This document shows positions 1 through 64,000 of a stretch of 64,000 nt of DNA, piece by piece. This DNA is from a bacterium (GTDB lineage: Bacteria; SZUA-182; DTGQ01; JAFGSM01): positions 26,993 to 90,992 of the forward strand of contig JBLIRP010000001.1 in the NCBI GenBank assembly GCA_049472355.1. The letters are read 5' to 3'. The translations under genes were made by a program, and so were the position numbers. The notes beneath the pieces were generated by a model that had not been told where the DNA came from, did no database searches, and saw only the letters and a list, made by a program, of their open reading frames with translations. Within the stretch, counting starts at the first letter, position 1. The number at the start of each line of letters is the position of its first letter.

Positions 1-65
1 TAGGGAACAAGGAGGTCAGGAAGGTCATCCTTGCACAGAACAAGCTCGTCAACATCGTGGTCTGA
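1..65 (+). CDS. leuS: leucyl-tRNA synthetase, C-terminal fragment (5' end outside the window)
   Basis: Manual translation of the frame ending at TGA 63-65 gives ...GNKEVRKVILAQNKLVNIVV*, a typical LeuS C-terminal tail. The conserved leuS-lptE-holA order follows. Confidence 0.55.
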   Translation, partial: GNKEVRKVILAQNKLVNIVV

Positions 66-124
66 GGTGAAGACACCCCGGCCTCGGGATCTCTACCGAA
101 GTCACACATGAATCGCTTTGTCCG

Positions 125-706
125 ATGATCAAAAAGCTCAGATCGACACTGTTCGTCCCTTGGCGGTATATTGCGCCCATCCTGTGCATCCCTGTGATTG
201 CCGGGTGCGGGTACCGGGTGCTCAGGCCTGGGCCGCGATCGGCTTCACCCGTCAGCCTCTACGTGAGCCCCATCACAAACCGCACCGCATACCCGGAGCT
301 TGATTGGTGGACGACCGATGCGGTCATCATGGAACTGACCACCTGGCCGTGGATTGCCGTCAGTCGCTCGGAGAACGCCGGGTACACCCTGTCGGGGGAG
401 ATCACCGCATACCGGCCGCATATCCCCTACACCTATGACGGCAACAATGATCCCTTCGAGTACAAGCTGCGGGTGGAAATGTCCTTTTCCCTGAAACAAC
501 AGGGCAATTCAACAGGGGAAGCCGGCGATACGGGTGGGTATTCCCGCGTCGTGCCCCGGCTCGAGGAGGAGGAGATATACCGCGTGGGCACCTCGGACAT
601 GAGCGAGATCAGACGTGCCGAACGCCAGGCCCTGGAACGGGCGATAAAGAGGCTCACCAGAAGGGCAATGGATCATTTCATGGGGATCGGTATGCCATGC
701 AACTGA
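125..706 (+). CDS. lptE: LPS-assembly lipoprotein LptE
   Basis: Signal peptide with lipobox VIAGC, then GYRVLRPG, which matches the LptE C-G-[WY]-x-L-R signature. About 190 aa. Position between leuS and holA is the same as in E. coli. Confidence 0.6.
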   Translation: MIKKLRSTLFVPWRYIAPILCIPVIAGCGYRVLRPGPRSASPVSLYVSPITNRTAYPELDWWTTDAVIMELTTWPWIAVSRSENAGYTLSGEITAYRPHIPYTYDGNNDPFEYKLRVEMSFSLKQQGNSTGEAGDTGGYSRVVPRLEEEEIYRVGTSDMSEIRRAERQALERAIKRLTRRAMDHFMGIGMPCN

Positions 707-1719
707 AGAAGGAGGAGTTCTGGGCGCGCATCGACCGGGGCGTCATTGATCCGGTGTACCTCCTGTACGGGGAGGAGGGGTTTTTCATCAGGGAGGGGAT
801 GGAAAGGATCGAGCATGCCTTCCTTGGTTCCGGGGAAAACACATTCCAGCGGTATCACCTCTACGGGGATGACGCAAGCATCCAGGAACTGATCGAGCTT
901 GCCTCCACCATTCCCTTCGGGAAATCAAAGAGGGTCATTTGCTACCAGGTAACGGGACGGGCCACGAATACGGACAAGGACCTGGTGAACCGCTATGTGG
1001 GGCGCCCGGCCAGGGACACCGTAATCGTTTTCACCCAGGGGGAAACCGCGGTGCCTGCAGCCATCCTCAAGCTGCTCAAGGATGAGGCGGTCGCAGTCCG
1101 CTTCTATACCCTGTTCAAGGAGCAGGTTCCCGACTGGATCAGGAAACGGGCATCGCACATCGGCGTCCAGATGAGCCGGTCCGCTGCGCAGCTCATGGAG
1201 GAGCTGGTTGGATCGGACCTGACCCTCCTTGCCAACGAACTGGACAAGATGGCATTGTATCTCCAGCCGAAGAAGCGGATCGACATCAAGGAGGTGGAGG
1301 AGGTTGTCGGCAATATCCGAATATTTTCCATCTTCGAGCTCACCAGGAGCCTGGGGGAGAAGAGGGCAGGGGAGAGCGTCCGGATGCTGCGCCAGCTCCT
1401 TGAGGCGGGTCAATCCCCGGTGGGAATCGTCGCCCTCATCGCCGCCCATTTTCGCAAGCTTTCCCTGCTGAAGGGGCATCTCTCCCGCGGAACATCACCC
1501 TCAAACGTTGCCCGCACCGTGGGCATCCCCCCCATGTACGTCAAGGAGTATACCCAGCAGGCGGACATGTTCAGATGCGAGGAAATCGAGGGAATCGTGG
1601 GCCGCCTGCTCGATACCGATCTTCGGCTCAAGGGGAGCGCCCTTTCCCACGACCTCATCCTGGAATCGCTCGTCTTTTCCATCTGCTCTCCGGAATCGGG
1701 CTGTTTCCGGCTGGAATGA
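697..1719 (+). CDS. holA: DNA polymerase III delta subunit
   Basis: 340 aa. The LYGEEGFF N-terminus and overall pattern fit the HolA family. The 10-nt overlap with lptE is typical of the lptE-holA operon. Confidence 0.8.
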   Translation: MQLKKEEFWARIDRGVIDPVYLLYGEEGFFIREGMERIEHAFLGSGENTFQRYHLYGDDASIQELIELASTIPFGKSKRVICYQVTGRATNTDKDLVNRYVGRPARDTVIVFTQGETAVPAAILKLLKDEAVAVRFYTLFKEQVPDWIRKRASHIGVQMSRSAAQLMEELVGSDLTLLANELDKMALYLQPKKRIDIKEVEEVVGNIRIFSIFELTRSLGEKRAGESVRMLRQLLEAGQSPVGIVALIAAHFRKLSLLKGHLSRGTSPSNVARTVGIPPMYVKEYTQQADMFRCEEIEGIVGRLLDTDLRLKGSALSHDLILESLVFSICSPESGCFRLE

Positions 1720-1802
1720 TGGAATGATCCGCTGCCCGGCTTAACTGCCGCAACGACCTTCGCCGGATACCCCGGCACACAGGGACAATCATTCGTCTTT
1801 CA

Positions 1803-3203
1803 TTATTTCAGGCATGCGGGCCGCGGCTTACCGACCTTGTGAATGGTCATGTGCTGGGCAACAAGCTCCCTGGTTTTCGTGACATTCAGCTTGTGAAACA
1901 GGAAGTCGAAGGTCTGTTCCAGCTTTTCCCGGATGGGACCGAGGTTTTTCTCGGGAAGATCGAGCAACTCCCTTTTGAAGGGTCCGAACCCCTTCTTTCT
2001 CGTCTTGTAGATGAACTGATCCTCTGTCCACCCTTCCTTCCATTCCTTTGCTAGTTCGCTCTTCATCCAACCGTAGATGGTGTCCCGCAGCGAAGCGGGA
2101 AGGGCGGGGTGGTCGTAGATGATGTTCTGAAAACCCGTTGCAAGGTGCACCTCCGCGGTCTCCGTTTCCGGGAACCGGTGAAATGCCTCGTTGGGAAGGG
2201 TGGATGCGCCGTGCTGGACCGCGCCGCTCATGCCGAACTCTTCCCGGGCGAGCTTCGACAGGGTGGCGAGGGTATCGAAATCCAGATTCACCTTGGCAAT
2301 GCTCCCGTCGGGGAGCACCACGCCGCCGTGGGAGGTGCCGGTCTGGACGCTTATCTTGCTGATACCGGCCATGCCGCCATCCAGCCGCTTCAGGGTGTCG
2401 TTGTACCCCTGCATGAATGCCCGCAGTTCCTCGGGGGTGGAGTTCTTCTTGCCCACCTCACCGATCTCCCCGCCCACCGAGACGGTCACGCCATCCGGCT
2501 CCAGGCCCCGGATGTATTTGGTCAAGGCGGCGGCGACCTCGAAGTTGTTTCGCTGCTGTTCCAGGATCTCCTGCTTGGAAAGGTCCACCAGGGTGGAGCT
2601 GTCGATGTCGATATTGTAGAAGCCTGCCTCGATGGCCTCTTTGATCAATGCTTTCAGCCCATCGATCTCCTTTTCCGGCTCCTTGAAGTAATTCGATGCC
2701 TTTGCCTGGAAGTGGTCGCCCTGGATGAAGATCGGTCCGGAAAAACCCTCCCTGATGGCCGCGGCGATACAAAGGGTGGCGTACTCGACAGGGCGCTGGG
2801 CGGTGTAGCCGATCTCCGACTTCGCAATCTCGAAGATAAAGGGACCGGTTTCGTTTGCAATGGCGGTTTTTATGATGGTGCGGGCAACCATGTAGGTCAA
2901 GCCCCTGATGTTGATGGCGGGTACGGTGAGGCCGCTGTATGCCCCCCTTCCCCGTGATTCGTAGAATTCATGGATGGAGGAGGGATGGATTCCCAGTTGT
3001 TGCGCAGATTCCCACATGATATAGGCGATGGAGCTCCTCACGTCCTGATCGTTCGACACGGCCATGGTATAGGCCAATCGATCGACGATCGTGTCCGTGA
3101 ATGTGTTCTTGTCGGTGAGCGTGCACGCCCCCTTTTTCAGATCCAGGCAGCATTCCATGGATGAAAGGAGCTCTGTCAGAGAATCGTAGGTCTTCATCGT
3201 CAT
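1803..3203 (-). CDS. fba: fructose-bisphosphate aldolase, class II, long form
   Basis: Class II aldolase zinc and catalytic motifs are present: IFIQGDHFQ, QTGTSHGG and GASTLP. The likely start is the internal MTMKTYD, giving about 466 aa; the track ORF extends upstream to 3263. Confidence 0.8.
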   Translation of the reverse strand: MTMKTYDSLTELLSSMECCLDLKKGACTLTDKNTFTDTIVDRLAYTMAVSNDQDVRSSIAYIMWESAQQLGIHPSSIHEFYESRGRGAYSGLTVPAINIRGLTYMVARTIIKTAIANETGPFIFEIAKSEIGYTAQRPVEYATLCIAAAIREGFSGPIFIQGDHFQAKASNYFKEPEKEIDGLKALIKEAIEAGFYNIDIDSSTLVDLSKQEILEQQRNNFEVAAALTKYIRGLEPDGVTVSVGGEIGEVGKKNSTPEELRAFMQGYNDTLKRLDGGMAGISKISVQTGTSHGGVVLPDGSIAKVNLDFDTLATLSKLAREEFGMSGAVQHGASTLPNEAFHRFPETETAEVHLATGFQNIIYDHPALPASLRDTIYGWMKSELAKEWKEGWTEDQFIYKTRKKGFGPFKRELLDLPEKNLGPIREKLEQTFDFLFHKLNVTKTRELVAQHMTIHKVGKPRPACLK

Positions 3204-3331
3204 CCCCCTGTTTTTTTGAGATTCGTGGTTAATTGCCTGAAGGTGTCTCCTCCAAATCTGCACAATTGCCGGGTGTCATCAGCCTGTAGCGAAATTACAT
3301 ATAAAGACGCTGTTTTTCATCTGAGACCCTT

Positions 3332-4555
3332 TTACGGGATATGGTCCCCGGTGCATGCAATGAAGCACCGGCTTACCCTGGGCGCAATCGGCGGCGGTTT
3401 CCTTTCCCCCTCGATTGCCGCTGCTTCTGCGGTATGAAAGGTGAAGCAGCATTCACCGCCTGCCACTCCGTCCAGGTCCCCATCCAGGAGGCGGCCGTAA
3501 ATATCGGCGGCCTGATCGGCAAGGCATACCGTGTAGCAGGTCCCCGGATCAAGCGGCGCATGAGGTACAAATATGCACTCGGAGAGGGCATCCTCCCAGG
3601 TGAAGCGCCCCTGCACAGGGGGAGTGATGCTGAAGGCACGCTCCACCCCATTAAGATCCATGGATTGGCTGAACATGATCCTTATGGACGCGTCGGCGTC
3701 GACCCCTATGGCGCCATTGTAAGGGCTGGTGGATTCAACCGTGGGAACCGCTCCGTACTGAGCGCTGAGCCCTGAGGTATCGAAGGATTCCGGGGACGTA
3801 CCGCCGCCTCCTCCACCCCCCCCTCCGGATGATGCCTCCACTGCCTCCTCTCGCTGGGGAAGGAATCCGTAGGGAAAAGTATCACGAAGGCCTTCAGTTG
3901 AAGGCGTTTTTTGGTGATCCTGAGCGCTTCCCTTGTTGGTCAGCTCGATCACCTTCCTTTCCTTGTTCTCGTTTGTTTGCGGAGCATCCTCGGTCTCCTC
4001 GGGCGGCGCCTCCGTCTCGTCCGTTTCCTCGCCTACGCAGGCAAAGATCCCCGGCTGTGTGTCCCACTCTGCGAAATCATCCATTTTTCGTGAAAACACG
4101 AGTAGACTCTCCGCCTCTTCACAACTGCGACATTTGAATTCAAGATGGAGAAGGTCCGCGGTCGTATCGATGGTCACCGGGGAGACACTGATACCTCCTG
4201 CCCTCAACAATCCCTCGGAGGGGTTCGAGACCTCGAAGAAATCAAATCGGTCCCTTGCCTTGCCGGGAGCGTAATTCACGTATTCGAGGACCGCACTGTT
4301 GAACCGTATCTCAAAACCGAAGGCGGATAATTCCGTGGGGCCGGGGCTGATCATCACCACAAAGCTGACGGTATCCCCCGGTTTTGCACTCCGTGAGCCA
4401 ATCATGATACCCGATTCAACCGGAGAAGAAAAGGGCGTGAACAGCAGAAGGGCCACCATGAAGCAGCCTGTTGCGATGCAAGTCCTTCGAAATTGGTTAC
4501 GCACTGAAGGGATCTCCCTGATGCGGGTGTATGAATCCTGCCGACAATGTCCCAC
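3332..4555 (-). CDS. secreted protein with an N-terminal cohesin-like module, an acidic and poly-Gly linker, and a C-terminal SbsA-type Ig-like domain
   Basis: Hydrophobic signal segment, then a cohesin-like beta-sandwich pattern (GDTVSFVVMISPGPTELSAFGFEIRFNSAVLEYVNY). A G9 run follows. The C-terminal region (SPYNGAIGVDADASIRIMFSQSMD...) resembles the Big_5/SbsA Ig-like fold. Confidence 0.55.
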   Translation of the reverse strand: MGHCRQDSYTRIREIPSVRNQFRRTCIATGCFMVALLLFTPFSSPVESGIMIGSRSAKPGDTVSFVVMISPGPTELSAFGFEIRFNSAVLEYVNYAPGKARDRFDFFEVSNPSEGLLRAGGISVSPVTIDTTADLLHLEFKCRSCEEAESLLVFSRKMDDFAEWDTQPGIFACVGEETDETEAPPEETEDAPQTNENKERKVIELTNKGSAQDHQKTPSTEGLRDTFPYGFLPQREEAVEASSGGGGGGGGGTSPESFDTSGLSAQYGAVPTVESTSPYNGAIGVDADASIRIMFSQSMDLNGVERAFSITPPVQGRFTWEDALSECIFVPHAPLDPGTCYTVCLADQAADIYGRLLDGDLDGVAGGECCFTFHTAEAAAIEGERKPPPIAPRVSRCFIACTGDHIP

Positions 4556-4628
4556 GACTATCCATATTATTCATCAAAAGGGATGGTGTCAATGCCTTTT
4601 TCACTACGATCCGGGCTGCAGTGGAACT

Positions 4629-5240
4629 TCACAGGAGCGTTTCCACAAAGCACAGGCCATATCCGGAATCCTCTCCGAATACGATAGGGTCGTCGAAAAA
4701 CTCGCATGAGGGGGGAGTGTCCAGTGTTCCATTCTCCGTGTCCCAGTCTTCGACGCCATCTATAAGCGTGCAGAGACTGAGATTGCTCGCTGCACATGGC
4801 GCTATCACTGCAAACGTGAGCCTCGCAAGCTCGCCCGATTCCCCCTCGTTGATCCCTGTTCCCTCGCTTGGCGCGATGCCGGCAACCCTTACCACCCCGG
4901 ATTCAGGCGTTGATGCTTCGAACATGTCAAATTGCGCGGCCAGTTCACCCTGTTCAAGGCGCTCGAATTCAAGGATATTCGGGTCGAAGCATATCTCGAG
5001 ACCGAATGCCTCCACGTCATTCGGTGCATCATATACCATGACTGACAATGATACGGATGAATAGGTGATGCCGGACGGCCCCATGTCGAGGGTCAGGGAT
5101 GCCGCAGATGTTGCAGGAGGCATGGCCATAATGGACATAAAGGATATGAACACCAGAAGTGCGAGTGCGACGACCGCTTCGGAAATGGCTGACACCGTAT
5201 TCACAGAGAGCAGAATGTATGGTAGAGAGTCGGAACACAC
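4629..5240 (-). CDS. secreted cohesin-like domain protein
   Basis: Signal and transmembrane segment, then VSLSVMVYDAPNDVEAFGLEICFDPNILEFERLEQGEL, which fits the cohesin module pattern. A paralogous module is present in the adjacent gene. Confidence 0.5.
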   Translation of the reverse strand: MCSDSLPYILLSVNTVSAISEAVVALALLVFISFMSIMAMPPATSAASLTLDMGPSGITYSSVSLSVMVYDAPNDVEAFGLEICFDPNILEFERLEQGELAAQFDMFEASTPESGVVRVAGIAPSEGTGINEGESGELARLTFAVIAPCAASNLSLCTLIDGVEDWDTENGTLDTPPSCEFFDDPIVFGEDSGYGLCFVETLL

Positions 5241-5906
5241 AGTAAATTACCACATTCTTCTTAGGTAGATACACGCAATAGGTCTTTATGCGGCCACACA
5301 CTATGAGAAGTATAATGAAAAAAGGCGGCATAATTTATGATTATATTAAAATTGTAGCGTTTGACGCGGGCTTTTGCAAGTGTTTTTCCACCCCAGCGGC
5401 ATAACGTTAATTTCAACATCTTCTCAAATAGAGATAGCAGAAATGGATTATTGCCGCCGTCCCTGAACTGACCCGGGAATACGCGTCACCGTGCGCCCAA
5501 ATCATGGCGAATGTCCAAACCCACGTCTTTTAATGGACCCCTGCAATGACTCTTTAAGGTTTTACCTGCATGTGCGTATACACAGATAAAAAAGTCCGGT
5601 TCTTCAGGGGAACCCGACGTAATACGTATAATCATAAGATCCCGGAAAACGAATGACCTGAGCGGCGTCACGCTTAATGAAGCCTATGATACGGCGCATG
5701 ATACGAACGCCGCTCAAGTATTTGGCAACCTTGCACCTTGCGCGGTGAAGCTCAAAGTCAGGCCTAGAAGGATTTTCCTTTGTTCTCAATTATAGACCAA
5801 TCATTCATGCTGCTTTATACAATGAGATTCGCGATGGGCATGTGATAATGTCACACAGAATTAAGATGTGCTCAAGATACCGTGTATTGAATGAGGACGG
5901 CCAATA

Positions 5907-6464
5907 TCAGGGAATCATAGTGGGATAGCCACCAAAACCTCCTAATCCGCCGTACGTACCATACGCATTGGTGCTGTAACCGTACCCGAGGCCTGTACCG
6001 TATCCCAAGCCGGTGCCATAGCCATACCCAAGACCCGTACCGTAACCATATCCAAGGCCGGTGCCATACCCGTACCCCAGGCCCGTGCCGTAACCATACC
6101 CAAGACCGGTAGAATATCCAGGGTAACCATATCCCAGACCCGTGCCAAGACCGTAAAGGAGAGAACCCCCTCTGGAGTCGTCAAAATAATCCCAATCATA
6201 CGAGTGGTGGTATTCACCACCCATTATTCCTCCCATTCCGCCCATGCCGCTCATACCATAGCCCGATGGGTAAAATCCGTAACCGTTGTAAGCATAACCG
6301 CCCCATCCATAACCGCCGTAGCTGCTTCCCATGGCGCCGCCCATGCCGCCGCCTCCCTTTCCGTTGGCAATGGCATTATAGTGCATTGCGGTGGTCACCA
6401 GCATAAGCGCTGCCAATAGTGCGATCGCCATGAACAACAGATTTCTTAATCTCATACCAGACAT
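5907..6464 (-). CDS. secreted Gly/Tyr-rich repetitive protein (GLGYGYGT octapeptide repeats)
   Basis: Signal peptide MSGMRLRNLLFMAIALLAALMLV. About 75% of residues are G, Y, M or S. There are six or more near-perfect GTGLGYGY repeats encoded by 24-bp tandem DNA repeats. Confidence 0.55.
   Translation of the reverse strand: MSGMRLRNLLFMAIALLAALMLVTTAMHYNAIANGKGGGGMGGAMGSSYGGYGWGGYAYNGYGFYPSGYGMSGMGGMGGIMGGEYHHSYDWDYFDDSRGGSLLYGLGTGLGYGYPGYSTGLGYGYGTGLGYGYGTGLGYGYGTGLGYGYGTGLGYGTGLGYGYSTNAYGTYGGLGGFGGYPTMIP
5975..6150. repeat. 24-bp in-frame tandem repeat array inside the Gly/Tyr-rich gene
   Basis: Repeating ccgtaccc[a/c]aggcc[c/g]gt[a/g]ccgta... units are visible directly in the sequence. 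Confidence 0.6.
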
Positions 6465-7150
6465 ACCTCCCTCCGTGTAGATTGCCTTAAACTGAATGTC
6501 TCATCAGGCATGTTGAAGGTGTACGATACATGAAAATCATAGAGGCAAATTTTCCTGACAATCACCCCCTTTCTCTGTTCTAAAAGCCGATCCTAACTAC
6601 CTCATTTGTCGTGGTGGATATGGGTAAGATCTGTCTGGTTTGTAAGATTTCTTGATAAATGGACCCCAATCCATCATTCATCTTTTTCGAAATCGATAGA
6701 ATGCAAAAATTACTGTGAGTATTCTTAAATAAGGATCTATAATGAGGGTATTATATTTTCAAATGAATAGGTGATACTTCCCTACAGACTTCCAGATCAG
6801 TATATTCGGATTGTACGGGCCATTTTTTGGTTTATCGACTACCAGTATACCGTTACTGCATATTTTGTCAATATTTCCAAGCGAAATCGATTCACTCGTC
6901 TGTCAAGCCAATGGACAACAAGACTCTCAAACACGAGAACCTCCCCACTATATTTTACAGTATGTTAAAATTAAAATGGTTATCTTCAAATTCGATGAAT
7001 TCCCGCACAATGAACCTGTTAAAGGTGTACACGAAGATGTTCTTCGTGGAGGCATTATTGGAAATGGAGATCATGCGGTGACGAGTGGATCATGATTTCA
7101 AGGAAGCCGCGACGGATGGCAAGAGAAGTTCCGCACGTATGCGGACGCAA

Positions 7151-7912
7151 TCAGGTGCGGGGTGATTCGAGGAGCCTGTAGAGAACGGCCCCGCCAAGGA
7201 CCAGGAGCAGGCTGATCAATTGGGTGAGGTTCAGGTGGCCGATCAGGACGAAGCGCCAGTCGCCCCTGAAGAACTCGACAAAAAAGCGGCCTGTGCCGTA
7301 CAGACACAGATAGAGCGCGAAGATCTGCCCGGATGCACGCCTTCCCTTCCTCAGGATGCTGAACAGGATCAGGAACACGGCGAGATTGGCCAGGGAATGA
7401 TAGAGCTGGGTGGGATGGAGGGCTATCCCCAGGGGAGCCAGGGAATTGGGATTGGTGAAGACTACCCCCCACGGAAGGTCGGTCGGCCTTCCGTAGCAGC
7501 ATCCCGCCATGAAGCACCCCATTCTTCCTATGGCCTGGGCGATGGCAAGGGCGGGGGCAAGGATGTCGAGCGTCTTCCAGAAGGGGAGTGCGTATCGTTT
7601 TATGAGCACGATCGTGGCGAGGACCCCTCCCAGGATGCCCCCGTAGAAAACCAGTCCACCCTCCCACAGCTTGAGTATCTTGAGGGGGTCGTGGATATAT
7701 TCCGCCGGATACATCACCACGAAGAGTATCCTTGAGCCCACGATGCCGGCCAGGATCACGAAGAATCCGAGGTCTGCGAGCTTTGCGGTATCGATTCCCC
7801 TGTTTTTTGCCTGCCTGTAGATAAAGGCGGTGGCGGCGAGAAAGGCGATCGCCAGCGCCAATCCGTAGGTATAGAGGGCGAAGGGGCCTATTTTGAACAG
7901 GACCGGGCACAC
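7151..7912 (-). CDS. lgt: prolipoprotein diacylglyceryl transferase
   Basis: 253 aa polytopic membrane protein. The Lgt signature region is present (GGLVFYGGILGG ... RMGCFMAGCCYGRPTDLPWGV). Confidence 0.85.
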   Translation of the reverse strand: MCPVLFKIGPFALYTYGLALAIAFLAATAFIYRQAKNRGIDTAKLADLGFFVILAGIVGSRILFVVMYPAEYIHDPLKILKLWEGGLVFYGGILGGVLATIVLIKRYALPFWKTLDILAPALAIAQAIGRMGCFMAGCCYGRPTDLPWGVVFTNPNSLAPLGIALHPTQLYHSLANLAVFLILFSILRKGRRASGQIFALYLCLYGTGRFFVEFFRGDWRFVLIGHLNLTQLISLLLVLGGAVLYRLLESPRT

Positions 7913-7918
7913 GGTGAA

Positions 7919-8578
7919 TCAGCCGCCCGGATTCTTCGGCGGATCGAGGATATTTGAAAGCAGGACATCCAATTGCTTGTCCTGAGGCCGCATCTTCTTC
8001 GCCCGCATCAATACCTCACCTGCCTTGTCCGCCTTATTCTGAAGGATGTATATCTGGGCGAGGAGGAGATAGGGTTGGGTCTGGGATGGGTCCTTCTGGA
8101 TCGCCTGGATAAGATACCGAACAGAACAATCGAAATCCTTGAGGCCATAGTAACACAGGCCGATATTATAGGCGAGTCCCCAGGTAAGGTCGCCGTTTTC
8201 TATGACCAGTTGAAAGGAATTGAGCGCTGCCTGCAATTCTCCCTGCGAGAGAAGGATGACCCCCTGAGTGAACAGGGATACCGGATCCTGGGGATTGATC
8301 CGGAGGGATTCTTGGATGTACTCCCGGGCCTTGAGTGTGTCGCCCTGCTGGTGGAAGATCTCGGCAAGATCACGGTATGCGGGCTGATAATCCTCCTTGA
8401 GCCGGACGGATGTCTTGAGGAAATCTATCGCCTTTATCCACTTTCCCGCCTTGAGGGCGTCCTGGGCCTTGAAATAGTATCGCTTCGCCTCCTGACGGTC
8501 GTCGGGGTGCGCCCCGTTTCGATTGGTCTTAATAACGCGCATGGTTTTGATTCTATTTTCCGGTTGCCGTTTTTTCAT
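7919..8578 (-). CDS. tetratricopeptide repeat protein
   Basis: Tandem TPR-like 34-residue repeats (W/LG/Y...A...F/YxxA...P). It sits between lspA and lgt. Confidence 0.65.
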   Translation of the reverse strand: MKKRQPENRIKTMRVIKTNRNGAHPDDRQEAKRYYFKAQDALKAGKWIKAIDFLKTSVRLKEDYQPAYRDLAEIFHQQGDTLKAREYIQESLRINPQDPVSLFTQGVILLSQGELQAALNSFQLVIENGDLTWGLAYNIGLCYYGLKDFDCSVRYLIQAIQKDPSQTQPYLLLAQIYILQNKADKAGEVLMRAKKMRPQDKQLDVLLSNILDPPKNPGG

Positions 8579-9059
8579 CTCTCGCTGCGAACAGATTCAG
8601 AATGACAAGGCCAAGACCGATACAGATCGCCGAGTCGGCGACATTGAAGGCCGGCCAGTGATATTTCCCCACGTAGAAATCAAGAAAATCGACCACCATC
8701 CCCCATCGAAGACGGTCCACCAGGTTTCCGACGGCGCCGCCGAGCAAAAAGGCGATGGCGATTCGCACGGACGGAGCGCTATATGATTTCCAATACACAA
8801 CCACCAGGGCCGCAATGGCGATCAATGAAAAGCCGATAAAGATGATCACCCGCAGGAAGGAGGGGAGGGTGGACATCATTCCGAAGGCCCCTCCTCGGTT
8901 CATCACATAGGTCAGATCAAAAAATCCGGGAATAATGGATATATTCATGCATGGGTGCATGAGCAAGCGGACCAGATATTTGGTCACCTGATCGAGAATG
9001 AGGATCGAGGAGAATATGCCGGCGACCCACAGGTGAATCCCCCTTGAATGTTCCGTCAT
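8553..9059 (-). CDS. lspA: lipoprotein signal peptidase II
   Basis: LspA motifs are present: NRGGAFG and FNVADSAI. The ATG at 9057-9059 overlaps the ileS stop codon (ATGA), as in the classic ileS-lspA operon. The track ORF extends upstream to 9146. Confidence 0.85.
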   Translation of the reverse strand: MTEHSRGIHLWVAGIFSSILILDQVTKYLVRLLMHPCMNISIIPGFFDLTYVMNRGGAFGMMSTLPSFLRVIIFIGFSLIAIAALVVVYWKSYSAPSVRIAIAFLLGGAVGNLVDRLRWGMVVDFLDFYVGKYHWPAFNVADSAICIGLGLVILNLFAARDEKTATGK

Positions 9060-11839
9060 GCTACGACTATCCTGCAACGCCGGCACAGGGTGGGATGCTG
9101 CTCGTCCTCTCCCACACTGGAGCTGAACTGCCAGCAGCGCTCGCATTTTTCCCCCGGCGCCCTTCCGATCTCTATCCGTAATCCCTGAATCTCGCTGTTT
9201 GCGTCGGCCCCGGCTGAAGGCGGCGCATCCTCACGGCATATCATGATGTTCGAGACAATGAGAATGGTCTTGAGGGTGTCCTGATAGGAGGTGAGAAACC
9301 CGTACAGGTCGTCGTCAGTCGTATAGAGGCGTACCTCCACATCCAGGGAATGGCCGATCTCCTTTTGTGCCCGCGCCCTTTCAATGCGTTTTGACACCTC
9401 GCCCCGTATCTCGATGAGCCGATCCCAGCGCCTGGAAAGCTCGATGTCCTGGCATGAATGGTGCACCTCTGGAAATTGGGTCATATGCACGCTTTCCGCC
9501 GTTTCCGTCACTTCGGGGAGGTGTTTCCATACCTCGTCAGCGGTAAAGACCAGTATGGGGGCCATGAGACGATCCATCTCATGGAGTATCTCGTACATGG
9601 TCGCCTGTGCCGACCTCCTTCCCTGGTCGTCCTTTCTTGATGTGTAGAGGCGGTCCTTGGAGATATCGAGGTACAGGGCGCTCAGGTCCACGACGCAAAA
9701 CTGGTGGAGGGTATGGAAGCAGATATGGAATTGGTATGTGGTATACCCCTGGATCAGCCGTTTTTTGATGTCCTGAAATCGATGGAGTATCCACCGGTCC
9801 AGCTCCTCGCGTTCCGGATAGGGGACGGTGTGGGCTGCAGGATCGAAATCGTAGAGATTCCCCAGGATGAAGCGGCAGGTATTGCGGATGCGGCGGTAGG
9901 CCTCCGCCAGCCTGGTGAGGATGTCGTTTGAAATACGGATATCATCCCGGTAATCCTCGGCAGCGACCCACAGACGCAATATCTCCGCACCGTACTTGTC
10001 GATGACGCTCTGGGGTGCGATGACATTTCCTGCGGATTTGGACATCTTCTTTCCCTCGCCGTCCACCACGAAACCATGGGTCAGCACCGCCTTGTAGGGG
10101 GCCTTTCCCCGATTTTCAATTGCGGTAAGGATGGAGCTGTGGAACCAGCCGCGATGCTGATCGCTCCCTTCGAGATAGAGATCGGCCGGCCATTGCAGGT
10201 CTTCTCTCTTTTCCAGGACCGCTGCATGACTCACCCCGGATTCGAACCAGACATCCAGGATGTCGTCCTCCTTTTCGAATTTCCGGCCGCCGCAGTGCTC
10301 ACACCTGGCCCCTGCGGGGAGGAATGACTCGGCAGGCTCGGAAAACCAGATGTCCACCCCGTCCTTCTCAACCCTTTCCGCAATTCGGTCGATCAGCTCG
10401 GGATCCATGAGTGGTTTCTTGCACGAGGCACAATAGAGGATCACCAGGGGCACCCCCCAGGACCGCTGCCGTGATATGCACCAGTCAGGGCGGTTTTCGA
10501 TCATGCCGGCGATTCGTTGTTCCCCCCACTTGGGTATCCATCGCACCGTGCGGATCTCCTCCATGGTCCTTTTCCGGAGTCCGTGCTTGTCCATGGATAT
10601 GAACCACTGCTCGGTGGCCCTGAAGATGACCGGGGACTTGCACCTCCAGCAGTGGGGATAGGAGTGGGAGGTCTTTTCCTGATGAAAGAGGGTCCCGTTT
10701 TCCCGCATGAGCTGGATGATGGGTGCATTTGTCTCGAAGACGTTCTGCCCCTGAAATTCCTTTACCTCGGCGGTGAATGCCCCCCGGTCATCGACCGGGG
10801 CGTATATGTCGAGGCCGTATGCCAATCCGATCTCGTAGTCCTCCTGTCCGTGTCCCGGGGCGATGTGCACGCACCCCGAGCCCTGCTCGATAGTCACGAA
10901 CGGGGCAAGGATGATGCTCGAATTCCGGTCGATAAACGGGTGGCGGCAGACAACACCCTCCAGATCCCTTCCTTGAATGCTCCTCACCACTTCATAATCC
11001 GACACACCCATCCTTCCCATTACATCCTCGAGGAGCGCACCTGCCACGATAAAAAGCCCTTTTCCATGATGCACCAGGGAGTATTCCAGATCGGGATGCA
11101 CGGCGATTGCAAGGTTCGCGGGGAGCGTCCATGGGGTGGTCGTCCAGATGATCACCCATGTGTCCTGGTTCGCTGCCTCAGGGAGTCCCTCGATCAGCTT
11201 GAAACCCACATAGATCGAGGGAGAGGTGTGATCCATGTATTCCACCTCCGCCTCTGCGAGGGCGGTCCCGCAGGAGGCACACCAGTGAACGGGTTTGAAT
11301 CCCTTATATACCGAACCGGCCCTGACGAACTGCCCGAATTCATGAACAATGGTGGCCTCGTAGGATTTGTCCAGGGTCACGTATGGGGTGTCCCATTCGC
11401 CGAAAACGCCGAGACGCTTGAATTCCTCCCTTTGGATGGCAACGAATTTCTCTGCGTATTCCCTGCATTGCCTGCGGATCTCGGTGATATCCATGGTTTC
11501 CTTGCGTGCGCCCAGTTCCTTGTCCACCTGGTGCTCTATGGGCAGGCCATGGCAATCCCATCCCGGTACGAAGGTGGATTGGAACCCTGACATGGTCTTT
11601 GATTTCACGATGATGTCCTTGAGGATCTTATTCAAGGCATGTCCCATATGGATATGACCGTTTGCATAGGGAGGGCCGTCGTGGAGGATGAATTTCGGTG
11701 ATGTCTCAACCCCTTGTTTGATCTTGTCATAGAGCGACATTCCCTCCCAGAGGGCCAGAAACTCCTTCTCCCGCTGATTCAATTGCGCCTTCATGGGGAA
11801 ATCGGTATGGGGCAGGTTGAGGGTGGATTTATAGTCCAT
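9056..11839 (-). CDS. ileS: isoleucyl-tRNA synthetase
   Basis: 927 aa. The HIGH (PYANGHIHMGH) and KMSKS motifs are present, along with a C-terminal zinc-binding CxxC...CxxC tail. Confidence 0.95.
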   Translation of the reverse strand: MDYKSTLNLPHTDFPMKAQLNQREKEFLALWEGMSLYDKIKQGVETSPKFILHDGPPYANGHIHMGHALNKILKDIIVKSKTMSGFQSTFVPGWDCHGLPIEHQVDKELGARKETMDITEIRRQCREYAEKFVAIQREEFKRLGVFGEWDTPYVTLDKSYEATIVHEFGQFVRAGSVYKGFKPVHWCASCGTALAEAEVEYMDHTSPSIYVGFKLIEGLPEAANQDTWVIIWTTTPWTLPANLAIAVHPDLEYSLVHHGKGLFIVAGALLEDVMGRMGVSDYEVVRSIQGRDLEGVVCRHPFIDRNSSIILAPFVTIEQGSGCVHIAPGHGQEDYEIGLAYGLDIYAPVDDRGAFTAEVKEFQGQNVFETNAPIIQLMRENGTLFHQEKTSHSYPHCWRCKSPVIFRATEQWFISMDKHGLRKRTMEEIRTVRWIPKWGEQRIAGMIENRPDWCISRQRSWGVPLVILYCASCKKPLMDPELIDRIAERVEKDGVDIWFSEPAESFLPAGARCEHCGGRKFEKEDDILDVWFESGVSHAAVLEKREDLQWPADLYLEGSDQHRGWFHSSILTAIENRGKAPYKAVLTHGFVVDGEGKKMSKSAGNVIAPQSVIDKYGAEILRLWVAAEDYRDDIRISNDILTRLAEAYRRIRNTCRFILGNLYDFDPAAHTVPYPEREELDRWILHRFQDIKKRLIQGYTTYQFHICFHTLHQFCVVDLSALYLDISKDRLYTSRKDDQGRRSAQATMYEILHEMDRLMAPILVFTADEVWKHLPEVTETAESVHMTQFPEVHHSCQDIELSRRWDRLIEIRGEVSKRIERARAQKEIGHSLDVEVRLYTTDDDLYGFLTSYQDTLKTILIVSNIMICREDAPPSAGADANSEIQGLRIEIGRAPGEKCERCWQFSSSVGEDEQHPTLCRRCRIVVA

Positions 11840-12177
11840 CGGGAACTCCTGAGTGATATTTTAAAAAGGTTATATTTATTATAAAGAAATTATATTATAA
11901 GAAACAATTTGCAAATATATACGGTATCATGTGTTGCCAGTTCTGTCAAGGCGGTATAACTTCTTGAAACTCAATAAAAAATTGTATATAATACAATAAA
12001 TGATACTGGTGTTCTCCTCTTTTTTCAAAGAATAAAGGTAATCATTACCTTAGTATGGACACCCCGCAATGCGTCATCACCATTGATCACGAATGGTCCT
12101 GCCGTGATGGCAGGTGACTGACACATCATTGCCTCGGGACATTTTCATGGAGCGGTATTGTGCCATGGTAGGTGATG

Positions 12178-12203
12178 GATGGTCGGTGACAGATGGTCGG
12201 TGA
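12178..12203 (+). promoter_or_regulatory. direct repeat GATGGTCGGTGA x2, spaced 14 bp, about 55 bp upstream of the FAD oxidoreductase start
   Basis: Two exact 12-mers at 12178-12189 and 12192-12203. Confidence 0.25.
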
Positions 12204-12256
12204 TCGATTGACTGTGTGTTGATGATTGTTTACACTGTTTGATGTGATTATGTTGT

Positions 12257-13372
12257 ATGGATGAGACAACCATTACCATCATCGGGGCCGGTGTTATCGG
12301 CCTGGCTGTTGCCGCCGAATTATCAAAGGCATATGATGATATTTTCGTTATCGAAAAAAACGATGGTTTTGGTCAGGAGACGAGCAGCCGTAACAGCGAG
12401 GTGATTCACGCAGGTATTTACTATCCCCGCGATTCATTGAAATTCAGGCTCTGCAGAGAGGGCCTGCACCATCTCTATGAAACCTGTGAGTCAGCATCAA
12501 TCCCCTATAGACGCGTAGGAAAAATCATCATTGCCACCGACGATTCCGAGCTCGATCACCTGGAACACTTGTTTCAAAATGGTGCTTCCAACGGGTTGAC
12601 GGAATTGCGTCTGCTGGACAGGAAGGGAATTCATCAATTGGAGCCGAACACCAACGCCATTGCAGGGATTCATTCCCCCCTTACCGGTATCGTCGATTCA
12701 CATGCCTTGATGAAGCACTTGTACCACGTTGCCCAGGACGGTGGTGCGGACATTGCATACCAGAGCGAGGTCAATTTTCTGACTCAGGAAGGCGAGCACT
12801 TCATTGTCGGGATCCAACAGGACGACTACCGCTTCAAATCGAGGGTGGTGATTAACGCTGCCGGATTGTGGTCCGATTCCATCGCCTCCCTCCTGGGCAT
12901 CGACGTCGACGAGTGCGGCTACCGGCTTCACTTCTGCAAGGGTGATTATTTCGCATATGGCAAGCCCTCTCCGGTTTCCATGCTGGTGTATCCGCTGCCT
13001 GATGAATATTGTACCGCCTTGGGAATACACGCCACCCTGGATCTGGGCTCGCGCCTGCGCTTTGGTCCCGATGATGAATACGTCAATGCGATCGATTACC
13101 GGGTGGACCCATCGAAGGGGGATGGATTCTATCGAGCCGCCTCACGGATCATTCCCGGCATCGAAAGGGAGGCCATAGTCCCTGACATGGCGGGAATAAG
13201 GCCGAAGATACAAGGCCCCGGGGATACATTCCGGGATTTTCTCATAAGGAACGAGGCAGGGTATGGCCTCAATGGCTTCATCAATCTCATCGGGATCGAA
13301 TCGCCGGGACTCACCGCGTGTCTCTCGATTGCGCGGATGGTGAAAACAATGATCGCGGAAATAATGGAATGA
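12257..13372 (+). CDS. FAD-dependent oxidoreductase (L-2-hydroxyglutarate oxidase LhgO/YgaF-like)
   Basis: N-terminal Rossmann GxGxxG (IIGAGVIGLAVA) followed by SSRNSEVIHAGIYYP, typical of the LhgO/G3P-oxidase-like family. Confidence 0.75.
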   Translation: MDETTITIIGAGVIGLAVAAELSKAYDDIFVIEKNDGFGQETSSRNSEVIHAGIYYPRDSLKFRLCREGLHHLYETCESASIPYRRVGKIIIATDDSELDHLEHLFQNGASNGLTELRLLDRKGIHQLEPNTNAIAGIHSPLTGIVDSHALMKHLYHVAQDGGADIAYQSEVNFLTQEGEHFIVGIQQDDYRFKSRVVINAAGLWSDSIASLLGIDVDECGYRLHFCKGDYFAYGKPSPVSMLVYPLPDEYCTALGIHATLDLGSRLRFGPDDEYVNAIDYRVDPSKGDGFYRAASRIIPGIEREAIVPDMAGIRPKIQGPGDTFRDFLIRNEAGYGLNGFINLIGIESPGLTACLSIARMVKTMIAEIME

Positions 13373-13748
13373 AAAGCATAAGTAGTTGGGACATACGAAT
13401 GTCTTTTTATTATTCGAGCAATAATGCGCAGGCGGAAATATTTTTTACCGTGCTGTGCTGTCCATGGTGTAAGTTATACACAGTGTGAAAAAATTTCACT
13501 ATTTGTTACTGCCTTTGGAAGGAAGAGGGGTATTTTGAACCCAAGATTACTTTTTACAAAGGGGGGACATCGTACATAAAACAAAATTTAATATAAATAA
13601 TACCACAATATTATTAATTATTGCAGCAAAGAGGGGGTTGGCATGTGTCTTGCTGAAAAAAATAGGAATAATGGGGTCTGTCTCGACATCCCTCTTGGTT
13701 TGCCGCAGAAACCGTTAATGTATGGATGAACGTCTGAAGGAGAAATAG

Positions 13749-16223
13749 ATGAGCTTTCATGGCATCTCTTTACGTAAACCCATAGAGGAAATGTACCCGA
13801 TACGGTATCATATCCTGGTCGCATCCATTCTCATATGTGCCTCGCTGGTGCTCATCCTTGTACCCGGAAGGGGGATAGCCCAGACCGGCAGCATTTCAGG
13901 GAAGGTCCATGAATACCTGCATCCCACCGTACCCATTTATGGCATTCAGGTGACCGTCTTTGATCAGAGCAATAGCCCGGTCAGGAATGTGATGACCGAT
14001 CCGAATTTCCCGTATGATCCCAATAGCACCGAGCCCAAATGGGTCGACGGATATTTTAAAATCGACAAACTACCCGTGGGAAAATACCGGGTGTGCGCCA
14101 TGGGACCAACCTATGACGAGGATGGAGATCCCATTTACTGGGTATCGGAATGCTATGAAACCAATTGCACCGGTCCGCAATGCGGGTATTATATTACCGA
14201 GTATCCCGAGGATTTTGCCAACACCCTCGTGGAGGTCAATCAAGGACTGACCACAACGGGCGTCAATTTCTACCTTGCCCGCTCAGGACTGATCGAAGGG
14301 GATGTATATACACATACGGGCTATCCGGATTATTATGTCTCGTACAAGGTGACCGTCAAGTACAAGGACAATCCCCCTCTGGTGCTTCCACAGTATACAA
14401 GCGCCAGTAAGATAACCGATGAAGGCTACAGGATCGTGAACTGTCCTCCGGGAAGCTTTATCATCAAGGTCGAGGACTGGATTCAAGTCACCAATCCCTA
14501 TGATGCATACTACATAACCCAGTACTGGCCCCAGAAATACGTCGAGGCACAGGCGCAGGCCATTGTCCTGGGCTGCGGGCAGAACAATGTGCGGACCGGG
14601 ATAAATTTCCAAATGAAGCAGGGCGGAGCAATCCAGGGGTACATCAAGAAACAGGACGGCACCCAGACGACCGACACCAGATATGCGGATGTGGTCCTCA
14701 TCGAGGAAAACCTGGGATACATGCAGTCCATGCAGACCAACCAGTTTCCGATTGTGGATCCGGATGACCCTAATCATGTTGTCTCCTTCGTCCCTGGCAA
14801 ATACAAGTTCGGCGGGCTCTCGCCGGGGAATTACGCCCTGTATGCGGAACTGGTGGGCGCCCAGGGTGAAAATGATCCCGAGCCGCCCAACATCGATTAC
14901 CTTGGTGAATTTTATAACAACCTGCATTTCAAGTCCCAGCTTGATCCCTCGTATGAGGAGCAGATCGACTACATCCCGATTACGGGGCCGGATCAGACCA
15001 GAAACATCGACGTAGTGCTCGACCGCGCCCCCAAATTGAGCGGAAAGGTCACCAAGAGCGGCACCAGTACCGTCTTGCCGGGGATACAGATATTCATTAA
15101 TGAAAAATCAACCGGACGGTTCGTTGCAGACACACTCACCGACAGTGCCGGCAATTACCTTTTTGACTCCTCACGGGGTATCCTGCCCGATCTTTACACC
15201 GTTACCGCTTGGGACCCGAATGCCGTGTATGTGCCGTCTGAATCCGATATCACCATGGCGGTGAACCAGCAGTATACCAAGAACCTTTCCATGTCGGTCG
15301 GCTCTACGGGTGTAGGGACGATCTCCGGCCGGGTCTTTCTGGATGACGACCCTGCAAAGCCCTTGGAGGGCATCCAGGTCGTGGCATACAGCATCAGCCT
15401 CAAAAAGGCGTACGAAAAATCTACCAATGCAAACGGCGAGTATTCGATCGAGGGGATCAGGAGCGGGTATATCCTCGTCTTTACCAGCAAGGAAGAGGAG
15501 CTCATGAGCAGGCTCTACAAGGATCTCAACGTGCCTCCCGACGGTTACCAGCAGTCCCCTGAGAACCTGGATCAACTGGTAATCATCGCAGGCAGCCAAA
15601 GACGGCTATTCCTCAATGTCAACCAGCATATCACCGGGATCGATATCGGGGTTTCTTCCTTCAGGCGCACCTTCCATTCCGGCCTCAATCTGTTCGGATA
15701 TTCAGGGGAGCCGGTCGTTGAATACGAGACGGCATACAAACTGGTCAAGGGCATCGGAGATGACGATGACCTGCACAAGCTCGTGTGGCATGATCCCAAT
15801 ACGAATGCCTGGCATGCCGTATGGCTCAATCCCAGCGATCCCAACCATCCCCCTGTCGGCGTCAACTGCTCCATCACCCCGGGGAAGGGATATATGATTT
15901 TTATGAATGAGACGGTCAGCCCCGTGGTGATGCCGCCGTTTACCATTACCTTCCCCGACTATTACGCCCTGGAGTCAGGGAAGAATCTTTTCTCCTATCC
16001 ACCCTCTCTCTATCGACCCCTTCTAACGTCATCCGAGCTTATCTCCGCAATCGATGATCCGGATGCGGTGGCGGGCGTGCGCTCGTATAACGGCTTCACC
16101 GGGCAATGGAAGAGCACTGTCCGGATGTGGGGACGACCCTGTTCGGGAGGGTTTCCGCTTCGGCAGGGAGAGGCCTATCTGGTGGAGATGAAATCATTTC
16201 AGTACCTTATCCCTCCGCAATAG
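13749..16223 (+). CDS. large secreted protein with several CarboxypepD_reg-like (Cna-B/transthyretin-like) domains
   Basis: Signal peptide, probably starting at MYPIRY around 13791. Three GxISGxV...GIQV... modules characteristic of the carboxypeptidase regulatory-like fold. About 800 aa, no enzymatic motif seen. Confidence 0.55.
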   Translation: MSFHGISLRKPIEEMYPIRYHILVASILICASLVLILVPGRGIAQTGSISGKVHEYLHPTVPIYGIQVTVFDQSNSPVRNVMTDPNFPYDPNSTEPKWVDGYFKIDKLPVGKYRVCAMGPTYDEDGDPIYWVSECYETNCTGPQCGYYITEYPEDFANTLVEVNQGLTTTGVNFYLARSGLIEGDVYTHTGYPDYYVSYKVTVKYKDNPPLVLPQYTSASKITDEGYRIVNCPPGSFIIKVEDWIQVTNPYDAYYITQYWPQKYVEAQAQAIVLGCGQNNVRTGINFQMKQGGAIQGYIKKQDGTQTTDTRYADVVLIEENLGYMQSMQTNQFPIVDPDDPNHVVSFVPGKYKFGGLSPGNYALYAELVGAQGENDPEPPNIDYLGEFYNNLHFKSQLDPSYEEQIDYIPITGPDQTRNIDVVLDRAPKLSGKVTKSGTSTVLPGIQIFINEKSTGRFVADTLTDSAGNYLFDSSRGILPDLYTVTAWDPNAVYVPSESDITMAVNQQYTKNLSMSVGSTGVGTISGRVFLDDDPAKPLEGIQVVAYSISLKKAYEKSTNANGEYSIEGIRSGYILVFTSKEEELMSRLYKDLNVPPDGYQQSPENLDQLVIIAGSQRRLFLNVNQHITGIDIGVSSFRRTFHSGLNLFGYSGEPVVEYETAYKLVKGIGDDDDLHKLVWHDPNTNAWHAVWLNPSDPNHPPVGVNCSITPGKGYMIFMNETVSPVVMPPFTITFPDYYALESGKNLFSYPPSLYRPLLTSSELISAIDDPDAVAGVRSYNGFTGQWKSTVRMWGRPCSGGFPLRQGEAYLVEMKSFQYLIPPQ

Positions 16224-16333
16224 GCCGTCACTCCCATACCCATGGAACATTTCTTGCTATTCTAAACGTGTAATGCATTTATAAGTGGTTATCCCGAGAG
16301 GATAGCGAAGAAATAGGTTTACTGAGTGAGGAG

Positions 16334-18229
16334 TTGGGTATGAGGAGGAAGGATGGTTCACGCCCCCTTTTTGTGTGGAATTGTGTCCTGGCAGTGATTC
16401 TCTGTATGGTATGCCTCTCATGTGCGGCGTGGGCGGATACCTTCGTATGGCAGGACTTCGAATACTGGGATTCCCCAAGAAATCACGGATGGGTCTGCTC
16501 GTCGCCATCCTATCCGGTGTGGGGACCGGTGGGGTACGGCAGCCTTCGGACCGCCATAGACGCGCGCTTGCAGAGCAGGGTCCTGGTGGTCGAGAGCATG
16601 CCCTCCACGTTCAACAACTTCTTCCGCTTCCGCACACTCAACGCCTCGGTCCCCGACCCAAATCCATCCACACAGGGATTCGATAAGAATATCATATCCT
16701 TCAATATCATCAATCGATTCGGGATAGAGCAGTTCGAACAGTGGGAGGCGCAGATACATGTGGAAACCAGAAACGGCAGGAATGTGCTGCTGGTGTATCG
16801 TCCGCGGGGTGCATCCGAGTCGGGGCCCGAGGTGGGCGGTTATGCGGAATACGGGTACAGGGGAGCGATCAATGGGGGGGACCCTGAGCGTTCCGATCGT
16901 CCCCTGGTGGTGATCTACGACATCGGGAGACAATACCAGGACGGCGCATGGCACCTTGTGGTGAGGGATCTTGACGAGGACATTCGGAAGATCGGGATGT
17001 GGCAGGGGATCGATTTTTCCCTTGACGGATTCGGCCAGGAATTGTTTTACGGGCCTGAGCAATCCGCCATCGTCTCCGTCATGTTTGCCGGGTTCACGAT
17101 GAGGGTTGACAATATCGCCTTTCACGACCGCATGCTCGATATCGTCAACCACCCTCCGAAACTCCAGAGGATCGGTCCCCAATTCGCGCAGATATTCGTC
17201 CCCTTCAGCTATCTCATCTCCGTGTATGAACGTTCGGACATGAGCGGTTTCGTTGACGAGCGGTACGAATTCGTTGCGACCATCGGCGGATACGGATACA
17301 GGGGCGTCCAGACCTCCGACATGATCTTCAGGGTAAAGGAGGATCCGAATAACCCGGGACACTATCGTGCCTGTGAGCCGGACGATCCGGCCTGCCTCCC
17401 TGACAAGGTCCTGTTGGAATTTGTTCCCCAGACCTTTGAGGACCTCATCATCACCATACGGGTAACGAATCCGGGAGGGCTTACTGACATGGAGACATTC
17501 CCCCTCTCGGTGGTCAACTATCCGGTGGTCAATCATCCCCCCTACCTCGAGGAGATAGAGAACGATGTCTATCTGCTGGGAACAAACGAGGGATACTTCG
17601 AGAAGTCCTTTATTTGCTTCGACCAGGACATGGAGGATCATCCGGGATCTGCCATGGAGCCCGGAAATATCACCTACCGGGCGATTATCGACACTGCACC
17701 CAATTACCGGTTCGGACCATGGCAGGAGACATTGATCCCCGAGCCTTTCACGCCGGTGATACGATTCAGCCCCCGATTCGAGGGCGTACATCGTATCACG
17801 GTTATTGCCACCGATTCGAGGGGGCTTTTCGCCATAACCGGCTTCACACTGCATGTGGTGAATCCGGGCACATGGCTCAACCACCCTCCGATACTGGGTG
17901 AGGATATCGATAGCCCGCAGATGGTTCGGGTGGGAGAGACCTTCGCCATCCCCGTCGAATTTTTGGACCCTGACAACGAGGAGATATACTATTCATGCAA
18001 CATCGGGAGCATCACCACAATGGAAGAGGGATTCGGAAAGACGCCGGGAAGCAGCATGGGCATCACCGAAGGGGAGGATAGATATGGCAGATACGTGAGC
18101 GGGGCGATCTTTCACTTCGTGTCGCCCTTCCCCGGAACATACCATATCCTTATCACCGCTTATGATCTCAGGGGAGGCTATTGCACGGCCGAATTCATCC
18201 TGGATGTCCAGCCATGGTGGGCACTCTAA
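16334..18229 (+). CDS. secreted NHPP-repeat (cadherin/Ig-like) protein, paralog family member A
   Basis: Signal peptide, conserved DTFVWQDFEYW N-terminal domain, then repeats beginning IVNHPPKLQRIGPQ, VVNYPVVNHPPY and GTWLNHPPI. The C-terminus is ...DVQPWWAL. It shares extensive collinear similarity with the ORFs at 48169-50034 and 57708-59927. Confidence 0.7.
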   Translation: MGMRRKDGSRPLFVWNCVLAVILCMVCLSCAAWADTFVWQDFEYWDSPRNHGWVCSSPSYPVWGPVGYGSLRTAIDARLQSRVLVVESMPSTFNNFFRFRTLNASVPDPNPSTQGFDKNIISFNIINRFGIEQFEQWEAQIHVETRNGRNVLLVYRPRGASESGPEVGGYAEYGYRGAINGGDPERSDRPLVVIYDIGRQYQDGAWHLVVRDLDEDIRKIGMWQGIDFSLDGFGQELFYGPEQSAIVSVMFAGFTMRVDNIAFHDRMLDIVNHPPKLQRIGPQFAQIFVPFSYLISVYERSDMSGFVDERYEFVATIGGYGYRGVQTSDMIFRVKEDPNNPGHYRACEPDDPACLPDKVLLEFVPQTFEDLIITIRVTNPGGLTDMETFPLSVVNYPVVNHPPYLEEIENDVYLLGTNEGYFEKSFICFDQDMEDHPGSAMEPGNITYRAIIDTAPNYRFGPWQETLIPEPFTPVIRFSPRFEGVHRITVIATDSRGLFAITGFTLHVVNPGTWLNHPPILGEDIDSPQMVRVGETFAIPVEFLDPDNEEIYYSCNIGSITTMEEGFGKTPGSSMGITEGEDRYGRYVSGAIFHFVSPFPGTYHILITAYDLRGGYCTAEFILDVQPWWAL

Positions 18230-18266
18230 GGTCATGGACCGCTGCCAGATTACCACATACCCATCA

Positions 18267-18674
18267 TCAGGGGCCGGTCGGGCAGAAGGGTCCTGCAACG
18301 GATGTTCCGGGCCTCAAATGGTGTGTGAGGTTGACGCGGTCATTGCGGAGCATGGACACAAACCTGACCCCGATGCGGAACATGCCGGAATAGTCTGAGG
18401 CCTTGACCCAGGCAATCTCTCCGATCGCGTTGATAGGGTCTTCCGGATAGTAGTCCAGAAGGGCGATGGTGATGAGGAGCCTTGATTTGATATCGCACGG
18501 CTGGTCGCTCAGGAATGAAAAACCACCCGTGCTGATGTTCTCAACCCTGCACACGAGGGACTCATTGAAGAAGTGACCCTGATCACAGGACTGAAACGTG
18601 CAGTTTGCCCGCGCCCGAAAACGGTGGTAGGTTCGCCGTTCCTGCCGTTTGTCATACGGTATATGCCCTGTCAT
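18267..18674 (-). CDS. PilZ domain protein (putative c-di-GMP receptor)
   Basis: RxxxR motif (RRTYHRFR) and D/NxSxGG motif (ENISTGG) with PilZ spacing. 135 aa, stand-alone. Confidence 0.6.
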   Translation of the reverse strand: MTGHIPYDKRQERRTYHRFRARANCTFQSCDQGHFFNESLVCRVENISTGGFSFLSDQPCDIKSRLLITIALLDYYPEDPINAIGEIAWVKASDYSGMFRIGVRFVSMLRNDRVNLTHHLRPGTSVAGPFCPTGP

Positions 18675-19074
18675 ATTTTTTCCCCCTTATGTAAGTTTGC
18701 AAGGCATTGTGGGAACGTAGCCAAAAAAGGAGGAATATCATCACGGGCGGAATTCCGATTGTTGCACCCCGTTCAGGAATACCAACCCGCTTCAAATTAT
18801 GAATCAGCGTGCAAGCCGCATTGAACATGGATCATGAGTATCACTCAGCAGAAAATGTGAGAAAGATCTACAAACAACTACTATAAATATATACAATAGA
18901 AAAGGAATCGTCAAGTGTTCGGGGTGAATATTCCTTTCCATTGTTCCGGACAGCGATCCAACACCCGACGTCCCGTCCACGATCTCCTTGACATGCAAGG
19001 ATATTCATATTACAGTTACATGGCGCTCGATGCGGCTGACGGATAGACATTTTGAACCATCGGAAGTACAAGGA

Positions 19075-20169
19075 ATGTATGGGATGGATTCCATGGATAT
19101 TCTATTGAGAGACAATATACAAGACTTGTCGCCCTACCCGATAGAGGATCATGCATACAGGATCAAGCTTGATGCCAATGAAAATCCCTGTTCCATAGAC
19201 TGGGCAGCGTGGCCGGGTGTTATGGAAGGGTTGCGTGACATTGCACTGAACCGGTATCCGGATCCCCATGCCAGGGCATTGAGGGATGCCATATCCGGGT
19301 ATGTGAACTGGCCGGCATCGGGGATGATCCTTGGAAACGGATCGGATGAATTGATCCAGTATATACTCATGGCATACGGAGGACCCGAACGTCCGGTGTA
19401 TGTACCCCATCCCAGCTTCTCCATGTACCGGATCATCGCCGTTTCCATGGGGCAGAAATTTCTTCCCATCCCTCTTGGCGAGGGCTTCGAGCTCTGCGTC
19501 CATGACGCCCTGCTCAAGGAACTCGCCGCTCCCCCCCAGAAACTGGTGTTCATTGCAACCCCCAACAATCCCACGGGGAATGCCTTCAAGCGGGAGGATG
19601 TTCTTGCCATCGTGAAGGCCACCCGGGGGATTGTGTGCATTGACGAGGCATATCTGGATTTTTGCGACGATGAGGGATTCCTCGGCGTACTCCCTCAATT
19701 CGAACAGGTGATCATCCTGCGCACCCTCTCCAAGATAGGGCTGGCAGGTTTGAGGGTGGGCATCCTCCTGGCAAACAAGTCTGTAATTGCAGCCATTTCC
19801 AAGGTCCGGCTTCCCTTCAATCTGAATGTGGTCTCGCAATTCCTCGCCCGTGAGGTGCTTATGCGTCAGGACCTGCTTTGTGACATGATTGATAACATAA
19901 GGGAAAACCGGGAGCGGCTCTATCATGAGATGGTCAAGATACCCGGTTTACGGGTATTTCCAAGCCAGGCAAACTTCATTCTTTTTACGTGTGAAGGGGA
20001 TGTGGCGTCTATGTTCCACGGTCTGCTTGCAGAGGGCATCCTGATCAGGATGTTTCCTCCCGAGGGGCCATGGCCGGGATTTCTGAGGGTTACGGTGGGA
20101 ACGAGGCATGAATGTGAGATATTCATAGAGGCACTGAGACGGATCATGGCACAAGGGGGAAGAGAATAA
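19075..20169 (+). CDS. hisC: histidinol-phosphate aminotransferase
   Basis: Class II aminotransferase with a PLP lysine region (LRTLSKIGLAGLRVG). It heads a hisCBHAF cluster. The track ORF begins at 18988; the likely start is MYGMDS. Confidence 0.85.
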   Translation: MYGMDSMDILLRDNIQDLSPYPIEDHAYRIKLDANENPCSIDWAAWPGVMEGLRDIALNRYPDPHARALRDAISGYVNWPASGMILGNGSDELIQYILMAYGGPERPVYVPHPSFSMYRIIAVSMGQKFLPIPLGEGFELCVHDALLKELAAPPQKLVFIATPNNPTGNAFKREDVLAIVKATRGIVCIDEAYLDFCDDEGFLGVLPQFEQVIILRTLSKIGLAGLRVGILLANKSVIAAISKVRLPFNLNVVSQFLAREVLMRQDLLCDMIDNIRENRERLYHEMVKIPGLRVFPSQANFILFTCEGDVASMFHGLLAEGILIRMFPPEGPWPGFLRVTVGTRHECEIFIEALRRIMAQGGRE

Positions 20170-20759
20170 TGGCAAGAACGGCGAGCTGTTCGAGAAAAAC
20201 CGGGGAGACGGATATACGCCTTCATCTGAACCTGGATGGGAAGGGCACCTATTCAATCGAAACAGGCATCCCCTTTTTCGATCATATGCTCTCGCTTCTT
20301 GCCAAGCAGAGCTTCTTTGACATTGAACTGACGGCAACAGGGGACATCGAGGTTGATTTTCATCACACGGTCGAGGACGTGGGCATCATGCTCGGGCAGG
20401 GGCTCAGGGAGGCGCTGGGCAACAAGGAGGGAATCAGGCGATACGGCACAGCAACGATTCCCATGGATGAAACCCTGGCAAGCGCAGCGATCGATATCTG
20501 CTCACGCGCGCTGCTTGTATTCAATGTCCCCTCTCAGGAGTGCTGTCATGGAGGGGGATTCGATCTTTCCCTCACCGAGGAATTCTTCAGGGCATTTGCC
20601 ACGAACGCCCTTGTTACGCTTCATATAAACCTCCACTACGGCAAGAACCTCCACCATATCATCGAGGCGATATTCAAGGCAGTGGGCAGGGCGCTTTCAC
20701 AGGCATGCAGCATCGATCCGAACATCGAAGGCGTTCTTTCCACCAAGGGGAGGCTGTAG
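20169..20759 (+). CDS. hisB: imidazoleglycerol-phosphate dehydratase
   Basis: 196 aa with the IGPD family motifs HHTVEDVGIMLGQ and HHIIEAIFKAVGRAL. Confidence 0.9.
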   Translation: MARTASCSRKTGETDIRLHLNLDGKGTYSIETGIPFFDHMLSLLAKQSFFDIELTATGDIEVDFHHTVEDVGIMLGQGLREALGNKEGIRRYGTATIPMDETLASAAIDICSRALLVFNVPSQECCHGGGFDLSLTEEFFRAFATNALVTLHINLHYGKNLHHIIEAIFKAVGRALSQACSIDPNIEGVLSTKGRL

Positions 20760-20822
20760 ACCACCCCCACAATACGATTGAATCCGCAAACCATTGAACG
20801 GAACGTCTTACGTGACAGGGGT

Positions 20823-21443
20823 ATGCACATGCTGGCGTTGCTCGATTTCGGCCTGGGGAATCTGAAAAGCATCCAGAACGGGTTTCGATACCTCGGCCAT
20901 GAGGCGGTGATTACCCGTGATTCGGGCATGATCAGGGATGCAAACGGCCTCATCATCCCGGGGGTCGGTGCATTCAAGGACGGCATGGACCGTCTTCGCC
21001 GGCATCGCCTTGTTCCGGTTATCGAAGAGGCACTGTCTCAGGCCAAACCCATCCTCGGGATCTGCCTCGGCCTGCAGCTCCTGTTTTCTGAAAGCGAGGA
21101 ATTCGGCCGCCACAGGGGTCTCGGGATGATGGAAGGCAGGGTGAATGCCTTCACCGGGGGCTTGAAGATACCCCACATGGGATGGAACACGGTGCATATC
21201 ACCCGCCGGATCCCGCTCCTTGAGGGTGTCGGGGAAGGGGAATATTTCTATTTTGTCCATTCCTTCTTTGCGGTTCCGGAGGAGGAGGGTATTGTGGCGG
21301 GTGAAACGGGATACGGGATCACCTTTCCCTCCGTGGTGCAGAAGGGTACGCTGATGGCAACCCAGTTTCATCCTGAGAAGAGCTCGCACGCCGGGCTCAG
21401 GATTCTTGACAATTTCGCACGAATGGCTGCAAGGAGGGCCTAA
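20823..21443 (+). CDS. hisH: imidazole glycerol phosphate synthase, glutamine amidotransferase subunit
   Basis: Class I GATase catalytic Cys (GICLGLQLL) and the HVxSFF / FHPEKS motifs. Confidence 0.85.
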   Translation: MHMLALLDFGLGNLKSIQNGFRYLGHEAVITRDSGMIRDANGLIIPGVGAFKDGMDRLRRHRLVPVIEEALSQAKPILGICLGLQLLFSESEEFGRHRGLGMMEGRVNAFTGGLKIPHMGWNTVHITRRIPLLEGVGEGEYFYFVHSFFAVPEEEGIVAGETGYGITFPSVVQKGTLMATQFHPEKSSHAGLRILDNFARMAARRA

Positions 21444-22172
21444 ATGCTCATAATTCCGGCAATCGATCTGATACAGGGGGAATGTGTAAGGCTCTACCAG
21501 GGAAAGGAGGAAAACAAGACGGTGTTTTCCAAAAGCCCCCTCGATGTGGCGCTCAAGTGGCAGTCCCAGGGGGCAAAACTCCTGCACGTGGTGGACCTTG
21601 ATGGGGCATTCAAGGGGAATCCCCAGAATCTCCTGACCATTCTCCATCTGGCAAAGAGGATGACGATACCCATCGAACTGGGAGGCGGATTAAGGAGTCC
21701 CGACATTATCACCCGGATGTTCGAAGGCGGGGTAAACCGTGTGGTACTCGGCACCATAGCCTATACCCAACCCGACCTGGTGAGGGATCTCTGCGAGAAA
21801 TATCCCGGACGTATCCTCATCGGGGTGGATGCCTCGAATGGGATGCTGGCGATCAAGGGATGGAAGGACATAACCCGTATCAGGGCGGATAAATTTTGCA
21901 GCCAATGGGTCGGGACCGGGGTGCGAGGGATCATATACACGGACATACAAAAGGATGGGACATTGAAGGGCCCGAACGTACAAATGATCGCGAGGCTCCT
22001 TGATGAAATCACTCTCCCGGTTATTGCCGCAGGCGGGATCTCGAGCATGCAGGACCTCGAGGAATTGGTTTCCCTGAAGGAAAAGGGACTGGAAGGGATA
22101 ATCATCGGGCACGCCCTGTATACCGGCGCCGTCCAACTGGATACAGCCATCGCCAGATGGCAGGATGAGTAA
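21444..22172 (+). CDS. hisA: ProFAR isomerase
   Basis: IIPAIDL...GxCVRL start and (beta/alpha)8 HisA motifs. 242 aa. Confidence 0.9.
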   Translation: MLIIPAIDLIQGECVRLYQGKEENKTVFSKSPLDVALKWQSQGAKLLHVVDLDGAFKGNPQNLLTILHLAKRMTIPIELGGGLRSPDIITRMFEGGVNRVVLGTIAYTQPDLVRDLCEKYPGRILIGVDASNGMLAIKGWKDITRIRADKFCSQWVGTGVRGIIYTDIQKDGTLKGPNVQMIARLLDEITLPVIAAGGISSMQDLEELVSLKEKGLEGIIIGHALYTGAVQLDTAIARWQDE

Positions 22173-22183
22173 GGATGTAAGGT

Positions 22184-22954
22184 ATGCTGGCGAAGCGAAT
22201 CATTCCCTGCCTTGACATGAAGGAGGGGAGGGTGGTAAAGGGCATCCGCTTCGTGGATCTCCAGGATGCCGGCGATCCGGTGGAGGTGGCGGAGGCCTAT
22301 AACCGCGAAGGCGCGGATGAGGTGACCTTTCTCGATATCACCGCATCATACGAAAAGAGGGACATACTGATTCACGTGGTGGAAGAGACCGCAGAGAGGC
22401 TCTTCATCCCCTTTACCGTGGGGGGAGGATTACGGGACCTCGATGACATCCGCGACATACTCAAGGCAGGTGCGGATAAGATCAGTATCAATACAGCGGC
22501 GGTTCAGGACCCTGACCTGATTACCAAGGGCGCTCGGTCCTTTGGGAGCCAGTGTATCGTGGTGGCCATTGATGCCAAGCGGAAAACGGATACCCCGGAT
22601 CTTCAATGGGAGGTTTACATCCACGGGGGTAGGACGCCGACCGGGCTGGATGCTGTTTCATGGGCGAAGAGGGCGGAGGAACTCGGAGCGGGGGAAATAC
22701 TCCTCACCAGCATGGACTGTGACGGAACCAAGAGGGGATATGACCTTGAACTGACCCGGACGGTGTCCGAGGCGGTCCGGATTCCGGTCATAGCCTCGGG
22801 CGGAGCGGGCAACCTGGGTCATCTCTATCACGCCCTCAATGAAGGGAAGGCGGATGCGGTTCTTGCCGCATCGATCTTCCACTATAAAACCTATACGATT
22901 GCGCAGGCAAAGCAGTATCTCAAGGAGAGGGGCATTCCGGTGAGGCTTCCCTGA
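22184..22954 (+). CDS. hisF: imidazole glycerol phosphate synthase, cyclase subunit
   Basis: [17 protein letters not shown] start. 256 aa. Confidence 0.9.
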
Positions 22955-24257
22955 TCCCTTCCAGATCGTAGACATCCGCCCGGGTGATGGTGATTTTACA
23001 GATTTCACCCGCGGAAAGCCCTTCCCCTTGTATGAAGGTTACGCCGTCGATGTCGGGGGCCTGCCCCTTGGTGCGTCCGACCATGACACCATGACGGTCG
23101 GGATGAGGGTAATCGCAGATGGCCGTGAAGGCCCTGCCGATGAGCGCACGGTTCTTTTCCTCGGCGATACCCGCCTGCACCCTCATGATTTCATGGTATC
23201 GCGCCCTTTTGATCCTTCGCGGGACCTGGTTTGGAAGACGGGCCGCAGGCGTGCCCTTTTCCCTGGAATAGGAAAATACCCCCAGGCGGTCGAAGCGTAT
23301 CCTCCGTACGAAGCGAAGCATATGATCGAATTCCTCGTCCGTCTCACCGGGAAACCCTACCATGAGGGTGGTGCGGATGACCATATCGGTAATGGCGGAC
23401 CGGGCATGGTCAATGAATTCTTCCACCCTTCCGATATCCGTTGGCCTGTTCATTGCCGACAGGACCCGGGGATGACTGTGCTGCAAGGGAATGTCCAGAT
23501 AGGGAAGGATTGAGGGGTATTCAGCCATCACCCTGATCAGGTCGCTCGACAGGGAAAACGGATAGGCATACAAAAGCCTTATCCAGGGCGCTTCATTTAT
23601 TGATGCAAGCCTTTCCAGGAGGGTGGGGAGTCCCTTAAAGGCGGTGGTATCCTGTCCTATCAGACAGACCTCCTTCACCCCTTCATCGACAAGTGCCTCC
23701 ACCTCGGTCACCACCGATTTTGCGTTTCTTTGGCGGTATCTGCCCCTCAGCCTTGGGATGAGACAGTAGGAGCAGCAATGATCGCATCCCTCGGAGATTT
23801 TGACGTATGCAAGGTGGCCACGGGTGGAACGCAGCCGCGGGCACGTGTGGTCGTAAAGAAAGGAGGGGGGAGCAATGAAATGAAGATGTTCGCAAGGGCT
23901 CAATGCGATAAGGGCTTCAATCACCGGGACGATCCGCATGAATTCACCGGATCCGAGAATAGCGTCGATCTCGGGTATCTCCCTGAAGAGCTCAATGCCG
24001 TATTCCTGTGCCAGGCAGCCGGTAACGATGAGGTTCCGGCACCTTCCCCTCTCCTTCAGGTGACACATCTCAAGGATCGTCTCGATCGACTCCCGCTTTG
24101 CCTCTTCGATAAAGCTACAGGTATTGACGACGATGATGTCGGCCTCTTCGGCATTCGGGGTAATGGAGTATCCCTGTCGAGTCAGAAGTCCCAGCATGAC
24201 CTCGGTGTCCACAAGATTCTTGGTGCATCCGAGGCTGATCATCCCGATGCTGGGCAT
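22920..24257 (-). CDS. rimO: ribosomal protein S12 methylthiotransferase (radical SAM MTTase, RimO-type)
   Basis: MTTase N-terminal domain ([11 protein letters not shown]), radical SAM CxxxCxxC (CDHCCSYC), and a C-terminal TRAM domain. Likely start MISLGC. The 3' end overlaps hisF convergently by about 35 nt. Confidence 0.75.
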
Positions 24258-24535
24258 ATTTTTTACGTTTTTGCATATCATGGTCGTTTGCGGTCTTGAG
24301 CGGTTACCCTGTTTCCCTTGTTGAGAGGCCGGCATCAACGAAACCGGCGAGGGTTGTGTACGCGAGATTGTTTCCTTGATGCAATTTCTTTTTGCTCTTC
24401 ATGCAATGTCTTGACCGGCAGCGCATGCGGGAAATATAATATATTTATAGGCTGCACGCATGGTGATCAATCGAGGCGCATGCAACCTTCGGGAATGAAA
24501 ACGGCCCGGATATGGAATAGGGAGTATTGTTTGTT

Positions 24536-24772
24536 ATGCCCATATATGAATATATATGCCGTTCGTGTAAAAAGGGTTTTGAAAAGTTGATCCTCAAGGA
24601 AAGCCAGTCGATATTGTGCCCGTATTGCCAATCAGAGGATCTGGAGAGGGTTTTATCCTTGTGCGGTGTCAAGGATGGCACAAAAAAAGGCCTTTCCGAT
24701 CAAAGTGGAGCACCATCCTCCTCTTCCTCGTGTGCCTCCTGCATCAGCCGAAATTGTAGTCACTGCCGTTAA
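24536..24772 (+). CDS. FmdB-family zinc-ribbon protein
   Basis: MPIYEYxCxxC...CPxCxS pattern (YEYICRSCKKGFE...ILCPYCQSEDLERV). Confidence 0.5.
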   Translation: MPIYEYICRSCKKGFEKLILKESQSILCPYCQSEDLERVLSLCGVKDGTKKGLSDQSGAPSSSSSCASCISRNCSHCR

Positions 24773-24782
24773 CCATATCCTT

Positions 24783-25151
24783 TCAGGTAAATTTTTTCTC
24801 TTCCTCCTCCTGTTTTGTCTTGCACTCTATGCACAGGGTTACGACCGGTCGGGCCTTGAGTCTCTTGAGCCCGATGTCTTTGCCGCATTCTTCGCAGATC
24901 CCGAAGGAGCCATCCTCGATCCTTTGAAGGGCGTCATCAATCTTTGCGAGCAGCTTGCGCTCCCGGTCCCTGAGCCGCAACAGGAAATTTCTGTCCGATT
25001 CAAATGACGACTGATCGGCAAAATCAGGAAGGTCATCCGGGCTTTGCTGCAGGCCATTTCCCAAAGTCTTATCACCTTCCGAAAGGATCCTGGACCTCTC
25101 TTTGAGAAGTACGCGCTTGATTTCTGCCAAATCTTCCTTCGTTATGCTCAT
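24783..25151 (-). CDS. DksA/TraR family C4-type zinc finger protein
   Basis: Coiled-coil N-terminus and C-terminal CEECGKDIGLKRLKARPVVTLCIEC C4 finger. 122 aa. Confidence 0.7.
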   Translation of the reverse strand: MSITKEDLAEIKRVLLKERSRILSEGDKTLGNGLQQSPDDLPDFADQSSFESDRNFLLRLRDRERKLLAKIDDALQRIEDGSFGICEECGKDIGLKRLKARPVVTLCIECKTKQEEEEKKFT

Positions 25152-25180
25152 AGAAATTCTACCTCCGTTAACGATCAGAT

Positions 25181-26518
25181 TTAATGAATAATTTTGTTGA
25201 CGAAATGAGTATTGATTATCCCATGCCAGAAATCAGGATGATTCAGCACCTCTCGATGGAAAGGAGTGGTGGTGTCAATACCCTCGCACACGAATTCCTG
25301 CAGGGCCCGTCGCATCCTCATGATGGCTTCCTGTCTGTCTCGGCCGTGCGTTATGATCTTTGCAATCAGGGAGTCATAGCAGGAGGGAATACGACATTCG
25401 GTATAGATGGCGGAATCTATTCGTACTCCAGGGCCCCCGGGGAAATGTATGCCGCTGATTTTTCCCGGACATGGCGCAAAGGTCTTGGGATTCTCGGCAT
25501 TTATCCTACATTCTATCGCATGTCCTGAGATGTTGATATCGGATTGTTTCCAGGGAAGGCGTTCACCTGCAGCGATCCGTATCTGCTGCTTGACCAGATC
25601 GATACCGGTTACCATTTCAGTGACGGGATGCTCAACCTGTATCCGGGTATTCATTTCCATAAAATAGAAATTTTGCCCTTCATCAAGCAGGAACTCCACG
25701 GTCCCCACGCTCGAATAGTTTATTGCCTGGGCTGCTTTAACCGCCGTTTCACCCATTTGGGTCCTGAGCTCCGGACTCATGCCCGGTGAAGGGGATTCCT
25801 CTATCAACTTCTGATAGCGGCGTTGAATCGAACAATCCCTGTCCCCGAGGTGTAAGATGGTGCCGTACGCATCCCCGATGATCTGAAATTCCACATGCCT
25901 TGGATTTTCAATAAATTTCTCCACGTACAGGCAGGGATTGTCGAAGGAGCTTATTGCCTCGGACTGTGCCGCCATAAAGGCATTCAAAAAACTCGCATCC
26001 GTATGGACGATCCTCATCCCCTTTCCCCCCCCTCCGCCTGCGGCCTTGATCATGACGGGAAAGCCTATTGTATGAGCCATTTCCAGGGCTTCATGGTCAT
26101 TTTCCACCCCGCCCTCGGTGCCCGGCACACACGGCACGCCGGACCGTTCCATGGTCTGGCGGGCGGCCACCTTATCACCCATTGCCCTGATGATCTCGGC
26201 CCCCGGGCCGATGAATTTGATGTTGCACGTTTCGCAGATCTCGGCAAAACGGCTGTTTTCAGCGAGAAATCCATACCCCGGATGTATCGCCTCTGCATCG
26301 GTGATCTCAGCGGCACTGATGATTGCAGGGATGTTGAGGTAGCTTTTGGACGGTTCACGGGGACCCACGCACACCGCTTCATCCGCCATCTGGACGTGGA
26401 GGCTGTCCGCGTCTTCCTCCGAATAAATCGCCACGGTCTTTATCCCCATTTCCATGCATGAGCGGATGACGCGCACCGCTATCTCTCCCCTGTTGGCAAC
26501 CAATATTTTGTTAAACAT
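25181..26518 (-). CDS. accC: acetyl-CoA carboxylase biotin carboxylase subunit
   Basis: MFNKILVANRGEIAVRVIR start and ATP-grasp motifs. About 445 aa. Confidence 0.9.
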   Translation of the reverse strand: MFNKILVANRGEIAVRVIRSCMEMGIKTVAIYSEEDADSLHVQMADEAVCVGPREPSKSYLNIPAIISAAEITDAEAIHPGYGFLAENSRFAEICETCNIKFIGPGAEIIRAMGDKVAARQTMERSGVPCVPGTEGGVENDHEALEMAHTIGFPVMIKAAGGGGGKGMRIVHTDASFLNAFMAAQSEAISSFDNPCLYVEKFIENPRHVEFQIIGDAYGTILHLGDRDCSIQRRYQKLIEESPSPGMSPELRTQMGETAVKAAQAINYSSVGTVEFLLDEGQNFYFMEMNTRIQVEHPVTEMVTGIDLVKQQIRIAAGERLPWKQSDINISGHAIECRINAENPKTFAPCPGKISGIHFPGGPGVRIDSAIYTECRIPSCYDSLIAKIITHGRDRQEAIMRMRRALQEFVCEGIDTTTPFHREVLNHPDFWHGIINTHFVNKIIH

Positions 26519-26594
26519 ACCCTTTCCGTATACTGTCAATGCCCTTTGGCGGGCAATCACGGCCTTGATCCCATGGTGCACGACACAAGACTGC

Positions 26595-27086
26595 TTACTG
26601 AAATCCCTCGGTTTCGATGATAAAGAGAGGCTCTCCGTACTCCACAGGCTGGGCGTTTTCTACGAGAATGGCGGCTACCCTTCCCGCGCGATCACATTCC
26701 ACTTCATTCATCAACTTCATTGCCTCGATGATACACATAACCTGACCAGGCTTTATGACATCACCCACATTGACAAAGACGGACGCACTCGGAGACGGCG
26801 CCCGGTAAAAGGTCCCCACCAACGGGGATCGAATGATTGCCCTGCCTTCGGCCAGTTCGAGTTCGGTCTCCTGCGTTTGAGTGCCTTGAGGCACGGGCAG
26901 ACTCTTGGGATAATCGGGCTGAATGGATTGTATCCCGCTGAAAAACCTCTGATCCGGAGTCTCAGGGGCGGTTTTCTTCACCCGAATCTTGAAATCCGCC
27001 TCTTCCCATTCAATCTCATTGAAATTTGACTCCTCAAGGAGTTTAAGGATCTTTTTTATCTTTTTGAGATCGGTATCCATAGACAT
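26595..27086 (-). CDS. accB: acetyl-CoA carboxylase biotin carboxyl carrier protein
   Basis: Biotinyl-lysine motif EAMKLMNEVE near the C-terminus, with a Pro/Ala-rich linker. Confidence 0.85.
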   Translation of the reverse strand: MSMDTDLKKIKKILKLLEESNFNEIEWEEADFKIRVKKTAPETPDQRFFSGIQSIQPDYPKSLPVPQGTQTQETELELAEGRAIIRSPLVGTFYRAPSPSASVFVNVGDVIKPGQVMCIIEAMKLMNEVECDRAGRVAAILVENAQPVEYGEPLFIIETEGFQ

Positions 27087-27152
27087 CTCTTTTTCCTGTT
27101 TAGAATCCCCGCTAAGTCCGTGCCTGCTTCGGCACATGTCATTATATGCATA

Positions 27153-28235
27153 CTATAGCACCTCCAAGCTGTCCCATTGTATCGCAGTCAGGGATTCACA
27201 GCCTCCCTCCGTCACCACGACCATATCCTCCCACCGGATACCGAATGCATGTTCGAGGTATATTCCCGGCTCAATGGTGAAAATCATCCCCTCCCTCACG
27301 ATGGTGTCCGATTTCGCGCTGATCCTCGGTTCTTCATGGATCATGAGCCCTACACCGTGTCCGGTGCCATGACCGAAATACGCCTCGAACCCTGCATCCC
27401 TGATGACCTCGCGTGCAGCGCCGTCGATATCCCTCGCACAGGCGCCGGGAGATACCCGGTTCATGGCCGCCCTTTGTGCCTCCCGCACAACCGCATACAC
27501 ATCCTGCATTTTCCCCTTCCCGGGACGATTCATGGCCATAACGCGGGTCATGTCCGAATGGTATCCCTGAAATACGGCCCCGCAGTCCACCAGAATGGAG
27601 CCGGCCTGCCCGATCACGCGATTGGTTGGAGAGGAGTGGGGAAAGGCGGATCGCTCGTCGGTCGCTATGATGATTTCAAATGCCGAACGCTGTGCCCCTG
27701 CCTTTTTCATAAGATAATCCATTTCAACGGCAAGGTCCATCTCCGTGATGCCGCTCGTATTTCCGATAATCCCGGGGACCTTATCCATAACGTCGCCCAG
27801 TATCCTGGCGCTTGTCCGGATCAACTCCTGCTCGTCCTTGTCCTTGATGATTCTCAATTGCTCCACACAATCCACGCAGGGTGCGAGGGTAACGGACGAG
27901 AACGCGTCGGTCCATTGCCGGTGCGTGTCAACGGTAATATGCCTCGATTCAAAGCCGATACGCCGCAATCCATGCTGTGCAAGCCACTGAGCGATGTCCT
28001 TTATCAGTTCCCGGCATTCCATTGTTTCAACGTGGCAATCCTTCTCCTTCACCGCATTGATATATCTGAAATCGGTGAACAACACACCCCCACCCGAATA
28101 GGTACAGTAGATCCCTTCGACACCTTCCATGCCGGTCAGATAGGTAATATTCTCCGGACAGGTCACCAGTATTCCATCGATATCCATATCGGACAATCGT
28201 GATTGCAGTGTAGTATTCCTTTCCTGATAACGCAC
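27153..28235 (-). CDS. pepP: M24 family Xaa-Pro aminopeptidase/dipeptidase
   Basis: Creatinase N-terminal domain plus the M24 pita-bread metal-ligand motifs (DCGAVFQGYHSD, HGTGHGVG, EPGIY). Confidence 0.8.
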   Translation of the reverse strand: MRYQERNTTLQSRLSDMDIDGILVTCPENITYLTGMEGVEGIYCTYSGGGVLFTDFRYINAVKEKDCHVETMECRELIKDIAQWLAQHGLRRIGFESRHITVDTHRQWTDAFSSVTLAPCVDCVEQLRIIKDKDEQELIRTSARILGDVMDKVPGIIGNTSGITEMDLAVEMDYLMKKAGAQRSAFEIIIATDERSAFPHSSPTNRVIGQAGSILVDCGAVFQGYHSDMTRVMAMNRPGKGKMQDVYAVVREAQRAAMNRVSPGACARDIDGAAREVIRDAGFEAYFGHGTGHGVGLMIHEEPRISAKSDTIVREGMIFTIEPGIYLEHAFGIRWEDMVVVTEGGCESLTAIQWDSLEVL

Positions 28236-28270
28236 CTAATTATTCCGCAATCGTTCGCCGTTGTCGCTCA

Positions 28271-28648
28271 CTATGAATCGGGCCTCTTGTGGACGTCCAG
28301 CTTGGATTTTTTCATATTCTGACAGTTACGGAGCCATTGTTCCAATGTTGCCAGGATCTTTTGTCTCTTGTTGTTGTCGCCCCCCATTCCGGAATGGCTC
28401 TCCTGAGCAGGCGACGGCTGCATGGCACCGGGCTGTACCGTATCCACCATCGTCTGGATCTGCTTGAGCCTCAAATTCCATTCCTGGCGATCGGGATGCT
28501 GCGTCAGGAGCTTCGTATATATCTCGATCGACCTCTCGAGGAACCCCTGGGAAAAATAGAGTTCAGCGAGGGTCGCCGTTATGATCTCTTCCTCTCCGTC
28601 ATCGGTTGACGATGATCTTGCGGAGGGATTCTGCATTTCTTCACTCAT
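28271..28648 (-). CDS. hypothetical protein (TPR-like helical)
   Basis: An ORF with coding-like composition located upstream of the pepP-accBC block. No diagnostic motif was found. Confidence 0.35.
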   Translation of the reverse strand: MSEEMQNPSARSSSTDDGEEEIITATLAELYFSQGFLERSIEIYTKLLTQHPDRQEWNLRLKQIQTMVDTVQPGAMQPSPAQESHSGMGGDNNKRQKILATLEQWLRNCQNMKKSKLDVHKRPDS

Positions 28649-29136
28649 TGCATGTGCCCTGATTAATGGTGACGATTGTTCCTTGGGAATTCACCCGCAG
28701 GGACATATCAAATCTCATCATAGGCATCGAGAGCGTGCTCATATACATGTAATCGGCATAATTCGAACTTTTTGTAGATAATCATGACGGGTTTCGTCAT
28801 AAATATAACGAAAAATGGTAGCATTCTATGAACTATGTGTCAAGATGGATAACATGTTAATTATATTGTCAGAAAAAGCCCTTCCGGCAATGGCGGTCCT
28901 CCTTCAGGGACCTTGGAGGACGAAATTCCATGCCGGAACCGGATTAAATATTTAGTTTATAATAAAAAAATAATAAATAATAAAAATAAATTAATTTAGT
29001 ATACCAGATGCCTCAAACACTGTCAATTAATAACATTAATAACAATTTCATTAATAACAATTTCCGGCAAGGGAGGTCGCATATGCATATGCCCCCGGAC
29101 AATGCCCCCAAACTTCATTGACAGGCAGCGAGGGTA

Positions 29137-30222
29137 TTGCATATACTACATCAAAACACCCTTCATCCCTGGACGAGGAATCGACGAGTGAGTATTCGTG
29201 AGGAGCTTGAACGAATCGAGGAGGCAACGCTCTCTCCCAAGGCATGCTTGAGCATCAATACACGGGGACGTCAAACCCCGGAGGAGCCGTGTCCCATTCG
29301 TCCGGCATTTCAGAGGGACAGGGACCGAATCATCCACTCCAAGTCCTTCCGTCGCCTCAAGCACAAAACCCAGGTGTTTCTGAGCCCCTTCGGTGATCAT
29401 TACCGGACCAGGCTCACCCATACCCTGGAGGTCTCGCAGATTGCCCGTACCATAGCCAAGGCCCTCAAACTGAACGAGACCCTGACCGAGGCCATCGCCA
29501 TGGGCCATGATCTCGGACATACCCCTTTTGGGCACGCCGGGGAGGAGGTGCTCAATACAATCCATCCGGGTGGATTCAAGCACAATGAACAGAGCCTGAG
29601 GGTGGTGGAGAAACTGGAGAAGGAGGGAAAGGGATTGAACCTGACCGCGGAGGTGCGGGACGGCATCCTCCACCACTCCAAGGGGAGAGGGGATATTCTC
29701 CCCGATAAAGGGGACAGGGCGCTGACCATGGAGGGGGAGATTGTCCGACTTGCCGATATCATGGCATACGTGAATCACGACATCGATGATGCGCTCAGGG
29801 CCGGAATTATCAAGCAGGAGGACCTTCCTCCGGAGGGCACACGCATCCTTGGCCACAGTGTTGCGGAAAGGATCGATACCCTCGTGAAGGATGTCATTTA
29901 CTCCACCTTGAGGTGCGACGTGGCGATAATCACCATGAGCGATGAAGTGCTCACGGCCACCGACCTCCTCCGCAGGTTCCTGTACAACAATGTATACTAT
30001 AATCCGGTTACCAGGGCGGAGTTTGAGAAGGCCTCCAAGATCATTCAAGAGCTCTATGCATACTATCTTATCCATTCGGAGCAGATTATCTCCCAGGGGC
30101 CACAAGAAGAGGGGGAATGTACCGATAGACTCGTATGTGACTTTATCGCAGGAATGACCGACCGGTATGCCCTCATGACCTATGAAAAAGTCTTTCTTCC
30201 CCAGCCCTGGATGGTCCTGTGA
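29137..30222 (+). CDS. dGTPase-like HD-domain phosphohydrolase
   Basis: HD motif ([13 protein letters not shown] ... [14 protein letters not shown]), typical of the dGTP triphosphohydrolase-like family. An alternative GTG start exists at 29188. Confidence 0.75.
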
Positions 30223-31010
30223 TGAGATTGGCCATTGTAATCCCTGCACGCTATGGATCGACGCGGTTTGAAGGAAAGCCCCTTGCCCCCCTTCTGGGCA
30301 AGCCCATGATTCGGCATGTGTACGAGCGTGCCGCAAGGGCTCGCCTGGCGGATGCAGTGGTGGTGGCGACCGACGATGATCGAATCGCCTGCTCGGTGAA
30401 GGGTTTCGGGGGAACCGTGGTCATGACCTCCGCCAGCCATCAAACCGGCACGGATCGAATTGCGGAGGTGGCGGAAGGGCTTGATGTTGAATGGATTATA
30501 AACCTCCAGGGGGATGAGCCCTTGATACAGCCGGAGATCATCGACCTGCTTGCACGGTCCATGATGGGGTCCCCTCACGAGCATATGTTCAGCCTCATGC
30601 GTCCCGTGGCTACGGTTGATGAGTACATGAGTCCACACGCGGTAAAGGTGGTCACCGATCACCAGGGATATGCCCTTTATTTTTCACGGGCACCGATTCC
30701 ATGCCCCAAGGGCGGATGGTCAGAGCTACAGGGCGATTCCGAGGGTCATCCGGCGATGAAAAATGCCCATATCCATTGCGGCATCTACGGCTACCGGAAG
30801 GACTTTCTCCTTGCCATTCCATCGATGAGGCCGTCAGTCTTGGAGTGTACGGAGGGGCTGGAGCAGCTTCGGATACTATCCAATGGGCACAGGATCGTGA
30901 TGATCCGCACCGAATACCGGGGCATCGGGGTGGATACGCCCGGGGATATCCCGGTTGTCGAGGATCTGTTGAGAAGGGAAAAAAGATCACTCATGCCCGG
31001 GGCAGGCTGA
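30219..31010 (+). CDS. kdsB: 3-deoxy-manno-octulosonate cytidylyltransferase (CMP-KDO synthetase)
   Basis: [16 protein letters not shown]-terminal motif. 263 aa. ATGA overlap with the upstream gene. Confidence 0.9.
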
Positions 31011-33165
31011 AAACAACCCGGGTGCCCCGGGGATGGTTGTCTTCGATGATGAACTGGCCGTGGTGATCGACGATGATACGATTGACAATGGCGAGGCCGA
31101 GGCCGGTCCCCCCCTTTTTCCGCGAGAAATAGGGCTCCATCAGCTTATCCTTGTCCTCGGGGGATATCCCGGTTCCCCAATCCTCGATTTGAACGGATAC
31201 CATACTATCGTGATTGTTGAAAAATGTCCTGACGTGAAGCCGGCGCTCATCCGTCATTGATTCATACCCATTGTCCAGCAGGTTGATCATGACCCGCTTT
31301 ATCTGATCCCTGTCCATCATTACATGCGGGAGGGACTCGTCGATCGCCATATTCACCGTGCAGTCGGGATGAATGGTGCAGTAAAGGGAAACCGTCTGGC
31401 TGACAAGTGTTCCCAAGTCCTCCGATTTCAGAATCGGATCGGGCATCCGGGCGAATTGTGCGAATTCATCGATAAGCGTCTTGAGCCCCTGCGATCCCTG
31501 AATGATGGTCTCCGTGCACTCCTGCATGAGATCCCGCTCCTTTCCCTCCAAGAACTGGAATTTTCTCCACAGCCGCTCGGCGGAAAGCTGAATGGGCGTA
31601 AGGGGATTCTTGATTTCATGGGCGAGGCGTCGTGCCACCTCCTGCCAGGTGGCGATCTTTTGGGCCTTGATCAACTGGGTCAAATCATCGAATACGATCA
31701 GCAATCCCATCTCGCCCTCCTGGCTGTAAAGCTTGGCAATGCTCACCAGCAGGGTATTGGTCTGGCCACGAAGACGGATATGGATCTCCTTATCGAATAT
31801 GTCTTCCTTGTCCCCCTTTCGCGAAGGGTCGATGATGTCCTTCAAGGGCCTGAGGGCATCCCTCCCAAATGCCTCATGGTAGGAGCGATTCACCACCCTG
31901 CTCGTGTGAAGCATCAGTATCCTCTCAGCCGCAGGATTGATGGAGGTGATTACACCGTTCATGTCGAGGGTGACCACCCCCGAGGTAATGTTGGCAAGAA
32001 CGGTCTCAATGTCCCTTCGCCTGCGGTCAAGCTCCAGATTGGTCTGCTGTATGCCCGAAAGTGCCCGTTTCAGGTCCTCGGTCATGCGATTGAAGGATTC
32101 CACGAGCATGCCGATTTCATCCTTGGCATCAACCGTTACCTTGTAATCCAGGTTCCCCAGGGACACTTCCTTGGTCCCTTCCGCGAGCTTTTGTATGGGG
32201 ACGGTAATCCCCTTTGCCAGATAGATGCCGAACCATGTGGCGGAGAAGATGATCAGGAGAGTCATGAGAAGAAAGGTGATGAGATAGGTCATCTTGAGCG
32301 GCTTCTTGAACACCCGTCTCTTCTGGTATTCCTCATAGGCATTCTTTATATAGGTAATCTCATCCATAAGCCCGTACGGGTCATAATAGTTGAAGAGAAT
32401 GAGCCCCTCGATCGCCTTGTTGTGTTCACGATAGATGGGAACAACCGCCTCAATGAGGTGCCCTTCGCCGGAACGTTGGATGATCGAGTACTCTTTTCCC
32501 TTCAATCCCTTCTCTATGAGTTCACTGTGGGATCCGGCAAATCGACCCATTGGAACGGATGACGCAGGGAGATTGAGAATCTCCCTGCCGGAGTGGTCGA
32601 GCACCTTCACCGGGCCTAATTGGGACGAGATTTGATGCCGGGCGATCAATTGTTTCAGGCGGCCGTATTTATGAGGCGTCAACAGTTCGTTGGCCAGGAT
32701 TTCATCACTGATCGCCCTGGCGGAGGAAAATGCCTTTCCTATGGAGGAGGTGTAATGCACCTGCGCAATGCGCAGGGATTGCTTGAGATACTCTTCATTA
32801 TGGATATTAAACCAGCTTTCGATGCTCTTGCTGATGAGGTTGCTTCCTACCAGGAAGAGAAGAACCGCGGGGATCAGTGAGAGGCTGACGAATGCCAGGA
32901 TCAGTTTTGTTCTGAACTTGGCCCCCAGGACATTCTGTTTATGCTCGAAATATAATTTTATGAGATTCCTGAAAACGAGGAGTATCAGGATGAGCAGGAG
33001 GATGATATTGAGGTTGAGGACAACGAGGACCTGAATGCTGCTGGGGAGATTTGCCCCTTCCCTCCATTGAAAGAGGTAGCTGAGTGAGATGAACAGGAGC
33101 AGGCCGACGGTGCAGATTGCGATAATCGGTAGTATGGGGTGTTTCTTTTTACGGCCCTTTTCCAT
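30991..33165 (-). CDS. NtrY-like sensor histidine kinase (TM-HAMP-PAS-HisKA-HATPase)
   Basis: N-terminal transmembrane segments, HAMP, PAS, H-box (LAHEIKNPLTPIQLSAERL), and N, G1 and G2 boxes at the C-terminus. Likely start MEKGRKKK. Confidence 0.8.
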   Translation of the reverse strand: MEKGRKKKHPILPIIAICTVGLLLFISLSYLFQWREGANLPSSIQVLVVLNLNIILLLILILLVFRNLIKLYFEHKQNVLGAKFRTKLILAFVSLSLIPAVLLFLVGSNLISKSIESWFNIHNEEYLKQSLRIAQVHYTSSIGKAFSSARAISDEILANELLTPHKYGRLKQLIARHQISSQLGPVKVLDHSGREILNLPASSVPMGRFAGSHSELIEKGLKGKEYSIIQRSGEGHLIEAVVPIYREHNKAIEGLILFNYYDPYGLMDEITYIKNAYEEYQKRRVFKKPLKMTYLITFLLMTLLIIFSATWFGIYLAKGITVPIQKLAEGTKEVSLGNLDYKVTVDAKDEIGMLVESFNRMTEDLKRALSGIQQTNLELDRRRRDIETVLANITSGVVTLDMNGVITSINPAAERILMLHTSRVVNRSYHEAFGRDALRPLKDIIDPSRKGDKEDIFDKEIHIRLRGQTNTLLVSIAKLYSQEGEMGLLIVFDDLTQLIKAQKIATWQEVARRLAHEIKNPLTPIQLSAERLWRKFQFLEGKERDLMQECTETIIQGSQGLKTLIDEFAQFARMPDPILKSEDLGTLVSQTVSLYCTIHPDCTVNMAIDESLPHVMMDRDQIKRVMINLLDNGYESMTDERRLHVRTFFNNHDSMVSVQIEDWGTGISPEDKDKLMEPYFSRKKGGTGLGLAIVNRIIVDHHGQFIIEDNHPRGTRVVFSLPRA

Positions 33166-33820
33166 GGTGGACTGAGGCCTGCTCGATCGTTTCGGGCCGT
33201 TTGGGAATGTCGTCAAGTGACACCCTGACCCAGGGGGTATCCACGTTCCACAATGCCACAAAGGCGAGGAGATAATTCAGGGGGAAGGGAATCTTGATAC
33301 ATTTCATCTCGGCGCGAATCTCGAGGTAATAGCGGCCATCGCGGTCCTTTAATTCGGGTATGGCAAGGTGGACTTCTGAGAGTGTGCTCATCCATCGCAC
33401 CATCTCATTCCAATCCGCCGTGGTGAGGTTCTCTTCGGTGCTTTCCGGGTAGGAACGGATGGCAAGGTATTCCTTTTTCAAGACATCGTAGGTCACGGTG
33501 TGGTGAATGGTAAATTCCCGCACCTCCTTGTCAAACCAAAAGCCGCGCCTTTTTATCACCCGGATCAGAAATTTGAACCTTGTCGGGGCGCCGCTGGTGA
33601 CCGCCTCCGTTATGTCCCGGGTAAATCCCCCTTCAATGGAGGCATCCAGGACAATCCCCTGCGAGGTTTTTAACGCCCGTATATGGGTCAATCTGGCCTT
33701 AGCCCCCTCACAGGGCGTAACGCCGAGCATGACGAGCAGGCATACGGCATTGACCAGGACCATGGCCGGAATGCTCCATGACGTATCCGTGAATCTCCGG
33801 ACCGGACCGCCGTAGTTCAT
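33149..33820 (-). CDS. DUF4390-like periplasmic protein, partner of the NtrY-type kinase
   Basis: Signal anchor plus the conserved gene order DUF4390-then-NtrY seen in many Proteobacteria. It overlaps the kinase start by 17 nt. The track ORF extends to 33904, into the tandem repeat. Confidence 0.5.
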   Translation of the reverse strand: MNYGGPVRRFTDTSWSIPAMVLVNAVCLLVMLGVTPCEGAKARLTHIRALKTSQGIVLDASIEGGFTRDITEAVTSGAPTRFKFLIRVIKRRGFWFDKEVREFTIHHTVTYDVLKKEYLAIRSYPESTEENLTTADWNEMVRWMSTLSEVHLAIPELKDRDGRYYLEIRAEMKCIKIPFPLNYLLAFVALWNVDTPWVRVSLDDIPKRPETIEQASVHHGKGP

Positions 33821-33858
33821 TGTGTCAGGTTTGGGGTCAGGTCTTGAATTGTCAGTTT

Positions 33859-34155
33859 TGTTCTGAAAATATCCTGTATTCATCTGAAAATATGACATTT
33901 TCATGCTTCGTGGCGCCGCAAAGCGGCATGAGGGTTTGCTCCGAAAATATCACATATCCTATTGAAAATAATATTTTCATGCTTCGTGGCGGCCCAAAGT
34001 GGCATGAGGGTTTGTCTCGAAAATATCCTGTATTCATCTGAAAATATAGCATTTTCATGCTTCGTGGCGGCACGAAGTGACATGAGGGTTTGCTCTGAAA
34101 ATAAAATCATATTTTCATGCCTCGTGGTGTAACAGGGTGGTATGAGGGTTTGTTG
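33859..34155. repeat. 4 x ~76-78 bp tandem repeat, each unit containing an imperfect hairpin
   Basis: Unit spans are approximately 33859-33941, 33942-34017, 34018-34095 and 34096-34155. The conserved core is gaaaatat...ttttcatgcttcgtggcgNcNcaaagNgNcatgagggtttg; the fourth unit is degenerate. Confidence 0.7.
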
Positions 34156-34196
34156 CAAAAAACTGATATTTCAAGACCTGACCCCATTCTGTTTTT

Positions 34197-34760
34197 TCAA
34201 TACTCGATGCCCTTTCGTGCCGTGAATCCCTTTTGAAAGGGATGCTTTATCAACCTCATATCGGTGACCAGGTCCGCCATAGCCGTCAGCGCCTCAGTGG
34301 ACCTGAGCCCGGTCAGGATGATTTCCACCTGTTCCGGTTTGGTCCTGAGCAGGTCGATTATCTGACTCTCTTCTATCATACCTATATGGAGGGCTGTCAA
34401 TAGCTCGTCAAAGATAAAGACATCATAGGCGATCCGAGCCATGCCCTCACGGGCGCAGGAAATCTCCTGCGCAATGAGGTCCCTCTCACGTTGCCTTTCT
34501 TTCGATGGAAGGGCGCCGTGAATGAATTCGGCTGTATTGGGCCGGTGAAGGATGAATCGGGGTCCAAGCCGCTCAAAGAGCGCCATTTCTCCCGAAAAGG
34601 CATCCATCGGCTTGAGAAACTGCGCCATATATACCGCCAATCCCTGGCCCAGTGCCCTCATTGCCTGGCCAATGGCGGCAGTGGTCTTACCCTTCCCGTT
34701 TCCACAGTAAATCTGGATGATTCCCCTCTCCAACTGAGGACCCGTGCGATCAGTATCCAT
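34197..34760 (-). CDS. cobO: cob(I)yrinic acid a,c-diamide adenosyltransferase (CobO/BtuR family)
   Basis: P-loop-like GNGKGKTTAA and the RGIIQIYCG start. About 188 aa from MDTD. Confidence 0.8.
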   Translation of the reverse strand: MDTDRTGPQLERGIIQIYCGNGKGKTTAAIGQAMRALGQGLAVYMAQFLKPMDAFSGEMALFERLGPRFILHRPNTAEFIHGALPSKERQRERDLIAQEISCAREGMARIAYDVFIFDELLTALHIGMIEESQIIDLLRTKPEQVEIILTGLRSTEALTAMADLVTDMRLIKHPFQKGFTARKGIEY

Positions 34761-35021
34761 TGTTTTCCGCCCGCATATCAAGAGGTTATGAGGAAGCATG
34801 CGCACGCAGTACCTTCGGGGCAGCGTGACCTCATTCTAACAAAAAACGCACCGGGTGTAAATCTAACCCCCTTGCCTGCCTTCCCGTCCTAACCAAACCA
34901 TATCTTCACCCGGCTTGACAATCTTCACCCGGCGTATTGACCTTCGGAGCGGATATGGTAGATAATACACAGCGACAGTGTGTCATGTCTATCTATTTGC
35001 AACAAAGGGGGATTCGCAACC

Positions 35022-36656
35022 ATGCCCGATACCTTTTACGGCTCGTTTTGTCTCATCCTTCATTCCCACATCCCCTATGTGGTGAACCATGGTCTCATGG
35101 GAGAGGAATGGCTCTTCGAGGCAGCGGCCGAGACGTACATCCCCCTTCTCAATATCTTCAATCGATTGGTTCGTGAAGGGATACAGCCGAAGGTCACCAT
35201 AAATCTCTCGCCTGTGCTGGCCGAGCAGCTCCACATGCCCCTGTTCGGGAAGCGGTTCACGGAATATTGCCGGCAGAAGATCGAATTCGCCATAAGGGAC
35301 GCCGAGGCATTTCGCACCAAGGACAGTCATATGGCCTGGCTGGCAAACCTGTGGAAAAGATTCTACGGCCGGACCCTTCGCATATTTGCGGACGACTATA
35401 AGGAGGACCTCATCGGGGCCTTTAGAGAACTCAACGAGTCGGGCGCTATCGAGGTGATCACGTGCGGGGCTACGCATGCCTATTTTCCCGCGCTTTTACG
35501 TGATCAAAGCATACATGCACAAGTGAAGATGGCGGCCAAGAGCCACGAGGAGCTCATCGGCTCGCGCGCCAACGGCATTTGGCTTCCGGAATGCGGCTAC
35601 CGGCCTTCCGGGAGTTGGAGGCCGCCCTTTTCCCGGTATCGGAATTCCGTCTATTTCAATCATCGACCGGGCATTGAGGAGATCCTGAGTCATAATGGCA
35701 TGAGGTTTTTTGTCATCGATCAGGTGCAATTGCAGAGGGGCTCGCCCAAGGATATCGACCTGTCCCCCCTCGAGATCTTCTGGGTGAAAAACGGCTCGCA
35801 TCCGGTAAGCGTCTTCGTCAGGGATTCAAAGATATCCGAGCAGATATGGAACCACCAGATCGGGTATCCCGGTGATCCCAGCTACCTGGAATTTCACAAG
35901 AAGCATTCACCCGGCCAGCACCGATATTGGAGGATCACCGACCGCAATCTGGACATGGCCTACAAGACACCGTATCATCCCCACGAGGTGAGGAGGGAAC
36001 GGATACCCCAGCATGCCGGCCACTATAAATGGCTCATCAAAAGGGCACTCATGCATCGTTTCCACACCACGGGACAGTCGAGCCTGATTGTCACTGCCTT
36101 TGATTCCGAACTATTCGGTCACTGGTGGTTTGAGGGACCGACATGGCTCTACCAGTTGCTGAAATGGGTCAGGAGCGATCCCGAGATATCCCTCTGCACC
36201 TGTTCGGAGTATCTGGACAGGCAATCACCGCGGCATCTCGTTCACCTTCCGGAGTCTTCATGGGGAAAGGGATACGACAGCAGCACATGGATCAACAGCG
36301 AGGTGGAATGGGTCTGGGAGAGGCTGTATTGGGCGGAGCTTGAAATGGGGTATCTGGTGAACGGCATCGGGTACAGGGAGGAAGAGATCCTCAGGCGGAT
36401 CCTCAGACAGGCGATCAGGGAACTCCTCATCCTCCAGGCCTCGGACTGGGAGTTCATGATAACGAACTGGAGCACCAAGGACTATGCGGAACGGCGCGTG
36501 GTCGAGCATCACGCGGATTTTTCCCGTCTCGCCACAATGGCGTGGTCATACGTCCAGGAAAACGGCATCAATGAGACGGATGAACGATTCCTGAAGGAAT
36601 GCGAGCACAGGGACGCCATCTTTTCCGCCCCGGATCCGGTGTGGTACAAGGACTAA
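35022..36656 (+). CDS. glycoside hydrolase family 57 1,4-alpha-glucan branching enzyme (DUF1957 C-terminal region)
   Basis: GH57 N-terminal signature LHSHIPYV ... GEEWLFEAAAETYIPLL and catalytic region ECGY. About 545 aa. Confidence 0.8.
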   Translation: MPDTFYGSFCLILHSHIPYVVNHGLMGEEWLFEAAAETYIPLLNIFNRLVREGIQPKVTINLSPVLAEQLHMPLFGKRFTEYCRQKIEFAIRDAEAFRTKDSHMAWLANLWKRFYGRTLRIFADDYKEDLIGAFRELNESGAIEVITCGATHAYFPALLRDQSIHAQVKMAAKSHEELIGSRANGIWLPECGYRPSGSWRPPFSRYRNSVYFNHRPGIEEILSHNGMRFFVIDQVQLQRGSPKDIDLSPLEIFWVKNGSHPVSVFVRDSKISEQIWNHQIGYPGDPSYLEFHKKHSPGQHRYWRITDRNLDMAYKTPYHPHEVRRERIPQHAGHYKWLIKRALMHRFHTTGQSSLIVTAFDSELFGHWWFEGPTWLYQLLKWVRSDPEISLCTCSEYLDRQSPRHLVHLPESSWGKGYDSSTWINSEVEWVWERLYWAELEMGYLVNGIGYREEEILRRILRQAIRELLILQASDWEFMITNWSTKDYAERRVVEHHADFSRLATMAWSYVQENGINETDERFLKECEHRDAIFSAPDPVWYKD

Positions 36657-36771
36657 TTGCCTCACAATCGCTTAATTGACTTGACAAAACATGTTTATCC
36701 TCATAAAATATTAATTCGATTTTGTTTACGCGGTGCTCTGTAACCCTTTCCGAAATAAAAGGATATGAAGG

Positions 36772-37218
36772 ATGAGAAAGACATTTAGCGCAAAAAAGGA
36801 AGAGGCCGTAAGGGACTGGTATGTGATCGATGCCTCCGATATGGTCCTGGGACGGTTGGCCACGAACATTGCCACTATCCTGCGGGGAAAGAACAAGCCC
36901 ACCTATACCCCTCACGTGGATACCGGTGATTTTGTGATTGTCGTCAATGCGGACAAGATACGCCTGACAGGGAGAAAATGGGAGCAGAAGGTATACTACC
37001 GGCATTCCGGGTATCCCGGCGGGCTGAAAACGATTACCGCCATGAAGGTGAACGAGAAAAAACCCGATTTCATGATTAAACATGCGGTCCGTGGAATGCT
37101 GCCCAAGAACAAGCTTGGACGCAAGCAGATCAAGAAGCTGAAGGTCTATGCAGGCCCGCACCACAAACATGAGGCGCAGTGCCCGAAGTCTTTGAGCCTT
37201 GCTCCTGTTTCTTCGTAA
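36772..37218 (+). CDS. rplM: 50S ribosomal protein L13
   Basis: 148 aa. [16 protein letters not shown] is a canonical L13 N-terminus. Confidence 0.95.
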
Positions 37219-37227
37219 TATATCGCC

Positions 37228-37869
37228 ATGGATGAGGAAAAAAGGGAGGCGAATGGGGAAGGGATGCCCGGTCACGATTCACGTTACCGAAGAAAGCGAT
37301 TCTATATTCAGAGGATGTTTCAGGCAAAATTCATCCTTGCCTTCCTCCTGCTGGTGATTATCGGCAGCATCGTATCGGGAATCATTTTTTATACCAAGGC
37401 CAATACCTATCTGGGGTATCACTATGGCATGGCGCATTTGAAGCTGAAGAAGACAGGGGAGATCCTGCAACCGGCCCTCTTTATCTCGTACGGCATAGGT
37501 GTTGTTTTGATAGGGATTGCCACCATCTTTTTGACCATTTTCATCTCCCACAAGGTTGCCGGTCCGCTGTACCGGTTCGAGCGCAGTGCAGAGGAGATCG
37601 GCAAAGGCAACCTCACGCTGGTGACCCGTATCAGGGGGACGGATCAGGCACGGGACCTGGCGGACGCCCTCAGTCGCATGACGAGCGAATTGAGGAGTAA
37701 ATTGCTCGAAATTGATTCCAATGCCAAAAGGCTTCACCATGTTGTCGACACCATGGGCAGCCTGATGGAAGGGAAACCTTCCGATATGATGGAGATTAAA
37801 AAGGAATTTGAGGAGCTAAAGCAGGTGACGAGGAATCTGAATCAAGCTGTCCAATATTTTAAGCTTTAG
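37228..37869 (+). CDS. membrane protein with two TM helices and a HAMP domain, no output domain
   Basis: Two hydrophobic helices flank a periplasmic loop. A HAMP-like amphipathic segment follows (VAGPLYRFERSAEEIGKGNLTLVTRIRGTDQARDLADALSRMTSEL). Confidence 0.5.
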   Translation: MDEEKREANGEGMPGHDSRYRRKRFYIQRMFQAKFILAFLLLVIIGSIVSGIIFYTKANTYLGYHYGMAHLKLKKTGEILQPALFISYGIGVVLIGIATIFLTIFISHKVAGPLYRFERSAEEIGKGNLTLVTRIRGTDQARDLADALSRMTSELRSKLLEIDSNAKRLHHVVDTMGSLMEGKPSDMMEIKKEFEELKQVTRNLNQAVQYFKL

Positions 37870-37884
37870 GAATCATGAGCCGAG

Positions 37885-38382
37885 ATGGATCGTACCTATT
37901 ACCCTGTCAAAGGATTATGCTTTATCCTGGTAACCATGCTGCTGATCGCCATCATTACCATTGCTCAGAACACCACGGAAAACGGACACGATTTTATGAA
38001 CGATCCGAATAGGTGCGGTGATTGTCACCTCGGCGAGCCTGTTTTCGGGGAGACTGACTATCGGGACCTCGAATTCACCGACGATATCGTGGCCCTATGT
38101 CAAAGGGAGGAATGCCATCCTGCGGAGACCCTCGGGAGGTCCCATCCGGTGAACATCACCCCACCGGATGATATGGATGTCCCCGAAGACCTTCATCTTG
38201 ACGAATATCTGAACATGACCTGCGCGACATGTCATCAGCCTCATGGGGAGGCGTATACGGTGTTGAAGCCTGCCGATTATGTCCTGCCGGTAGGAGGAAG
38301 CAGCCAGAGTATCTATCCCTCCTTCTATCTGCGGAGGACAAATATACAGAATGCACTCTGTTTTGCGTGTCATAAACGGTAG
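37885..38382 (+). CDS. membrane-anchored multiheme c-type cytochrome (3 CxxCH plus 1 CX4CH)
   Basis: Signal anchor, then CGDCH, CQREECH (CX4CH), CATCH and CFACH heme-binding motifs in 165 aa. Confidence 0.65.
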   Translation: MDRTYYPVKGLCFILVTMLLIAIITIAQNTTENGHDFMNDPNRCGDCHLGEPVFGETDYRDLEFTDDIVALCQREECHPAETLGRSHPVNITPPDDMDVPEDLHLDEYLNMTCATCHQPHGEAYTVLKPADYVLPVGGSSQSIYPSFYLRRTNIQNALCFACHKR

Positions 38383-38391
38383 AAACAATTT

Positions 38392-38808
38392 ATGAATAAG
38401 GAGGATGAAAAAAAGGTGTCTGAATCGTCCTATTATGGAACAGGAAAGAGGAAAACATCGGTGGCCCGTGTGTGGATGAAGCCCGGAGCCGAAGGGATTA
38501 TGGTCAACGGGAGGAGCCCGGAGGAATACTTCAGGATCGTGCGGCTGATAAATATGGTCCGTGACCCCCTGGAGTTGACGGGTACGCTCTCCTCGTTTTC
38601 CATCAACATCAATGTCAAAGGGGGAGGGATTTCCGCCCAGGCCGGGGCCGTCCGTCACGGCATTGCAAAGGCGCTGTTGAATATGGACAATGCCCTTCGT
38701 CTGAAACTCAAAAAGGCGGGATTTCTCACCAGGGACCCACGGGCAAAAGAGAGAAAGAAATATGGTCAACGGGGTGCGCGGGCCCGCTACCAGTTCTCCA
38801 AGAGATAA
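38392..38808 (+). CDS. rpsI: 30S ribosomal protein S9
   Basis: YYGTGKRKTSVARV start and a C-terminal ...RYQFSKR tail. Confidence 0.95.
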   Translation: MNKEDEKKVSESSYYGTGKRKTSVARVWMKPGAEGIMVNGRSPEEYFRIVRLINMVRDPLELTGTLSSFSININVKGGGISAQAGAVRHGIAKALLNMDNALRLKLKKAGFLTRDPRAKERKKYGQRGARARYQFSKR

Positions 38809-38823
38809 TGGTTAGGAAACTTT

Positions 38824-40026
38824 GTGAAGATCATTGAGCAGGGGAATCTCGCACTCGTCAAAGGAATACAAGCCTCCGGCATCCACTGCGGCATAAAGAC
38901 GAGTACAAAAAAGGACCTCGCCCTTGTCTTTTCAGAGTCCCCGGCACATGCCGCGGGGGTCTTTTCGTCCAACAGAATCATCGCAGCCCCCCTTGTCGTC
39001 ACCAGGGAACATCTTTCCGCCGGGCAGGCCCAGGCCATCATTGCCAATAGCGGCATCGCCAACGCAGCGACAGGGCAGAGGGGAATCGATGATGCCCGCC
39101 GGATGGCGCATCTTACCGCCTCCAGCCTCAATATTCCCGAAGATTCGGTGGTTGTTGCATCAACCGGGATGATCGGCAGATTCCTGCCCATGAAAAGGAT
39201 CGAATCCGGCATTCGAGAGGCGGTCTGCGCGCTCTCCACGGACGGGGGTGCGGATGCGGCGGAGGCGATCATGACCACGGACACCTGTCCCAAACATCTC
39301 GCTGTACGGATCAACCTGGAGGGCCGTGCCGTTACCCTGGCCGGGATGGCCAAGGGAGCGGGAATGATTCAGCCCGACATGGCGACGATGCTCGCCTTTC
39401 TCGCCACCGATGCAGCGGTGGAAAGGGATTTTCTCCGGGATGCGCTCCGTGATACCGTAGCAAGGACCTTTAACTGCATCACCATTGATGGCGACACCAG
39501 CACAAACGATATGGTGGTCATTCTGGCAAACGGCCTTTCCGGAAACACGCCGATCAGTGCCCGGAGTAATCTTGCGCAGCCCTTTATGGATGCGCTCGAA
39601 CTCGTATGCAGCAGGCTTTCCCTCATGATTGTGGAGGATGGCGAGGGAGCGACAAAACTGGTCAGTATTGAGGTGCGGGGGGCGAAAACCCACGGTGATG
39701 CGCGCGCAATCGCCTTCAGGATCGCCAATTCCCCCCTGGTAAAGACATCGCTGTATGGCAGGAGGTGTAACTGGGGGCGGATAATGGCCGCCGCGGGATC
39801 GTCGGGTGTTGCCGTAGATCCGGACAGGATAGATATCTTCTACGGCAATGTTCAGGTTGTCCGAAACGGCCTCGGTTTGGGGCGTGAAAAGGAGGCGGAG
39901 GCCCTGCTCGGGTCGAGACAGGTCGCTCTCGCTATTGATCTTCACCTGGGAGACGGGGGTGAAACCGTCTGGACCAGCGATCTTTCACCGGAGTACATCC
40001 ACATCAATGCGGATTACGCCACATGA
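38824..40026 (+). CDS. argJ: bifunctional ornithine acetyltransferase / N-acetylglutamate synthase
   Basis: 400 aa. The ATML autoproteolysis site (PDMATMLAFLATDA) is present. Confidence 0.9.
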   Translation: MKIIEQGNLALVKGIQASGIHCGIKTSTKKDLALVFSESPAHAAGVFSSNRIIAAPLVVTREHLSAGQAQAIIANSGIANAATGQRGIDDARRMAHLTASSLNIPEDSVVVASTGMIGRFLPMKRIESGIREAVCALSTDGGADAAEAIMTTDTCPKHLAVRINLEGRAVTLAGMAKGAGMIQPDMATMLAFLATDAAVERDFLRDALRDTVARTFNCITIDGDTSTNDMVVILANGLSGNTPISARSNLAQPFMDALELVCSRLSLMIVEDGEGATKLVSIEVRGAKTHGDARAIAFRIANSPLVKTSLYGRRCNWGRIMAAAGSSGVAVDPDRIDIFYGNVQVVRNGLGLGREKEAEALLGSRQVALAIDLHLGDGGETVWTSDLSPEYIHINADYAT

Positions 40027-40286
40027 GAACCGTTCATGGATATCCCTTGCGCAACGATGATATCGATGGAAATGTGCGATGTGAGAGGAAACATGCCTTA
40101 GGCATAAAACTTGAATCACCGGATGACATAATAATCACTTGCAAGGATCGCGTTTTTGTGTTAGCATTTCAATGGTTTTAAACAAATACTCACATCCTCG
40201 GATAATGGGCCGGGTGCTGGCACTGCCAATTGGCTCATGGTGTGAAGGGGATGGCGGAACAACAACCCACTTATGGAGGTCGTTGA

Positions 40287-41132
40287 ATGTTTAATGTATC
40301 AATGAAGCAGTTGCTGGAGGCGGGGGTTCACTTCGGCCACCAGGCCAAGCGCTGGAACCCGAAGATGAAGAAGTATCTCTTTATCGAGAGAAACGGTATC
40401 TTCATTATCGATCTTCAAAAGACCCTTCGAAAATTCAAAGAGGCCTATCAATTTGTTCAGGACCTTGCCGCCCGGGGAGGCTCGATTCTATTTGTCGGCA
40501 CCAAGAGACAGGCCCAAGAGGTTATCATGGAGGAGGCCGCCAGGTGCAATATGTCCTATGTCAACCAGCGATGGCTCGGCGGCATGCTGACCAATTTCGA
40601 TACCATCCAGAAGAGCCTGAACAAGATGAAACGATTGGTGGAGATGAAGGAGAGCGGAAACTACGCGGGTCTGACCAAAAAGGAGGCCTCCAAGCTGGAA
40701 AAAAAGAGGCAGAAAATGGAGAAGGTGCTGATCGGCATCCGCGATATCAACAAGCTGCCCGATGCGGTCTTCATCATAGACACCAAAAAGGAACGGATCG
40801 CCGTCAATGAGGCGAACAAACTGGAGATACCGGTGATCGCCATTCTTGACACCAATGCCGATCCGGATGGGATAGAGTATCCGATCCCCGGCAATGACGA
40901 CGCGATACGGTCAATCAAGCTGATCACCTCGCACATGGCGGATGCCGTGCTCGAAGGGCATGACGAATGGCTTGCCTCGCTGAAACAGGAAGCTGAAGAG
41001 CTTGACGAGCGGGACAGGGAGGAAAGGGGTTCGCCCTCCAAACAGAAGCCGAGGAAAAAACCCAGACCCAAGGTGGCAGAGACGGGTGAAAACAAGGATG
41101 AAGAAAGAGTTGAGAGTGAAAACGTTGCATAG
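40287..41132 (+). CDS. rpsB: 30S ribosomal protein S2
   Basis: [14 protein letters not shown] start and an acidic, Lys-rich C-terminal extension. Confidence 0.95.
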
Positions 41133-41185
41133 ATGCTCAACATTCTTTTCGATATGACTGCAATAGCGTGGAAAGGGTAGTGAAC

Positions 41186-41788
41186 ATGGAGATTTCAGCA
41201 CAGCAGGTAAAGGACCTTCGCATAAAGACAGGGGCCGGTTTCATGGAATGCAAGCAGGCCCTCCAGGAGACTGGAGGGGATAGTGAAAAGGCCGTAGAGT
41301 ACCTCAGAAAAAAGGGGATTTCCACCGCCGCCAAAAAGGCCGGCAGGGAGACCTCACAGGGTCTCATTCATTCCTATATCCATGGAAACGGACGGATCGG
41401 TGTGCTCCTGGAGATAAACTGTGAGACCGATTTTGTAGCGCGGACCCCGGATTTCAAGGAGTTTGCCAAGGATATGGCGATGCAGATCGCGGCATTCAGC
41501 CCCCTGTACGTCAAGCGGGAGGATGTTTCCCCGGAGGTCATAGAAAAGGAGAAGGAGATCTACAGATCACAAATGGAGGACGGAAAAAAGCCTCCCCAGA
41601 TCATTGACAAGATTGTATCGGGAAAGATCGACAAGAATTTCTTTGCCAAGGTATGTCTCCTTGAACAGCCCTATGTGCGCGACGACAAGAGGACAATCAA
41701 GGAGGTGCTTACCGAGCGTATCGCAACACTCGGTGAAAACATCAACATACGGCGATTTGTCCGTTTCGAACTCGGCGAGGACCTGTGA
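41186..41788 (+). CDS. tsf: elongation factor Ts
   Basis: [27 protein letters not shown]-like N-terminus. The track ORF starts at 41168. Confidence 0.9.
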
Positions 41789-42516
41789 GCTTCGATACGC
41801 CAGTCTATAAGAGAATACTCCTCAAGCTCAGCGGGGAGGCACTGCAGGGAGAGCGGGGATATGGTATCGATTCGAAGACCGTCCTTTCCATTGCTGAAGA
41901 GATTACGGAAATAAGGGATCTCGGCGTTGAAATCGCCATAGTGATGGGCGGAGGAAATATATACCGCGGCTCCTCCGGGGATATTTCCTGCGTGGAAAAG
42001 ACGTCCGCCGATTACATGGGGATGCTCGCCACGGTGATAAACGGACTTGCCCTGCAAGGGGCGTTGGAAAAATTTGGCGCCTTTACCCGGGTCCTGACCG
42101 CCATAGAAATGCCGAGGGTAGCCGAGCCGTACATACGGCGAAGGGCCATCCGCCATATGGAAAAGGGCAGAATCGTCATACTGGCGGGAGGAACCGGCAA
42201 TCCTTATTTCACCACCGATACGGCCGCCTCCCTTCGCGCCATTGAAATCGCCGCTGAGGCCATATTGAAGGCAACCAAGGTGGACGGCATCTATTCTTCG
42301 GATCCCATGAAAGACAAGGATGCACAGAAGATTGAAGAGGTTACCTACATGGAGGTCATACGAAGACGTCTCCAGGTAATGGACAATACCGCTATAACCC
42401 TGTGCATGGAGAATATGATCCCGATCGTTGTCTTCAATTTCATGAAAAAGGGAAACCTGAAAAGGATCATATATGGAGAACCTATAGGATCATACATAAA
42501 GGGTGAGGAATCATGA
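41785..42516 (+). CDS. pyrH: UMP kinase
   Basis: [13 protein letters not shown] start. 243 aa. ATGA overlap with tsf. Confidence 0.95.
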
Positions 42517-43070
42517 CAAAGGAACTTCAGAAAGAGACCAGAAACAAGATGGATCTGGCAATTGATGCCCTCAAGCATGAATTCGGTTCATTACGGACGG
42601 GACGCGCGTCCGCTTCCCTCCTGGATGGCATCAAGGTTGAGTATTACAACTCCCTCAGTCCCCTCAACCAGTTGGCCACTATTTCGGTTCCGGAATCAAG
42701 ACTCCTTGTTATTCAACCGTGGGATCCTTCATCCCTTGCGAATATTGAAAAGGCGATCCTGAAATCCGACCTCGGGCTAAACCCTTCGAATGACGGTAAG
42801 GTCATACGGCTGTCCATACCCATGCTCACCGAGGAGCGCAGAAAGCAACTGGTCAAGGTGGTGAAGAATGCCGCCGAGGAGTGTCGGATCTCCATCAGAA
42901 ATTCCCGCAGGGAGAGCAATGAGAAGCTCAAGAAGATGGAAAAGGACAAGCAGATAACTGAAGACGATTATCACAATGGTCTTAAGGAGATACAAAACCT
43001 TACCGATGAGTATATCGGCAAGGTTGATGAGCTGTTGGATAACAAGGAAAAAGAGATTCTGGAGGTTTGA
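42513..43070 (+). CDS. frr: ribosome recycling factor
   Basis: 185 aa. [20 protein letters not shown] motif. Confidence 0.95.
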
Positions 43071-43148
43071 AAAGCCGGCATGTGGCCCTCGATCTCTGCA
43101 AAAGGGATGGTGTGTTTTCGGTTGCGACATGTTCGTCGGAGAACATAA

Positions 43149-44405
<1,257 letters not shown>

Positions 44406-44441
44406 CGCAACGGCAATTACCCGGTTGAATGGTCATTATGG

Positions 44442-44463
44442 ATGCCCTCGATTCGCAGGGCAT
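44442..44463 (+). terminator. 7-bp stem hairpin downstream of tgt (atgccct-loop-agggcat), no U-tract
   Basis: Inverted repeat at 44442-44448 and 44457-44463. Confidence 0.25.
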
Positions 44464-44620
44464 ATCATTGGTATCATTGGTATCGTTGGTATCAGATGAA
44501 ACTGCGAATGTAGAATGTCGAATGTAGAATGTAGAATGTCGAAGTGAAACGCCCATGAGCCGGATGAAACTGCGAATGTAGAATGTAGAATGTAGAAGTG
44601 AAACGCTCATGAGACTTCGG
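44464..44620. repeat. intergenic repeat region: 10-bp (atcattggt) x3, then two ~60-bp units each carrying 3-5 tandem GAATGT[AC] heptamers and a conserved gaagtgaaacgcYcatgag tail
   Basis: Visible directly in the sequence. Unit 1 is about 44495-44562 and unit 2 about 44563-44618. Confidence 0.65.
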
Positions 44621-44635
44621 CTCACAAGGAAGCAT

Positions 44636-44655
44636 GAAAATCCCGGGGGATTTTC
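44636..44655. promoter_or_regulatory. perfect 9-bp inverted repeat gaaaatccc-gg-gggattttc, about 140 bp upstream of yajC
   Basis: Exact palindrome. Candidate operator or stem-loop. Confidence 0.3.
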
Positions 44656-44795
44656 AGATGAAAGAATCGGAATGCTATGATGAAAAGAATCGAGCACCTC
44701 ATGGATGATGCGCAGCCTTACTCGGGGTACCGTAGCGGGCCATCGGGTCAGGTCCATACGCTTTTATTATCTTTTTATAATAGGGGGAATACGGA

Positions 44796-45143
44796 ATGAT
44801 TTTGCTCAACGTTGCCTATGCCATGTCTTCGGGTGGTGGACAGACCGGACAGTCCGGAGGAGGTGGAATGGTGGGGGGGCTGGTTACGCTCGGCCTCATA
44901 TTTTTGGTGTTCTATTTTCTCCTGATCAGACCCCAGCAAAAACAGCAGCAAAAACTCCAGGAAATGCGCAATACACTGCGCGCTGGAGAGAAGGTTATGA
45001 CCACCGGTGGAATATTCGGAACCGTCGAATCGATATCATCCGAGTCCATCATGCTTAAGATCGCCGATAAGGTACGAATCGAGGTCGCCAAAAATGCCAT
45101 TGCCGGCATACGAGAGGGGACCAAAAAGGGTGGCAAAGAATAA
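44796..45143 (+). CDS. yajC: preprotein translocase subunit YajC
   Basis: Single TM helix then FYFLLIRPQQKQQK; the conserved RPQ motif of YajC. The gene precedes secD-secF. Confidence 0.85.
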   Translation: MILLNVAYAMSSGGGQTGQSGGGGMVGGLVTLGLIFLVFYFLLIRPQQKQQQKLQEMRNTLRAGEKVMTTGGIFGTVESISSESIMLKIADKVRIEVAKNAIAGIREGTKKGGKE

Positions 45144-45173
45144 AACGATGCACGTGAGAATAAGGGGGTCACA

Positions 45174-46763
45174 GTGAAAGATAACCTGAAATGGAAATTC
45201 TGGCTTATCGTCATCATAAGCATTATCGCCTTTGTCTATATTCTGCCTTCGTTAACCAGTTCGCTCCCCTCATGGTGGAAAAAAAAGATCGATAAGGTGC
45301 ACCTCGGCCTTGACCTTCAGGGAGGCATGCACCTCGTACTCGGCGTGAAGGTGGAAAAGGCCATCGAGAGCTATCTGGAAAGGACCGCCAGTACCATCAA
45401 GGACGCCATGCGGGAGAAGGGGATCGTTTTCGACAGCATCGAGCGCGTGGATGCGAGAAAGATCGCCGTAAGGCTCGTGACCGAGGAATTCGTATCATCC
45501 ATGGACACCATCATGGAGGATTATATCAATTTCGAGGTGGCAAACCCCGTTGAGGGGGACAACACCCGCTTCCTTCTCACCCTGCGTCCACAGGAGGCCG
45601 ATCGTATCAAGGAGTCGGCCCTCAACCAGGCGGTGGAGACCATTCGAAACCGGATCGATCAGTTCGGGGTCAGTGAACCGACCATTCAGAAACAGGGCGA
45701 GGACCGAATTGTCGTGGAGCTTCCGGGGATAAAGGACACGAAACGGGCCATTTCCCTCATCGGGAAGACCGCTCAGCTTGAATTCAAGATTGTCGATGAC
45801 GAGGCGAACCTCGATGAGGCCCTCAAGGGGAACATCCCCCCCGATGATGAAATCCTCTACGAGAGGACCGTGGACAGGGACACTGGAAGGCTGATCAAAA
45901 AGCCCTATCTGCTCAAAAAGAGGACCCTCATGACCGGAGACGTGCTCACCGATGCCGAGGTAAGGATCGGCGGGGAATACGGGGAATCGTACGTGGCCAT
46001 CACGTTCGACAGCGGAGGGGCGAAGCTGTTTGAGCAGATCACCGCGGAGAACGTCGGGCGCCGGCTCGCCATCATTCTGGACAAAAATGTGTACTCAGCA
46101 CCGGTTATACGCGAAAAAATCGGTGGAGGAAGGGCCCAGATCACCGGGAGTTTCTCTACCGAAGAGGCCCATGACCTGGCCATTGTTTTGAGGGCAGGCG
46201 CCTTGCCCGCACCGGTGGAAATCATGCACCAGCAATCGGTCGGACCATCGCTCGGCCAGGATTCCATCCGGAAGGGGCTTATATCCCTCCTGATAGGCTT
46301 TGTTCTGGTGATCGGGTTCATGGTGGTGTACTACAACCTCTCGGGGTTTGTGGCCGATCTTGCCCTCATCCTGAATATCATCCTGATCATGGCGGTGCTT
46401 TCCATATTCAAGGCAACCTTGACCCTCCCGGGGATAGCGGGAATCGTTCTGACCATTGGTATGGCAGTCGATGCCAATGTCCTCATATTCGAACGGATAC
46501 GGGAGGAGCTCCTCCTCGGTAAAACGGTGAGGGCCGCGGTGAGTGCGGGATATGCCAAGGCCTTCATCACCATTTTGGATGCAAATGTTACGACCCTTAT
46601 TGCCGCCGTGGTCCTCTTCCAGTTCGGAACCGGGCCGGTAAAGGGGTTTGCGGTGACCCTCAGCATCGGTATTATTGCAAGCATGTTTACGGCAATATTC
46701 GTCACCAGGTTTGTGTTTGACTGGTTCATGACCAGGGTGCGAATCCAAACCCTGAGCATCTAA
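45174..46763 (+). CDS. secD: protein translocase subunit SecD
   Basis: 529 aa. Large periplasmic domain plus six C-terminal TM helices. It follows yajC. Confidence 0.95.
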   Translation: MKDNLKWKFWLIVIISIIAFVYILPSLTSSLPSWWKKKIDKVHLGLDLQGGMHLVLGVKVEKAIESYLERTASTIKDAMREKGIVFDSIERVDARKIAVRLVTEEFVSSMDTIMEDYINFEVANPVEGDNTRFLLTLRPQEADRIKESALNQAVETIRNRIDQFGVSEPTIQKQGEDRIVVELPGIKDTKRAISLIGKTAQLEFKIVDDEANLDEALKGNIPPDDEILYERTVDRDTGRLIKKPYLLKKRTLMTGDVLTDAEVRIGGEYGESYVAITFDSGGAKLFEQITAENVGRRLAIILDKNVYSAPVIREKIGGGRAQITGSFSTEEAHDLAIVLRAGALPAPVEIMHQQSVGPSLGQDSIRKGLISLLIGFVLVIGFMVVYYNLSGFVADLALILNIILIMAVLSIFKATLTLPGIAGIVLTIGMAVDANVLIFERIREELLLGKTVRAAVSAGYAKAFITILDANVTTLIAAVVLFQFGTGPVKGFAVTLSIGIIASMFTAIFVTRFVFDWFMTRVRIQTLSI

Positions 46764-46788
46764 TACGAGAATATACGAGGAGGCATGA

Positions 46789-47889
46789 ATGAGGTTCTTT
46801 AGAAATGATTTAAACATAGATTTCATGGGGGCCAGAAAGTGGGCCATCCTTGGGTCCATTATCATTATCGGGGTGGGTATCGCCTCCCTCATCGTTAAAA
46901 ACGGGCCGCGCTACGGGGTTGACTTTGCCGGCGGGACCCTGGTCCAGGTCAAATTCAACGTGCCGATGGAAATCGATACGCTGCGCAACACCTTAAAGGA
47001 TCTGGATCTGGGGGAGATCCTGATTCAACGCTATGGTGAGAAGGAGGAAAACGAGGTACTCCTGAGAATGTCCGCAACCACGTCGTCGTTGGAGGGATAC
47101 GAAACGAGGATCGGAGAGGCCCTTACCGAGACCATAGGCGCGGATGCCTTTGAGATACGAAGGGTGGAGATGGTGGGGCCCAAGGTGGGGAAGGACCTGC
47201 GCGAGAAGGGGATATGGGCGATCATCTTCGCCACCCTGGGGGTTTTGTTCTATACGTGGTGGCGGTTTGAATTCGTATACGCCCTTGGCGCCATCATTGC
47301 GCTGCTCCACGATGTCCTGGTGACCGTGGGCGCATTCTCCCTGACCGGCCGTGAATTCACCCTGCCGGTGATCGCCGCCCTTTTGACCATCATCGGTTAT
47401 TCCCTGAACGACACCATCGTGGTCTTCGACCGGGTGAGGGACAATCTCAAGTTGATGAGAAACCGGCCCCTCAAGGATATTCTCAATACGAGCATCAATC
47501 AGACGCTGGGACGGACCGTGCTCACCTCCTTGACCACCTTTTTTGTGGTATTCTGCTTATACGCCCTGGGTGGTGAGGTCATCAACGACTTTGCCTTCGC
47601 CCTCATCATCGGCGTTATCGTGGGTACGTACTCGTCCGTGTACATTGCGAGCCCGGTTGCCCTCTTCTTCCACAATCTTGCCCCCTCTGCAAAGGGTGCA
47701 GGCGGTGCAAGGGCAAAGAGGGAGATGGGGCCGGGCATGCCCGCAAGCAGTATCGGCCCTGTCAACAAAGGCGGCGTGAGCAGGATGATGGAGCAGCAGA
47801 AACAGATTCAAACGGCTGCATCGTCGGAATCAAGGAAGAAGGGAACCAAGGGTTCTTCAAAAAGGCGCAAGAAGAATCGACGCGGCTGA
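46789..47889 (+). CDS. secF: protein translocase subunit SecF, with a Lys/Arg-rich C-terminal extension
   Basis: SecF TM core. The basic tail (KKGTKGSSKRRKKNRRG) is atypical but in frame. Confidence 0.9.
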   Translation: MRFFRNDLNIDFMGARKWAILGSIIIIGVGIASLIVKNGPRYGVDFAGGTLVQVKFNVPMEIDTLRNTLKDLDLGEILIQRYGEKEENEVLLRMSATTSSLEGYETRIGEALTETIGADAFEIRRVEMVGPKVGKDLREKGIWAIIFATLGVLFYTWWRFEFVYALGAIIALLHDVLVTVGAFSLTGREFTLPVIAALLTIIGYSLNDTIVVFDRVRDNLKLMRNRPLKDILNTSINQTLGRTVLTSLTTFFVVFCLYALGGEVINDFAFALIIGVIVGTYSSVYIASPVALFFHNLAPSAKGAGGARAKREMGPGMPASSIGPVNKGGVSRMMEQQKQIQTAASSESRKKGTKGSSKRRKKNRRG

Positions 47890-48168
47890 TCCCCGATCGC
47901 ATCCCGCTTCGATGGGAATGAGCGGGCGGCATGGTGCGTTTATGCACGGGTTTTAAAACGAACAGGCCATGTAACCCTTCCGGTGAAGGAATACATGGCC
48001 CATTTAATCTTTTGCGGGTTTAATTCCCCGCCCCTTGGGGCGACCCAAAAAATTCGTTTTACTACCCGGCGGGGTAGTTTATTTTAACCCCAAATAATGC
48101 AATTCGTCACAGTGTATACAGAAAACACAAGGCATTTGTGACAAATTTTAACCCCGGAGGATACCTTC

Positions 48169-50034
48169 CTAAAAGGTCCACCAGGGCTCCACGTCCAGCA
48201 GGAAGGTCATCACTGCATACCCTCCTCTGATATCGTAGGCGATGATCTCAACAAGATATCTTCCCGGCCAGGGAGTGGTCAGGGTGTAGACCGCCCCGCT
48301 CACGTATCTGCCCTTCTTATCCTCGTCGACGGTTTGGCCGATTTCGCTTTCGGGCGTAATGCCGAATCCCGGTTTCATTTCCGTTACACTGCCGATATTG
48401 CATGAATAGTGGATGACATCACCGTCAGGGTCGAAGAATTCAACGGGGATAAGGAATGTCCTTCCGGCCTTGGCAATCTGGGGACTGTCGATGTCTTCGC
48501 AGAGTATGGGGGGATGATTCAACCAGGTCCCGTAATTTACCACCACCAGGGTAAATTCGGTCACCGCCGAAAGCCCTCGCGGATCGGTGGCAATAACCTG
48601 AATCCGGTAAATCCCTTCGAACTGTGGACTGAAGCTGATTTCAGGCACGCAGGGCACCGGGATGATGGGTTCCTGCCAGGGACCATACTGGTAACTGGGG
48701 AGACCATTAATCAGGGCCGAGTAGGTGATGTTTCCCGGCTCCTCGATCGTACCGGGGATGTCTTCTTCATCCTTGTCGTAGCAGACAAATTGCTTGACAA
48801 AATAGCCCTCGTTGCTCCCCAGGATATAGACGTCGTCCTCGATCTCCTCAAAATAAGGCGGGTGGTTCTCCACCGGGTAATTGACCACCGACAAGGGAAA
48901 GGTTTCGATGTCCGAGAGGCCTCCCTCGTCCACCACCCGGATGGTCACTATGAGGTCCTCGAAATGCTGGGGGACAAACTGCAGCATCACCTTGTCCTTG
49001 GCGCATGCGGGATCGCTATTCGCACACAGGATATAGGAGCCGGCATTGTTCGGGTCCTCCTTGACACGGTGGATCAAATCGGTGGTCTGAATGCCTTGGG
49101 AGCCGTATCCCCCTATTGTGGCGAGGAATTCGAGCCTTGACTCGTCTGAGGCGCCGGTGAGCTCGATATCGGTGGCGGTGATGAGGGTGCTGAACGGCAC
49201 GAAGAGCTGGGCATACTGTGGTCCGATCCGCTGCAGCTTGGGAGGATGGTTGATGATATCCCCCAATGTATCGTGAAAGGCGATATTATCAACCATCAGT
49301 TGATACCCCTTCAGCATAATGGAGAGTATCCGTGATTCACCGGGGCCAAAAATGGACTTACCGAATCCGTCCCTGTCGGTGTCGTCCATTTCGTACCCCA
49401 AAGCCATGGCTACATCCCGGTCCAGGTCTCGAAGCACCAGGTGCCAGGTCCCATCCTGATATTGCCTGCCCAGTTCATACACATAACCGGGGGGATCCAT
49501 CCTTCCACTAAATATGTCCCCGGGTCTTCCCTCGTAGGGTATAGGACCTGACTCACCCTGGCCTACCGGGCGATAGATAAGATTGACCTGCTCACCCTTA
49601 CGGGACACGAGGAATACCTGCACCTCCCATTGATCGAACCACTCTATGCCGAACCACATGCGAATATTGAATGAGATGATACTCTTGTCGCTGATGGGAT
49701 CTCCATTGGGGTAGGTGACGGACTCATTCCATGCAAAAAATGGATAGAATTGATTCAGGTGGGACATCATGCATTCATAGAGAAGGACCCTGCTCTGCAA
49801 TCCCGGGTCGATCACCGTGGATATGCGCCCGAATCCGGTATAGGGGCACCATCCGTAGACCGGATAAGGGGGACAGGAGCTCTTCCACCCATAGGTGCTC
49901 GGTGCATTCCAGTACTCAAAATCCTGCCACACGAAGGTATCTGCCCGGGCGCCGGGTCCGGTCAGCAGAAGGTGGAAGCATGCAGCCATCATACATACGA
50001 TGACAACGAGTACGAATCCCCTCTTTTTCACCAT
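48169..50034 (-). CDS. secreted NHPP-repeat (cadherin/Ig-like) protein, paralog family member B
   Basis: Signal peptide, DTFVWQDFEYWNAPSTYGW, IINHPPKLQRIGPQ, VVNYPVENHPPYFEE and GTWLNHPPI. The C-terminus is ...DVEPWWTF. Collinear with members A and C. Confidence 0.7.
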   Translation of the reverse strand: MVKKRGFVLVVIVCMMAACFHLLLTGPGARADTFVWQDFEYWNAPSTYGWKSSCPPYPVYGWCPYTGFGRISTVIDPGLQSRVLLYECMMSHLNQFYPFFAWNESVTYPNGDPISDKSIISFNIRMWFGIEWFDQWEVQVFLVSRKGEQVNLIYRPVGQGESGPIPYEGRPGDIFSGRMDPPGYVYELGRQYQDGTWHLVLRDLDRDVAMALGYEMDDTDRDGFGKSIFGPGESRILSIMLKGYQLMVDNIAFHDTLGDIINHPPKLQRIGPQYAQLFVPFSTLITATDIELTGASDESRLEFLATIGGYGSQGIQTTDLIHRVKEDPNNAGSYILCANSDPACAKDKVMLQFVPQHFEDLIVTIRVVDEGGLSDIETFPLSVVNYPVENHPPYFEEIEDDVYILGSNEGYFVKQFVCYDKDEEDIPGTIEEPGNITYSALINGLPSYQYGPWQEPIIPVPCVPEISFSPQFEGIYRIQVIATDPRGLSAVTEFTLVVVNYGTWLNHPPILCEDIDSPQIAKAGRTFLIPVEFFDPDGDVIHYSCNIGSVTEMKPGFGITPESEIGQTVDEDKKGRYVSGAVYTLTTPWPGRYLVEIIAYDIRGGYAVMTFLLDVEPWWTF

Positions 50035-50378
50035 TGATTCACCCCTTCCTTAGGCCCCCCGAAAACTTGCACCAATGCTCACTCAAACCTCAACGATGAA
50101 ACACAATCGAGTCAATGCACTTGCCGTTGTTTAACTATATCCCAAAAAAAGCCATGTAATGACTGTTTATTTTAATATTCTATAAAAGATGCTACATATA
50201 TTCAATATAAATTATATCAATAATCCTAAAAAGTGTCAAAAATTATCTCGCTATAGTGAATTTACTATGATGTGGCGATGAGGGGGAAATAATCAGGGAA
50301 AAGCACCATATATGAATTGACGTATCATCCGTTAAATTCTTACATGTGCAGAGAACCTCCCCAACGAAATCAGTCCCT

Positions 50379-52268
50379 TCAGGCCAGCCACCGCTGAAAC
50401 ATAAAGAGCGTCCACAGCTTCTTGCGGTTGTCGATCCTTCCCGCACAGTGGTCTCGAAGCAATCCATTCACCACATCCGGATCAAAGATGCCCTGCCTTC
50501 GTATCAGATCCGGATTGAGGGTATCCCCGAAGAGTTCCCTCAATTCGCCCTTGATCCATCGGGCCACGGGGATGCCGAATCCCTTCTTTTTTCGATGGAT
50601 GATGGAGCGGGGCAGGAGCGCGGCAACAGCTTTCTTCAACAGGTACTTTGTCCTGAGGCGCTTCAATTTGAATGAAGGGGGAAGACGGGTGACAAAATCC
50701 ACGCAGGTGTGGTCAAGAAAGGGCACACGAACCTCCAGGGAATGCGCCATGCTCGCCCTGTCCACCTTGACCAGGAGATCATCCTGAAGGTAGAGCTTGG
50801 CATCCAGGTAGAGAATCGCATGGAGGGGGTGATTGGCCTTGGCCCTGGCGAGATGATCCCTCACGATGGCGAAGGTGTCATGCTGTGCCAGGGATTCCTT
50901 GATCTCAGGGCGAAAGAGCAACGCCTTATCCTGCGGGCTGAAGGACCCCATCCAGATTGTATGACGAATGCCGGGGGGGAGGGATATGCCGTCGATGAAA
51001 CGCTTTGCACAGAAATCCAGGCTGAAATTTTTGTCCGATACCGGAAGGCTGCGGATAAAGGGTTCCATCAGACCTTCCCTGAGCAATCCGGGGAGTTTGA
51101 GGTAAAGCCCGGCCATGGCGTGTGCCTGGTAGGTGTAGTACCCGGCGAACAGCTCATCCCCACCGTCACCGCTGAGGGCCACGGTTACCTGTTCCCTGCA
51201 GAATTTGCACAGAAGATAGGTAGGCAGCAGTGAGGCGTCACCAAACGGCTCATCCATGATGTCACACACCCTTGGAAGGGCATCCAGCATCTGGGCAGTG
51301 TCGAACATCTTCTGATGGTGGTTGATACCGATATGCCGGGACGCCTGTATGGCAAAATCGGATTCATCAAAGGAAGGCTCGTAGAACCCGATCTGAAAGC
51401 TGTCGATCGACTCATTTGCCTGACGATGGGCAAGGGCGGTGATCGTACTTGAATCGATCCCTCCGCTCAGGAAAGTCCCCAAAGGGACATCACTGATGAG
51501 CCTTCGTTTCACCGAGGCGCCAAGCAGGTCCAAATACTGTTCTTCGCATTCCCTTTCATCGAGCCCCTGTGCGGAGGTCCTTCCCGATCGATAGTCCAGG
51601 TCCCAATACTCCTTGAGCCGGATGGCTCCCTTTTCGAAAATGAGCATGTGGCCGGGGGGAAGCTTTGATACCCCCTGATAGATGGTCTTGGGTGTGGGAA
51701 CATATTCAAAGGTCAGATACAGATCGAGGGCCTCGAGATCCAACTGCGGCTCCCATCCGGGGTGCTTGAGCAGGGCCTTGATTTCGGAGGCAAAGACAAT
51801 GTCCCCCTGTGTGGTGAGCATATAATAGAGGGGCTTTATGCCCATTCGGTCCCTGACGAGGATGAGTCTCCTGCGCTGTGAATCCCACAGGGCGATGCCG
51901 AACATGCCGTTTAGGTCTTCGACAAAGGCATCCCCCTTCTCCTCGTACAGGTGCAGGACGACCTCCCCGTCCGATCCGGACGTGAAATGGTGCCCCCGTT
52001 TGATCAGATCATCCCGCAGTTCGGGGAAATTGTAGATCTCTCCGTTGTGGAGCAGCCAGAGGGTGCGGTCCTCGTTGGTCATGGGCTGATGCCCGGTGGC
52101 GAGGTCTATAATGGAAAGACGGCGCATACCCAGGGCCATGTATCCGTCAAAGTGGGTTCCCCACTCATCAGGTCCCCGATGGACCATCGTGTCACACATG
52201 GCCTTGAGAATGGCATCAGCCGGTTCCGGCCTGGGGTCTTCAGAAGAGAAGCCGCAAATACCGCACAT
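50379..52268 (-). CDS. asnB: asparagine synthetase (glutamine-hydrolysing), AsnB family
   Basis: N-terminal MCGI (Ntn Cys2), an SGGIDSS PP-loop, and a 629-aa length. Confidence 0.85.
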   Translation of the reverse strand: MCGICGFSSEDPRPEPADAILKAMCDTMVHRGPDEWGTHFDGYMALGMRRLSIIDLATGHQPMTNEDRTLWLLHNGEIYNFPELRDDLIKRGHHFTSGSDGEVVLHLYEEKGDAFVEDLNGMFGIALWDSQRRRLILVRDRMGIKPLYYMLTTQGDIVFASEIKALLKHPGWEPQLDLEALDLYLTFEYVPTPKTIYQGVSKLPPGHMLIFEKGAIRLKEYWDLDYRSGRTSAQGLDERECEEQYLDLLGASVKRRLISDVPLGTFLSGGIDSSTITALAHRQANESIDSFQIGFYEPSFDESDFAIQASRHIGINHHQKMFDTAQMLDALPRVCDIMDEPFGDASLLPTYLLCKFCREQVTVALSGDGGDELFAGYYTYQAHAMAGLYLKLPGLLREGLMEPFIRSLPVSDKNFSLDFCAKRFIDGISLPPGIRHTIWMGSFSPQDKALLFRPEIKESLAQHDTFAIVRDHLARAKANHPLHAILYLDAKLYLQDDLLVKVDRASMAHSLEVRVPFLDHTCVDFVTRLPPSFKLKRLRTKYLLKKAVAALLPRSIIHRKKKGFGIPVARWIKGELRELFGDTLNPDLIRRQGIFDPDVVNGLLRDHCAGRIDNRKKLWTLFMFQRWLA

Positions 52269-53159
52269 GGAGCTGTTCAGTCCTTATAAGGATTAAGAAA
52301 AAAAGGGTTCATGGGCCGAAAACAATTACCGCATTATAAACAATATCCTTGGCTGCGGCAACTGCGGCGCTGGTCTTTCATGCCGGGTTTGTCTCAAAGA
52401 AGCAGCCTTTGCCATCAAAAACATGCATGATCCCTTGACAATAGCAAGGGATAAAGGTCTATAAAAGAAATATGATTCTGTTGATTCTCCTTAGGTTTTT
52501 CGCACTTACCTTCAATCGGCACTTCCCGATGCTCACATCGTTCCAAGAGCTTGATATGCGTCAGTATTCTGTAGAAACTCATCATGATGCTGAGAAAAAC
52601 CCCACAAACCCGTCTTTATAGCCTTTTTTGGTGAAGTATCTAAGGCAGAATTCCATTGCAGACGCTGCAAACATCTTGATGTGCGAAAAGCGGGCCTTCG
52701 CATCAAAAAGATGCCGGGCTTCTATGTCATTATATCTGTTGAGTTTCGAGATAAAATGGTCGCTGTCTCAGTAATAAAAATAGACTCCGGCATGTTCTTC
52801 AGTCACCGACAAATAGAATGCCATTGCGGTATCGGCTATCTTCATGTATGCATGCACGGTATTGACAAATGCAATCGTCCGCTTCCTGAAAAAGCGAAAA
52901 TGAAATTCGGCCCACCCATATGGTATGCTGTATCTATGTGCCCATGAAATAATTCTTCCCCTTTCTATCGATCCTCATTTTCTGGTGCATTGGTCTCCTT
53001 TTCACTGCTTGCTGAACTTTTAGATAATATTTGCCTTGACAAAAATCGAAAATTCTGCTTATTCTTTTGTCCAAAAAAGCGATTTCAGATTTCCTATCAA
53101 CTCCAGGCCGATTTGACGATATCCGGTTTTATTAAAGCACAGGATATTGCAAAGGAGGG

Positions 53160-55562
53160 TTGATGTTCCGGAAGGTTTTTTGGATAAATGCGGGCCTCTG
53201 TGTCATCGTGCTGATGCTTTCCTATAACCTGTATCAAATTTGGTCTCAGGTTGCAGTGGATATGAAATCGCCCCCGGGCCGTGCGGAAGAGGTACAAAGG
53301 GCAGATACGCCCGATTCATTGGGAAATGACGGCCCTGACTATACGCCCTCCCCGCGAATGAGCTATGCGCCGATCATCGAAAAGGACCTGTTCAGACCGC
53401 AGCGCGAGGAATGGCAGCCTCCTCAGCGTCAGGCTCAGCAACCGGAGAGTCAGGCGGAGCAACCATTCGCGCCGCAGGCCGGCTTAAAATTACGCGAATA
53501 CCGGTCGAACGAAAGCATGCGGGGCCAGCCGATCCCGGCCGCTGCCGTCAATGTTTGGACCTATGAAGGCGAACCGGTCAGCGCCACGGTGACCGACCGT
53601 CACATCGCCGTTGACTACGGCCGCAGCGGCGTGCTGTTCGACCGGAAGACCGGAGCAGTGGTGCGGCGGCTGACGGTGGCCAGCGGCTGGCCGACCACAT
53701 GGCCCGCCGATTTCGGTCCACGGAACCTCGTTCCGCGCCACCCGCTGTTGGTGGGCCCGGTCGTGGTCAATCCGAATTATTCGCCCGGGGTGGTAATGTC
53801 CGGCGGGCACGCGACGGTCGATTCTCAACCGCCGCAGGTGGCCGTTGCCCAGATCGTTTTCGCCGGCCGCATCTGGCGGGCGATGAAGCCGAAAGCGGCC
53901 TTGGACAAGGTCGAGCGTCCGGAACGCGGCCACGAAATAGCATGGTCGAGTATTCTCAGCGACATCAACGAGCAGTCTTCCCTGGTAGCGACTGCGGACG
54001 ACAACGCCGCCCATGCCGAGCGATTCACCACCGCCCACGGCCTGGCGGGCAACATCGTCACACACCTGGCCGTTCACGATGACACGCTGTGGGCGGCCTG
54101 CATCGATATCTACAATCCGGCTACGAAGAAATGGGACGTAGGCGGACTGTGCCGCTTAGATAAAAATGTCGGCCGGTGGCAGCGAGTGACAATGATCGAC
54201 GGGCGGTCCGTCCGCTGGGTCACGGCCATGGAGGCGATCGGCGACGAGTTGTGGGTTGGCTTCCGGGAGGGCGAGGGCGTGGCCGGCGATCAGATCGTCT
54301 TCGGCATGGGGATTTACCAGGGCCTCTATCGGCCGAACGCGACGGCGATCGTGGTCGCGCGGCTGACCCAGGGGAAGTGGACAAGTTACGCCCGCAAGCC
54401 GTTGCCCGAACCGCAGAGATCCCTCGCGATCGAGCCGCAACGGGCCGTTCCGCCCACCGAGTACCCAACGTCGTTCGCGCGGCTCGGCGATCAGGTGCTG
54501 CTGTTCTCAAAGCGCGACGCCCACCGGAGGTCGGGCAGTTGGGGCATGCGTCTGGCGGGTACGGTATCGCTCTTGGACCTGAATACGGGCCAATGGCGAA
54601 TCTACGACGCCGTGAAAGACCTCGACGCCGATCAGCTTACTGAGATGTTCAGCTGCCGCGGCGAGGTGCTTGTCAGCAGCAATCGCGGCCTGCATCGCTT
54701 CGGCAGCCAGACGGCGGCGTGGCGCCTGCTCGATCCGCAATCGCCGGTGAAAAATCCGACCATCGGCGCGACCGCCGTGGTGGGCGACGAGCTGTGGTTG
54801 GGCTACGATCGCCAGGACTTCTACACGATTGGCCAGCAGGGCATCAGCCGCTATAGCGAGCGGACGGGCCAGTGGTCGCACATGTCGCCTGCCGAACTGG
54901 GCATAGCCAGCCCCGTGCTCCAGTTTGTCACGCTGCCGAACGACGAGACATGGGTGCTTTTCGGCCAGCGCCCATGGATGGGTCCGACGATGCCCCACTT
55001 ATACCAACGCGAATGCGTACCGCGCCCGACCGGGCTGGGGCGGTTTGCCGCGGGCAAGTGGGAGTTCCCGGTCGCCGGTCAGCCGGCCTGCGCCACACCA
55101 CCACGCCATTTCTTTGACGGTACGGATAATGACTTGCTGCAACTGGGCGATTCGTTGATATATCTGTGCGACGGGGCGGTCTACAGCGGCCCGAAGCCGT
55201 GGAAGGAGATTGTTAAAGAGAACGTGATCAGCATTCACCGCGTAGCGCAGGAGCAGGGCGTTGAGATTGTGCGGGCCGCGGAATTGGGCGGGAAAACGAG
55301 ATACCAACAAGGCGTGTACCGCGCCGAGGGCGGCGAGGTGACCTTCGATGGGAATTCTCCGGTACGCTCGGAGTGGGACACATATAAGCCGTGGCACTTC
55401 GAGACCGAGCAAGGCGCGAAGCAGTGGGCCATCGACATCCCGCCCGGCAGCCGGGACTACGACGTGGCCCGTTCGATTCAGACCGCCGCGGCCATTTGGC
55501 TCTTGTCACCCGGTCAGGTGATCCGTTGCGATCGCAAGGCCCTGGAGGAATTGGCCAAGTGA
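53160..55562 (+). CDS. membrane-anchored protein with Pro/Gln-rich linker and beta-propeller (two-component-regulator-propeller / Reg_prop-like) repeats; in a high-GC island
   Basis: Good RBS (aaggaggg). One N-terminal TM helix. Reg_prop-like repeats are recognisable (AIGDELWVGFREGEG; VVGDELWLGYDRQDFYTIGQQGISRYSERTGQW). Very high GC3. Confidence 0.55.
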   Translation: MMFRKVFWINAGLCVIVLMLSYNLYQIWSQVAVDMKSPPGRAEEVQRADTPDSLGNDGPDYTPSPRMSYAPIIEKDLFRPQREEWQPPQRQAQQPESQAEQPFAPQAGLKLREYRSNESMRGQPIPAAAVNVWTYEGEPVSATVTDRHIAVDYGRSGVLFDRKTGAVVRRLTVASGWPTTWPADFGPRNLVPRHPLLVGPVVVNPNYSPGVVMSGGHATVDSQPPQVAVAQIVFAGRIWRAMKPKAALDKVERPERGHEIAWSSILSDINEQSSLVATADDNAAHAERFTTAHGLAGNIVTHLAVHDDTLWAACIDIYNPATKKWDVGGLCRLDKNVGRWQRVTMIDGRSVRWVTAMEAIGDELWVGFREGEGVAGDQIVFGMGIYQGLYRPNATAIVVARLTQGKWTSYARKPLPEPQRSLAIEPQRAVPPTEYPTSFARLGDQVLLFSKRDAHRRSGSWGMRLAGTVSLLDLNTGQWRIYDAVKDLDADQLTEMFSCRGEVLVSSNRGLHRFGSQTAAWRLLDPQSPVKNPTIGATAVVGDELWLGYDRQDFYTIGQQGISRYSERTGQWSHMSPAELGIASPVLQFVTLPNDETWVLFGQRPWMGPTMPHLYQRECVPRPTGLGRFAAGKWEFPVAGQPACATPPRHFFDGTDNDLLQLGDSLIYLCDGAVYSGPKPWKEIVKENVISIHRVAQEQGVEIVRAAELGGKTRYQQGVYRAEGGEVTFDGNSPVRSEWDTYKPWHFETEQGAKQWAIDIPPGSRDYDVARSIQTAAAIWLLSPGQVIRCDRKALEELAK

Positions 55563-56983
55563 GCAAATCCTATTCGTTGCTCGTCAGCGCTATGGCGGGT
55601 GCGGCTGTGCTTGCCTTGGAGGTGTTGGCCGCCCGCGTGATGGCGCCGTTTCTGGGCAGCGGTCCGGTTACGTGGGCCGCGATGCTGGCATGCGCCCTGG
55701 GGATGCTGGCGATCGGCAACGTGCTGGGCGGATTTCTTTGCGATCGGGCACGTCCAGCGGGCACGATCGCTTGGTCGTTGATCGTGGCCGTCGCATGTCT
55801 CGTCGGCCTGTCGCACGGCTACAAGCCGGCGATCGAGTGGACCGCTTCGTACTCGCTGGTCATCAGCGCTCTGTTGGCCGCTTTGATCACGCAGGCTGTA
55901 CCGTTGATAATGCTCGGGGCCGTCACCCCCGTGTTGCTCGGCGAAGGTCATGGCGACACGGGCCGTTGGGCCGGGTTCGTATTGGCCGCAGGCAGTGGGG
56001 GCGGCATCGCCGGGGCACTCACGACGGGAATTGTGCTCATCCCATCGATGGGATTGAGCCGGTCGTTTTTGGTCATCGCGGTCGGTTTGGCGTTTGTTGC
56101 CATACCCGCCCTTTGGCCCGAACGCCGGTGGTTTGGCGCGATTGCGCTTGTCGTGTGCCTGGCGTCGGGCGCGTGGTGCTGGCAGCGGCCCGTGGGCCAA
56201 ACGTCGATCGAGTCGTTCTATGGGCAACTGGAGGTTCACGAGACCGAGTCGGGCCGCGTGCTGCTGGTCGATGGATTGCCGCAGACCGGGATGCCTGACC
56301 AGATCATGCCCGGCGATGGCCTGAGACACGGCTATTTGCTCGAAGCGGCGCTGGCGATCCGCCCGGAAGTGAAACGCACGTTGGTGATTGGCTTGGGCGC
56401 GGGATTGGCGCCGCGGTTGCTTGCGGCGCACGACGTTGCATGTGAATCGGTCGAGATCGATCCTGTTATCGTGGACATCGCCCGCCGCGATTTCGGTTTC
56501 ACCGGTACGGTGGCGATCGGCGACGGCCGCGCGTTCGTTGCACTGGCCACGGGAAGCTACGACTTGATCGTCGTCGACGTCTGTACGGCCGACCGACTCG
56601 CGTGGCATCTGTTCACCCGCGAAGCGATCGAGCTGCTGCGCCGCCGTTTGGCCGCTGGCGGACTGCTGGCGATCCAGTTCATTGGCGATGACGGCCCGTG
56701 GTCGGCCTGCCTGTCGGCGACGGTAGAAGCCGTGTTCGGGCGCGGCCAAACAGTGATCGTGGCCCCGGCAACCAAATCAGGCGGCGTCGAGCCGCGCTGG
56801 CTCTTCGCCGCCGAAGGGCTGCCGCCGCGCCTGCCGCTTGAATTGGCTGCGGTGCGCTATGGCGCCCCGTGGCGCGTTCTCGACACACCATCCCAAGGCC
56901 AGATCCTTACCGACGATCACTTCCCCGCCGAGCACGCCTGGGCTCGAACCGCGAACCAGTGGCGTCGGCGCTACGGTAGCTGA
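55559..56983 (+). CDS. fused polytopic membrane domain / spermidine-synthase-like (class I SAM-MTase fold) protein
   Basis: About 7 TM helices, then a polyamine aminopropyltransferase-like domain (GRVLLVDG...; VIGLGAGL...; DLIVVDV). A GTG start overlaps the upstream stop (GTGA); the next in-frame ATG is at about 55592. Confidence 0.6.
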   Translation: MSKSYSLLVSAMAGAAVLALEVLAARVMAPFLGSGPVTWAAMLACALGMLAIGNVLGGFLCDRARPAGTIAWSLIVAVACLVGLSHGYKPAIEWTASYSLVISALLAALITQAVPLIMLGAVTPVLLGEGHGDTGRWAGFVLAAGSGGGIAGALTTGIVLIPSMGLSRSFLVIAVGLAFVAIPALWPERRWFGAIALVVCLASGAWCWQRPVGQTSIESFYGQLEVHETESGRVLLVDGLPQTGMPDQIMPGDGLRHGYLLEAALAIRPEVKRTLVIGLGAGLAPRLLAAHDVACESVEIDPVIVDIARRDFGFTGTVAIGDGRAFVALATGSYDLIVVDVCTADRLAWHLFTREAIELLRRRLAAGGLLAIQFIGDDGPWSACLSATVEAVFGRGQTVIVAPATKSGGVEPRWLFAAEGLPPRLPLELAAVRYGAPWRVLDTPSQGQILTDDHFPAEHAWARTANQWRRRYGS

Positions 56984-57608
56984 TAAACACCGTTTGCCGG
57001 TCTGTCAGGGCTGAGATAATGAATCCATTTGCGGTCGTCATCCTTCCCCAATTAGCGCTTCTTGAGTTCCGGGCATTTGAGCTTAAAGCGCCATCTTTCT
57101 CTGAAGCTCTATATAAAATGAAAAAAGGCGGTTCTGAAAGGCCTGCAATTCGACGATCCTGATTTTTGCTACAGCCCCTTCATGAGGTTTTTTCTGTGTA
57201 TCCTGCTCGAAGATGTCATAAAAAGCGCCGTGAAAACAGGATCACAGCAAAATCCAGCCCTACGGAGAATCGTTGCCTGCCTGCTTTTCCGATGTGGTGA
57301 TCGTAGGGCCGACCAAAGGTGCAATGAAGAAGATGAACATGGCCAAAAGACCCGGGGAAAGAGGCTCATGTCAAGTCTCTTGGCAAGGTAAAAGGCGAGG
57401 AACATGAACAGAAGAAAGAGGGGGCGAATATGATGACCAGCGGCTTGGTATAATAGCTGCGGATGTTCCTTCTGGTGATCATACCGACACCCCGGATAAA
57501 CTGCCAGTTGATCTACTCACTTGACATGTCCTGCATCTCCTGTCAGCCTGAGGAATGCATCCTTGAGGCTCGCCCTGCCTATCTCAAGGGATTCTGCGCC
57601 GGGAGAAA

Positions 57609-57646
57609 TAAAAAGGGCCCCTGGAGATACCAGGGGCCCTTTTTTC
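57609..57646 (-). terminator. intrinsic terminator: 12-bp GC-rich perfect stem (aagggcccctgg / ccaggggccctt) flanked by A5 and T6, bidirectional
   Basis: Perfect inverted repeat with poly-T. It lies 60 bp downstream of the stop of the 57708-59927 gene on the minus strand. Confidence 0.65.
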
Positions 57647-57707
57647 GTCATATGCGGGCCATTGTTACATGAGTCTTCAACCCGGCGTTAACCGATACGA
57701 CAATTCA

Positions 57708-59927
57708 TCAGAACGACCACCACGGCTTGACCTCGAGGTCGATGGTGACCACGGCATAGCCTCCCCGTATGTCGAAGGCGATGATTTCAACCTGGTAAAA
57801 ACCGGGGAAGTGGGTGTAGAAGTGCCAGTACAAATCGCCGCTGGGCAGGGTGCCGGTGGAGCCGATGTTGCTCGAAAAGTAGATCTCGTCGCCATCGGGG
57901 TCCTCCACCCTGAGGGTGGGGGACGACAACAGAAGTGGTTCCCCTGCCCTGACCACCTGCGGATGGTCCCAATCCATCATGATGACCGGGGGATGATTGA
58001 GCCACGTTCCCTTGTTGATGCTGAAGAGCATGAACTCGCCGATGGCCGAGGCACCCCGGTCATCCGTGGCCACCAGCCGGGCGCGATAGCTACCCTCGAA
58101 TTTTGGGGTGAACCGTATGAGACCGCTGCAGGGTTCGATCATGCTTTCAAGCCAGGGCCCGTATTGATAGGAGGGGAGACCGCCAAGGGTAAAGCTCCAG
58201 AATATGTTGTCCATGTCCCTTCTGAACTGATCAGTGAGGGGGAATCCGGGCACATGGGTGGTTGCGGGAAGGTTCGACAGCGAGAATATCATGCAATCGG
58301 CGTCAACAATGCCGACGGCATAGGTGTTGAGCTGTCCTACGTAGAAGATCTGATCATCGAGGTCTTCGAGATAGGGGGGATGGTTTTCAACCGGATAGTT
58401 CACCACGGATATGGGAAACGTCTCCAGATCCGATACCCTCCCGTCGGTCACCTCGATGCTCAGGATGATATCCTCGAAGTACTGAGGGGTGAAATCGAGT
58501 CGTGCGATATTGGGCCAGTAGGTAAAACCGGCGTTCCACAAGGCGCATTCCAGGTAGAAGCTGGGCAGGGGCCCGAAAAAGGGCCTTCCGAAACGCGCGA
58601 TGACCTCTTCGGCGTCATAATAGGCGGGGATATAGGTCGGCATGCCGTCGTAGGGATTGATCTCCAGCGGGTTTATGCCGTTGAACTGGACCCCGCTCGC
58701 CCCGATCCCTCCGACCGTGGCGTTCCAGCCCAGCGTTTGGTTGAAGGATGTTCCGGGAATGAACTCCAGATGCGGATTGCTTCCCAGGCGGTAGTTGGGA
58801 TTCGCAAAGATGGGCAGGTTGACGTCCACGATGAAATCCCTGCCGATGAGGTCCGATATGTTGGGGTCCGCCTCCGTGCCGAACCTGTTGGGATCCGCCC
58901 CCAGGGAGATCCAGTAGTCCTCGATTGCATTGGGATCAGTGATGAAGATGTCCTCAAATCGGTCGGTGAGCAGGAAATCAAGGACATTGGAGATCTCTTC
59001 GTCCCCGGTGTCATAGTCCGCGAAGAAAAGATACCGGTAGGGCTCGAAGATCTGCGCATAGCGCGGGCCGATTTTATACAGATACGGCTGATACTCGTCG
59101 TAAGGGACCACGCCTCGTTTATGGAAGGCGATATTGTCAACCCGCAGCAGGGGGTGCTGAAACTTGACCATGGCCACCATGGAATTTCCCGTATCGCCGG
59201 TTGACGGATGCGGTCCGAACCCGTCGCTGTTGTTTCGTTCCCCGTCATCGGTAAGGTCCACATCCCGGTCCAGATCCCTGATGATATGGCTCCACCTCCC
59301 CTGGTTGAACTCCCTGCCTATTTGGAAGAGAAAACCGGGGGGATCGTACATCCCGGTAAAGATGTCGCCGGGTATTCCGTCCCTGAACACGGGGCCGGTT
59401 TCGCACATCCCCTCGGGCCGGTAGATGAGGAGCACCTGATTCCCGTTCCTGGAGATCACCATGATCGCCATCTCCCAGGTATCCCAATGCTCGATGCCGA
59501 CAAAGGGTATCATGATATCGAAGGAGAACAGGCTCTTGTCGTTGATGGGGCTTCCGTCGGGGTAGGTGACGTTTTCGTTCCAGGCAAAGAAGGGATAAAA
59601 CTGGTTTAAGGGGGACATCATGCACGAATAGAAAAGCACCCTGCTTTGCAGGAAGGGGCACATGATCGTCTCGATCCTGCCGAATCCCGTGTAGGGGCAC
59701 CATCCGTAAACAGGGTAGGGGGGACACGAGCTCTTCCACCCGTAGTTGCTCGGTGCGTGCCAGTATTCGAAATCCTGCCATATAAAGGTATCGAGGCTGC
59801 GCCAGTCGGTGGACATCAATTCCTGCTGGGTGTAAATGGCTGACGTTGCCGGGGTCCCGGAAAACAATAGAATACCGCAGATGGCCCCTATAATGAGAGG
59901 AAATAGGACACATCCCCTTTTGAACAT
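57708..59927 (-). CDS. secreted NHPP-repeat (cadherin/Ig-like) protein, paralog family member C (longest, with extra insert)
   Basis: Signal peptide, DTFIWQDFEYWHAPSNYGW, VVNYPVENHPPYLED and GTWLNHPPV. The C-terminus is ...EVKPWWSF. It has about 120 extra residues in mid-protein relative to member B. Confidence 0.7.
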   Translation of the reverse strand: MFKRGCVLFPLIIGAICGILLFSGTPATSAIYTQQELMSTDWRSLDTFIWQDFEYWHAPSNYGWKSSCPPYPVYGWCPYTGFGRIETIMCPFLQSRVLFYSCMMSPLNQFYPFFAWNENVTYPDGSPINDKSLFSFDIMIPFVGIEHWDTWEMAIMVISRNGNQVLLIYRPEGMCETGPVFRDGIPGDIFTGMYDPPGFLFQIGREFNQGRWSHIIRDLDRDVDLTDDGERNNSDGFGPHPSTGDTGNSMVAMVKFQHPLLRVDNIAFHKRGVVPYDEYQPYLYKIGPRYAQIFEPYRYLFFADYDTGDEEISNVLDFLLTDRFEDIFITDPNAIEDYWISLGADPNRFGTEADPNISDLIGRDFIVDVNLPIFANPNYRLGSNPHLEFIPGTSFNQTLGWNATVGGIGASGVQFNGINPLEINPYDGMPTYIPAYYDAEEVIARFGRPFFGPLPSFYLECALWNAGFTYWPNIARLDFTPQYFEDIILSIEVTDGRVSDLETFPISVVNYPVENHPPYLEDLDDQIFYVGQLNTYAVGIVDADCMIFSLSNLPATTHVPGFPLTDQFRRDMDNIFWSFTLGGLPSYQYGPWLESMIEPCSGLIRFTPKFEGSYRARLVATDDRGASAIGEFMLFSINKGTWLNHPPVIMMDWDHPQVVRAGEPLLLSSPTLRVEDPDGDEIYFSSNIGSTGTLPSGDLYWHFYTHFPGFYQVEIIAFDIRGGYAVVTIDLEVKPWWSF

Positions 59928-60476
59928 TAACGATCCCTCCTTTCACGTGCGTTAGGTGCAATCTCAGAATAGTGAAGTTCTTCGCCCAAGGCGTCATCTC
60001 CGGCCCTTGGCTGATTGAGCATGGAAAGACACGCCGTCTTGATCGTGCGCAGGATGGCTCCCATGAGGAATCGTGCGCATTGCAGTGATACGTATGTCAA
60101 TAAAGAAATTGAAAGAAACCTATGACGAAGAAATGGAAAGAAGACATGAAGGTATTGTAACCCCTCTTTTTTATCCGGCCTCTCACCTCCTGTCTGGCAA
60201 GAAATTGAAGGTTGTAACCTTATATAAAACAGTTATAAAACAGTAATTATAAAACGAAAATTATGATGAAATAATCGGCGCTTTGCTTTTGGAAATAAAC
60301 GTTATTGCCTATAAAATAATTTATACTATTATTTATTAAATTATACCATCTTGTGGAAACTCAATCAAATAGGGCAGGAAACGCCGGTCCTTATCTCTCG
60401 ATCATCCGCAGAAAAACGATATACTGCCCGCAGAGGAAAACCCATCCGGAACAAGGTCCCGTTTTCGACAGGCCGA

Positions 60477-60965
60477 TTACTGCCGCATCATCATTTGCAC
60501 TGCTGCAATCCCTTCAGGGGTGACCTTGTACCGTTTCTGCGCCTGCCTTGTGGTGCCCTTTTTGAGTGTCTGTACCATAAGCTGGGGCCTTTTGTTCATC
60601 AAGCTGTTGACGGTGGCGGTTATGTTACGGACGCCGTGCCCCAGGCCGGCGAGCTTCATGGTTATTTCTCGCGCGGTAAGGTCTTCTCCGGGCCGGGTTG
60701 TCTGAAGATATGCTGCAGCAGCGAGCACCCTTTCCGCGTCGTTCTTCGGGCGAGCCTTGGCAAAGAGGTCCGCAGCGGGCGGAAGGGGTTGCCCGTCTCC
60801 TGAGCCGGCAATCTCCCACCCGGTATCCTTGCTCGTCTCCCAGGGTGGATCAAGCGAGAGCTTTTCAAGAACCCAGCTCATAATGCGCCGCTGCGCATGT
60901 GCATCGAGACCTCTCAGGGATGCGTAGATTTCGTTCATGATCCGTATTTCAGGGTCTAATTTCAT
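60477..60965 (-). CDS. hypothetical protein
   Basis: 162-aa ORF with coding-like composition, bracketed by AT-rich non-coding DNA. No motif recognised. Confidence 0.35.
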   Translation of the reverse strand: MKLDPEIRIMNEIYASLRGLDAHAQRRIMSWVLEKLSLDPPWETSKDTGWEIAGSGDGQPLPPAADLFAKARPKNDAERVLAAAAYLQTTRPGEDLTAREITMKLAGLGHGVRNITATVNSLMNKRPQLMVQTLKKGTTRQAQKRYKVTPEGIAAVQMMMRQ

Positions 60966-61429
60966 GCCTCACCGGTCGGGTTGATACACCCAGGCCCAAT
61001 TCCCTCCCTCGTGTGTGAAGCGATGGAAAACAGGCTCTATTAGTACGCATAGTCCGCAGTAAGGGACCGTAAGATCATATGGTATGTATATATCATTATC
61101 GATGTAATTGCAAGAGTATTAAATGACAAAATAATGACAGTGTAATGTTTCACGTGAAATCATTTAATTTAATATCCATGTTACATTCTCTATCATTTAT
61201 ACATGTAATTATAACAGCAATTTACCTATTGACTTGAGGTCCCTCGTGTGAAAGGCACAATCCGTGAATTACCCATAGGAGTCCCATCGATTGATCATAT
61301 CCCCTGCGGATGGGTGGCTGAATTCAGGAACGGAATTATGCGGCAATTGAGGAAACACGAATGGCTTGAACAAAGGGGATGCCAACAGGGTGTCTTCCTC
61401 TTCCGGGTATTACATGCGGAAAGGCACCA

Positions 61430-61792
61430 CTACAGGGAATTGTAATGGCTGATGGACTTATTGATCTTTCCGTTTGCGTCGAAAAAGAGGACCTCCACGC
61501 TGCGCTTTCCCAGTATTGAGTTATGGTAGATGGAGATGCTGCTGACGCTTGACAGGACCTCGAGCAATTCGTATCTCAATTGAGGGATCAGTCTAAATGC
61601 CTTTTGCATAAAGGTCCGGATGGTGTCCTTGCCCTTGAGGGTCCCGGTCCGAATGTTCAGCAGGGTGACGGCATAGGGTGTGGTCAGTTCGAAGTCCTCC
61701 GCGTAGAATTCCAGGATTCGATCCACATCATGAGAGTTCCATGCATCAATCCATCCCTGCGCGAAACGGAGCACCTGTTCGTTGTGTGCCAT
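61430..61792 (-). CDS. NTF2/SnoaL-like fold protein
   Basis: WIDAWNSHDVDRILEFYAEDFEL is typical of SnoaL-like polyketide cyclase / NTF2-like domains. Confidence 0.5.
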   Translation of the reverse strand: MAHNEQVLRFAQGWIDAWNSHDVDRILEFYAEDFELTTPYAVTLLNIRTGTLKGKDTIRTFMQKAFRLIPQLRYELLEVLSSVSSISIYHNSILGKRSVEVLFFDANGKINKSISHYNSL

Positions 61793-61898
61793 GGTTCCGG
61801 TCCCCCTCCGGTCAAGGTGAACTTCAATGCATCAATTGCAGTACACCGTAACTGTGCCCTATGCCCCTCTTTATATTCGACCAGCAATCCTGATGTCT

Positions 61899-63050
61899 TC
61901 AGTGGTGTTCCGTTACAAGTTCCGCCCCATGCCATTGGACGATACGGATGTCGCTTTCGATCCGGGCATCGATCCTGGTGGGATGACCGGCTATGGTGAC
62001 GGTACTGGTAAGGCTGAATGGACTGATGCGCTGTGCGATGAGAACTCCCCTGGTGACGTCGAAGATGCACGAACCCTTGATGCGTCCCGAGGCGTTCATG
62101 CGTCCCGACATGGTCCCCTGCGGTGTGACCGCGAGGGTGGCTTCCTGTCCGCCCCGCTTCACCATCAGCGGGCTCGGCTGGTCAACCGGGGAAAGGGAGA
62201 CGGCGAGGCTGAGATCCGACCACGTATGGACGGCCATGGCCCCCAGCCTCAGGATTGCATCCCCCGGCAGAACGCCCGCCGTGTGCGCGGGAGATCCGGG
62301 GACCACCCGGTCGGCGACCACCGTGCGGTCTTCTGCCTCCGCATCTTCGCCCTTTACGATCCCGACGACCTTGCTCAGGGCAATCTCCTTGTCCATGATC
62401 TCGAATGCACCCTCGAAATCGATCCATACCCACCTGTTGCCGCGCACCTCCGCTGTCCGTGCCACATGGTAGGTACAGGTCCCGGGCATCACCGCCTCGG
62501 GTATGTCCGGGGCAATGACGAGGTGGGCGCCCGCGGTCCAACGTGCCCCACCCTCAACCGGTGTTTCGGGAAAAACGGGAATGGAGCGCATATCGACGAA
62601 ACCGGAAATATCGGTCATTTCGCCATACGGGGTCATCGAGAACCTGCCCAGGGGGTCGGACGAGGCAACAAGGAACCTGAGGACGTCAAATCCCTTCCCC
62701 TCCGCTTCGAAGTCGCTTCCGGACAGCGTTATGCGGGCGGTTCCATCCCCGGATACCTCGGTGACCGCATAGGTCAATCCCATGGAATGAACCTGCTCGG
62801 TTTTCCCCTCTTCGTCCTGTACGAAGGTGCGTTGTTCGACGCGGTAAAGCACCTTCATCCCGGGCACGAATCTCCATTGAAGCAGAAGCGGCTCCGGGGT
62901 ATCGGCGCCCAAGGGGGACTCCCGCCACAGGGATTCGCCCTGAGCGGATGCGGATCGTTCACCCCTTATGGAGGCGCACGAGGTGCAGAGAACGGCGAGT
63001 GCGCACCACCATATGCATAGTACGGTAGCTTCAGACAGGAATCTCTTCAT
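61899..63050 (-). CDS. lipoprotein with a C-proximal PDZ domain
   Basis: Lipobox LAVLCTSC and a PDZ region (GIVKGEDAE...VVPGSPAHTAGVLPGDAILRLG). The start at MKRF is 1 nt from the trxC stop. Confidence 0.6.
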   Translation of the reverse strand: MKRFLSEATVLCIWWCALAVLCTSCASIRGERSASAQGESLWRESPLGADTPEPLLLQWRFVPGMKVLYRVEQRTFVQDEEGKTEQVHSMGLTYAVTEVSGDGTARITLSGSDFEAEGKGFDVLRFLVASSDPLGRFSMTPYGEMTDISGFVDMRSIPVFPETPVEGGARWTAGAHLVIAPDIPEAVMPGTCTYHVARTAEVRGNRWVWIDFEGAFEIMDKEIALSKVVGIVKGEDAEAEDRTVVADRVVPGSPAHTAGVLPGDAILRLGAMAVHTWSDLSLAVSLSPVDQPSPLMVKRGGQEATLAVTPQGTMSGRMNASGRIKGSCIFDVTRGVLIAQRISPFSLTSTVTIAGHPTRIDARIESDIRIVQWHGAELVTEHH

Positions 63051-63051
63051 A

Positions 63052-63498
63052 TCAGGGCCCTTGCCTTCGGGCGGACTCGATCCATTGAAGGATACCGGCA
63101 AGGTCCATGGCCCCGGTGTGGCGGGCGATCTCACGCCCCGCCTGAAAGGCGATCATGGTGGGAATACCCCGGATGCCGTATTGCGCGCCGATCCCCTGTT
63201 CCTGTTCGGTGTTGAGCCTGGCAAGGCGCACCCTGGGCTCCAGTTGACGGGCGGCCTGTTCGAAGAAGGGGGCCATCATCCTGCAGGGGCCGCACCACGG
63301 GGCCCAGAAATCCACCACCACCGGGATGGTGGAGTTATTGATATGCATGGCGAAATTCGCCGCGGAAAGCTCAACGGGATGGGCATTGAACAGGGGGGCC
63401 TTGCATCTTCCGCATGTCGGCCGATCATGCAGACGCTCTTCGGGTACGCGGTTTGTGGTGTTGCAGGAGGGGCATACGATATGGAGCGGGGTGTTCAT
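63052..63498 (-). CDS. trxC: thioredoxin 2-type (N-terminal Zn-finger plus thioredoxin domain)
   Basis: CPSCNTTN...CGRCKAPL zinc finger and the WAPWCGPC active site. Confidence 0.85.
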   Translation of the reverse strand: MNTPLHIVCPSCNTTNRVPEERLHDRPTCGRCKAPLFNAHPVELSAANFAMHINNSTIPVVVDFWAPWCGPCRMMAPFFEQAARQLEPRVRLARLNTEQEQGIGAQYGIRGIPTMIAFQAGREIARHTGAMDLAGILQWIESARRQGP

Positions 63499-64000
63499 GG
63501 GCGGGCCTTTCCTTCGGCATTGTCGGGCCGGGCGCCGCCCGTCCTGATCGCCTCCACGATCTCCTCCTCGGAATGGGTCAGGAGAAATTCGGGGGGAAAC
63601 CCTTCCAGGAGTGTGTCATCCCACTGGATGTTCCACTCGGTCACCATGTCCATCAGATCGTTGTACTTCATCCCCAGTGCCCTGATCTTCTTGTCGAGAG
63701 GGAGCTCCCGGCAGAAGCTCACGTGCAGCACCGTGAGAAATGCCTCCATGTCCTTCTTGCCGAGGAGGGGAAAGATGATGATCCGCGCCTGGTCCCACAC
63801 GCCGATTCCCACATACAACCGGTTGTTTTTCACGATCGCCCGCTTGGTGCCGCGAAGCGTATGGTCCCGTTCCACCCTGGATTGCATCTCCTTGCTGATT
63901 CCGTAACGTTCCTTCACCCGGATCTGTGATTCCGGGGTGGGAAGACCGAAGGGATCCAGTCCGGTCACGTGGTAAAGGGTCGCCCCCTCCACCCTGGTCA
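63495..64000 (-). CDS. hypothetical protein, 5'-truncated by the window edge
   Basis: The frame stays open to position 64000 with no stop. The track's first start is GTG at 63990-63992. ATGA overlap with trxC. Confidence 0.35.
   Translation of the reverse strand, partial: TRVEGATLYHVTGLDPFGLPTPESQIRVKERYGISKEMQSRVERDHTLRGTKRAIVKNNRLYVGIGVWDQARIIIFPLLGKKDMEAFLTVLHVSFCRELPLDKKIRALGMKYNDLMDMVTEWNIQWDDTLLEGFPPEFLLTHSEEEIVEAIRTGGARPDNAEGKARP

Follow-up and report, generated by a model that had tools for sequence, protein, structure and literature searches.

A tandem pair of predicted secreted single-cohesin proteins with a conserved Cys-Phe tail in a diderm bacterium

Two adjacent minus-strand genes in the stretch of bacterial DNA analyzed here (64,000 nucleotides, “the window”) encode proteins that, by the evidence of domain and profile searches, each carry one genuine cohesin module. 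Cohesins are beta-sandwich modules that dock proteins to one another. On balance, we lean toward the view that the longer protein (A) and the shorter protein (B) are Sec-exported components of the cell envelope, each presenting its single cohesin as a small docking or adaptor protein. By analogy with the subfamily to which the modules belong, each cohesin would bind another protein whose gene lies in a different part of the genome and which probably carries a dockerin-type module. Cohesins outside cellulosomes are frequent among environmental bacteria, and the A/B pair is an ordinary addition to them with an odd conserved Cys-Phe tail.

Cohesin modules of the two proteins

Gene B (positions 4629–5240, minus strand, GTG start at 5240) encodes a predicted secreted single-cohesin protein of 203 residues, and gene A (3332–4504, minus strand) a predicted secreted protein of 390 residues when read from the GTG at 4504. 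The open reading frame of A reaches back to a further GTG (3332–4555, minus strand; 407 residues counted from this first GTG at 4555). Both reading frames, and the peptide strings quoted from them in an earlier note that had described a tandem pair of cohesin-like proteins, are present in the sequence.

The Pfam Cohesin model (PF00963, gathering score 24.1 bits) matched A at residues 52–148 (32.6 bits, E = 1.1e-7) and B at residues 61–151 (26.3 bits, E = 9.7e-6), both above the gathering score, and scored 27.1 and 23.3 bits in the A orthologs P0061 and P0062, respectively. A family profile (A1) and a subfamily profile containing A and B (A6) spanned the whole module in both proteins, at 4025–4426 (minus strand) in A with 224 bits for A1 and 136 bits for A6, and at 4689–5111 (minus strand) in B with 198 and 132 bits. 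A profile search of the window retrieved these two cohesin modules only, one per protein. Against the PDB, the family profile gave 16 weak matches, 10 of them to cohesins, and almost all of the 45 matches of the subfamily profile were cohesins. The latter included 5nrk (the best match, E = 1.2e-8, spanning profile positions 6–105 of 132), 6kg8 (3.3e-8), 1g1k (9.9e-6) and 2xdh (9.2e-5), the last deposited as “Cohesin” and, as we take it, the cohesin of Archaeoglobus fulgidus. The comparison with solved cohesin structures that the earlier note had called for was thus made with profiles, and together with the Pfam scores it upholds the cohesin assignment for both proteins. Searches of the PDB with the single sequences of A and B were uninformative (E-values of 0.1 or worse), with a weak match of the B module to the CipA cohesin 3kcp, and AlphaFold2 models built from the shallow family alignments A2 (five sequences) and A3 (four sequences) were unusable (mean pLDDT 36.6 and 28.2, respectively).

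The two modules are 31% identical to each other (E = 1e-14), and each is nearer to other members of the subfamily (36–41%) than to its neighbor. Since the two cohesins are not each other’s closest relatives, the partners of A and B probably differ.

Leaders, linker and C-terminal tails

The GTG start of B aligns with the MRS... starts of P0007, which belongs to its close homologs (P0006–P0009), and of the ORF in L001, the locus of the closest relative; positional counterparts of B occur in L001 (62% identical) and in the related locus L005. As read from the translation, the B leader (5100–5240, minus strand) comprises a long N-region, a 19-residue hydrophobic core (AVVALALLVFISFMSIMAM) and a predicted cleavage site between PPATSAA and S, and it probably serves as a Sec signal peptide or as a signal anchor. 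P0007, P0008 and L001 share the AASLTLDM junction. For A, the most likely start is the GTG at 4504 (MRNQFRRTC...), which aligns with the Met at which P0003 and P0004 begin (alignment A5) and is preceded 8 nt upstream by a GGGAG Shine-Dalgarno-like site; the NCBI model of A (P0001) begins at M33 of the long ORF. The A leader (MRNQFRRTCIATGCFMVALLLFTPFSSPVESG; 4409–4504, minus strand), delimited from alignment A5 and the translation, has a basic N-region, a hydrophobic core and a predicted cleavage site between VES and G. Hydrophobic N-terminal leaders are present in both proteins, which the earlier note had called secreted. In diderms, Sec export by itself leaves proteins in the periplasm, a point that counts against docking at the cell surface. 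A conserved lipobox ([LVI][ASTVI][GAS]C) was not found in either protein: A of the window reads ATGC, its orthologs P0003 and P0004 have no Cys at that place, and B has no Cys near its predicted cleavage site. Hence, neither protein is likely to be a substrate of Lgt or LspA.

Gene A has the architecture cohesin, acidic and Gly-rich linker, Big_5 Ig domain and CFI tail. Its homologs are P0001–P0005 and the distant orthologs P0061 and P0062, which have an identical architecture; orthologs at 35–41% identity all keep the Cohesin module, the Big_5 domain and the invariant CFI. The linker (3746–4024, minus strand) contains an acidic stretch (EETDETEAPPEETEDAPQ), the motif ENKERKVIELTNKG, a run of nine glycines that can be read directly from the sequence (nt 3800–3826) and the motif ESFDTSGLS; the two motifs are conserved in alignment A5. 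The domain that follows (3440–3745, minus strand; residues 271–372) belongs to the SbsA-type bacterial Ig-like family Big_5 (PF13205; 49.1 bits, E = 1e-12, gathering score 23.6), was also detected in P0061 and P0062, and carries an invariant YGRxxDGDxD...GG close to its end in the ortholog alignment. In a single-sequence PDB search it showed weak similarity to the Ig domain of L,D-transpeptidases (E = 0.11). Pfam and the sequence itself thus bear out the acidic linker, the glycine run and the SbsA-like domain previously ascribed to the longer protein. We suggest that the flexible linker and Big_5 would act as a spacer or, alternatively, make a wall- or S-layer-type contact.

Both proteins end in a short tail with a Cys-Phe motif. 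In A (3335–3439, minus strand; terminating in IAPRVSRCFIACTGDHIP), C380-F381-I382 is invariant across the orthologs at 35–41% identity (Cys codon at 3365–3367), and this Cys is one of three invariant cysteines, the other two lying in the cohesin module. The tail of B (4632–4706, minus strand; terminating in FFDDPIVFGEDSGYGLCFVETLL, Cys codon at 4650–4652) is conserved in P0007, P0008 and L001 and retains C-terminal LCF[V/F]; the L005 counterpart ends in ...STLCFFNCLN, and its cysteines are confined to this tail. Among 521 six-frame fragments, a CF[IVF] tail was found in the A/B proteins only, with 2.7 expected by chance. We read the tail as a putative signal for retention or attachment that both proteins share, or else as a common interaction element. 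The closest known counterparts are the CFI-box sorting motif (NF041763, sort_motif_CFI) and CFI-box-CTERM (NF041770), which resemble the A/B tails in an invariant C-F-I near the C-terminal end of secreted proteins of the surface type; the relative P0079, for example, ends in GGCFISASFN after a choice-of-anchor U domain. The A/B tails differ in that the 69-residue CTERM domain of NF041770 is absent, only 4–11 residues follow the motif, and B reads CFV or CFF rather than CFI. The 14-residue model NF041763 (cut-off 15.9 bits), which recognized a canonical test sequence, gave no match to the tails of the window proteins at E ≤ 10 and sub-threshold scores for the tails of P0062 (13.4 bits, E = 0.045, model positions 8–14) and P0079 (9 bits). 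The A and B tails reached no NCBIfam sorting-signal model, and a literature search on the CFI-box motif returned nothing. We regard it as unlikely, but worth stating, that the CF[Ile/Val/Phe] tail is a minimal, unrecognized signal for sorting or covalent attachment, a short relative of the CFI-box, which would anchor single cohesins on the envelope of an unclassified diderm lineage that branches deeply, or else that the cohesin ligand is the tail itself or the linker peptide of A in place of a dockerin; in both cases, the cohesin system would be independent of dockerins.

We also considered the B tail as a decayed dockerin half-repeat, comparing the B-type pattern (A/G)LC[IF][FV]xx[YL]L with DALC[IL]FxKYL of relatives. 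This candidate was rejected, since the two patterns are out of register, a Ca-binding loop is missing and neither A nor B was matched by the dockerin HMMs.

Genomic context of the pair

Pfam confirmed the neighboring genes lptE (125–706, plus strand), lgt (7151–7912, minus strand) and lspA for signal peptidase II (about 8553–9062, minus strand), and with them the diderm background that had been noticed earlier. The A/B pair lies between lgt and fba, in a slot whose content varies. In locus L009, whose IleS is 72% identical, the order ileS-lspA-TPR-lgt-fba is kept, with lgt and fba adjacent and neither A nor B present; the slot of locus L003 holds A without B, plus unrelated BcrAD/HGD-D genes. 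Judged by this synteny, A and B are accessory genes inserted into a block of housekeeping genes. Because the slot is variable and is empty in a close relative, the linkage of A/B to lgt, lspA and lptE looks incidental, and the comparison does not support a functional tie between them. The finding has no bearing on outer-membrane biogenesis, the neighboring genes notwithstanding. The persistence of A in L003 without an adjacent B suggests that A can remain at this site alone. The GC content of A and B (0.54–0.59) matches that of the surrounding genes. As for the taxonomic position of the window, the nearest named IleS sequences are 58–60% identical and spread over Thermodesulfobacteriota, Deltaproteobacteria, Nitrospinota and Nitrospirota.

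A nearby Gly/Tyr-rich protein had been proposed as a further part of the assembly. It is very improbable that A, B and this protein form a surface scaffold functionally tied to lgt, lspA and lptE, even though all three have N-terminal hydrophobic leaders and their genes share one strand over a span of 3.2 kb. The gene for the Gly/Tyr-rich protein falls in a low-GC segment of about 1.25 kb that is missing from L001, and it was not called in L003, L005 or L009, observations that speak against its membership in an A/B system. The empty slot of L009, the BcrAD/HGD-D genes of L003 and the lack of a conserved lipobox in A and B likewise argue against the scaffold, and gene order already appears to have largely refuted it. 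The Gly/Tyr-rich protein had no match on plasmids (tblastn), NCBIfam gave no match for this protein, A or B, and Rfam found nothing in the 64-kb window.

Consensus scans point to two putative promoters on the minus strand. One promoter-like site (TTGCAA-17-TACAAT, 5351–5379) lies upstream of B in a block of about 170 bp that is conserved with L001 (alignment A4); the other (TTGACA-17-TAATAT, 4564–4592, 10 of 12 consensus matches) lies between the B stop (4629) and the GTG of A at 4504. Co-transcription of B and A is also plausible, given that the gap between them in L005 is only 30 bp. Adjacent and probably co-transcribed genes would suit a self-contained A-B complex, in which the cohesin of B binds a peptide of A (the linker motif ENKERKVIELTNKG or the CFI tail) or the tail cysteines join both proteins. 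Such a complex would also fit the conserved tail Cys of each protein, the restriction of the L005 B cysteines to the tail, and the linker motif, which is intact in the loci that have B (window, L001 and L005) and degenerate in L003, where A stands at the site without B. However, this correlation comes from a single B-less locus in whose genome B could lie elsewhere, and the occurrence of A without an adjacent B also counts against such a complex. We consider a self-contained complex distinctly unlikely.

The cohesin subfamily, its dockerins and known systems

The modules of A and B belong to a non-cellulosomal cohesin subfamily with 1589 cluster representatives at E ≤ 1e-3 and 683 at E ≤ 1e-10. 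Its signature (AFGF..., RVGG, L.DD...W) is intact in A and B, which retain all near-invariant positions, and both families represented in the window, A and B, share a Cys pair in the cohesin module. Many members have tandem modules (2–7 per protein), and at least 48 of the 156 top subfamily proteins have Cys-rich dockerin-like modules or repeats; Pfam Dockerin_1 confirms dockerins in P0018, P0037, P0047 and P0051. TM+RK tails were found in 18 subfamily proteins and T9SS sorting domains in others (P0057 matches TIGR04183). T9SS and TM+RK (PEP-CTERM-like) tails are typical of diderms. On the contig of a distant relative (L008), a small cohesin protein is clustered with proteins ending in a single dockerin-like repeat. 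The typical relative in this subfamily has several cohesins in a row, partners with Cys-rich dockerins of two repeats and is held at the cell surface by a sorting tail at its C-terminus. By sequence, the subfamily is large, comes from environmental bacteria that are mostly diderm, and in most cases goes together with dockerins rich in Cys and with tails for surface sorting. The surprise that the earlier note had implied at cohesins in a Gram-negative background is accordingly unwarranted, with 1589 representatives in this subfamily alone and diderm-type tails on many of them. Proteins of the A/B type, by contrast, are rare and patchily distributed. Only a few MAGs and metagenome contigs contained the combination of Cohesin, Big_5 and CFI; a metagenome scan yielded two loci, one of them informative, and a scan of genome contigs no further contig.

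Dockerins were sought by regular expression, Pfam and two custom HMMs, and none was detected in the 64 kb of the window or in the related loci L001–L006, which add about 65 kb. The Pfam search covered nine other proteins, mostly predicted to be secreted, and a custom HMM was run on the six-frame translation of the window; the absence of a dockerin from the window, as previously noted, stands. This absence is one of several points in favor of a cohesin fold used for a role other than dockerin binding, as a structural or adhesive envelope component (S-layer-associated, or binding matrix or glycans) in a lineage without dockerins. Some genomes reportedly have cohesins but no dockerins. The Big_5 domain, an Ig domain of the SbsA (S-layer) type, would suit such a role, as would the loss of the residues corresponding to Asn37 and Asp39 of CipA from C. 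thermocellum, presumably dockerin-contacting positions, which are Ala and Gly in the A/B family (within AFGF). Owing to this replacement, the binding chemistry of CipA should not be transferable to A and B. Nevertheless, both proteins keep the near-invariant positions of a subfamily that often bears dockerins on the same polypeptide, and the absence of dockerins applies to about 130 kb of these genomes. A non-dockerin role therefore seems to us possible but rather improbable, and we retain docking to a partner encoded elsewhere as the preferred reading.

Scaffoldin cohesins, which we take to be type I, are among the best PDB matches of the A/B profiles. The clostridial cohesins (C. cellulolyticum CipC, 1g1k; C. 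acetobutylicum CipA, 6kg8; C. thermocellum CipA, 1aoh/1ohz) are homologous to the A/B modules over strands 1–8, without a large insertion in the alignment. Nonetheless, A and B differ from them in their low sequence similarity, their own subfamily signature, the Cys pair and the lost CipA contact residues, and from the clostridial systems in lacking CBM, X and SLH modules as well as nearby enzymes with dockerins. We rejected an identity as cellulosome scaffoldins, given one cohesin per protein, two in the window, and no CBM, SLH or dockerin. Compared with other SbsA-type Ig proteins (Pfam Big_5), the likeness of A is limited to residues 271–372 (E = 1e-12), and A is unlike them in its N-terminal cohesin and single Ig domain.

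Cohesin/dockerin systems are known from Cloacimonadota MAGs (PMC8542988), and the passage of that article citing Peer et al. 2009 (FEMS Microbiol Lett 291:1) has non-cellulosomal cohesins spanning all three domains of life. The practical value of the A/B proteins is modest, offering candidate orthogonal cohesin modules and a short Cys-Phe tail as a candidate sorting or attachment signal. While they differ from other non-cellulosomal systems (2xdh; Cloacimonadota MAGs, PMC8542988) in having one cohesin each and no dockerin in view, they share with them the Pfam Cohesin domain, predicted secretion, the lack of any sign of a cellulosome and the diderm background, and they add to these systems a small, well-defined family of secreted Cohesin, Big_5 and CFI-tail proteins that is often paired with a cohesin-only protein.

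Two adjacent genes for single-cohesin proteins

Two adjacent minus-strand genes, A (3332..4555; ORF of 407 aa counted from the first GTG) and B (4629..5240; 203 aa), each encode one cohesin module, and Pfam Cohesin (PF00963) exceeded its gathering score of 24.1 in both proteins (A, residues 52-148, 32.6 bits, E 1.1e-7; B, residues 61-151, 26.3 bits, E 9.7e-6). A additionally contains a linker with an acidic stretch and a nine-glycine run at nt 3800-3826, as read in the sequence, and a Big_5 domain (PF13205; residues 271-372, 49.1 bits versus a gathering score of 23.6, E 1e-12). The earlier note had described this pair, including the acidic linker, G9 run and SbsA-like Ig domain of the longer protein, and its description stands. 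Translation most likely starts at GTG 4504 in A (MRNQFRRTC...), which is preceded by GGGAG and aligns with the Met starts of the homologs P0003 and P0004, and at GTG 5240 in B, as in the homolog P0007 and the ORF of the related locus L001. In both leaders, a long hydrophobic core precedes small residues (A, VES|G; B, SAA|S), an ortholog alignment revealed no conserved lipobox in either, and both proteins are predicted to be exported via Sec. Upstream of B (5241-5400, minus strand), approximately 170 bp are conserved with L001, while the remaining lgt-B spacer is unalignable. This block contains a TTGCAA-17-TACAAT promoter-like site and a leader of ~110 nt; it had no match in Rfam and may be a regulatory leader.

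As single-sequence queries against the PDB, B matched the CipA cohesin 3kcp at E 0.13 only and the cohesin part of A had no match. Profile A1, built from the seven modules of the A and B families, had 16 weak matches; 10 were cohesins of cellulosomes (best E 0.013). A broader profile (A6), comprising 44 diverse subfamily modules drawn from an exhaustive A1 search, A and B among them, matched 45 PDB sequences. Almost all of these were cohesins, with the best matches to 5nrk (1.2e-8), 6kg8 (3.3e-8), 4ums (5.4e-7) and 1g1k (9.9e-6), which include scaffoldin cohesins of type I; 2xdh, titled simply 'Cohesin' and which we take to be the Archaeoglobus fulgidus cohesin, was matched at E 9.2e-5. Since A6 matched almost only cohesins, we regard homology of both modules to cohesins as settled at the sequence level, and the assignment in the earlier note, which had called for a PDB profile comparison, was correct. 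AlphaFold models from shallow family alignments had pLDDT values of 36.6 and 28.2, too low for a fold check.

An accessory insertion in a housekeeping block

According to Pfam, the genes around A and B encode LptE, DNA polymerase III delta, class II fructose-bisphosphate aldolase (fba), Lgt, a TPR protein and signal peptidase II. The same order, ileS-lspA-TPR-lgt-B-A-fba-holA-lptE-leuS, occurs in L001 (GCA_049472315.1), and L005/L006 share B-A-fba. L003 (GCA_975972645.1, IleS 67% identical) has the same housekeeping block, and its lgt-fba interval contains A alone of the pair, along with two reversed BcrAD/HGD-D genes; in L009 (IleS 72%) lgt and fba are 155 bp apart, with A and B both absent. 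These gene orders thus identify A and B as accessory genes inserted at a variable position of the conserved block. The inserted genes of L003 (7929-9697, minus strand), a BcrAD_BadFG / HGD-D pair of the 2-hydroxyacyl-CoA dehydratase activator type, lie on the opposite strand between lgt and A, which shows that insertions in this interval vary within the lineage.

The earlier note had suggested that A and B, together with a neighboring Gly/Tyr-rich protein, could form a surface scaffold, and had pointed to the adjacent outer-membrane biogenesis genes lgt, lspA and lptE. Synteny contradicts such a scaffold with ties to these genes, which we consider highly improbable: the L003 and L009 arrangements leave the nearness to these genes without functional weight, and the Gly/Tyr-rich gene (5907..6464, minus strand) lies in a low-GC segment (~1.25 kb, GC 0.36-0.47) that is missing between lgt and B in L001. 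As no such gene was called in the other loci compared either, it falls outside the conserved unit. Its product, encoded within 5250-7150, is a 185-aa secreted protein with a signal peptide and about 4.5 copies of an 8-aa unit, GTGLGYGY (24-bp period), and matched neither a Pfam or NCBIfam family nor a plasmid sequence.

IleS shared 58-60% identity with sequences labelled Thermodesulfobacteriota, Deltaproteobacteria, Nitrospinota and Nitrospirota. With LptE, Lgt and LspA, the host belongs to an unclassified diderm lineage that may lie near these groups. Elsewhere in the window, two secreted paralogs with 58% identity (16334-18229, plus strand, 631 aa; 48169-50034, minus strand, 621 aa) have the mature N-terminus ADTFVWQDFEYW... 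and no Pfam match. L009 and L010 contain a 622-633 aa protein, also without a Pfam match, beside a CarboxypepD_reg protein upstream of ileS; together these may form a lineage-specific conserved surface protein family.

A narrow family within a widespread subfamily

Word-seeded searches of 5.8 billion proteins retrieved five homologs of A and four of B, each from a MAG or metagenome, and A was carried by one GTDB species representative. Two further, distant orthologs of A came from the exhaustive search (P0061 and P0062, 35-41% identity); in both, the cohesin is likewise followed by a linker, Big_5 and a short tail that bears the invariant C-F-I. The cohesin modules of A and B are 31% identical to each other (E 1e-14) versus 36-41% to other subfamily members, which rules out a recent tandem duplication and suggests that their partners differ.

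When 1.84 billion cluster representatives were searched exhaustively with A1 in HMMER, 1589 proteins matched at E<=1e-3, of which 683 reached E<=1e-10. Among the best 150 of the 1589 representatives, many carry two to seven modules in tandem by domain count, and Pfam confirmed the modules as Cohesin in the best representatives. Dockerin-like repeats were found in at least 48 of 156 relatives, usually as two repeats in a Cys-rich module that immediately follows a cohesin, and Pfam Dockerin_1 was confirmed in P0018, P0037, P0047 and P0051. The C-termini fall into several classes, including a hydrophobic stretch with an Arg/Lys tail (18 of the 156), a T9SS sorting domain in some relatives (P0057 matches TIGR04183) and an unexplained ...FGY tail (10 relatives). 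From these tandem cohesins, dockerins and tail classes we conclude that cohesin-dockerin systems of this subfamily, surface-associated and non-cellulosomal, are widespread in environmental bacteria, in large part clearly diderm ones. Cohesin/dockerin proteins have also been reported from Cloacimonadota MAGs (PMC8542988, which cites Peer et al. on non-cellulosomal cohesins from the three domains of life). A Gram-negative setting for cohesins is not surprising as such, and the idea that it is unusual is not supported.

The multi-cohesin relatives P0011, P0014, P0016, P0019, P0029, P0031, P0080 and P0109 share the C-terminal tail ...LEFY.A.L..EM....G.Y.Y..FGY, which matched neither Pfam nor NCBIfam; this tail may be a further sorting or interaction element. 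L008 (2506-4239, plus strand), a low-GC metagenome contig from a distant relative, groups the gene for a 184-aa protein with a signal peptide and a cohesin with genes for proteins whose C-terminus is a single dockerin-like repeat, and the cluster includes a 391-aa protein with C-terminal DLNHDGQVNLGDAIYIIKGL; this looks like a minimal cohesin/half-dockerin gene cluster.

The window contains two cohesin modules only. As the earlier note had stated, it contained no dockerin, whether by regex or by Pfam among nine other, mostly predicted secreted proteins; HMMs from the relatives' dockerins matched nothing in it or in L001-L006 after six-frame translation. On balance we favor, with some reserve, the explanation that both A and B are exported to the cell envelope and serve there as docking or adaptor proteins, each acting through its single cohesin. 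Each would bind a partner encoded elsewhere, probably with a dockerin-type module; the linker of A would be flexible, its Ig-like domain a spacer, and the Cys-Phe tail common to both could serve retention, attachment or interaction. A dockerin-independent structural or adhesive role is the foremost alternative, although we consider it rather unlikely.

The Cys-Phe tail and the linker motif

The A family has an invariant pair of cysteines in the cohesin module and a third invariant Cys in the C-terminal CFI, and B ends in ...GLCFV(E/G)TL(L/F). In L005, the cohesin module of B lacks Cys, yet the C-terminus of the protein is ...TLCFFNCLN. Among 521 six-frame fragments of >=80 aa from the window and L001-L006, CF[IVF] occurred 12 times within the last 25 residues, always in A or B (~2.7 expected by chance). 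The B tail was rejected as a decayed dockerin half-repeat, as its register differs and the dockerin HMMs were silent.

The linker motif ENKERKVIELTNKG of A (3872-3915, minus strand) is kept in A from loci that also contain B (window, L001 and, as SNKKKKVIELSNKG, L005) and is degenerate in L003, where A occurs without B at that site. This single B-less counter-example is no more than a hint that the linker peptide may have to do with B, and it would fit a self-contained A-B complex formed via the tail cysteines or this peptide, for which we see only a small chance.

For the docking or adaptor proteins favored here, the conserved CF[I/V/F] tail is the sole unexplained feature. NCBIfam contains two models of a similar element, NF041763 ('CFI-box putative sorting motif') and NF041770 ('CFI-box-CTERM' domain), whose existence was confirmed by a canonical test sequence. 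The tails of P0062 (13.4 bits, E 0.045) and P0079 (9 bits) scored below the NF041763 cut-off of 15.9, and those of A and B in the window did not match this model; for these reasons, we treat the resemblance of the A/B tails to the CFI-box as a lead rather than as membership.

Follow-up and report, generated by a model that had tools for sequence, protein, structure and literature searches.

At positions 5907..6464 of the window, i.e., the whole 64-kb stretch of DNA that was analysed, the minus strand encodes a glycine- and tyrosine-rich repeat protein. The locus raises the questions of whether this is a genuine gene, how its repeats came about and what the product might do. The first-pass annotation had described a secreted protein encoded by perfect or near-identical 24-bp DNA repeats, from which a recent expansion or strong homogenisation was deduced. 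According to the ORF list and its translation, the frame comprises 185 codons plus stop, starting with the ATG at 6464 and ending with the stop codon at 5909-5907. A Shine-Dalgarno-like sequence, GGAGGGAGG, was read from the DNA at 6466..6474 of the same strand, and the first GGAGG within it ends 5 nt 5' of the ATG. The ORF list contains no competing ORF of more than 92 aa overlapping 5907..6464. As detailed below, the variation among the repeat units is synonymous only, indicating that both the frame and the strand of the gene are correct. The concern that the ORF could lie opposite a real gene was thereby removed. The possibility that the repeats are an assembly collapse fared no better, as an independent Logan assembly of run DRR851362 (contig L001) reproduced the gene and its flanks with 100% identity, and no exact DNA repeat exceeds 14 nt. 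Since the DNA identity between the units is at the level of random recoding, assembly collapse is implausible and slippage-type instability unlikely. We conclude that 5907..6464 is a genuine, lineage-restricted orphan gene. The exact protein, searched with three alternative starts, was absent from a collection of 15 billion proteins. A neighbour protein from the same NCBI MAG was present there, so the gene may be without annotation in the public record.

The N-terminus of the predicted protein is Sec-like, with R5 and R7 preceding a hydrophobic run of about 19 residues (L9-M27) and with A-I-A immediately before N34. Based on these sequence features and on the AlphaFold model, in which residues 2-34 are helical with pLDDT values above 90, aa 1-33 (MSGMRLRNLLFMAIALLAALMLVTTAMHYNAIA; 6366..6464, minus strand) were assigned to a signal peptide or signal anchor. 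Putative cleavage after A-I-A, with small residues at -3 and -1, would generate a mature protein starting with N34-G, although the hydrophobic run, at 19 residues, may instead serve as an anchor and stay uncleaved. Inspection of the sequence showed that the protein lacks Cys, and hence a lipobox, and also lacks a twin-arginine motif. There are no hydrophobic segments beyond residue 33. The whole protein contains 33.5% G, 15.7% Y, 9.7% L, 6.5% M, 6.5% T, and 5.4% S, and in its richest 60-aa window G and Y together account for 43 residues. The earlier description of a sequence consisting almost entirely of G, Y, M and S thus holds for the first two, while M and S are minor constituents and L and T should be named instead. 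The putative mature part (aa 34-185, 152 residues) has a mass of 15.2 kDa and a pI of 4.7, with 40% Gly and 18% Tyr. AlphaFold gave pLDDT values below 50 for residues 38-185, suggesting disorder, and modelled no beta structure.

Following the N-terminal segment, Region A (aa 34-83; 6216..6365, minus strand) is rich in Gly, Met and Tyr, with pLDDT values below 50, and contains an aromatic core (YGGYGWGGYAYNGYGFYPSGYG) flanked by GGM-type and GxxxG motifs. It leads into a hinge (aa 84-99, EYHHSYDWDYFDDSRG; 6168..6215, minus strand) which is acidic and His/aromatic-rich by composition and in which all ionisable residues (D, E, K, R, H) of the mature protein except K36 are found, eight out of nine. 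The octapeptide array, Region B (aa 100-163; 5976..6167, minus strand), was delineated from the translation, from TRF (5983-6111) and from the repeat families D1 and D2. It has five perfect GTGLGYGY units, starting at aa 107, 126, 134, 142, and 156, one STGLGYGY variant at aa 118 and a truncated, six-residue GTGLGY at aa 150; the octapeptide repeats noticed at first are therefore present. X-Gly alternation is strict over aa 104-114 (11 residues) and aa 119-163 (45 residues). The C-terminal tail (aa 164-185, STNAYGTYGGLGGFGGYPTMIP; 5910..5975, minus strand), Gly/aromatic by composition, contains no recognisable sorting signal and was without match in Pfam and NCBIfam. Altogether, the initial picture of a secreted, low-complexity Gly/Tyr-rich repeat protein was borne out, in that the gene is real and the N-terminus is of the export type by its features and its AlphaFold helix. 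The resemblance in composition to animal Gly/Tyr-rich structural proteins and to amyloid-prone sequences was likewise confirmed.

The DNA of the repeats gave a different picture from that of the first-pass annotation. The mean pairwise identity of the 24-bp units is about 77%, and the longest exact DNA repeat within the tract is 14 nt. TRF reported 74% matches at period 24 and 84% at period 48, and in a repeat search the units were 61-84% identical to the reference copies. Across the five perfect units, variation affects each of the eight third-codon columns and none of the 16 first- and second-position columns. If eight variable columns were drawn randomly from 24, the probability of all of them falling at third positions would be 1 in 735,471. 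The codon identity between the units was 0.35 against a random-synonymous expectation of 0.34. When the repeat peptide was subjected to 5000 random synonymous recodings, the nucleotide identity of the units was 0.768 ± 0.021 with the codon usage of the gene itself and 0.778 ± 0.022 with that of housekeeping genes, compared with the observed 0.783. As the observed identity equals that of random recoding, the similarity of the DNA is wholly imposed by the peptide. At a contingency-type locus the DNA units would be more alike than the peptide requires, and this is not the case for the Gly/Tyr array.

Divergence at four-fold sites between the units was 0.67 (Jukes-Cantor approximately 1.65, near saturation), while that of orthologues in this genome and its nearest relative was 0.21-0.24 (Jukes-Cantor approximately 0.25-0.29). 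The silent sites of the units have thus diverged about three times as much as those of the two genomes. Since this is far above the interspecies level, the repeats have been neither recently expanded nor homogenised, and both the idea of near-identical DNA repeats and the evolutionary history built on it had to be abandoned. This pattern points to repeats that are much older than the split of the sister species and under purifying selection on every residue, the alternative being that codon diversity has itself been selected. The codon scrambling leaves the array genetically stable, with DNA repeats that never exceed 14 nt. The array is a clean case of strong selection acting on a low-complexity sequence, and the non-repetitive nature of its DNA accounts for its stability.

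The window is ordinary chromosome. It carries lptE, holA, a class II aldolase gene, ileS-lspA-TPR-lgt, and histidine biosynthesis genes, and also encodes accBC, rpsB-tsf-pyrH-frr, secDF, and a CXXCH cytochrome of the multihaem type. The presence of lptE, lgt, and lspA indicates that the host is a diderm. A tRNA search of the window returned none, and Rfam returned nothing credible. On the minus strand, lgt (7912-7151) is followed by a 686-bp spacer with a GC content of 0.40, the Gly/Tyr gene, a 666-bp spacer and two cohesin-domain genes (4629-5240 and 3332-4555, the latter also with a Big_5 domain). Both downstream proteins match Pfam Cohesin PF00963, with E-values of 1e-5 and 1e-7. The gene had been placed directly upstream of this cohesin pair, and it is indeed the next in order on the same strand, but the 666-bp spacer separates them. 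The Gly/Tyr gene is probably its own transcription unit. A sigma-70-like promoter candidate (TTGACA-16-TATACT, 11/12) is located at 6844..6871 on the minus strand, about 380 nt upstream of the ATG; as sigma-70-like sites around the gene are no more numerous than in shuffled sequences, it is a candidate only. No sigma-54 pattern was found within the upstream spacer. In the 666-bp spacer, about 290 nt past the stop codon, there is a terminator-like hairpin followed by a T-run (5598..5614, minus strand), a weak signal that folds no better than shuffles (z = -0.9).

Comparison with related genomes showed that the gene belongs to a variable spot. The nearest genome found, MAG JBLIRN010000010.1 (L002), has an Lgt that is 92% identical and is collinear on both sides of the locus. 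In this genome, 1769 bp (7149-5381) are replaced by 498 bp of unrelated sequence without a GY-like ORF. This lineage-specific segment (5381..7149, no strand assigned), delineated by blastn against L002, L051, and L052, comprises the Gly/Tyr gene and its AT-rich flanks (GC 0.40 upstream and 0.46 downstream). The cohesin pair is kept and the gene missing also in the other two relatives: upstream of the pair, L051 carries the end of a gene whose translation, on visual inspection, resembles a receiver domain, and L052 has small HicA-like and DUF2283 genes. Homology to both L002 and L051 ends at the same base, 5380, and homology to L052 ends at 5267. The cohesin genes' own 140-bp upstream region (5241-5380) is thus conserved in L002 and L051, and up to 5267 in L052. 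As the relatives that keep the cohesin genes lack the Gly/Tyr gene and carry unrelated DNA in its place, the gene is cargo of a variable spot. The implied connection between the gene and the cohesin pair found no support in this comparison, since the pair is retained in all three relatives without it. As to signs of mobile elements, a single 17-nt imperfect inverted repeat (5594-5610 / 7263-7279) was found, at about chance level. A scan by composition detected no paralogues in the 64-kb window or in 50 retrieved loci.

As far as sequence comparison can tell, the Gly/Tyr protein is without detectable homologue in the protein, metagenome, viral, plasmid, phage, and family searches. A word-indexed search of 5.8 billion protein clusters gave no match at E <= 1e-3. 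Scanning 1.84 billion representatives in full with HMMER yielded 66 weak matches with a best E-value of 4e-9, all of which, except P0044, aligned on the repeat tract alone. They were rejected as relatives, nearly all being junk translations of (GVGxG)n-type simple repeats. The exception, P0044, is small and beta-barrel-like; its alignment spanned the full length with an E-value of 5.6e-4 and was judged to be compositional, and the C-terminus of the query (…YPTMIP) does not end in an aromatic residue. In P0045, an unannotated protein of 290 aa from JGI metagenome 3300010371 (L047), xTGxGYGY octapeptides, two of them exact HTGLGYGY units, come after a signal-like hydrophobic stretch, and identity over the repeat tract is 63%. 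However, the similarity is limited to the repeats; the N- and C-terminal parts are different and the GC content is 61%. In addition, adjacent P0045 units are identical in DNA, the classic pattern of recent duplication, which is missing from the Gly/Tyr gene. The resemblance of the two sequences is probably due to convergence.

The sequence searches of Pfam, NCBIfam, PADLOC, PHROGs, and PDB gave no credible match; the sole Pfam match at E <= 10, TarH, was spurious. A search of JGI metagenome contigs with back-translated peptides yielded no confirmed relative, and a scan of these contigs for the pattern LGYGYGTGLG gave three chance matches, including a BamA-like loop. No match was found among viral contigs, and blastn with the 1769-bp segment against plasmids and phages returned nothing. 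With no PADLOC, PHROGs or viral-contig match, the protein could not be placed among anti-phage defence or phage proteins. Perfect conservation of the repeats as peptides, together with silent sites that have diverged to the level of random recoding, poses an evolutionary puzzle. It is sharpened by the lack of any detectable relative of the gene and by its absence from a sister species at a silent-site distance of only about 0.25-0.29 substitutions per site.

By sequence and by analogy, the Gly/Tyr protein appears most like the silk-like Gly/Tyr material proteins and the designed Gly-Tyr amyloid peptides, while falling outside every sequence family searched. In Bombyx-type fibroin, (Gly-X)n alternation over tens of residues gives rise to beta-sheets with one Gly face. 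The likeness to fibroin is one of sequence only: there X is Ala or Ser and the protein extends over thousands of residues, whereas here X is Thr, Leu or Tyr and the alternation covers 56 residues. Silk-like structural proteins have evolved independently many times in animals and form extracellular materials, and the class has been defined on metazoa (PMC4944945). A signal peptide combined with a Gly-rich domain is the defining signature of these material-forming proteins, operationally a signal peptide and at least 25% Gly in an 80-aa window (PMC4944945). The Gly/Tyr protein shares with them a signal peptide, putative in this case, a domain with more than 25% Gly, a high Tyr content and low-complexity repeats; Gly reaches at least 25% in an 80-aa window, and the mature part has no transmembrane domain. 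Trematode eggshell proteins, high-glycine-tyrosine keratin-associated proteins and the GY domains of mollusc shell-matrix proteins are metazoan kin in this sense, but such proteins have no sequence homology to the Gly/Tyr protein, whose host is a diderm bacterium. The literature found on GY-rich proteins concerned animals or eukaryotic RNA-binding proteins and included no bacterial example. A tyrosinase or peroxidase as a cross-linking partner was not found in the 64-kb window.

The synthetic, prion-inspired peptide Ac-GYGYGYG-NH2 (GY7) forms thioflavin-T-positive fibrils that are 8-20 nm wide and bind Cu, Ni, Co, and Zn (PMC10510724; PMC8163036). Its self-assembly is thus experimental, and the phenols exposed on the fibrils bind divalent metals (PMC10510724). 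Alternating Gly and Tyr are shared with the array, in which GYGYG occurs in five of the seven units (the four perfect units directly preceding another and STGLGYGY). GY7 is, however, a designed 7-mer and not a natural protein, whereas the Gly/Tyr tract has Thr or Leu at one in two of its non-Gly positions and belongs to a putative exported protein of 152 residues. Curli CsgA and Fap are Sec-exported repeat proteins that polymerise outside the cell; their repeats, rich in Gln/Asn, span about 19-40 residues, and they are accompanied by nucleator and outer-membrane-channel genes of their own. For the Gly/Tyr protein there was no Curlin or Fap match in Pfam (E <= 10) or NCBIfam, and the neighbours (lgt, the TPR protein gene, lspA, ileS, the cohesin protein genes, and the aldolase gene) include no amyloid nucleator or secretion genes. 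Nor does the protein belong to the glycine-zipper outer-membrane lipoproteins (Gly-zipper_Omp/YMGG/OmpA), as it has no Pfam match and no Cys. The magnetosome LG-repeat proteins (Mms6/MamG/MamD), considered as a lead, were set aside, as the tract does not look like a hydrophobic segment for membrane insertion and the window was found to contain no magnetosome genes.

Based on these sequence features and analogies, we tentatively consider the Gly/Tyr protein to be a self-associating, silk-like or amyloid-like exported material protein of the envelope or the extracellular space, a reading that is quite possible but falls somewhat short of probable. The Sec system of the diderm would export a Cys-free, acidic, intrinsically disordered protein of about 15 kDa, the alternating tract of which would adopt extended strands with an all-Gly face opposite a Tyr/Leu/Thr face. 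This arrangement, with Gly on one face, would let silk-type and polar-zipper sheets stack. Stacking by tyrosine ladders and Gly-Gly packing could then produce silk-like or amyloid-like sheets, or alternatively condensates held together by tyrosine 'stickers', in either case yielding a material that assembles by itself in the envelope or outside the cell. Flexible spacing would be provided by the N-terminal half, rich in Gly and Met, while the one acidic patch of His and Asp could gate solubility or bind metals. Several observations weigh against such a material. In a diderm, a Sec signal by itself delivers only to the periplasm, and no dedicated secretion, nucleator or cross-linking partner was found within the 64-kb window. 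AlphaFold predicts disorder rather than beta structure, and the fibrillation of GY7 has a high critical concentration (PMC10510724). Furthermore, as the gene is missing from the sister species, it is not a core envelope component. A bolder proposal by analogy, which we regard as unlikely, is that a bacterium has evolved, independently, its own natural version of silk-like or prion-inspired tyrosine-ladder materials. The Sec-exported (X-Gly)n protein of this uncultivated anaerobe would then polymerise in the envelope into cross-beta or silk-like fibres decorated with Tyr, with every repeat residue selected and the codons scrambled against recombination or slippage. Such tyrosine-ladder fibres could bind metals or carry charge via stacked phenols, as reported for GY7.

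A rather improbable alternative is that the product is a bacteriocin-like or contact-dependent antibacterial, a Gly-rich, aggregating secreted protein that would damage the membranes of competitors in the manner of the glycine-zipper Cdz proteins, the Gly-rich microcins or the Gly/Tyr-rich antimicrobial peptides of animals and plants. The gene is accessory, its variable spot holds toxin-antitoxin-type modules in L052, and Region A contains GxxxG motifs. The Cdz proteins are small, Gly-rich, exported, surface-aggregating, island-associated, often horizontally acquired and missing from close relatives (PMC5380434), and the Gly/Tyr protein would share their tendency to aggregate. Yet the Cdz proteins are of 5-10 kDa and aliphatic-hydrophobic (PMC5380434), whereas the mature Gly/Tyr protein would be of 15.2 kDa, acidic and aromatic. 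Its leader is of the Sec type and not of the bacteriocin type, the flanks contain no type I secretion (ABC/MFP), immunity or processing genes, and Pfam and NCBIfam gave no bacteriocin match (E <= 10 or E <= 1). We give even less weight to a periplasmic metal-binding or redox-buffering role, in which Cu or other cations would be sequestered, or oxidants quenched, by the GGM/MGGM motifs, the HH...D.D..DD patch and the many Tyr phenols. The protein does have 12 Met, two adjacent His and four clustered Asp residues, and the multihaem-type CXXCH protein encoded in the window shows that the organism has periplasmic redox chemistry. Tyr-ladder GY7 fibrils, for their part, retain Cu, Ni, Co, and Zn and have been described as redox-active (PMC10510724). 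Nevertheless, no copper-resistance or metal-homeostasis genes adjoin the gene, Pfam shows no match to metal-binding families, and the octads, the most strongly conserved part of the protein, lack classical ligand residues.

The position of the gene on the same strand as the cohesin-domain genes, next in order and with both neighbours matching PF00963, could suggest that a cohesin scaffold displays its product as ligand or cargo. This is very unlikely, as neither a dockerin nor any other domain was detected in Pfam at E <= 10, the 666-bp spacer intervenes while the cohesin genes keep their own conserved upstream region, and the pair shows no co-conservation with the gene in L002, L051 or L052. 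Scarcely credible, finally, is an artefact or non-gene, be it a collapsed or chimeric repeat, a spurious opposite-strand ORF or a recently expanded, slippage-prone contingency repeat. The lack of homologues, the absence of the exact protein from the 15-billion collection and the prevalence of junk ORFs across simple repeats among the weak HMMER matches would fit an artefact. The exact repeats of at most 14 nt are, however, shorter than assembler k-mers and the second assembly is identical; there is no competing ORF, all eight variable columns fall at third positions, and the random-recoding level of DNA identity excludes slippage and recent expansion.

What is unusual about the locus is a codon-scrambled, perfectly conserved array in a secreted low-complexity repeat protein of a bacterial host. 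The immediate impact is modest, as this is a single orphan gene from an uncultivated genome. Should self-assembly occur, the material proteins with a signal peptide and Gly/Tyr repeats, so far described only in animals, would gain a bacterial representative. The Gly/Tyr protein would then also be a natural analogue of the designed Gly-Tyr amyloid peptides, and as such relevant to biomaterials. The choice of Gly codons in the gene (GGT 34%, GGG 10%) is like that of rpsB/tsf/frr (30% and 19%) and unlike the average of 20 housekeeping genes (14% and 33%), which may be taken as a weak hint of high expression.

The two cohesin-domain genes downstream of the GY gene, which encodes the Gly/Tyr-rich repeat protein, form a conserved two-gene module. 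The module was found at 3332-5380 of the window (minus strand), at 11262-13301 of L002, the locus of the nearest genome found, and at 318-2434 and 1580-3485 of the further relatives L051 and L052, respectively. Only five homologues were returned by a search of 5.8 billion clusters. One module protein is of about 200 aa and the other, of about 400 aa, contains a Big_5 domain together with a poly-Gly linker. Each of the two has an N-terminal hydrophobic segment and a conserved Cys-containing C-terminus (…GYGLCFV[EG]TL[LF] and …RVSRCFI[AT]CT…), and these Cys motifs might serve as a sorting or modification signal. In L052, a JGI contig, the homologue of cohesin-1 (1607-2217) is not one continuous ORF but a pair, 1607-1957 and 1951-2217, that overlap. 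This apparent frameshift points to a pseudogene or to an error in sequencing.

Upstream of the module lies a variable spot, the cargo of which differs in each of the relatives compared. In the window (5381-7149) it carries the GY gene, in L002 (10764-11261) no cargo was found, in L051 (1-317) it holds the end of a receiver-domain-like gene, assigned by eye, and in L052 (1-1579) small genes, HicA-like and DUF2283. L002 and L051 share one breakpoint, at window position 5380. Most of the variable segment is flanked by a 17-nt inverted repeat (5594-5610 and 7263-7279, 88% complementary), of which one arm lies within a terminator-like hairpin and the other within lgt, the gene upstream of the GY gene. 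By a rough estimate, about 0.2 such pairs are expected by chance in this region, and therefore the inverted repeat is probably fortuitous.

The GY protein (5907-6464), with three alternative starts considered, had no exact match in a collection of 15 billion proteins. The cohesin protein encoded beside it on this 111,463-bp NCBI MAG contig is in the collection, and the GY gene may be unannotated in the public record. P0045, an unannotated protein of 290 aa encoded at 312-1184 of L047 (JGI metagenome 3300010371) by an organism of 61% GC, combines octapeptide repeats of the form xTGxGYGY with a signal-like segment and a C-terminal domain that is unrelated. Its adjacent repeat units are identical in DNA. 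P0045 may thus represent a second secreted protein with GYGY repeats, arisen by convergence.

Elsewhere in the window, four ORFs of 213-631 aa were without a Pfam match: 16334-18229 (plus strand; E ≤ 1e-6), for which an NCBIfam match was also absent, and 48169-50034 (minus), 29146-30336 (minus) and 37228-37869 (plus), all at E ≤ 1e-5. The strand of 29146-30336 is uncertain, because a plus-strand ORF of similar length overlaps it. The 824-aa protein encoded at 13749-16223 (plus) contains CarboxypepD_reg-like domains and gave a sub-threshold score of 25.6 bits (cut-off 39.8) against TIGR04134, 'radical SAM-associated putative lipoprotein'.

Follow-up and report, generated by a model that had tools for sequence, protein, structure and literature searches.

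Three paralogues of a lineage-restricted family of putative exported beta-sandwich/Ig proteins, with a candidate selenocysteine site in one branch

Genes at the locus and their neighbourhoods

The window studied here, i.e. the whole stretch of 64,000 nucleotides, contains three homologous genes that we term A, B and C. Paralogue A is on the + strand (16334-18229, 631 aa), and the other two are on the - strand: B at 48169-50034 (621 aa) and C, delimited by ORF and alignment, at 57708-59927 (739 aa). The start codon of A is probably the ATG at 16340, which would give a protein of 629 aa; a GAGGAG Shine-Dalgarno site precedes this ATG at 16327-16332, and the orthologues of A are 629 aa long. The original prediction of three collinear homologous ORFs was borne out, the alignment spanning the full length of A, B and C.

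The three proteins share the same serial order of parts. In B (- strand) these are a signal peptide (49942-50034), a beta-sandwich head (49270-49941), the modules Ig1 (48883-49269), Ig2 (48526-48882) and Ig3 (48187-48525), and a PWWTF tail (48172-48186). By alignment to B, the parts of A (+ strand) are a signal peptide (16334-16435), the head (16436-17128), Ig1 (17129-17515), Ig2 (17516-17872), Ig3 (17873-18211) and a PWWAL tail (18212-18226). C (- strand) has a signal peptide plus linker (59793-59927), the head (59118-59792), Ig1 with an insertion of about 120 aa (58401-59117), Ig2 (58005-58400), Ig3 (57726-58004) and a PWWSF tail (57711-57725). The N-terminal segments are signal-peptide-like, as had been claimed, with a basic n-region and a hydrophobic core (AWA/D in A, ARA/D in B, TSA/I in C).

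Full-length identity is 58.5% between A and B, 51.8% between B and C (BLASTP E = 1e-98, far beyond chance) and 42.3% between A and C. The suggestion that B and C are the closest pair holds for the head domain only (58% for B-C, 50% for A-B); overall A and B are closest, and in the three Ig modules A-B identity is 61-66% versus 40-53% for B-C. C is a mosaic, with an A/B-type head (58% to B) on a long-class-like body. The dN/dS calculation that had been proposed gave values of 0.08-0.15 (0.14 for A against its JBLIRN orthologue, 0.149 for C), which shows purifying selection on the genes.

A profile search of all ORFs found no copies in the window other than A, B and C. A search of related MAGs, also proposed earlier, found more, and the term "three-member family" proved to be an undercount, as a genome can have as many as about 16 copies. 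The family occurs nowhere but in approximately 14 MAG assemblies, which belong to one unclassified Desulfobacterota-like lineage and have 3-16 copies apiece. Among 185,579 GTDB species genomes 12 carry it, and the ten with more than a fragment have 3-16 copies each, which agrees with the idea of a lineage-specific, expanded family. It is split into conserved subfamilies (the short, A/B and long classes). The copies hold conserved syntenic positions and are old paralogues, not the product of a recent local burst.

Immediately upstream of A is a gene for an exported CarboxypepD_reg (transthyretin-like) repeat protein (13749-16223, + strand, 824 aa; PF13620, 81.8 bits). It ends 116 bp before the ATG at 16340, and no terminator or promoter match was found in the gap. 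Homologues of 792-923 aa occupy the same position in all 12 of the A-type loci examined. Between C and B lies a gene for an AsnB-family glutamine amidotransferase (50379-52268, - strand; Pfam Asn_synthase). The best NCBIfam match of its product is TIGR03108, the XrtA/PEP-CTERM-system amidotransferase, at 616 bits, which is below the cutoff of 817 bits; it passes TIGR01536. The gene order C - asnB-like - B is kept in three related genomes (L005, L006 and L007). At another locus (L082), a glycosyltransferase gene is found 0.9 kb downstream of a C-type gene, with one 230-aa ORF between them. We count the constant pairing of A with the CarboxypepD_reg gene, the L082 glycosyltransferase and the conserved cluster, with an amidotransferase most similar to the EPS/PEP-CTERM type, as a putative glycan-related context. 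The neighbours are mostly housekeeping genes (ileS, secDF, pdxA-ksgA, accD-folC-lptD), and for this reason genomic context is weak evidence here.

The head domain, the Ig modules and the C-terminal tail

The AlphaFold2 model of full-length B (pLDDT 89, pTM 0.85) is all-beta beyond the signal peptide, and the head modelled alone reaches a pLDDT of 87. The head is a 225-aa jelly roll of the Glce/CFAP20 beta-sandwich type, and it has the same 3D fold as the central beta-sandwich of Glce. The block DTF[VI]WQDFEYW[DNH][SA]P..[HY]GW and the closing VDNIAFH, both noted earlier, are found in A, B and C. The N-terminal domain had been described as belonging to no named family; we find that it is a divergent Glce_b_sandwich/CFAP20-type jelly roll. 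PF21174 (Glce_b_sandwich) is the central beta-sandwich of D-glucuronyl C5-epimerase (PDB 4pw2), and a related domain is CFA20 (PF05018, CFAP20).

A, B and C themselves have no PF21174 match even at E <= 1 (gathering threshold 27 bits), and matches occur in 6 of 74 family members, the best being the short-class protein P0037 (27.9 bits against the cutoff of 27). A profile of the head found 251 proteins among 1.84 billion. The distant ones are large surface proteins (PKD, CarboxypepD_reg, TSP3 and T9SS) that match by way of their PF21174 repeats, at E values of 1e-24 to 1e-7; PF21174 is present, at 62-109 bits, in all seven of those scanned, and where this was compared a PF21174 stretch coincides with the one matched. 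Through these profiles the head is linked to bona fide PF21174 members by transitive homology. It differs from them in exceeding the 123 positions of the Pfam model by about 100 residues, in its family-specific FEYW...GW and GRQYQDGTWH motifs, and in being always single and N-terminal, not repeated.

The fold class of the head is that of carbohydrate-binding modules. A, B and C are not CBMs as CAZy defines them, i.e. by sequence membership of a defined family and a demonstrated glycan-binding site, and a CBM-like fold gives no information on the conservation of binding residues. The Glce sandwich and CFAP20 are not proven lectins, CFAP20 being a component of a protein-protein junction. The polar residues E40, D76, R82, E131, R190, D194, H198 and D249 (B numbering) are invariant in the head, and with so many of them an active site would fit too. 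The head could be a catalytic beta-jelly-roll, such as a GH16/GH12-like glycoside hydrolase or a PL7-like lyase, and the proteins secreted polysaccharide-degrading enzymes. We regard this as highly improbable. In Glce the catalytic domain is a separate, alpha-helical one, C5-epim_C (PMC13308652); A, B and C lack both this helical domain and the beta-hairpin of the epimerase (PMC13308652), and the Pfam search found no PF06662 (C5-epim_C) in them. No match of A, B or C reached threshold in Pfam or NCBIfam, and the PDB sequence search was empty. Together with the absence of C5-epim_C, we count these results as no catalytic domain.

The rest of the mature protein in the B model consists of three units of 7-9 strands. 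Foldseek matches it with a probability of 1.0 to the Ig tandems of protocadherin, cadherin, Sidekick, an RTX-adhesin and SraP (622 matches at E <= 1e-3). An N-x-x-P module start and a DPDGD loop are the usual signatures of the Big_9, He_PIG and PKD families of Ig domains. Here, the N-H-P-P motifs are the conserved starts of the Ig modules, and DPDGD-type acidic loops are candidate Ca2+ sites in which D535, P536 and D537 are invariant or nearly so. Collinear homologues pass the Pfam thresholds at the aligned modules 2 and 3, with 43.3 bits for Big_9 (PF17963), 31.8 bits for He_PIG (PF05345) and 25.7 bits for PKD (PF00801), and Big_9 is matched in 29 of 74 family members, which supports the cadherin-like/He_PIG assignment made earlier. 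The window proteins are too divergent for these thresholds (best PKD match 19 bits versus 23.5; Ig_SIBA 15 bits), and their module start is fixed as N-H-P-P. The predicted module starts needed some correction. VVNYPV.NHPPY and GTWLNHPP are present in all three proteins, A has VVNHPP and not VENHPP, and the first start, NHPPKLQRIGPQ, is found in A and B, while C has YQPYLYKIGPR instead.

The motif xPWW[STA][aromatic/aliphatic] is the exact C-terminus of approximately 72 of 80 full-length members. The ending proposed before was right as to PWW[AST][LF] in all three proteins, although A has DLRGGY and not DIRGGY. The chains of A, B and C stop right after PWWxF/L/Y, there is no hydrophobic helix, and no Pfam or NCBIfam match to sorting or anchoring signals (PEP-CTERM, T9SS Por_Secre_tail, LPXTG, GlyGly-CTERM and others) was found in them. 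The organism is a diderm (lptD adjoins a family paralogue at L003). Given that no outer-membrane secretion or anchoring signal was recognised in the family proteins, they could remain periplasmic.

As the mature protein has its two most conserved elements at either extremity, one may ask whether it serves as a structural building block of an envelope layer, sheath or matrix, forming head-to-tail polymers in which the PWWxY tail would insert into the FEYW face of the next head. We consider this improbable. It would suit the many paralogues per genome, the long-class tandem arrays (L057, L058 and L042), the small secreted Tyr/Pro/Gly-rich ORFs directly upstream of long-class genes, and the pTM of the B model, which suggests a rigid multi-domain body. 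However, the genes are dispersed and have no dedicated assembly or export genes, and the model places the tail, with fair confidence, against the Ig domain of its own chain (pLDDT 84 for the block 611-620), which fits a simple hydrophobic cap.

A beta-sandwich binding head on cadherin-like Ig modules is also the common logic of SraP-type and RTX-type adhesins (PDB 4m00, 6xi1), and the ligand-binding region of SraP is the top Foldseek match of the full model (E 8e-12). The sequences are not similar (10% identity), and overall the structures superpose poorly (TM 0.15). Moreover, the window proteins lack serine-rich repeats and LPXTG, RTX or T1SS signals, are much shorter (620-740 aa) and have the unique PWWxY tail.

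The Cys and candidate Sec site of the B/C branch

B and C carry a CX8C motif in a head loop, which in B follows strand 1 of the domain. The motif of B spans 49846-49875 (- strand; Cys54 codon 49873-49875, Cys63 codon TGC at 49846-49848), and in C 59697-59726 (- strand; Cys68 codon 59724-59726, Cys77 codon TGC at 59697-59699). At the codon of Cys77, which corresponds to Cys63 of B, the C orthologues of eight other assemblies, representing five distinct sequences, have an in-frame TGA (L005, L006, L007, L024, L079, L080, L081 and L082). These orthologues are also equipped with a Shine-Dalgarno site and a signal peptide, a hairpin follows the TGA, and their database gene models are truncated at the UGA. 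In five of the UGA sequences folded, the hairpin starts 12 nt past the UGA (dG -15 to -18 kcal/mol, z -3.0 to -3.4); the downstream nucleotides of L080 and L081 are identical to those of L005, and the 7-bp hairpin of L082, with the loop GGUC, has a z of only -0.4. Just past the UGA, codon identity at conserved residues is 0.59-0.72 versus 0.23 gene-wide. The hairpin shows only one covarying pair, and Rfam is without a bacterial SECIS model. No tRNA-Sec was found in the window and 60 loci, nor selA, selB or selD in the DNA covered, which is a small part of each genome.

Whether the C orthologues form a previously unrecognised family of exported selenoproteins, with a selenylsulfide-type CX8U site in a CBM-like jelly-roll loop on a cadherin-like stalk, is in our estimate evenly balanced. 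The window genes encode Cys (TGC) in both B and C, so they are the cysteine forms and not selenoproteins. In C the change from Sec to Cys would have come about very recently, as the closest related genome (93% protein identity) retains the TGA. Sec/Cys pairs are known from prokaryotic selenoprotein families such as the DsrE-like and DsbA/DsbG-like ones (PMC1088965, PMC13188914). The C orthologues resemble known selenoproteins in the single in-frame UGA aligned to Cys, the nearby partner Cys, a candidate SECIS-type hairpin and the truncated gene models. They differ in having a jelly roll on an Ig stalk and not a thioredoxin-like or other known redox fold, in the CX8U spacing as opposed to UxxC or CxxU, and in their Sec-type signal peptide. 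The selenoprotein reviews consulted list no CX8U jelly-roll/Ig family. The CX8U module would be a candidate for a new extracytoplasmic seleno-redox or chalcogen-binding module.

Selenocysteine is nearly always part of a redox-active site (PMC1794560, PMC13188914). The B/C type, perhaps even the whole family, could accordingly be extracytoplasmic redox or chalcogen/metal handlers whose functional centre is the CX8C/CX8U, serving either for selenylsulfide/disulfide exchange or to bind sulfur, selenium or a metal, with the Ig modules merely positioning this centre. The TGA recurring at one codon, aligned to Cys, speaks for this, and so do the exported DsrE-family genes (PF02635) that long-class paralogues adjoin in related MAGs, where a second TGA/Cys pair is seen (JBLIRO and JBLIRM); exported selenoenzymes acting on sulfur are known in related bacteria (PMC13510729). 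However, the Cys pair occurs in the B/C branch only, with none in A or in members of the short and long classes, and therefore cannot be a family-wide function. The B-type orthologues of JBLIRO and JBLIRS have Cys at neither position, and neither a known redox fold nor, in the loci searched, the Sec genes were found. We thus hold this explanation to be rather unlikely.

Proposed role and significance

Our preferred reading, to which we give about an even chance, is that A, B and C are members of a family restricted to one lineage and not described before, made up of Sec-exported, all-beta binding proteins that are probably non-enzymatic. The most likely role is that of ligand-binding, probably glycan-binding, proteins of the envelope or surface. 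The ligand of the head would most likely be a glycan, either from the envelope or exopolysaccharide of the cell itself or from a substrate, the Ig domains would serve as a rigid stalk, and the conserved C-terminal tail may dock the protein to an envelope component or partner. The paralogues vary in head loops and insertions, and hence may vary in ligand. Since the second Cys is encoded by UGA in C orthologues, the B/C sub-branch probably has a redox-active or chalcogen/metal-binding site atop the binding scaffold.

Viewed by themselves, the three genes amount to yet another lineage-specific exported beta-sandwich/Ig family, of use mainly for annotating about 100 "hypothetical proteins" in a single uncultured lineage from anaerobic sediment and for enlarging the Glce/CFAP20 sandwich superfamily. 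The invariant, unexplained C-terminal PWWxY could act as a sorting or docking signal of a new type in diderms. In one branch, selenocysteine appears to be used in an exported non-thioredoxin scaffold; if true, this would be a new kind of selenoprotein and would correct mis-annotated, N-terminally truncated gene models, and the near-identical genomes offer a natural Sec/Cys pair for probing the function of the site. The family is among the lineage's most expanded envelope-protein families, and its subfamilies hold conserved genomic positions, which points to a core role in the cell envelope biology of the lineage.

Domain architecture of the three paralogues

The three genes, A (16334-18229, + strand, ORF of 631 aa), B (48169-50034, - strand, 621 aa) and C (57708-59927, - strand, 739 aa), lie where the original prediction placed them. 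Their proteins are collinear homologues, as had been proposed: the MAFFT alignment is collinear from the signal peptide to the last residue, and a BLASTP comparison of B with C yields E = 1e-98. A family profile search of the window found no fourth copy. The mechanical ORF of A opens at TTG 16334. The ATG at 16340 is preceded 7 nt upstream by a GAGGAG Shine-Dalgarno sequence (16327-16332) and matches the 629-aa length of the orthologues, and is most likely the start of A. The expected signal peptides can be read from the sequence in all three proteins, i.e. a basic and then hydrophobic N-terminal segment that ends in AWA/D, ARA/D and TSA/I, respectively, which is a signal of the signal peptidase I type.

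Most of the predicted motifs were recovered (DTF[VI]WQDFEYW..P..GW, VDNIAFH, VVNYPV.NHPPY, GTWLNHPP and the terminal PWW[AST][LF]), with small deviations. The first NHPP is missing from C, where the sequence reads YQPYLYKIGPR, and A has VVNHPP and DLRGGY in place of the forms first given. The first Ig module of C also carries about 120 extra residues. Conservation is strongest at both ends of the mature protein. The head signature consists of the FEYW-P-N-GW strand and loop together with GRQYQDGTWH and R.DDI.F, and xPWW[STA][Y/F/L/I/M] is the exact C-terminus in about 72 of 80 full-length members. The PWW tail contains no transmembrane helix and matched no known sorting domain in Pfam or NCBIfam.

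Scans of A, B and C against Pfam and NCBIfam gave no match above threshold, and searches of the PDB sequences (phmmer with B, and a head-domain profile) returned nothing meaningful, only chance ubiquitin matches at E > 0.1. The AlphaFold2 model of B, built on a 74-sequence alignment, is all-beta (pLDDT 89.2, pTM 0.85). Residues 32-256 form the head, and three beta-sandwich modules follow at about 265-385, 390-500 and 505-616; their starts fall on the NHPP motifs. Among collinear homologues, Big_9 (43 bits) and He_PIG (32 bits) recognise module 2 above threshold, as PKD does module 3 (25.7 bits), and in Foldseek the B model is matched at probability 1.0 to tandems from cadherin, protocadherin, RTX adhesin and SraP. 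The cadherin/He_PIG reading of the modules is therefore right. The structure search found the whole domain arrangement in no solved structure (TM <= 0.19).

The head had not been recognised as any named family, but it can be placed. Six short-class homologues match Pfam PF21174 (Glce_b_sandwich; best 27.9 bits, cutoff 27). The head profile retrieved 251 proteins from 1.84 billion representatives. The 37 strongest matches (E <= 1e-30) resemble the family in size and in the N-terminal position of the head; the distant ones are large proteins bearing PKD, CarboxypepD_reg, TSP3 or a T9SS tail, and PF21174 was present in 7 of the 7 scanned (62-109 bits). This places the head in the Glce/CFAP20 sandwich superfamily, as a member that is both divergent and enlarged.

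The suggestion that B and C are the closest pair is true of the head domain (B-C 58%, A-B 50%) but not overall, where A and B are closest: full-length identities are 58.5% for A-B, 51.8% for B-C and 42.3% for A-C, and in the three Ig modules A-B reaches 61-66% and B-C 40-53%. Across 81 family members, A and B share a clade, in which B is a duplicate restricted to the closest genomes. The body of C groups with the long class, whereas its head is A/B-like (58% identical to B, vs about 26% for B against other long-class heads); C is therefore a domain mosaic.

Distribution and genomic setting of the family

Among 5.8 billion proteins 92 relatives were found, every named one a "hypothetical protein" and all from unclassified MAGs. 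The family is present in 12 assemblies among 185,579 GTDB species genomes (JBLIRN, JBLIRS, JBLIRO, JBLIRM, JBLIRT, JBLIRR, JAFGSM, JAILZY, DAOURK, JAUWIR, JBFMGO and JBFMGN, the last with a short fragment only), and other look-ups added JBFLZW (GCA_040755755.1) and GCA_975972645.1. The DNA fetched holds 3-16 copies per genome, which are approximate counts that include fragments. The family is thus lineage-restricted and expanded, as predicted, but "three-member" was an undercount, with up to about 16 copies per genome. Judged by isolate names, the MAGs come from mangrove or mudflat-type samples, a cold seep, the Zodletone spring and a hot consortium; searches by MAG name found no publication on them. 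The IleRS of the window shares 57-75% identity with those of the group and 58-60% with sequences from Thermodesulfobacteriota and Syntrophales, and lptD is present at one related locus (L003). The host lineage is deep, Desulfobacterota-like and diderm.

Exact-sequence look-ups of A and B in a contig index gave no record, and gene context was therefore taken from homologues. A-type genes are always preceded by an exported CarboxypepD_reg repeat protein of 800-920 aa, adjoining ileS-lspA-lgt. In the window this partner has 824 aa (13749-16223), and its homologues are paired with A-type genes at every A-type locus fetched, in nine assemblies besides the window's. It weakly matches TIGR04134 (radical-SAM-associated lipoprotein); its C-terminal ~190 aa contain two "G.NLF.Y...G.GY" repeats and have no Pfam match. 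B adjoins secDF, the same-strand cluster C - asnB-like gene - B recurs in three related genomes, and one short-class subfamily is located between pdxA-ksgA and accD-folC-lptD. A recent local triplication was rejected, since A, B and C each have orthologues at conserved positions in other species. The paralogues are old, vertically inherited and under purifying selection, the dN/dS values against the JBLIRN orthologues being 0.14 (A), 0.084 (B) and 0.149 (C).

Several long-class paralogues stand in tandem arrays (loci L057, L058 and L042). Long-class genes are often near secreted Pro/Trp-rich ORFs of about 190 aa and two-component genes (L029, L035, L043, L055, L066). Secreted Tyr/Pro/Gly-rich low-complexity ORFs of about 130 aa are also found directly upstream of long-class genes in related MAGs (L030, L031, L033, L034, L036, L039, L048, L052). 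Neither kind of small protein has a Pfam match, and in the window no such ORF lies beside C. One long-class copy in JBLIRR (L063:6700-7700) is interrupted at conserved positions by several in-frame stops, both TAG and TAA, and is evidently decaying as a pseudogene, a sign of turnover in the expanded family.

We also note a 5.2-kb segment between C and the asnB-like gene (about 52366-57593) with a GC content of 64% vs about 52%. It contains an 800-aa ORF without a Pfam match (53160-55562) and a fused MFS/spermidine-synthase-like gene. The segment is absent from the otherwise syntenic JBLIRN, JBLIRO and JBLIRS loci, while the DNA on either side shares 94-100% identity with JBLIRN. An acquired island or a chimeric assembly could account for it.

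An in-frame TGA in the C orthologues

The database models of four C orthologues (proteins P0022, P0023, P0029 and P0038) begin about 90 residues late because they are truncated at an in-frame TGA. At the GTDB-derived DNA loci L005, L006, L007 and L024 the reading frame runs through this single TGA, with exactly one internal stop per gene of 740-748 codons. Upstream of it, each locus has a GGAGG Shine-Dalgarno sequence and a start codon, followed by a coding stretch with a signal peptide and the FEYW motif. Four more assemblies (ENA, Logan, NCBI) have the same TGA, eight other assemblies in all (L005:1434, L006:1661, L007:1461, L024:1600, L079:98, L080:94, L081:74, L082:1423). Window C and window B encode cysteine at this position, by the TGC codons of Cys77 (59697-59699) and Cys63 (49846-49848), respectively.

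In five of the UGA sequences folded, a hairpin begins 12 nt after the UGA (z about -3.0 to -3.4, dG -15 to -18 kcal/mol); the window sequences at this site are unremarkable (C z -1.4, B z -0.2). Rfam has no model for the hairpin, and its scan of the window found no RNA family. Directly after the TGA, conserved residues show a peak in codon identity (0.59-0.72, vs 0.23 gene-wide), and a partner cysteine eight residues upstream completes a CX8U motif. These features of the C orthologues are classical for a selenoprotein that has Cys homologues (PMC1794560, PMC1088965). A pseudogene lesion and a reassigned codon were both rejected, because all eight assemblies have their one stop at this codon, the Shine-Dalgarno sequence and signal peptide are intact, in-frame TGAs are absent from other genes, and the aligned residue is Cys. 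The evidence points to a candidate new CX8U selenoprotein subfamily. Such a family is missing from the reviews consulted, and JGI metagenome contigs searched with a degenerate DNA pattern spanning the TGA gave no match.

The C orthologue of the nearest genome (JBLIRN) is 93% identical and yet has the TGA, which suggests that window C changed from Sec to Cys recently. Between the two, nucleotide identity falls from about 90% to 71% over 30 codons around the Cys/Sec codon (window 59640-59730, L005:1400-1520), which could reflect relaxed hairpin constraint or a conversion tract. The C and B genes of the window share YGWC vs FG[YF]U in the C orthologues. Sliding-window identity does not support the view that C gained its Cys codon by recent gene conversion from B, as the two are only 71% identical in that tract.

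A second TGA/Cys pair occurs in the same genomes, in an exported DsrE-family protein (PF02635, a known selenoprotein family) adjoining long-class paralogues. The TGA forms are at L049:4090 (JBLIRO) and L058:441 (JBLIRM) and the Cys form at L064:10496-11194, with VKFYL-U-Q vs VKFFLCQ. Hairpins downstream of this TGA are not significant, being indistinguishable from shuffled sequence.

The CX8C/CX8U pair could indicate that the proteins have a redox or chalcogen-handling role. We regard this role as rather unlikely. Since only the B/C branch has the pair, it is an addition there and does not represent the function of the whole family.

Proposed function of the family

These are exported, rigid, four-domain all-beta proteins with no recognisable catalytic domain, and the fold class of the head is used in ligand recognition, mostly of glycans. 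On balance it is about an even call that they are ligand-binding envelope or surface proteins whose paralogues differ in specificity. The head, which is carried on a cadherin-like stalk, would recognise the ligand. In Glce this sandwich forms the middle domain and is not catalytic; the catalytic part of that enzyme is a separate alpha-helical domain (PMC13308652), which A, B and C lack. That the proteins act as a catalytic jelly roll seems very improbable. A polymerising structural subunit is improbable too, if somewhat less so.

For ligand-binding proteins a glycan link has weak support from two neighbours. For the asnB-like gene that separates C from B, the closest match is TIGR03108, the amidotransferase associated with EPS/PEP-CTERM (616 bits, below cutoff), and at L082 a glycosyltransferase gene lies 0.9 kb downstream of the C-type gene, with one 230-aa ORF between. 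The original description as secreted surface proteins stands as far as export is concerned, but the surface location is putative; in diderms the periplasm is the default destination after Sec export. The PWW tail probably docks the protein to a partner or to the envelope. An exported PDZ-domain protein of 411 aa is encoded 2 kb upstream of C (61899-63134, - strand); as aromatic motifs at C-termini are read by PDZ domains, it might have a bearing on the conserved aromatic end of the family.

In general terms, the family is a novel form of a widespread type of exported modular protein, and the reasons for following it up are its candidate selenoprotein branch and its invariant tail at the C-terminus.

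Follow-up and report, generated by a model that had tools for sequence, protein, structure and literature searches.

Organization of the cobO-DUF4390 locus

In the 64-kb stretch of DNA analysed here (the window), a block of tandem repeats interrupts an operon on the minus strand (Table 1). The block separates cobO from a DUF4390 gene and a gene for an NtrY-like sensor histidine kinase, a placement already given in the initial annotation and confirmed by Pfam matches and the conserved gene order. The spacer from the cobO stop codon (34197) to the DUF4390 start codon measures 376 bp, of which the block fills 355 bp. It is bracketed by the two arms of an inverted repeat, the right one 10 nt from the cobO stop codon and the left one 11 nt from the DUF4390 start codon.

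Table 1. Features of the repeat block, its neighbouring genes and the additional repeat copy in the window
Feature	Position	Strand	Description
NtrY-like sensor histidine kinase	30991-33165	-	HAMP-PAS-HisKA-HATPase (Pfam); overlaps the end of DUF4390
DUF4390 gene	33149-33820	-	PF14334
Left arm of 28-nt inverted repeat	33832-33859		TGGGGTCAGGTCTTGAATTGTCAGTTTT
Unit A	33865-33942	-	Core on + strand 33898-33938; minus strand: pentamer GGAGC, left-end core AAACCCTCATG-(GCCGC/GCGGC stem)-CCACGAAGCATGAAAA, spacer, right-end motif ATATTTTC; CM R1 77.2 bits
Unit B	33943-34018	-	Core on + strand 33974-34014; minus-strand junction pentamer GAGAC; CM R1 74.1 bits
Unit C	34019-34096	-	Core on + strand 34052-34092; minus-strand junction pentamer AGAGC; CM R1 75.5 bits
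Unit D	34097-34156	-	Core on + strand 34112-34152; minus-strand pentamer GCAAC; CM R1 44.7 bits
Right arm of 28-nt inverted repeat	34159-34186		AAAACTGATATTTCAAGACCTGACCCCA
cobO, ATP:corrinoid adenosyltransferase	34197-34760	-	PF02572, E = 1.8e-53; upstream gene of the interrupted operon
Fifth core copy, degenerate	44585-44652	-	tgt-yajC spacer; CM R1 50.8 bits, E = 3e-10

In two orthologous loci, L001 and L016, cobO and DUF4390 follow each other in the same order as in the window, with spacers of only 18 and 13 bp, respectively. The DUF4390 orthologues are 57% (L001) and 85% (L016) identical to the protein encoded here. Around L001 the neighbourhood cobO-DUF4390-NtrY-like kinase is seen together with a GH57 gene upstream and kdsB and an HD-domain gene downstream, and the 724-aa NtrY-like orthologue shows the same overlap with DUF4390; the L016 stretch, 1.4 kb long, shows just the cobO-DUF4390 junction. 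A search of both orthologous loci with CM R1, a covariance model of the unit, found no unit. The short spacers and the identical gene order identify the 355-bp block as an insertion.

Two ORFs on the minus strand, 33852-34073 and 33901-34158, had been called spurious; both are present in the ORF list and derive from the repeats. The same holds for the N-terminal extension of the listed DUF4390 ORF (33149-33904). From the ATG at 33820 onwards the translation agrees at 100% identity with a database protein of 223 aa, and this ATG is hence the true start of DUF4390. A Shine-Dalgarno-like sequence is missing from the 11 nt between the left arm and this ATG, where the empty site reads GGAAG. It is likely that the insertion removed the original ribosome-binding spacer of DUF4390, and likewise that cobO and DUF4390 are now separated by approximately 375 nt of RNA with strong structure. 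The simplest expectation is an operon transcript which reads through these approximately 375 nt.

Anatomy of the repeat array

The four tandem repeats of about 76 bp reported at first are real, with units of 60-78 bp. Tandem Repeats Finder gives 33857-34103 as the strongest tandem repeat of the window (period 78, 3.2 copies, 82% matches, score 346), a repeat search finds four copies at spacings of 76, 78 and 60 bp, all direct and head-to-tail within 33865-34156, and the 18-mer TTTTCATGCTTCGTGGCG occurs four times in the array at up to two mismatches, compared to 0.04 expected occurrences. Each unit core consists of TTTTCATGCTTCGTGGYG, a 5-bp covarying stem and CATGAGGGTTT, and the junction sequences of the window read about GAGCAAAC / GAACAAAA. 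Units A and C are 88% identical, A and B 81%, B and C 82%, and unit D, which at 60 bp is shorter and degenerate, shares 59-63% with the others. A duplication of a two-unit block in the order A-B-A'-B' is not supported by these values. The four units thus differ by 12-40%, which makes a recent duplication of all of them in place unlikely. Moreover, only unit A has a perfect hairpin stem and the stems of B to D contain mismatches. Divergent units and imperfect stems together give the array the appearance of being old or of having been built from diverged sources. At the cobO-DUF4390 locus it is probably selfish and decaying.

A hairpin had also been proposed for each unit. It does exist, but the suggested inner stem ttcgtg/cacgaa pairs in unit C only. 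The hairpin backed by covariation is the 5-bp stem directly 5' of CATGAG, and CTTCGTGGYG forms a conserved unpaired 5' bulge. Both strands of the array fold far better than shuffled sequences (z = -8.7 and -9.0). A scan of positions 33000-35000 against Rfam gave no relevant match at E <= 10. The array is not a CRISPR, as was stated from the beginning, and we also dropped a mini-array of this type: the supposed spacers are themselves repeated (88% identity between A and C) or, in related arrays, as short as 7-14 nt, and the ORF list holds no cas-like ORFs.

Distribution and consensus of the repeat family

The core is not confined to this locus. The initial annotation had named numerous copies elsewhere as the observation that would point to a generic repeat; in fact, an exact-pattern scan with one genome per species yields 12 core-bearing stretches, which come from 7 MAGs and represent several phyla, and a looser pattern detects the core in at least 120 metagenome contigs. 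The 12 stretches belong to Candidatus Scalindua rubra (three), an uncultured deltaproteobacterium (three), the unclassified bacterium MAG Zod_Metabat.896 (two), a Nitrospinae bacterium (one) and three unclassified MAGs of the JBLIR* series (one each). The orthologous locus L001, found by a separate look-up, also comes from the JBLIR* accession series. A fifth, degenerate copy in the window had been missed (Table 1). It is embedded in runs of the heptamer TACATTC together with partial cores (approximately 44466-44745), a composite that is found again in L015 at 80-92% identity. In a comparison of 12 related loci with Rfam 15, none reached the gathering score.

Read on the plus strand of the window, the consensus starts with (Y)GAAAATAG, followed by a variable part of 7 to more than 200 nt, which often contains a GC-rich hairpin, and by TTTTCATG CTTCGTGGYG. 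Its second half comprises the 5-bp stem with a loop of 3-4 nt, CATGAG(G/T)GTTT and five variable bases, directly after which the next GAAAATAG begins in 41 of 148 distinct copies. The 5-bp stem is well supported by covariation: 48 double-change cells were counted, compared to 12.1 +/- 2.9 in shuffles, none of 500 shuffles reached 48, and controls with slid partners all scored far lower. Compensatory changes occur in four of the five stem pairs. The outer TCAT/ATGA helix is invariant and, hence, carries no covariation signal. G.T and A.C mismatches are equally frequent in the hairpin, so that there is no sign of it acting as RNA on one particular strand.

Presence or absence of the repeat between related genomes as well as its copy number are those of a MITE-like element: L016 and L001 have an empty site, the window has two loci, and dispersed copies exist in Scalindua rubra and in the deltaproteobacterium MFD04408. 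The dispersed repeat is 272 bp long with 95% identity in Scalindua and approximately 125 bp long, in three copies, in MFD04408, in both cases with sharp edges. Copies are found in all four arrangements relative to the neighbouring ORFs (20/15/13/9), with a weak bias. Searching the literature for the text of the core sequence returned unrelated primer matches only.

Association with full-length IS110 elements

Clustering of ORFs located within 3 kb of units gave as the largest group an ABC-type ATPase, present at six loci. The only other recurrent family, at five loci, is a 412-aa protein with the domains PF01548 (DEDD_Tnp_IS110) and PF02371. This IS110 transposase is the only protein family near the units which is plausibly linked to the element. 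In five out of five cases its gene is located inside the variable stretch of a unit. On the gene strand a pentamer comes first, then AAACCCTCATG-hairpin-CCACGAAGCATGAAAA and a non-coding part of approximately 200 nt; the transposase gene follows, and 6-24 nt past it stands (C)TATTTTC(G/A)-pentamer-AAA, beyond which the flanking sequence is unrelated. As a guard against circularity, transposase homologues (62-92% identity) were retrieved from assemblies by protein, with no use of the motif. Nine contigs carry identical copies of one variant, P0124, in about 6-7 different flanking contexts, which diverge on the left directly upstream of ACCTA-AAACTTTCATGGCCCTATGGGCCACCACGATGCATGAAAAT and on the right after ATTTTCGTGTTAAATTGAG(C/A)GA. 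P0062 and P0025 share this architecture and P0136 has a diverged form of it. The core precedes the ATG by 193-206 nt, on the same strand as the transposase, in nine out of nine tabulated variants. All full-length copies retrieved by protein have the core at this distance and carry ATTTTC(G/A)-pentamer-AAA 6-24 nt past the stop codon, and just outside these motifs their flanks diverge. CM R1 gave 16 matches in 15 of 18 protein-ascertained loci, at the expected position and strand.

Elements of the IS110 group have a long left end, which encodes the bridge RNA, a short right end and a DEDD recombinase (PMC11208160). Compared to nine transposase-bearing variants, the GAAAATA motif of the unit is the complement of the IS right end and the unit core matches the terminus of the left end; the units A to C were aligned with these left-end termini. 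What distinguishes the array from an autonomous IS110 element is that it holds only the first approximately 50 nt of the approximately 250-nt left end, with no ORF for a DEDD recombinase in it or nearby. A tblastn search of the entire window with the IS110 transposase gave no match.

The left ends of approximately 250 nt from seven IS variants share a multi-stem fold with 11 compensated pairs; in this model the fold of the non-coding left end resembles that of a bridge RNA. A scan of four full-length IS loci against Rfam found no match at E <= 0.1. Two segments in the loops of the left end repeat the junctions of the element in the same sense, with G-pentamer-AAAC(TGACC) corresponding to the left and CG-pentamer-AAAT(TT) to the right junction. 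Exact matches to the own element have a mean length of 7.0 nt for the left and 8.9 nt for the right junction; when other IS variants are compared the means fall to 4.5 and 5.2 nt, and for shuffles to 4.1 nt. In L051 the pentamer AATCA is found in both guide-like segments, and several variants have near-identical pairs of segments. At L107, neighbouring units have junctions that match either of the two segments in the resident element.

A model for the origin of the array

Most probably, the array is a head-to-tail series of four non-autonomous, transposase-less mini-derivatives of an insertion sequence of the IS110 group, that is, of the DEDD recombinase and bridge-RNA type. As judged from the alignments, each unit appears to combine the terminus of the right end with the first approximately 50 nt of the left end, the part in between being deleted. 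Read on the minus strand, which is the direction of the operon, a unit runs from a junction pentamer through these approximately 50 nt of left end and a short spacer to the right-end motif (C)TATTTTC(G/A). The boundary between units (TATTTTCR-NNNNN-AAAC on the minus strand) is then a junction of right and left end as it exists in the circular intermediate of IS110. IS110 moves via a circle, the right-end/left-end junction of which is the donor site (PMC11208160). For the present lineage the circle junction would read TATTTTCG-pentamer-AAAC, followed by the hairpin core.

The units would be mobilised in trans by the recombinase and the bridge RNA of a full-length element. Retention of both termini allows a mini-element to be acted on in trans, as has been proposed for MITEPpu9 (PMC12288879). 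For the growth of an array two routes are conceivable. New copies may be placed beside a resident left end, head to tail, because the target guide resembles the start of the element's own left end. The other route would be recombination by the donor arm ('half-match') or a duplication in place.

The inverted-repeat arms and alternative explanations

The array is exactly bracketed by two arms which are 93% complementary over 28 nt and had been overlooked at first (Table 1). They form the palindrome TGGGGTCAGGTCTTGAA...TTCAAGACCTGACCCCA, and the 16-mer GGGGTCAGGTCTTGAA has two sites in the window, both of which are these arms. The architecture of IS110 offers no counterpart to them, and their origin lies outside the IS110 model. 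A derivation from the interior of the IS, suggested by the shared AAACTGAC, was rejected as not significant (p = 0.1-0.3). The empty orthologous site lacks the palindrome, which must therefore itself have come by insertion. IS110 elements are known to target intergenic repeats with stem-loops (PMC12288879; bioRxiv 10.64898/2026.03.19.712850), and the arms may constitute a small palindromic element of their own, with the units inserted into its loop. One could also regard the whole 355-bp block as a classical MITE with terminal inverted repeats, the 28-bp arms being served by a DDE transposase and the IS110-derived units being its cargo or a later insertion into its loop. The exact position of the arms around the array, the arrival of the palindrome, too, by insertion and the long hairpin with the A/T-rich loop TTTTTTAACAAAA, into which the arms alone would fold according to their sequence, agree with such a MITE. 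However, the window has no further copies of the arms, L015, as the other arm-bearing locus, has a single arm on the left-end side of a related array, and a target-site duplication around the block amounts to AA at most. We consider this explanation unlikely, and it can coexist with an origin of the units themselves from IS110 ends. A different relation between unit and IS would exist if the units were REP-like repeats of the host which spread by their own means and which IS110 uses as its preferred, hairpin-bearing target, comparable to IS621, ISPpu9 and ISPpu10. IS110-family elements do target stem-loops of the REP type (PMC12288879; bioRxiv 10.64898/2026.03.19.712850). Furthermore, all transposase-bearing copies sit between two conserved unit motifs, as strict targeting would give, and several of them adjoin further units (L107, L159, L105). 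The comparison of flanks from multiple copies alone cannot separate an IS terminus from an IS which is always located inside the same repeat; the distinction between ends and target is based on the match of the guide-like segments to the outer junctions of the unit. If the units were a mere target, there would be no reason for a guide to match a pentamer approximately 55 nt away from the required insertion point, as one of the two does. Also, the distance between core and ATG is fixed down to about 65% protein identity, and the core is still recognisable at 62%. REPs are lineage-specific, whereas the unit sequence is conserved across phyla, and neither RAYT nor another mobilising gene is enriched near the units. 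Taken together, a host repeat serving as target is quite improbable. The original suggestion of a REP-like element is correct inasmuch as this is a dispersed mobile repeat, but strictly speaking the element does not qualify as a REP, since the units are termini of the IS110 family. RAYT-dependent REP or BIME elements were rejected also for the uniformly direct orientation of the units, the core conserved across phyla and the missing cluster of Y1 transposases in their vicinity.

The remaining alternatives assign the array a function for the host. A locus-specific cis-regulatory device of the DUF4390/NtrY-like operon, be it a set of regulator binding sites or an enhancer array, a structured 5' leader or an sRNA, had been among the first proposals. 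The array lies directly 5' of DUF4390, its two strands fold with the above z values, and AT-rich and GC-rich palindromes are found in every unit. However, the orthologous cobO and DUF4390 genes with only 13-18 bp between them do without the array, units exist next to unrelated genes in both orientations and in many organisms, Rfam has no match, and promoter- and terminator-like sites in the array are at or below chance. A regulatory device of this kind is therefore extremely unlikely. Only slightly better founded, and still very unlikely, is the idea of an exapted selfish element, the junctions of which mimic a circle-junction promoter and so drive or stabilise transcription of DUF4390-ntrY. 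Circle junctions of IS110 can indeed form a hybrid promoter (PMC11208160; for ISPpu10 see PMC12288879), and at both loci of the window, as well as in L015, the units run from left to right in the direction of the operon. But no sigma-70-like promoter was seen at the junctions, ISPpu9 demonstrates that a junction promoter is not universal (PMC12288879), and over all loci the orientation is weakly biased (20 vs 13).

Several other candidates were tried and rejected. A sigma-54 promoter in TGGCATGAGGGTTTGC fits none of the units, in each of which the distance from GG to GC exceeds the required one by a single base. Neither known ribozymes (hammerhead, pistol, twister, hatchet) nor further Rfam families gave a match, and on inspection the sequence does not conform to the hammerhead core. 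Integron attC sites, Xer/dif sites and IS200/IS605 ends were dropped upon the link to IS110; no Y1 transposase or integrase is enriched nearby. The repeat RNA of a type III toxin-antitoxin system (ToxI-like) does not fit a locus with DUF4390 downstream and cobO upstream, where synteny is conserved without the array, nor the unrelated neighbours elsewhere.

Comparison with known systems

The full-length relatives of the units resemble IS621 in possessing a DEDD recombinase (PF01548 and PF02371), a structured left end of approximately 250 nt and a very short right end (PMC11208160, PMC11208158). As in elements of the IS621 type, segments in their loops covary with the junctions of element and target. 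Unlike IS621, the window contains neither a recombinase gene nor the body of a bridge RNA, and, different from the loop layout of IS621, the matching segments are contiguous and in the same sense across the junction. To our knowledge, IS621 has not been described as having a conserved bulged hairpin right where its left end begins.

Transposase-less derivatives have a precedent in MITEPpu9 of Pseudomonas putida, an IS110-associated MITE which is sometimes tandemly duplicated, forms minicircles of its own and was proposed to hitch-hike on an IS110 transposase (PMC12288879). The units share with the MITEPpu9/ISPpu9 pair a module without transposase, bounds that resemble IS ends, a location beside a transposase gene or alone, and the occurrence of tandem copies (PMC12288879). 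MITEPpu9, however, carries the sRNA gene ssr9 and sits downstream of the transposase, whereas the present units consist of approximately 50 nt of left end plus the right-end motif and form arrays of up to 4-5 units. Their IS110 lineage, moreover, is an unrelated one, they are spread over several phyla, and their mobilisation is putative. Tandem non-coding repeat units have further been reported at expanded IS110 loci (bioRxiv 10.64898/2026.08.14.744561), as has half-match recombination, a one-sided process which uses the donor only (bioRxiv 10.64898/2026.08.31.748434). Common to these reports and the present array are tandem non-coding units with donor-arm matches at their boundaries. Expanded loci, though, were described next to a transposase gene; here a solitary array lies in a host operon and each unit has both ends. 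Tandem or MITE-like non-coding IS110 units are a kind of element already described in 2025-2026. As far as shown by Rfam and the literature found, there is as yet no description of the present lineage, of the hairpin conserved in its left end or of its arrays that stand alone in host operons.

Small modular intergenic repeats are known from other groups of bacteria, such as BOX in Streptococcus pneumoniae, BIME/REP in enterobacteria and Chunjie in Geobacter. These have complementary end modules and variable tandem internal modules and, as the present array does, insert in operons without obvious disruption. In sequence they are unrelated to the units described here. REP and BIME furthermore depend on a RAYT (Y1) transposase, alternate in orientation and are lineage-specific, in contrast to the present units, which are direct, cross-phyla and similar to IS110 ends.

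Implications

For the annotation of this genome, a false lead disappears: there is no regulator array 5' of the NtrY-like operon, two ORFs are spurious, and DUF4390 starts at 33820. One may speculate further that the bulged hairpin of the left end is a so far unrecognised structural determinant of one IS110 lineage, for instance a 5' stem-loop of the bridge RNA bound by the recombinase or a 'structural gate' in the DNA comparable to the target stem-loop of ISPpu10, with arrays which are targeted to their own neighbours and can be mobilised in trans, and with a possible co-option for DUF4390-NtrY; such a role seems rather improbable at present. If true, a target guide similar to the start of the own left end would lead new copies to places beside resident ones and yield arrays mobilisable across phyla; the array here might in addition serve, by co-option, the transcription or stability of the DUF4390-NtrY message.

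For the field of bridge recombinases, our findings point to a widespread, uncurated IS110 lineage from bacteria of anoxic sediments, detected in several phyla and on at least 120 metagenome contigs. The termini of this lineage are sharply defined, the hairpin of its left end is conserved, and its guide-like segments covary with the junctions. Its natural transposase-less mini-elements, arrayed as right-end/left-end junctions, are test substrates for mobilisation in trans, for half-match recombination and for the role of DNA or RNA structure beside the crossover site.

Left-end RNA of full-length relatives

The non-coding left end (~250 nt) of full-length IS110 relatives adopts a conserved multi-stem RNA fold with 11 compensated pairs among seven loci (Table). 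In one helix UCCUUUC is paired with GAAAGGA of the transposase ribosome-binding site, and the sequences of two loop segments vary in concert with those of the junction pentamers on the left and right, the five variable bases at each element junction. Rfam contains no model for this left-end RNA.

One IS110 copy with a truncated left end, carrying P0062, a transposase among the protein-side homologues, is found in L137 and L139–L144 (about 1-1500). The gene directly before it encodes an IS1595-family transposase, and genes for a WYL-domain protein and an IS4-like transposase are located downstream. These surroundings, which come from several samples, are a nest of insertion sequences.

Table. 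Location of left ends and family members
Feature	Location	Strand	Context
Non-coding left ends, full-length IS110 relatives	L147:1173-1417, L138:1259-1503 and five other loci		
Candidatus Scalindua rubra loci	L008:7386-7760, L010, L011		
Degenerate second family member	window 44406-44795, core 44585-44652	minus	tgt-yajC spacer

Further repeats of the family and the window

In Candidatus Scalindua rubra the variable stretch of the unit is expanded to >200 nt with several internal hairpins, and the resulting dispersed repeat of 272 bp shows 95% identity between two contigs. At L008 a second, shorter unit follows the first one in tandem.

The degenerate member in the tgt-yajC spacer consists of a single left-end core and two partial copies (GCAGTTTCATCCGGCTCATGGGCGTTTCAC), together with runs of the heptamer TACATTC (44506-44543 and 44574-44597, TRF) and a 9-mer repeat TATCATTGG at 44463-44494. 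The same composite lies within the related array of L015, at 80-92% identity.

Elsewhere, at 5983-6111, the window has a tandem repeat of 24/48 bp, CCCAAGACCCGTACCGTAACCATA, with about 4.5 copies and 74-84% matches, which possibly codes for a repetitive protein segment. Two very AT-rich stretches carry short tandem repeats, CATTAATAACAATTT twice at 28961-29064 and TATAAAACAGT plus TATAAAATTATT at 60223-60344. At 60281-60328 the unit covariance model matched at chance level only (15 bits, E = 0.48).

Start region of DUF4390

After the insertion, the 11 nt 5' of the DUF4390 ATG read AACCTGACACA (33821-33831, minus strand) and lack a Shine-Dalgarno-like sequence, whereas GGAAG is present at the empty orthologous site, the cobO-DUF4390 spacer without the array. 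Judged by this sequence difference, the way in which DUF4390 translation is initiated may have been altered after the insertion.
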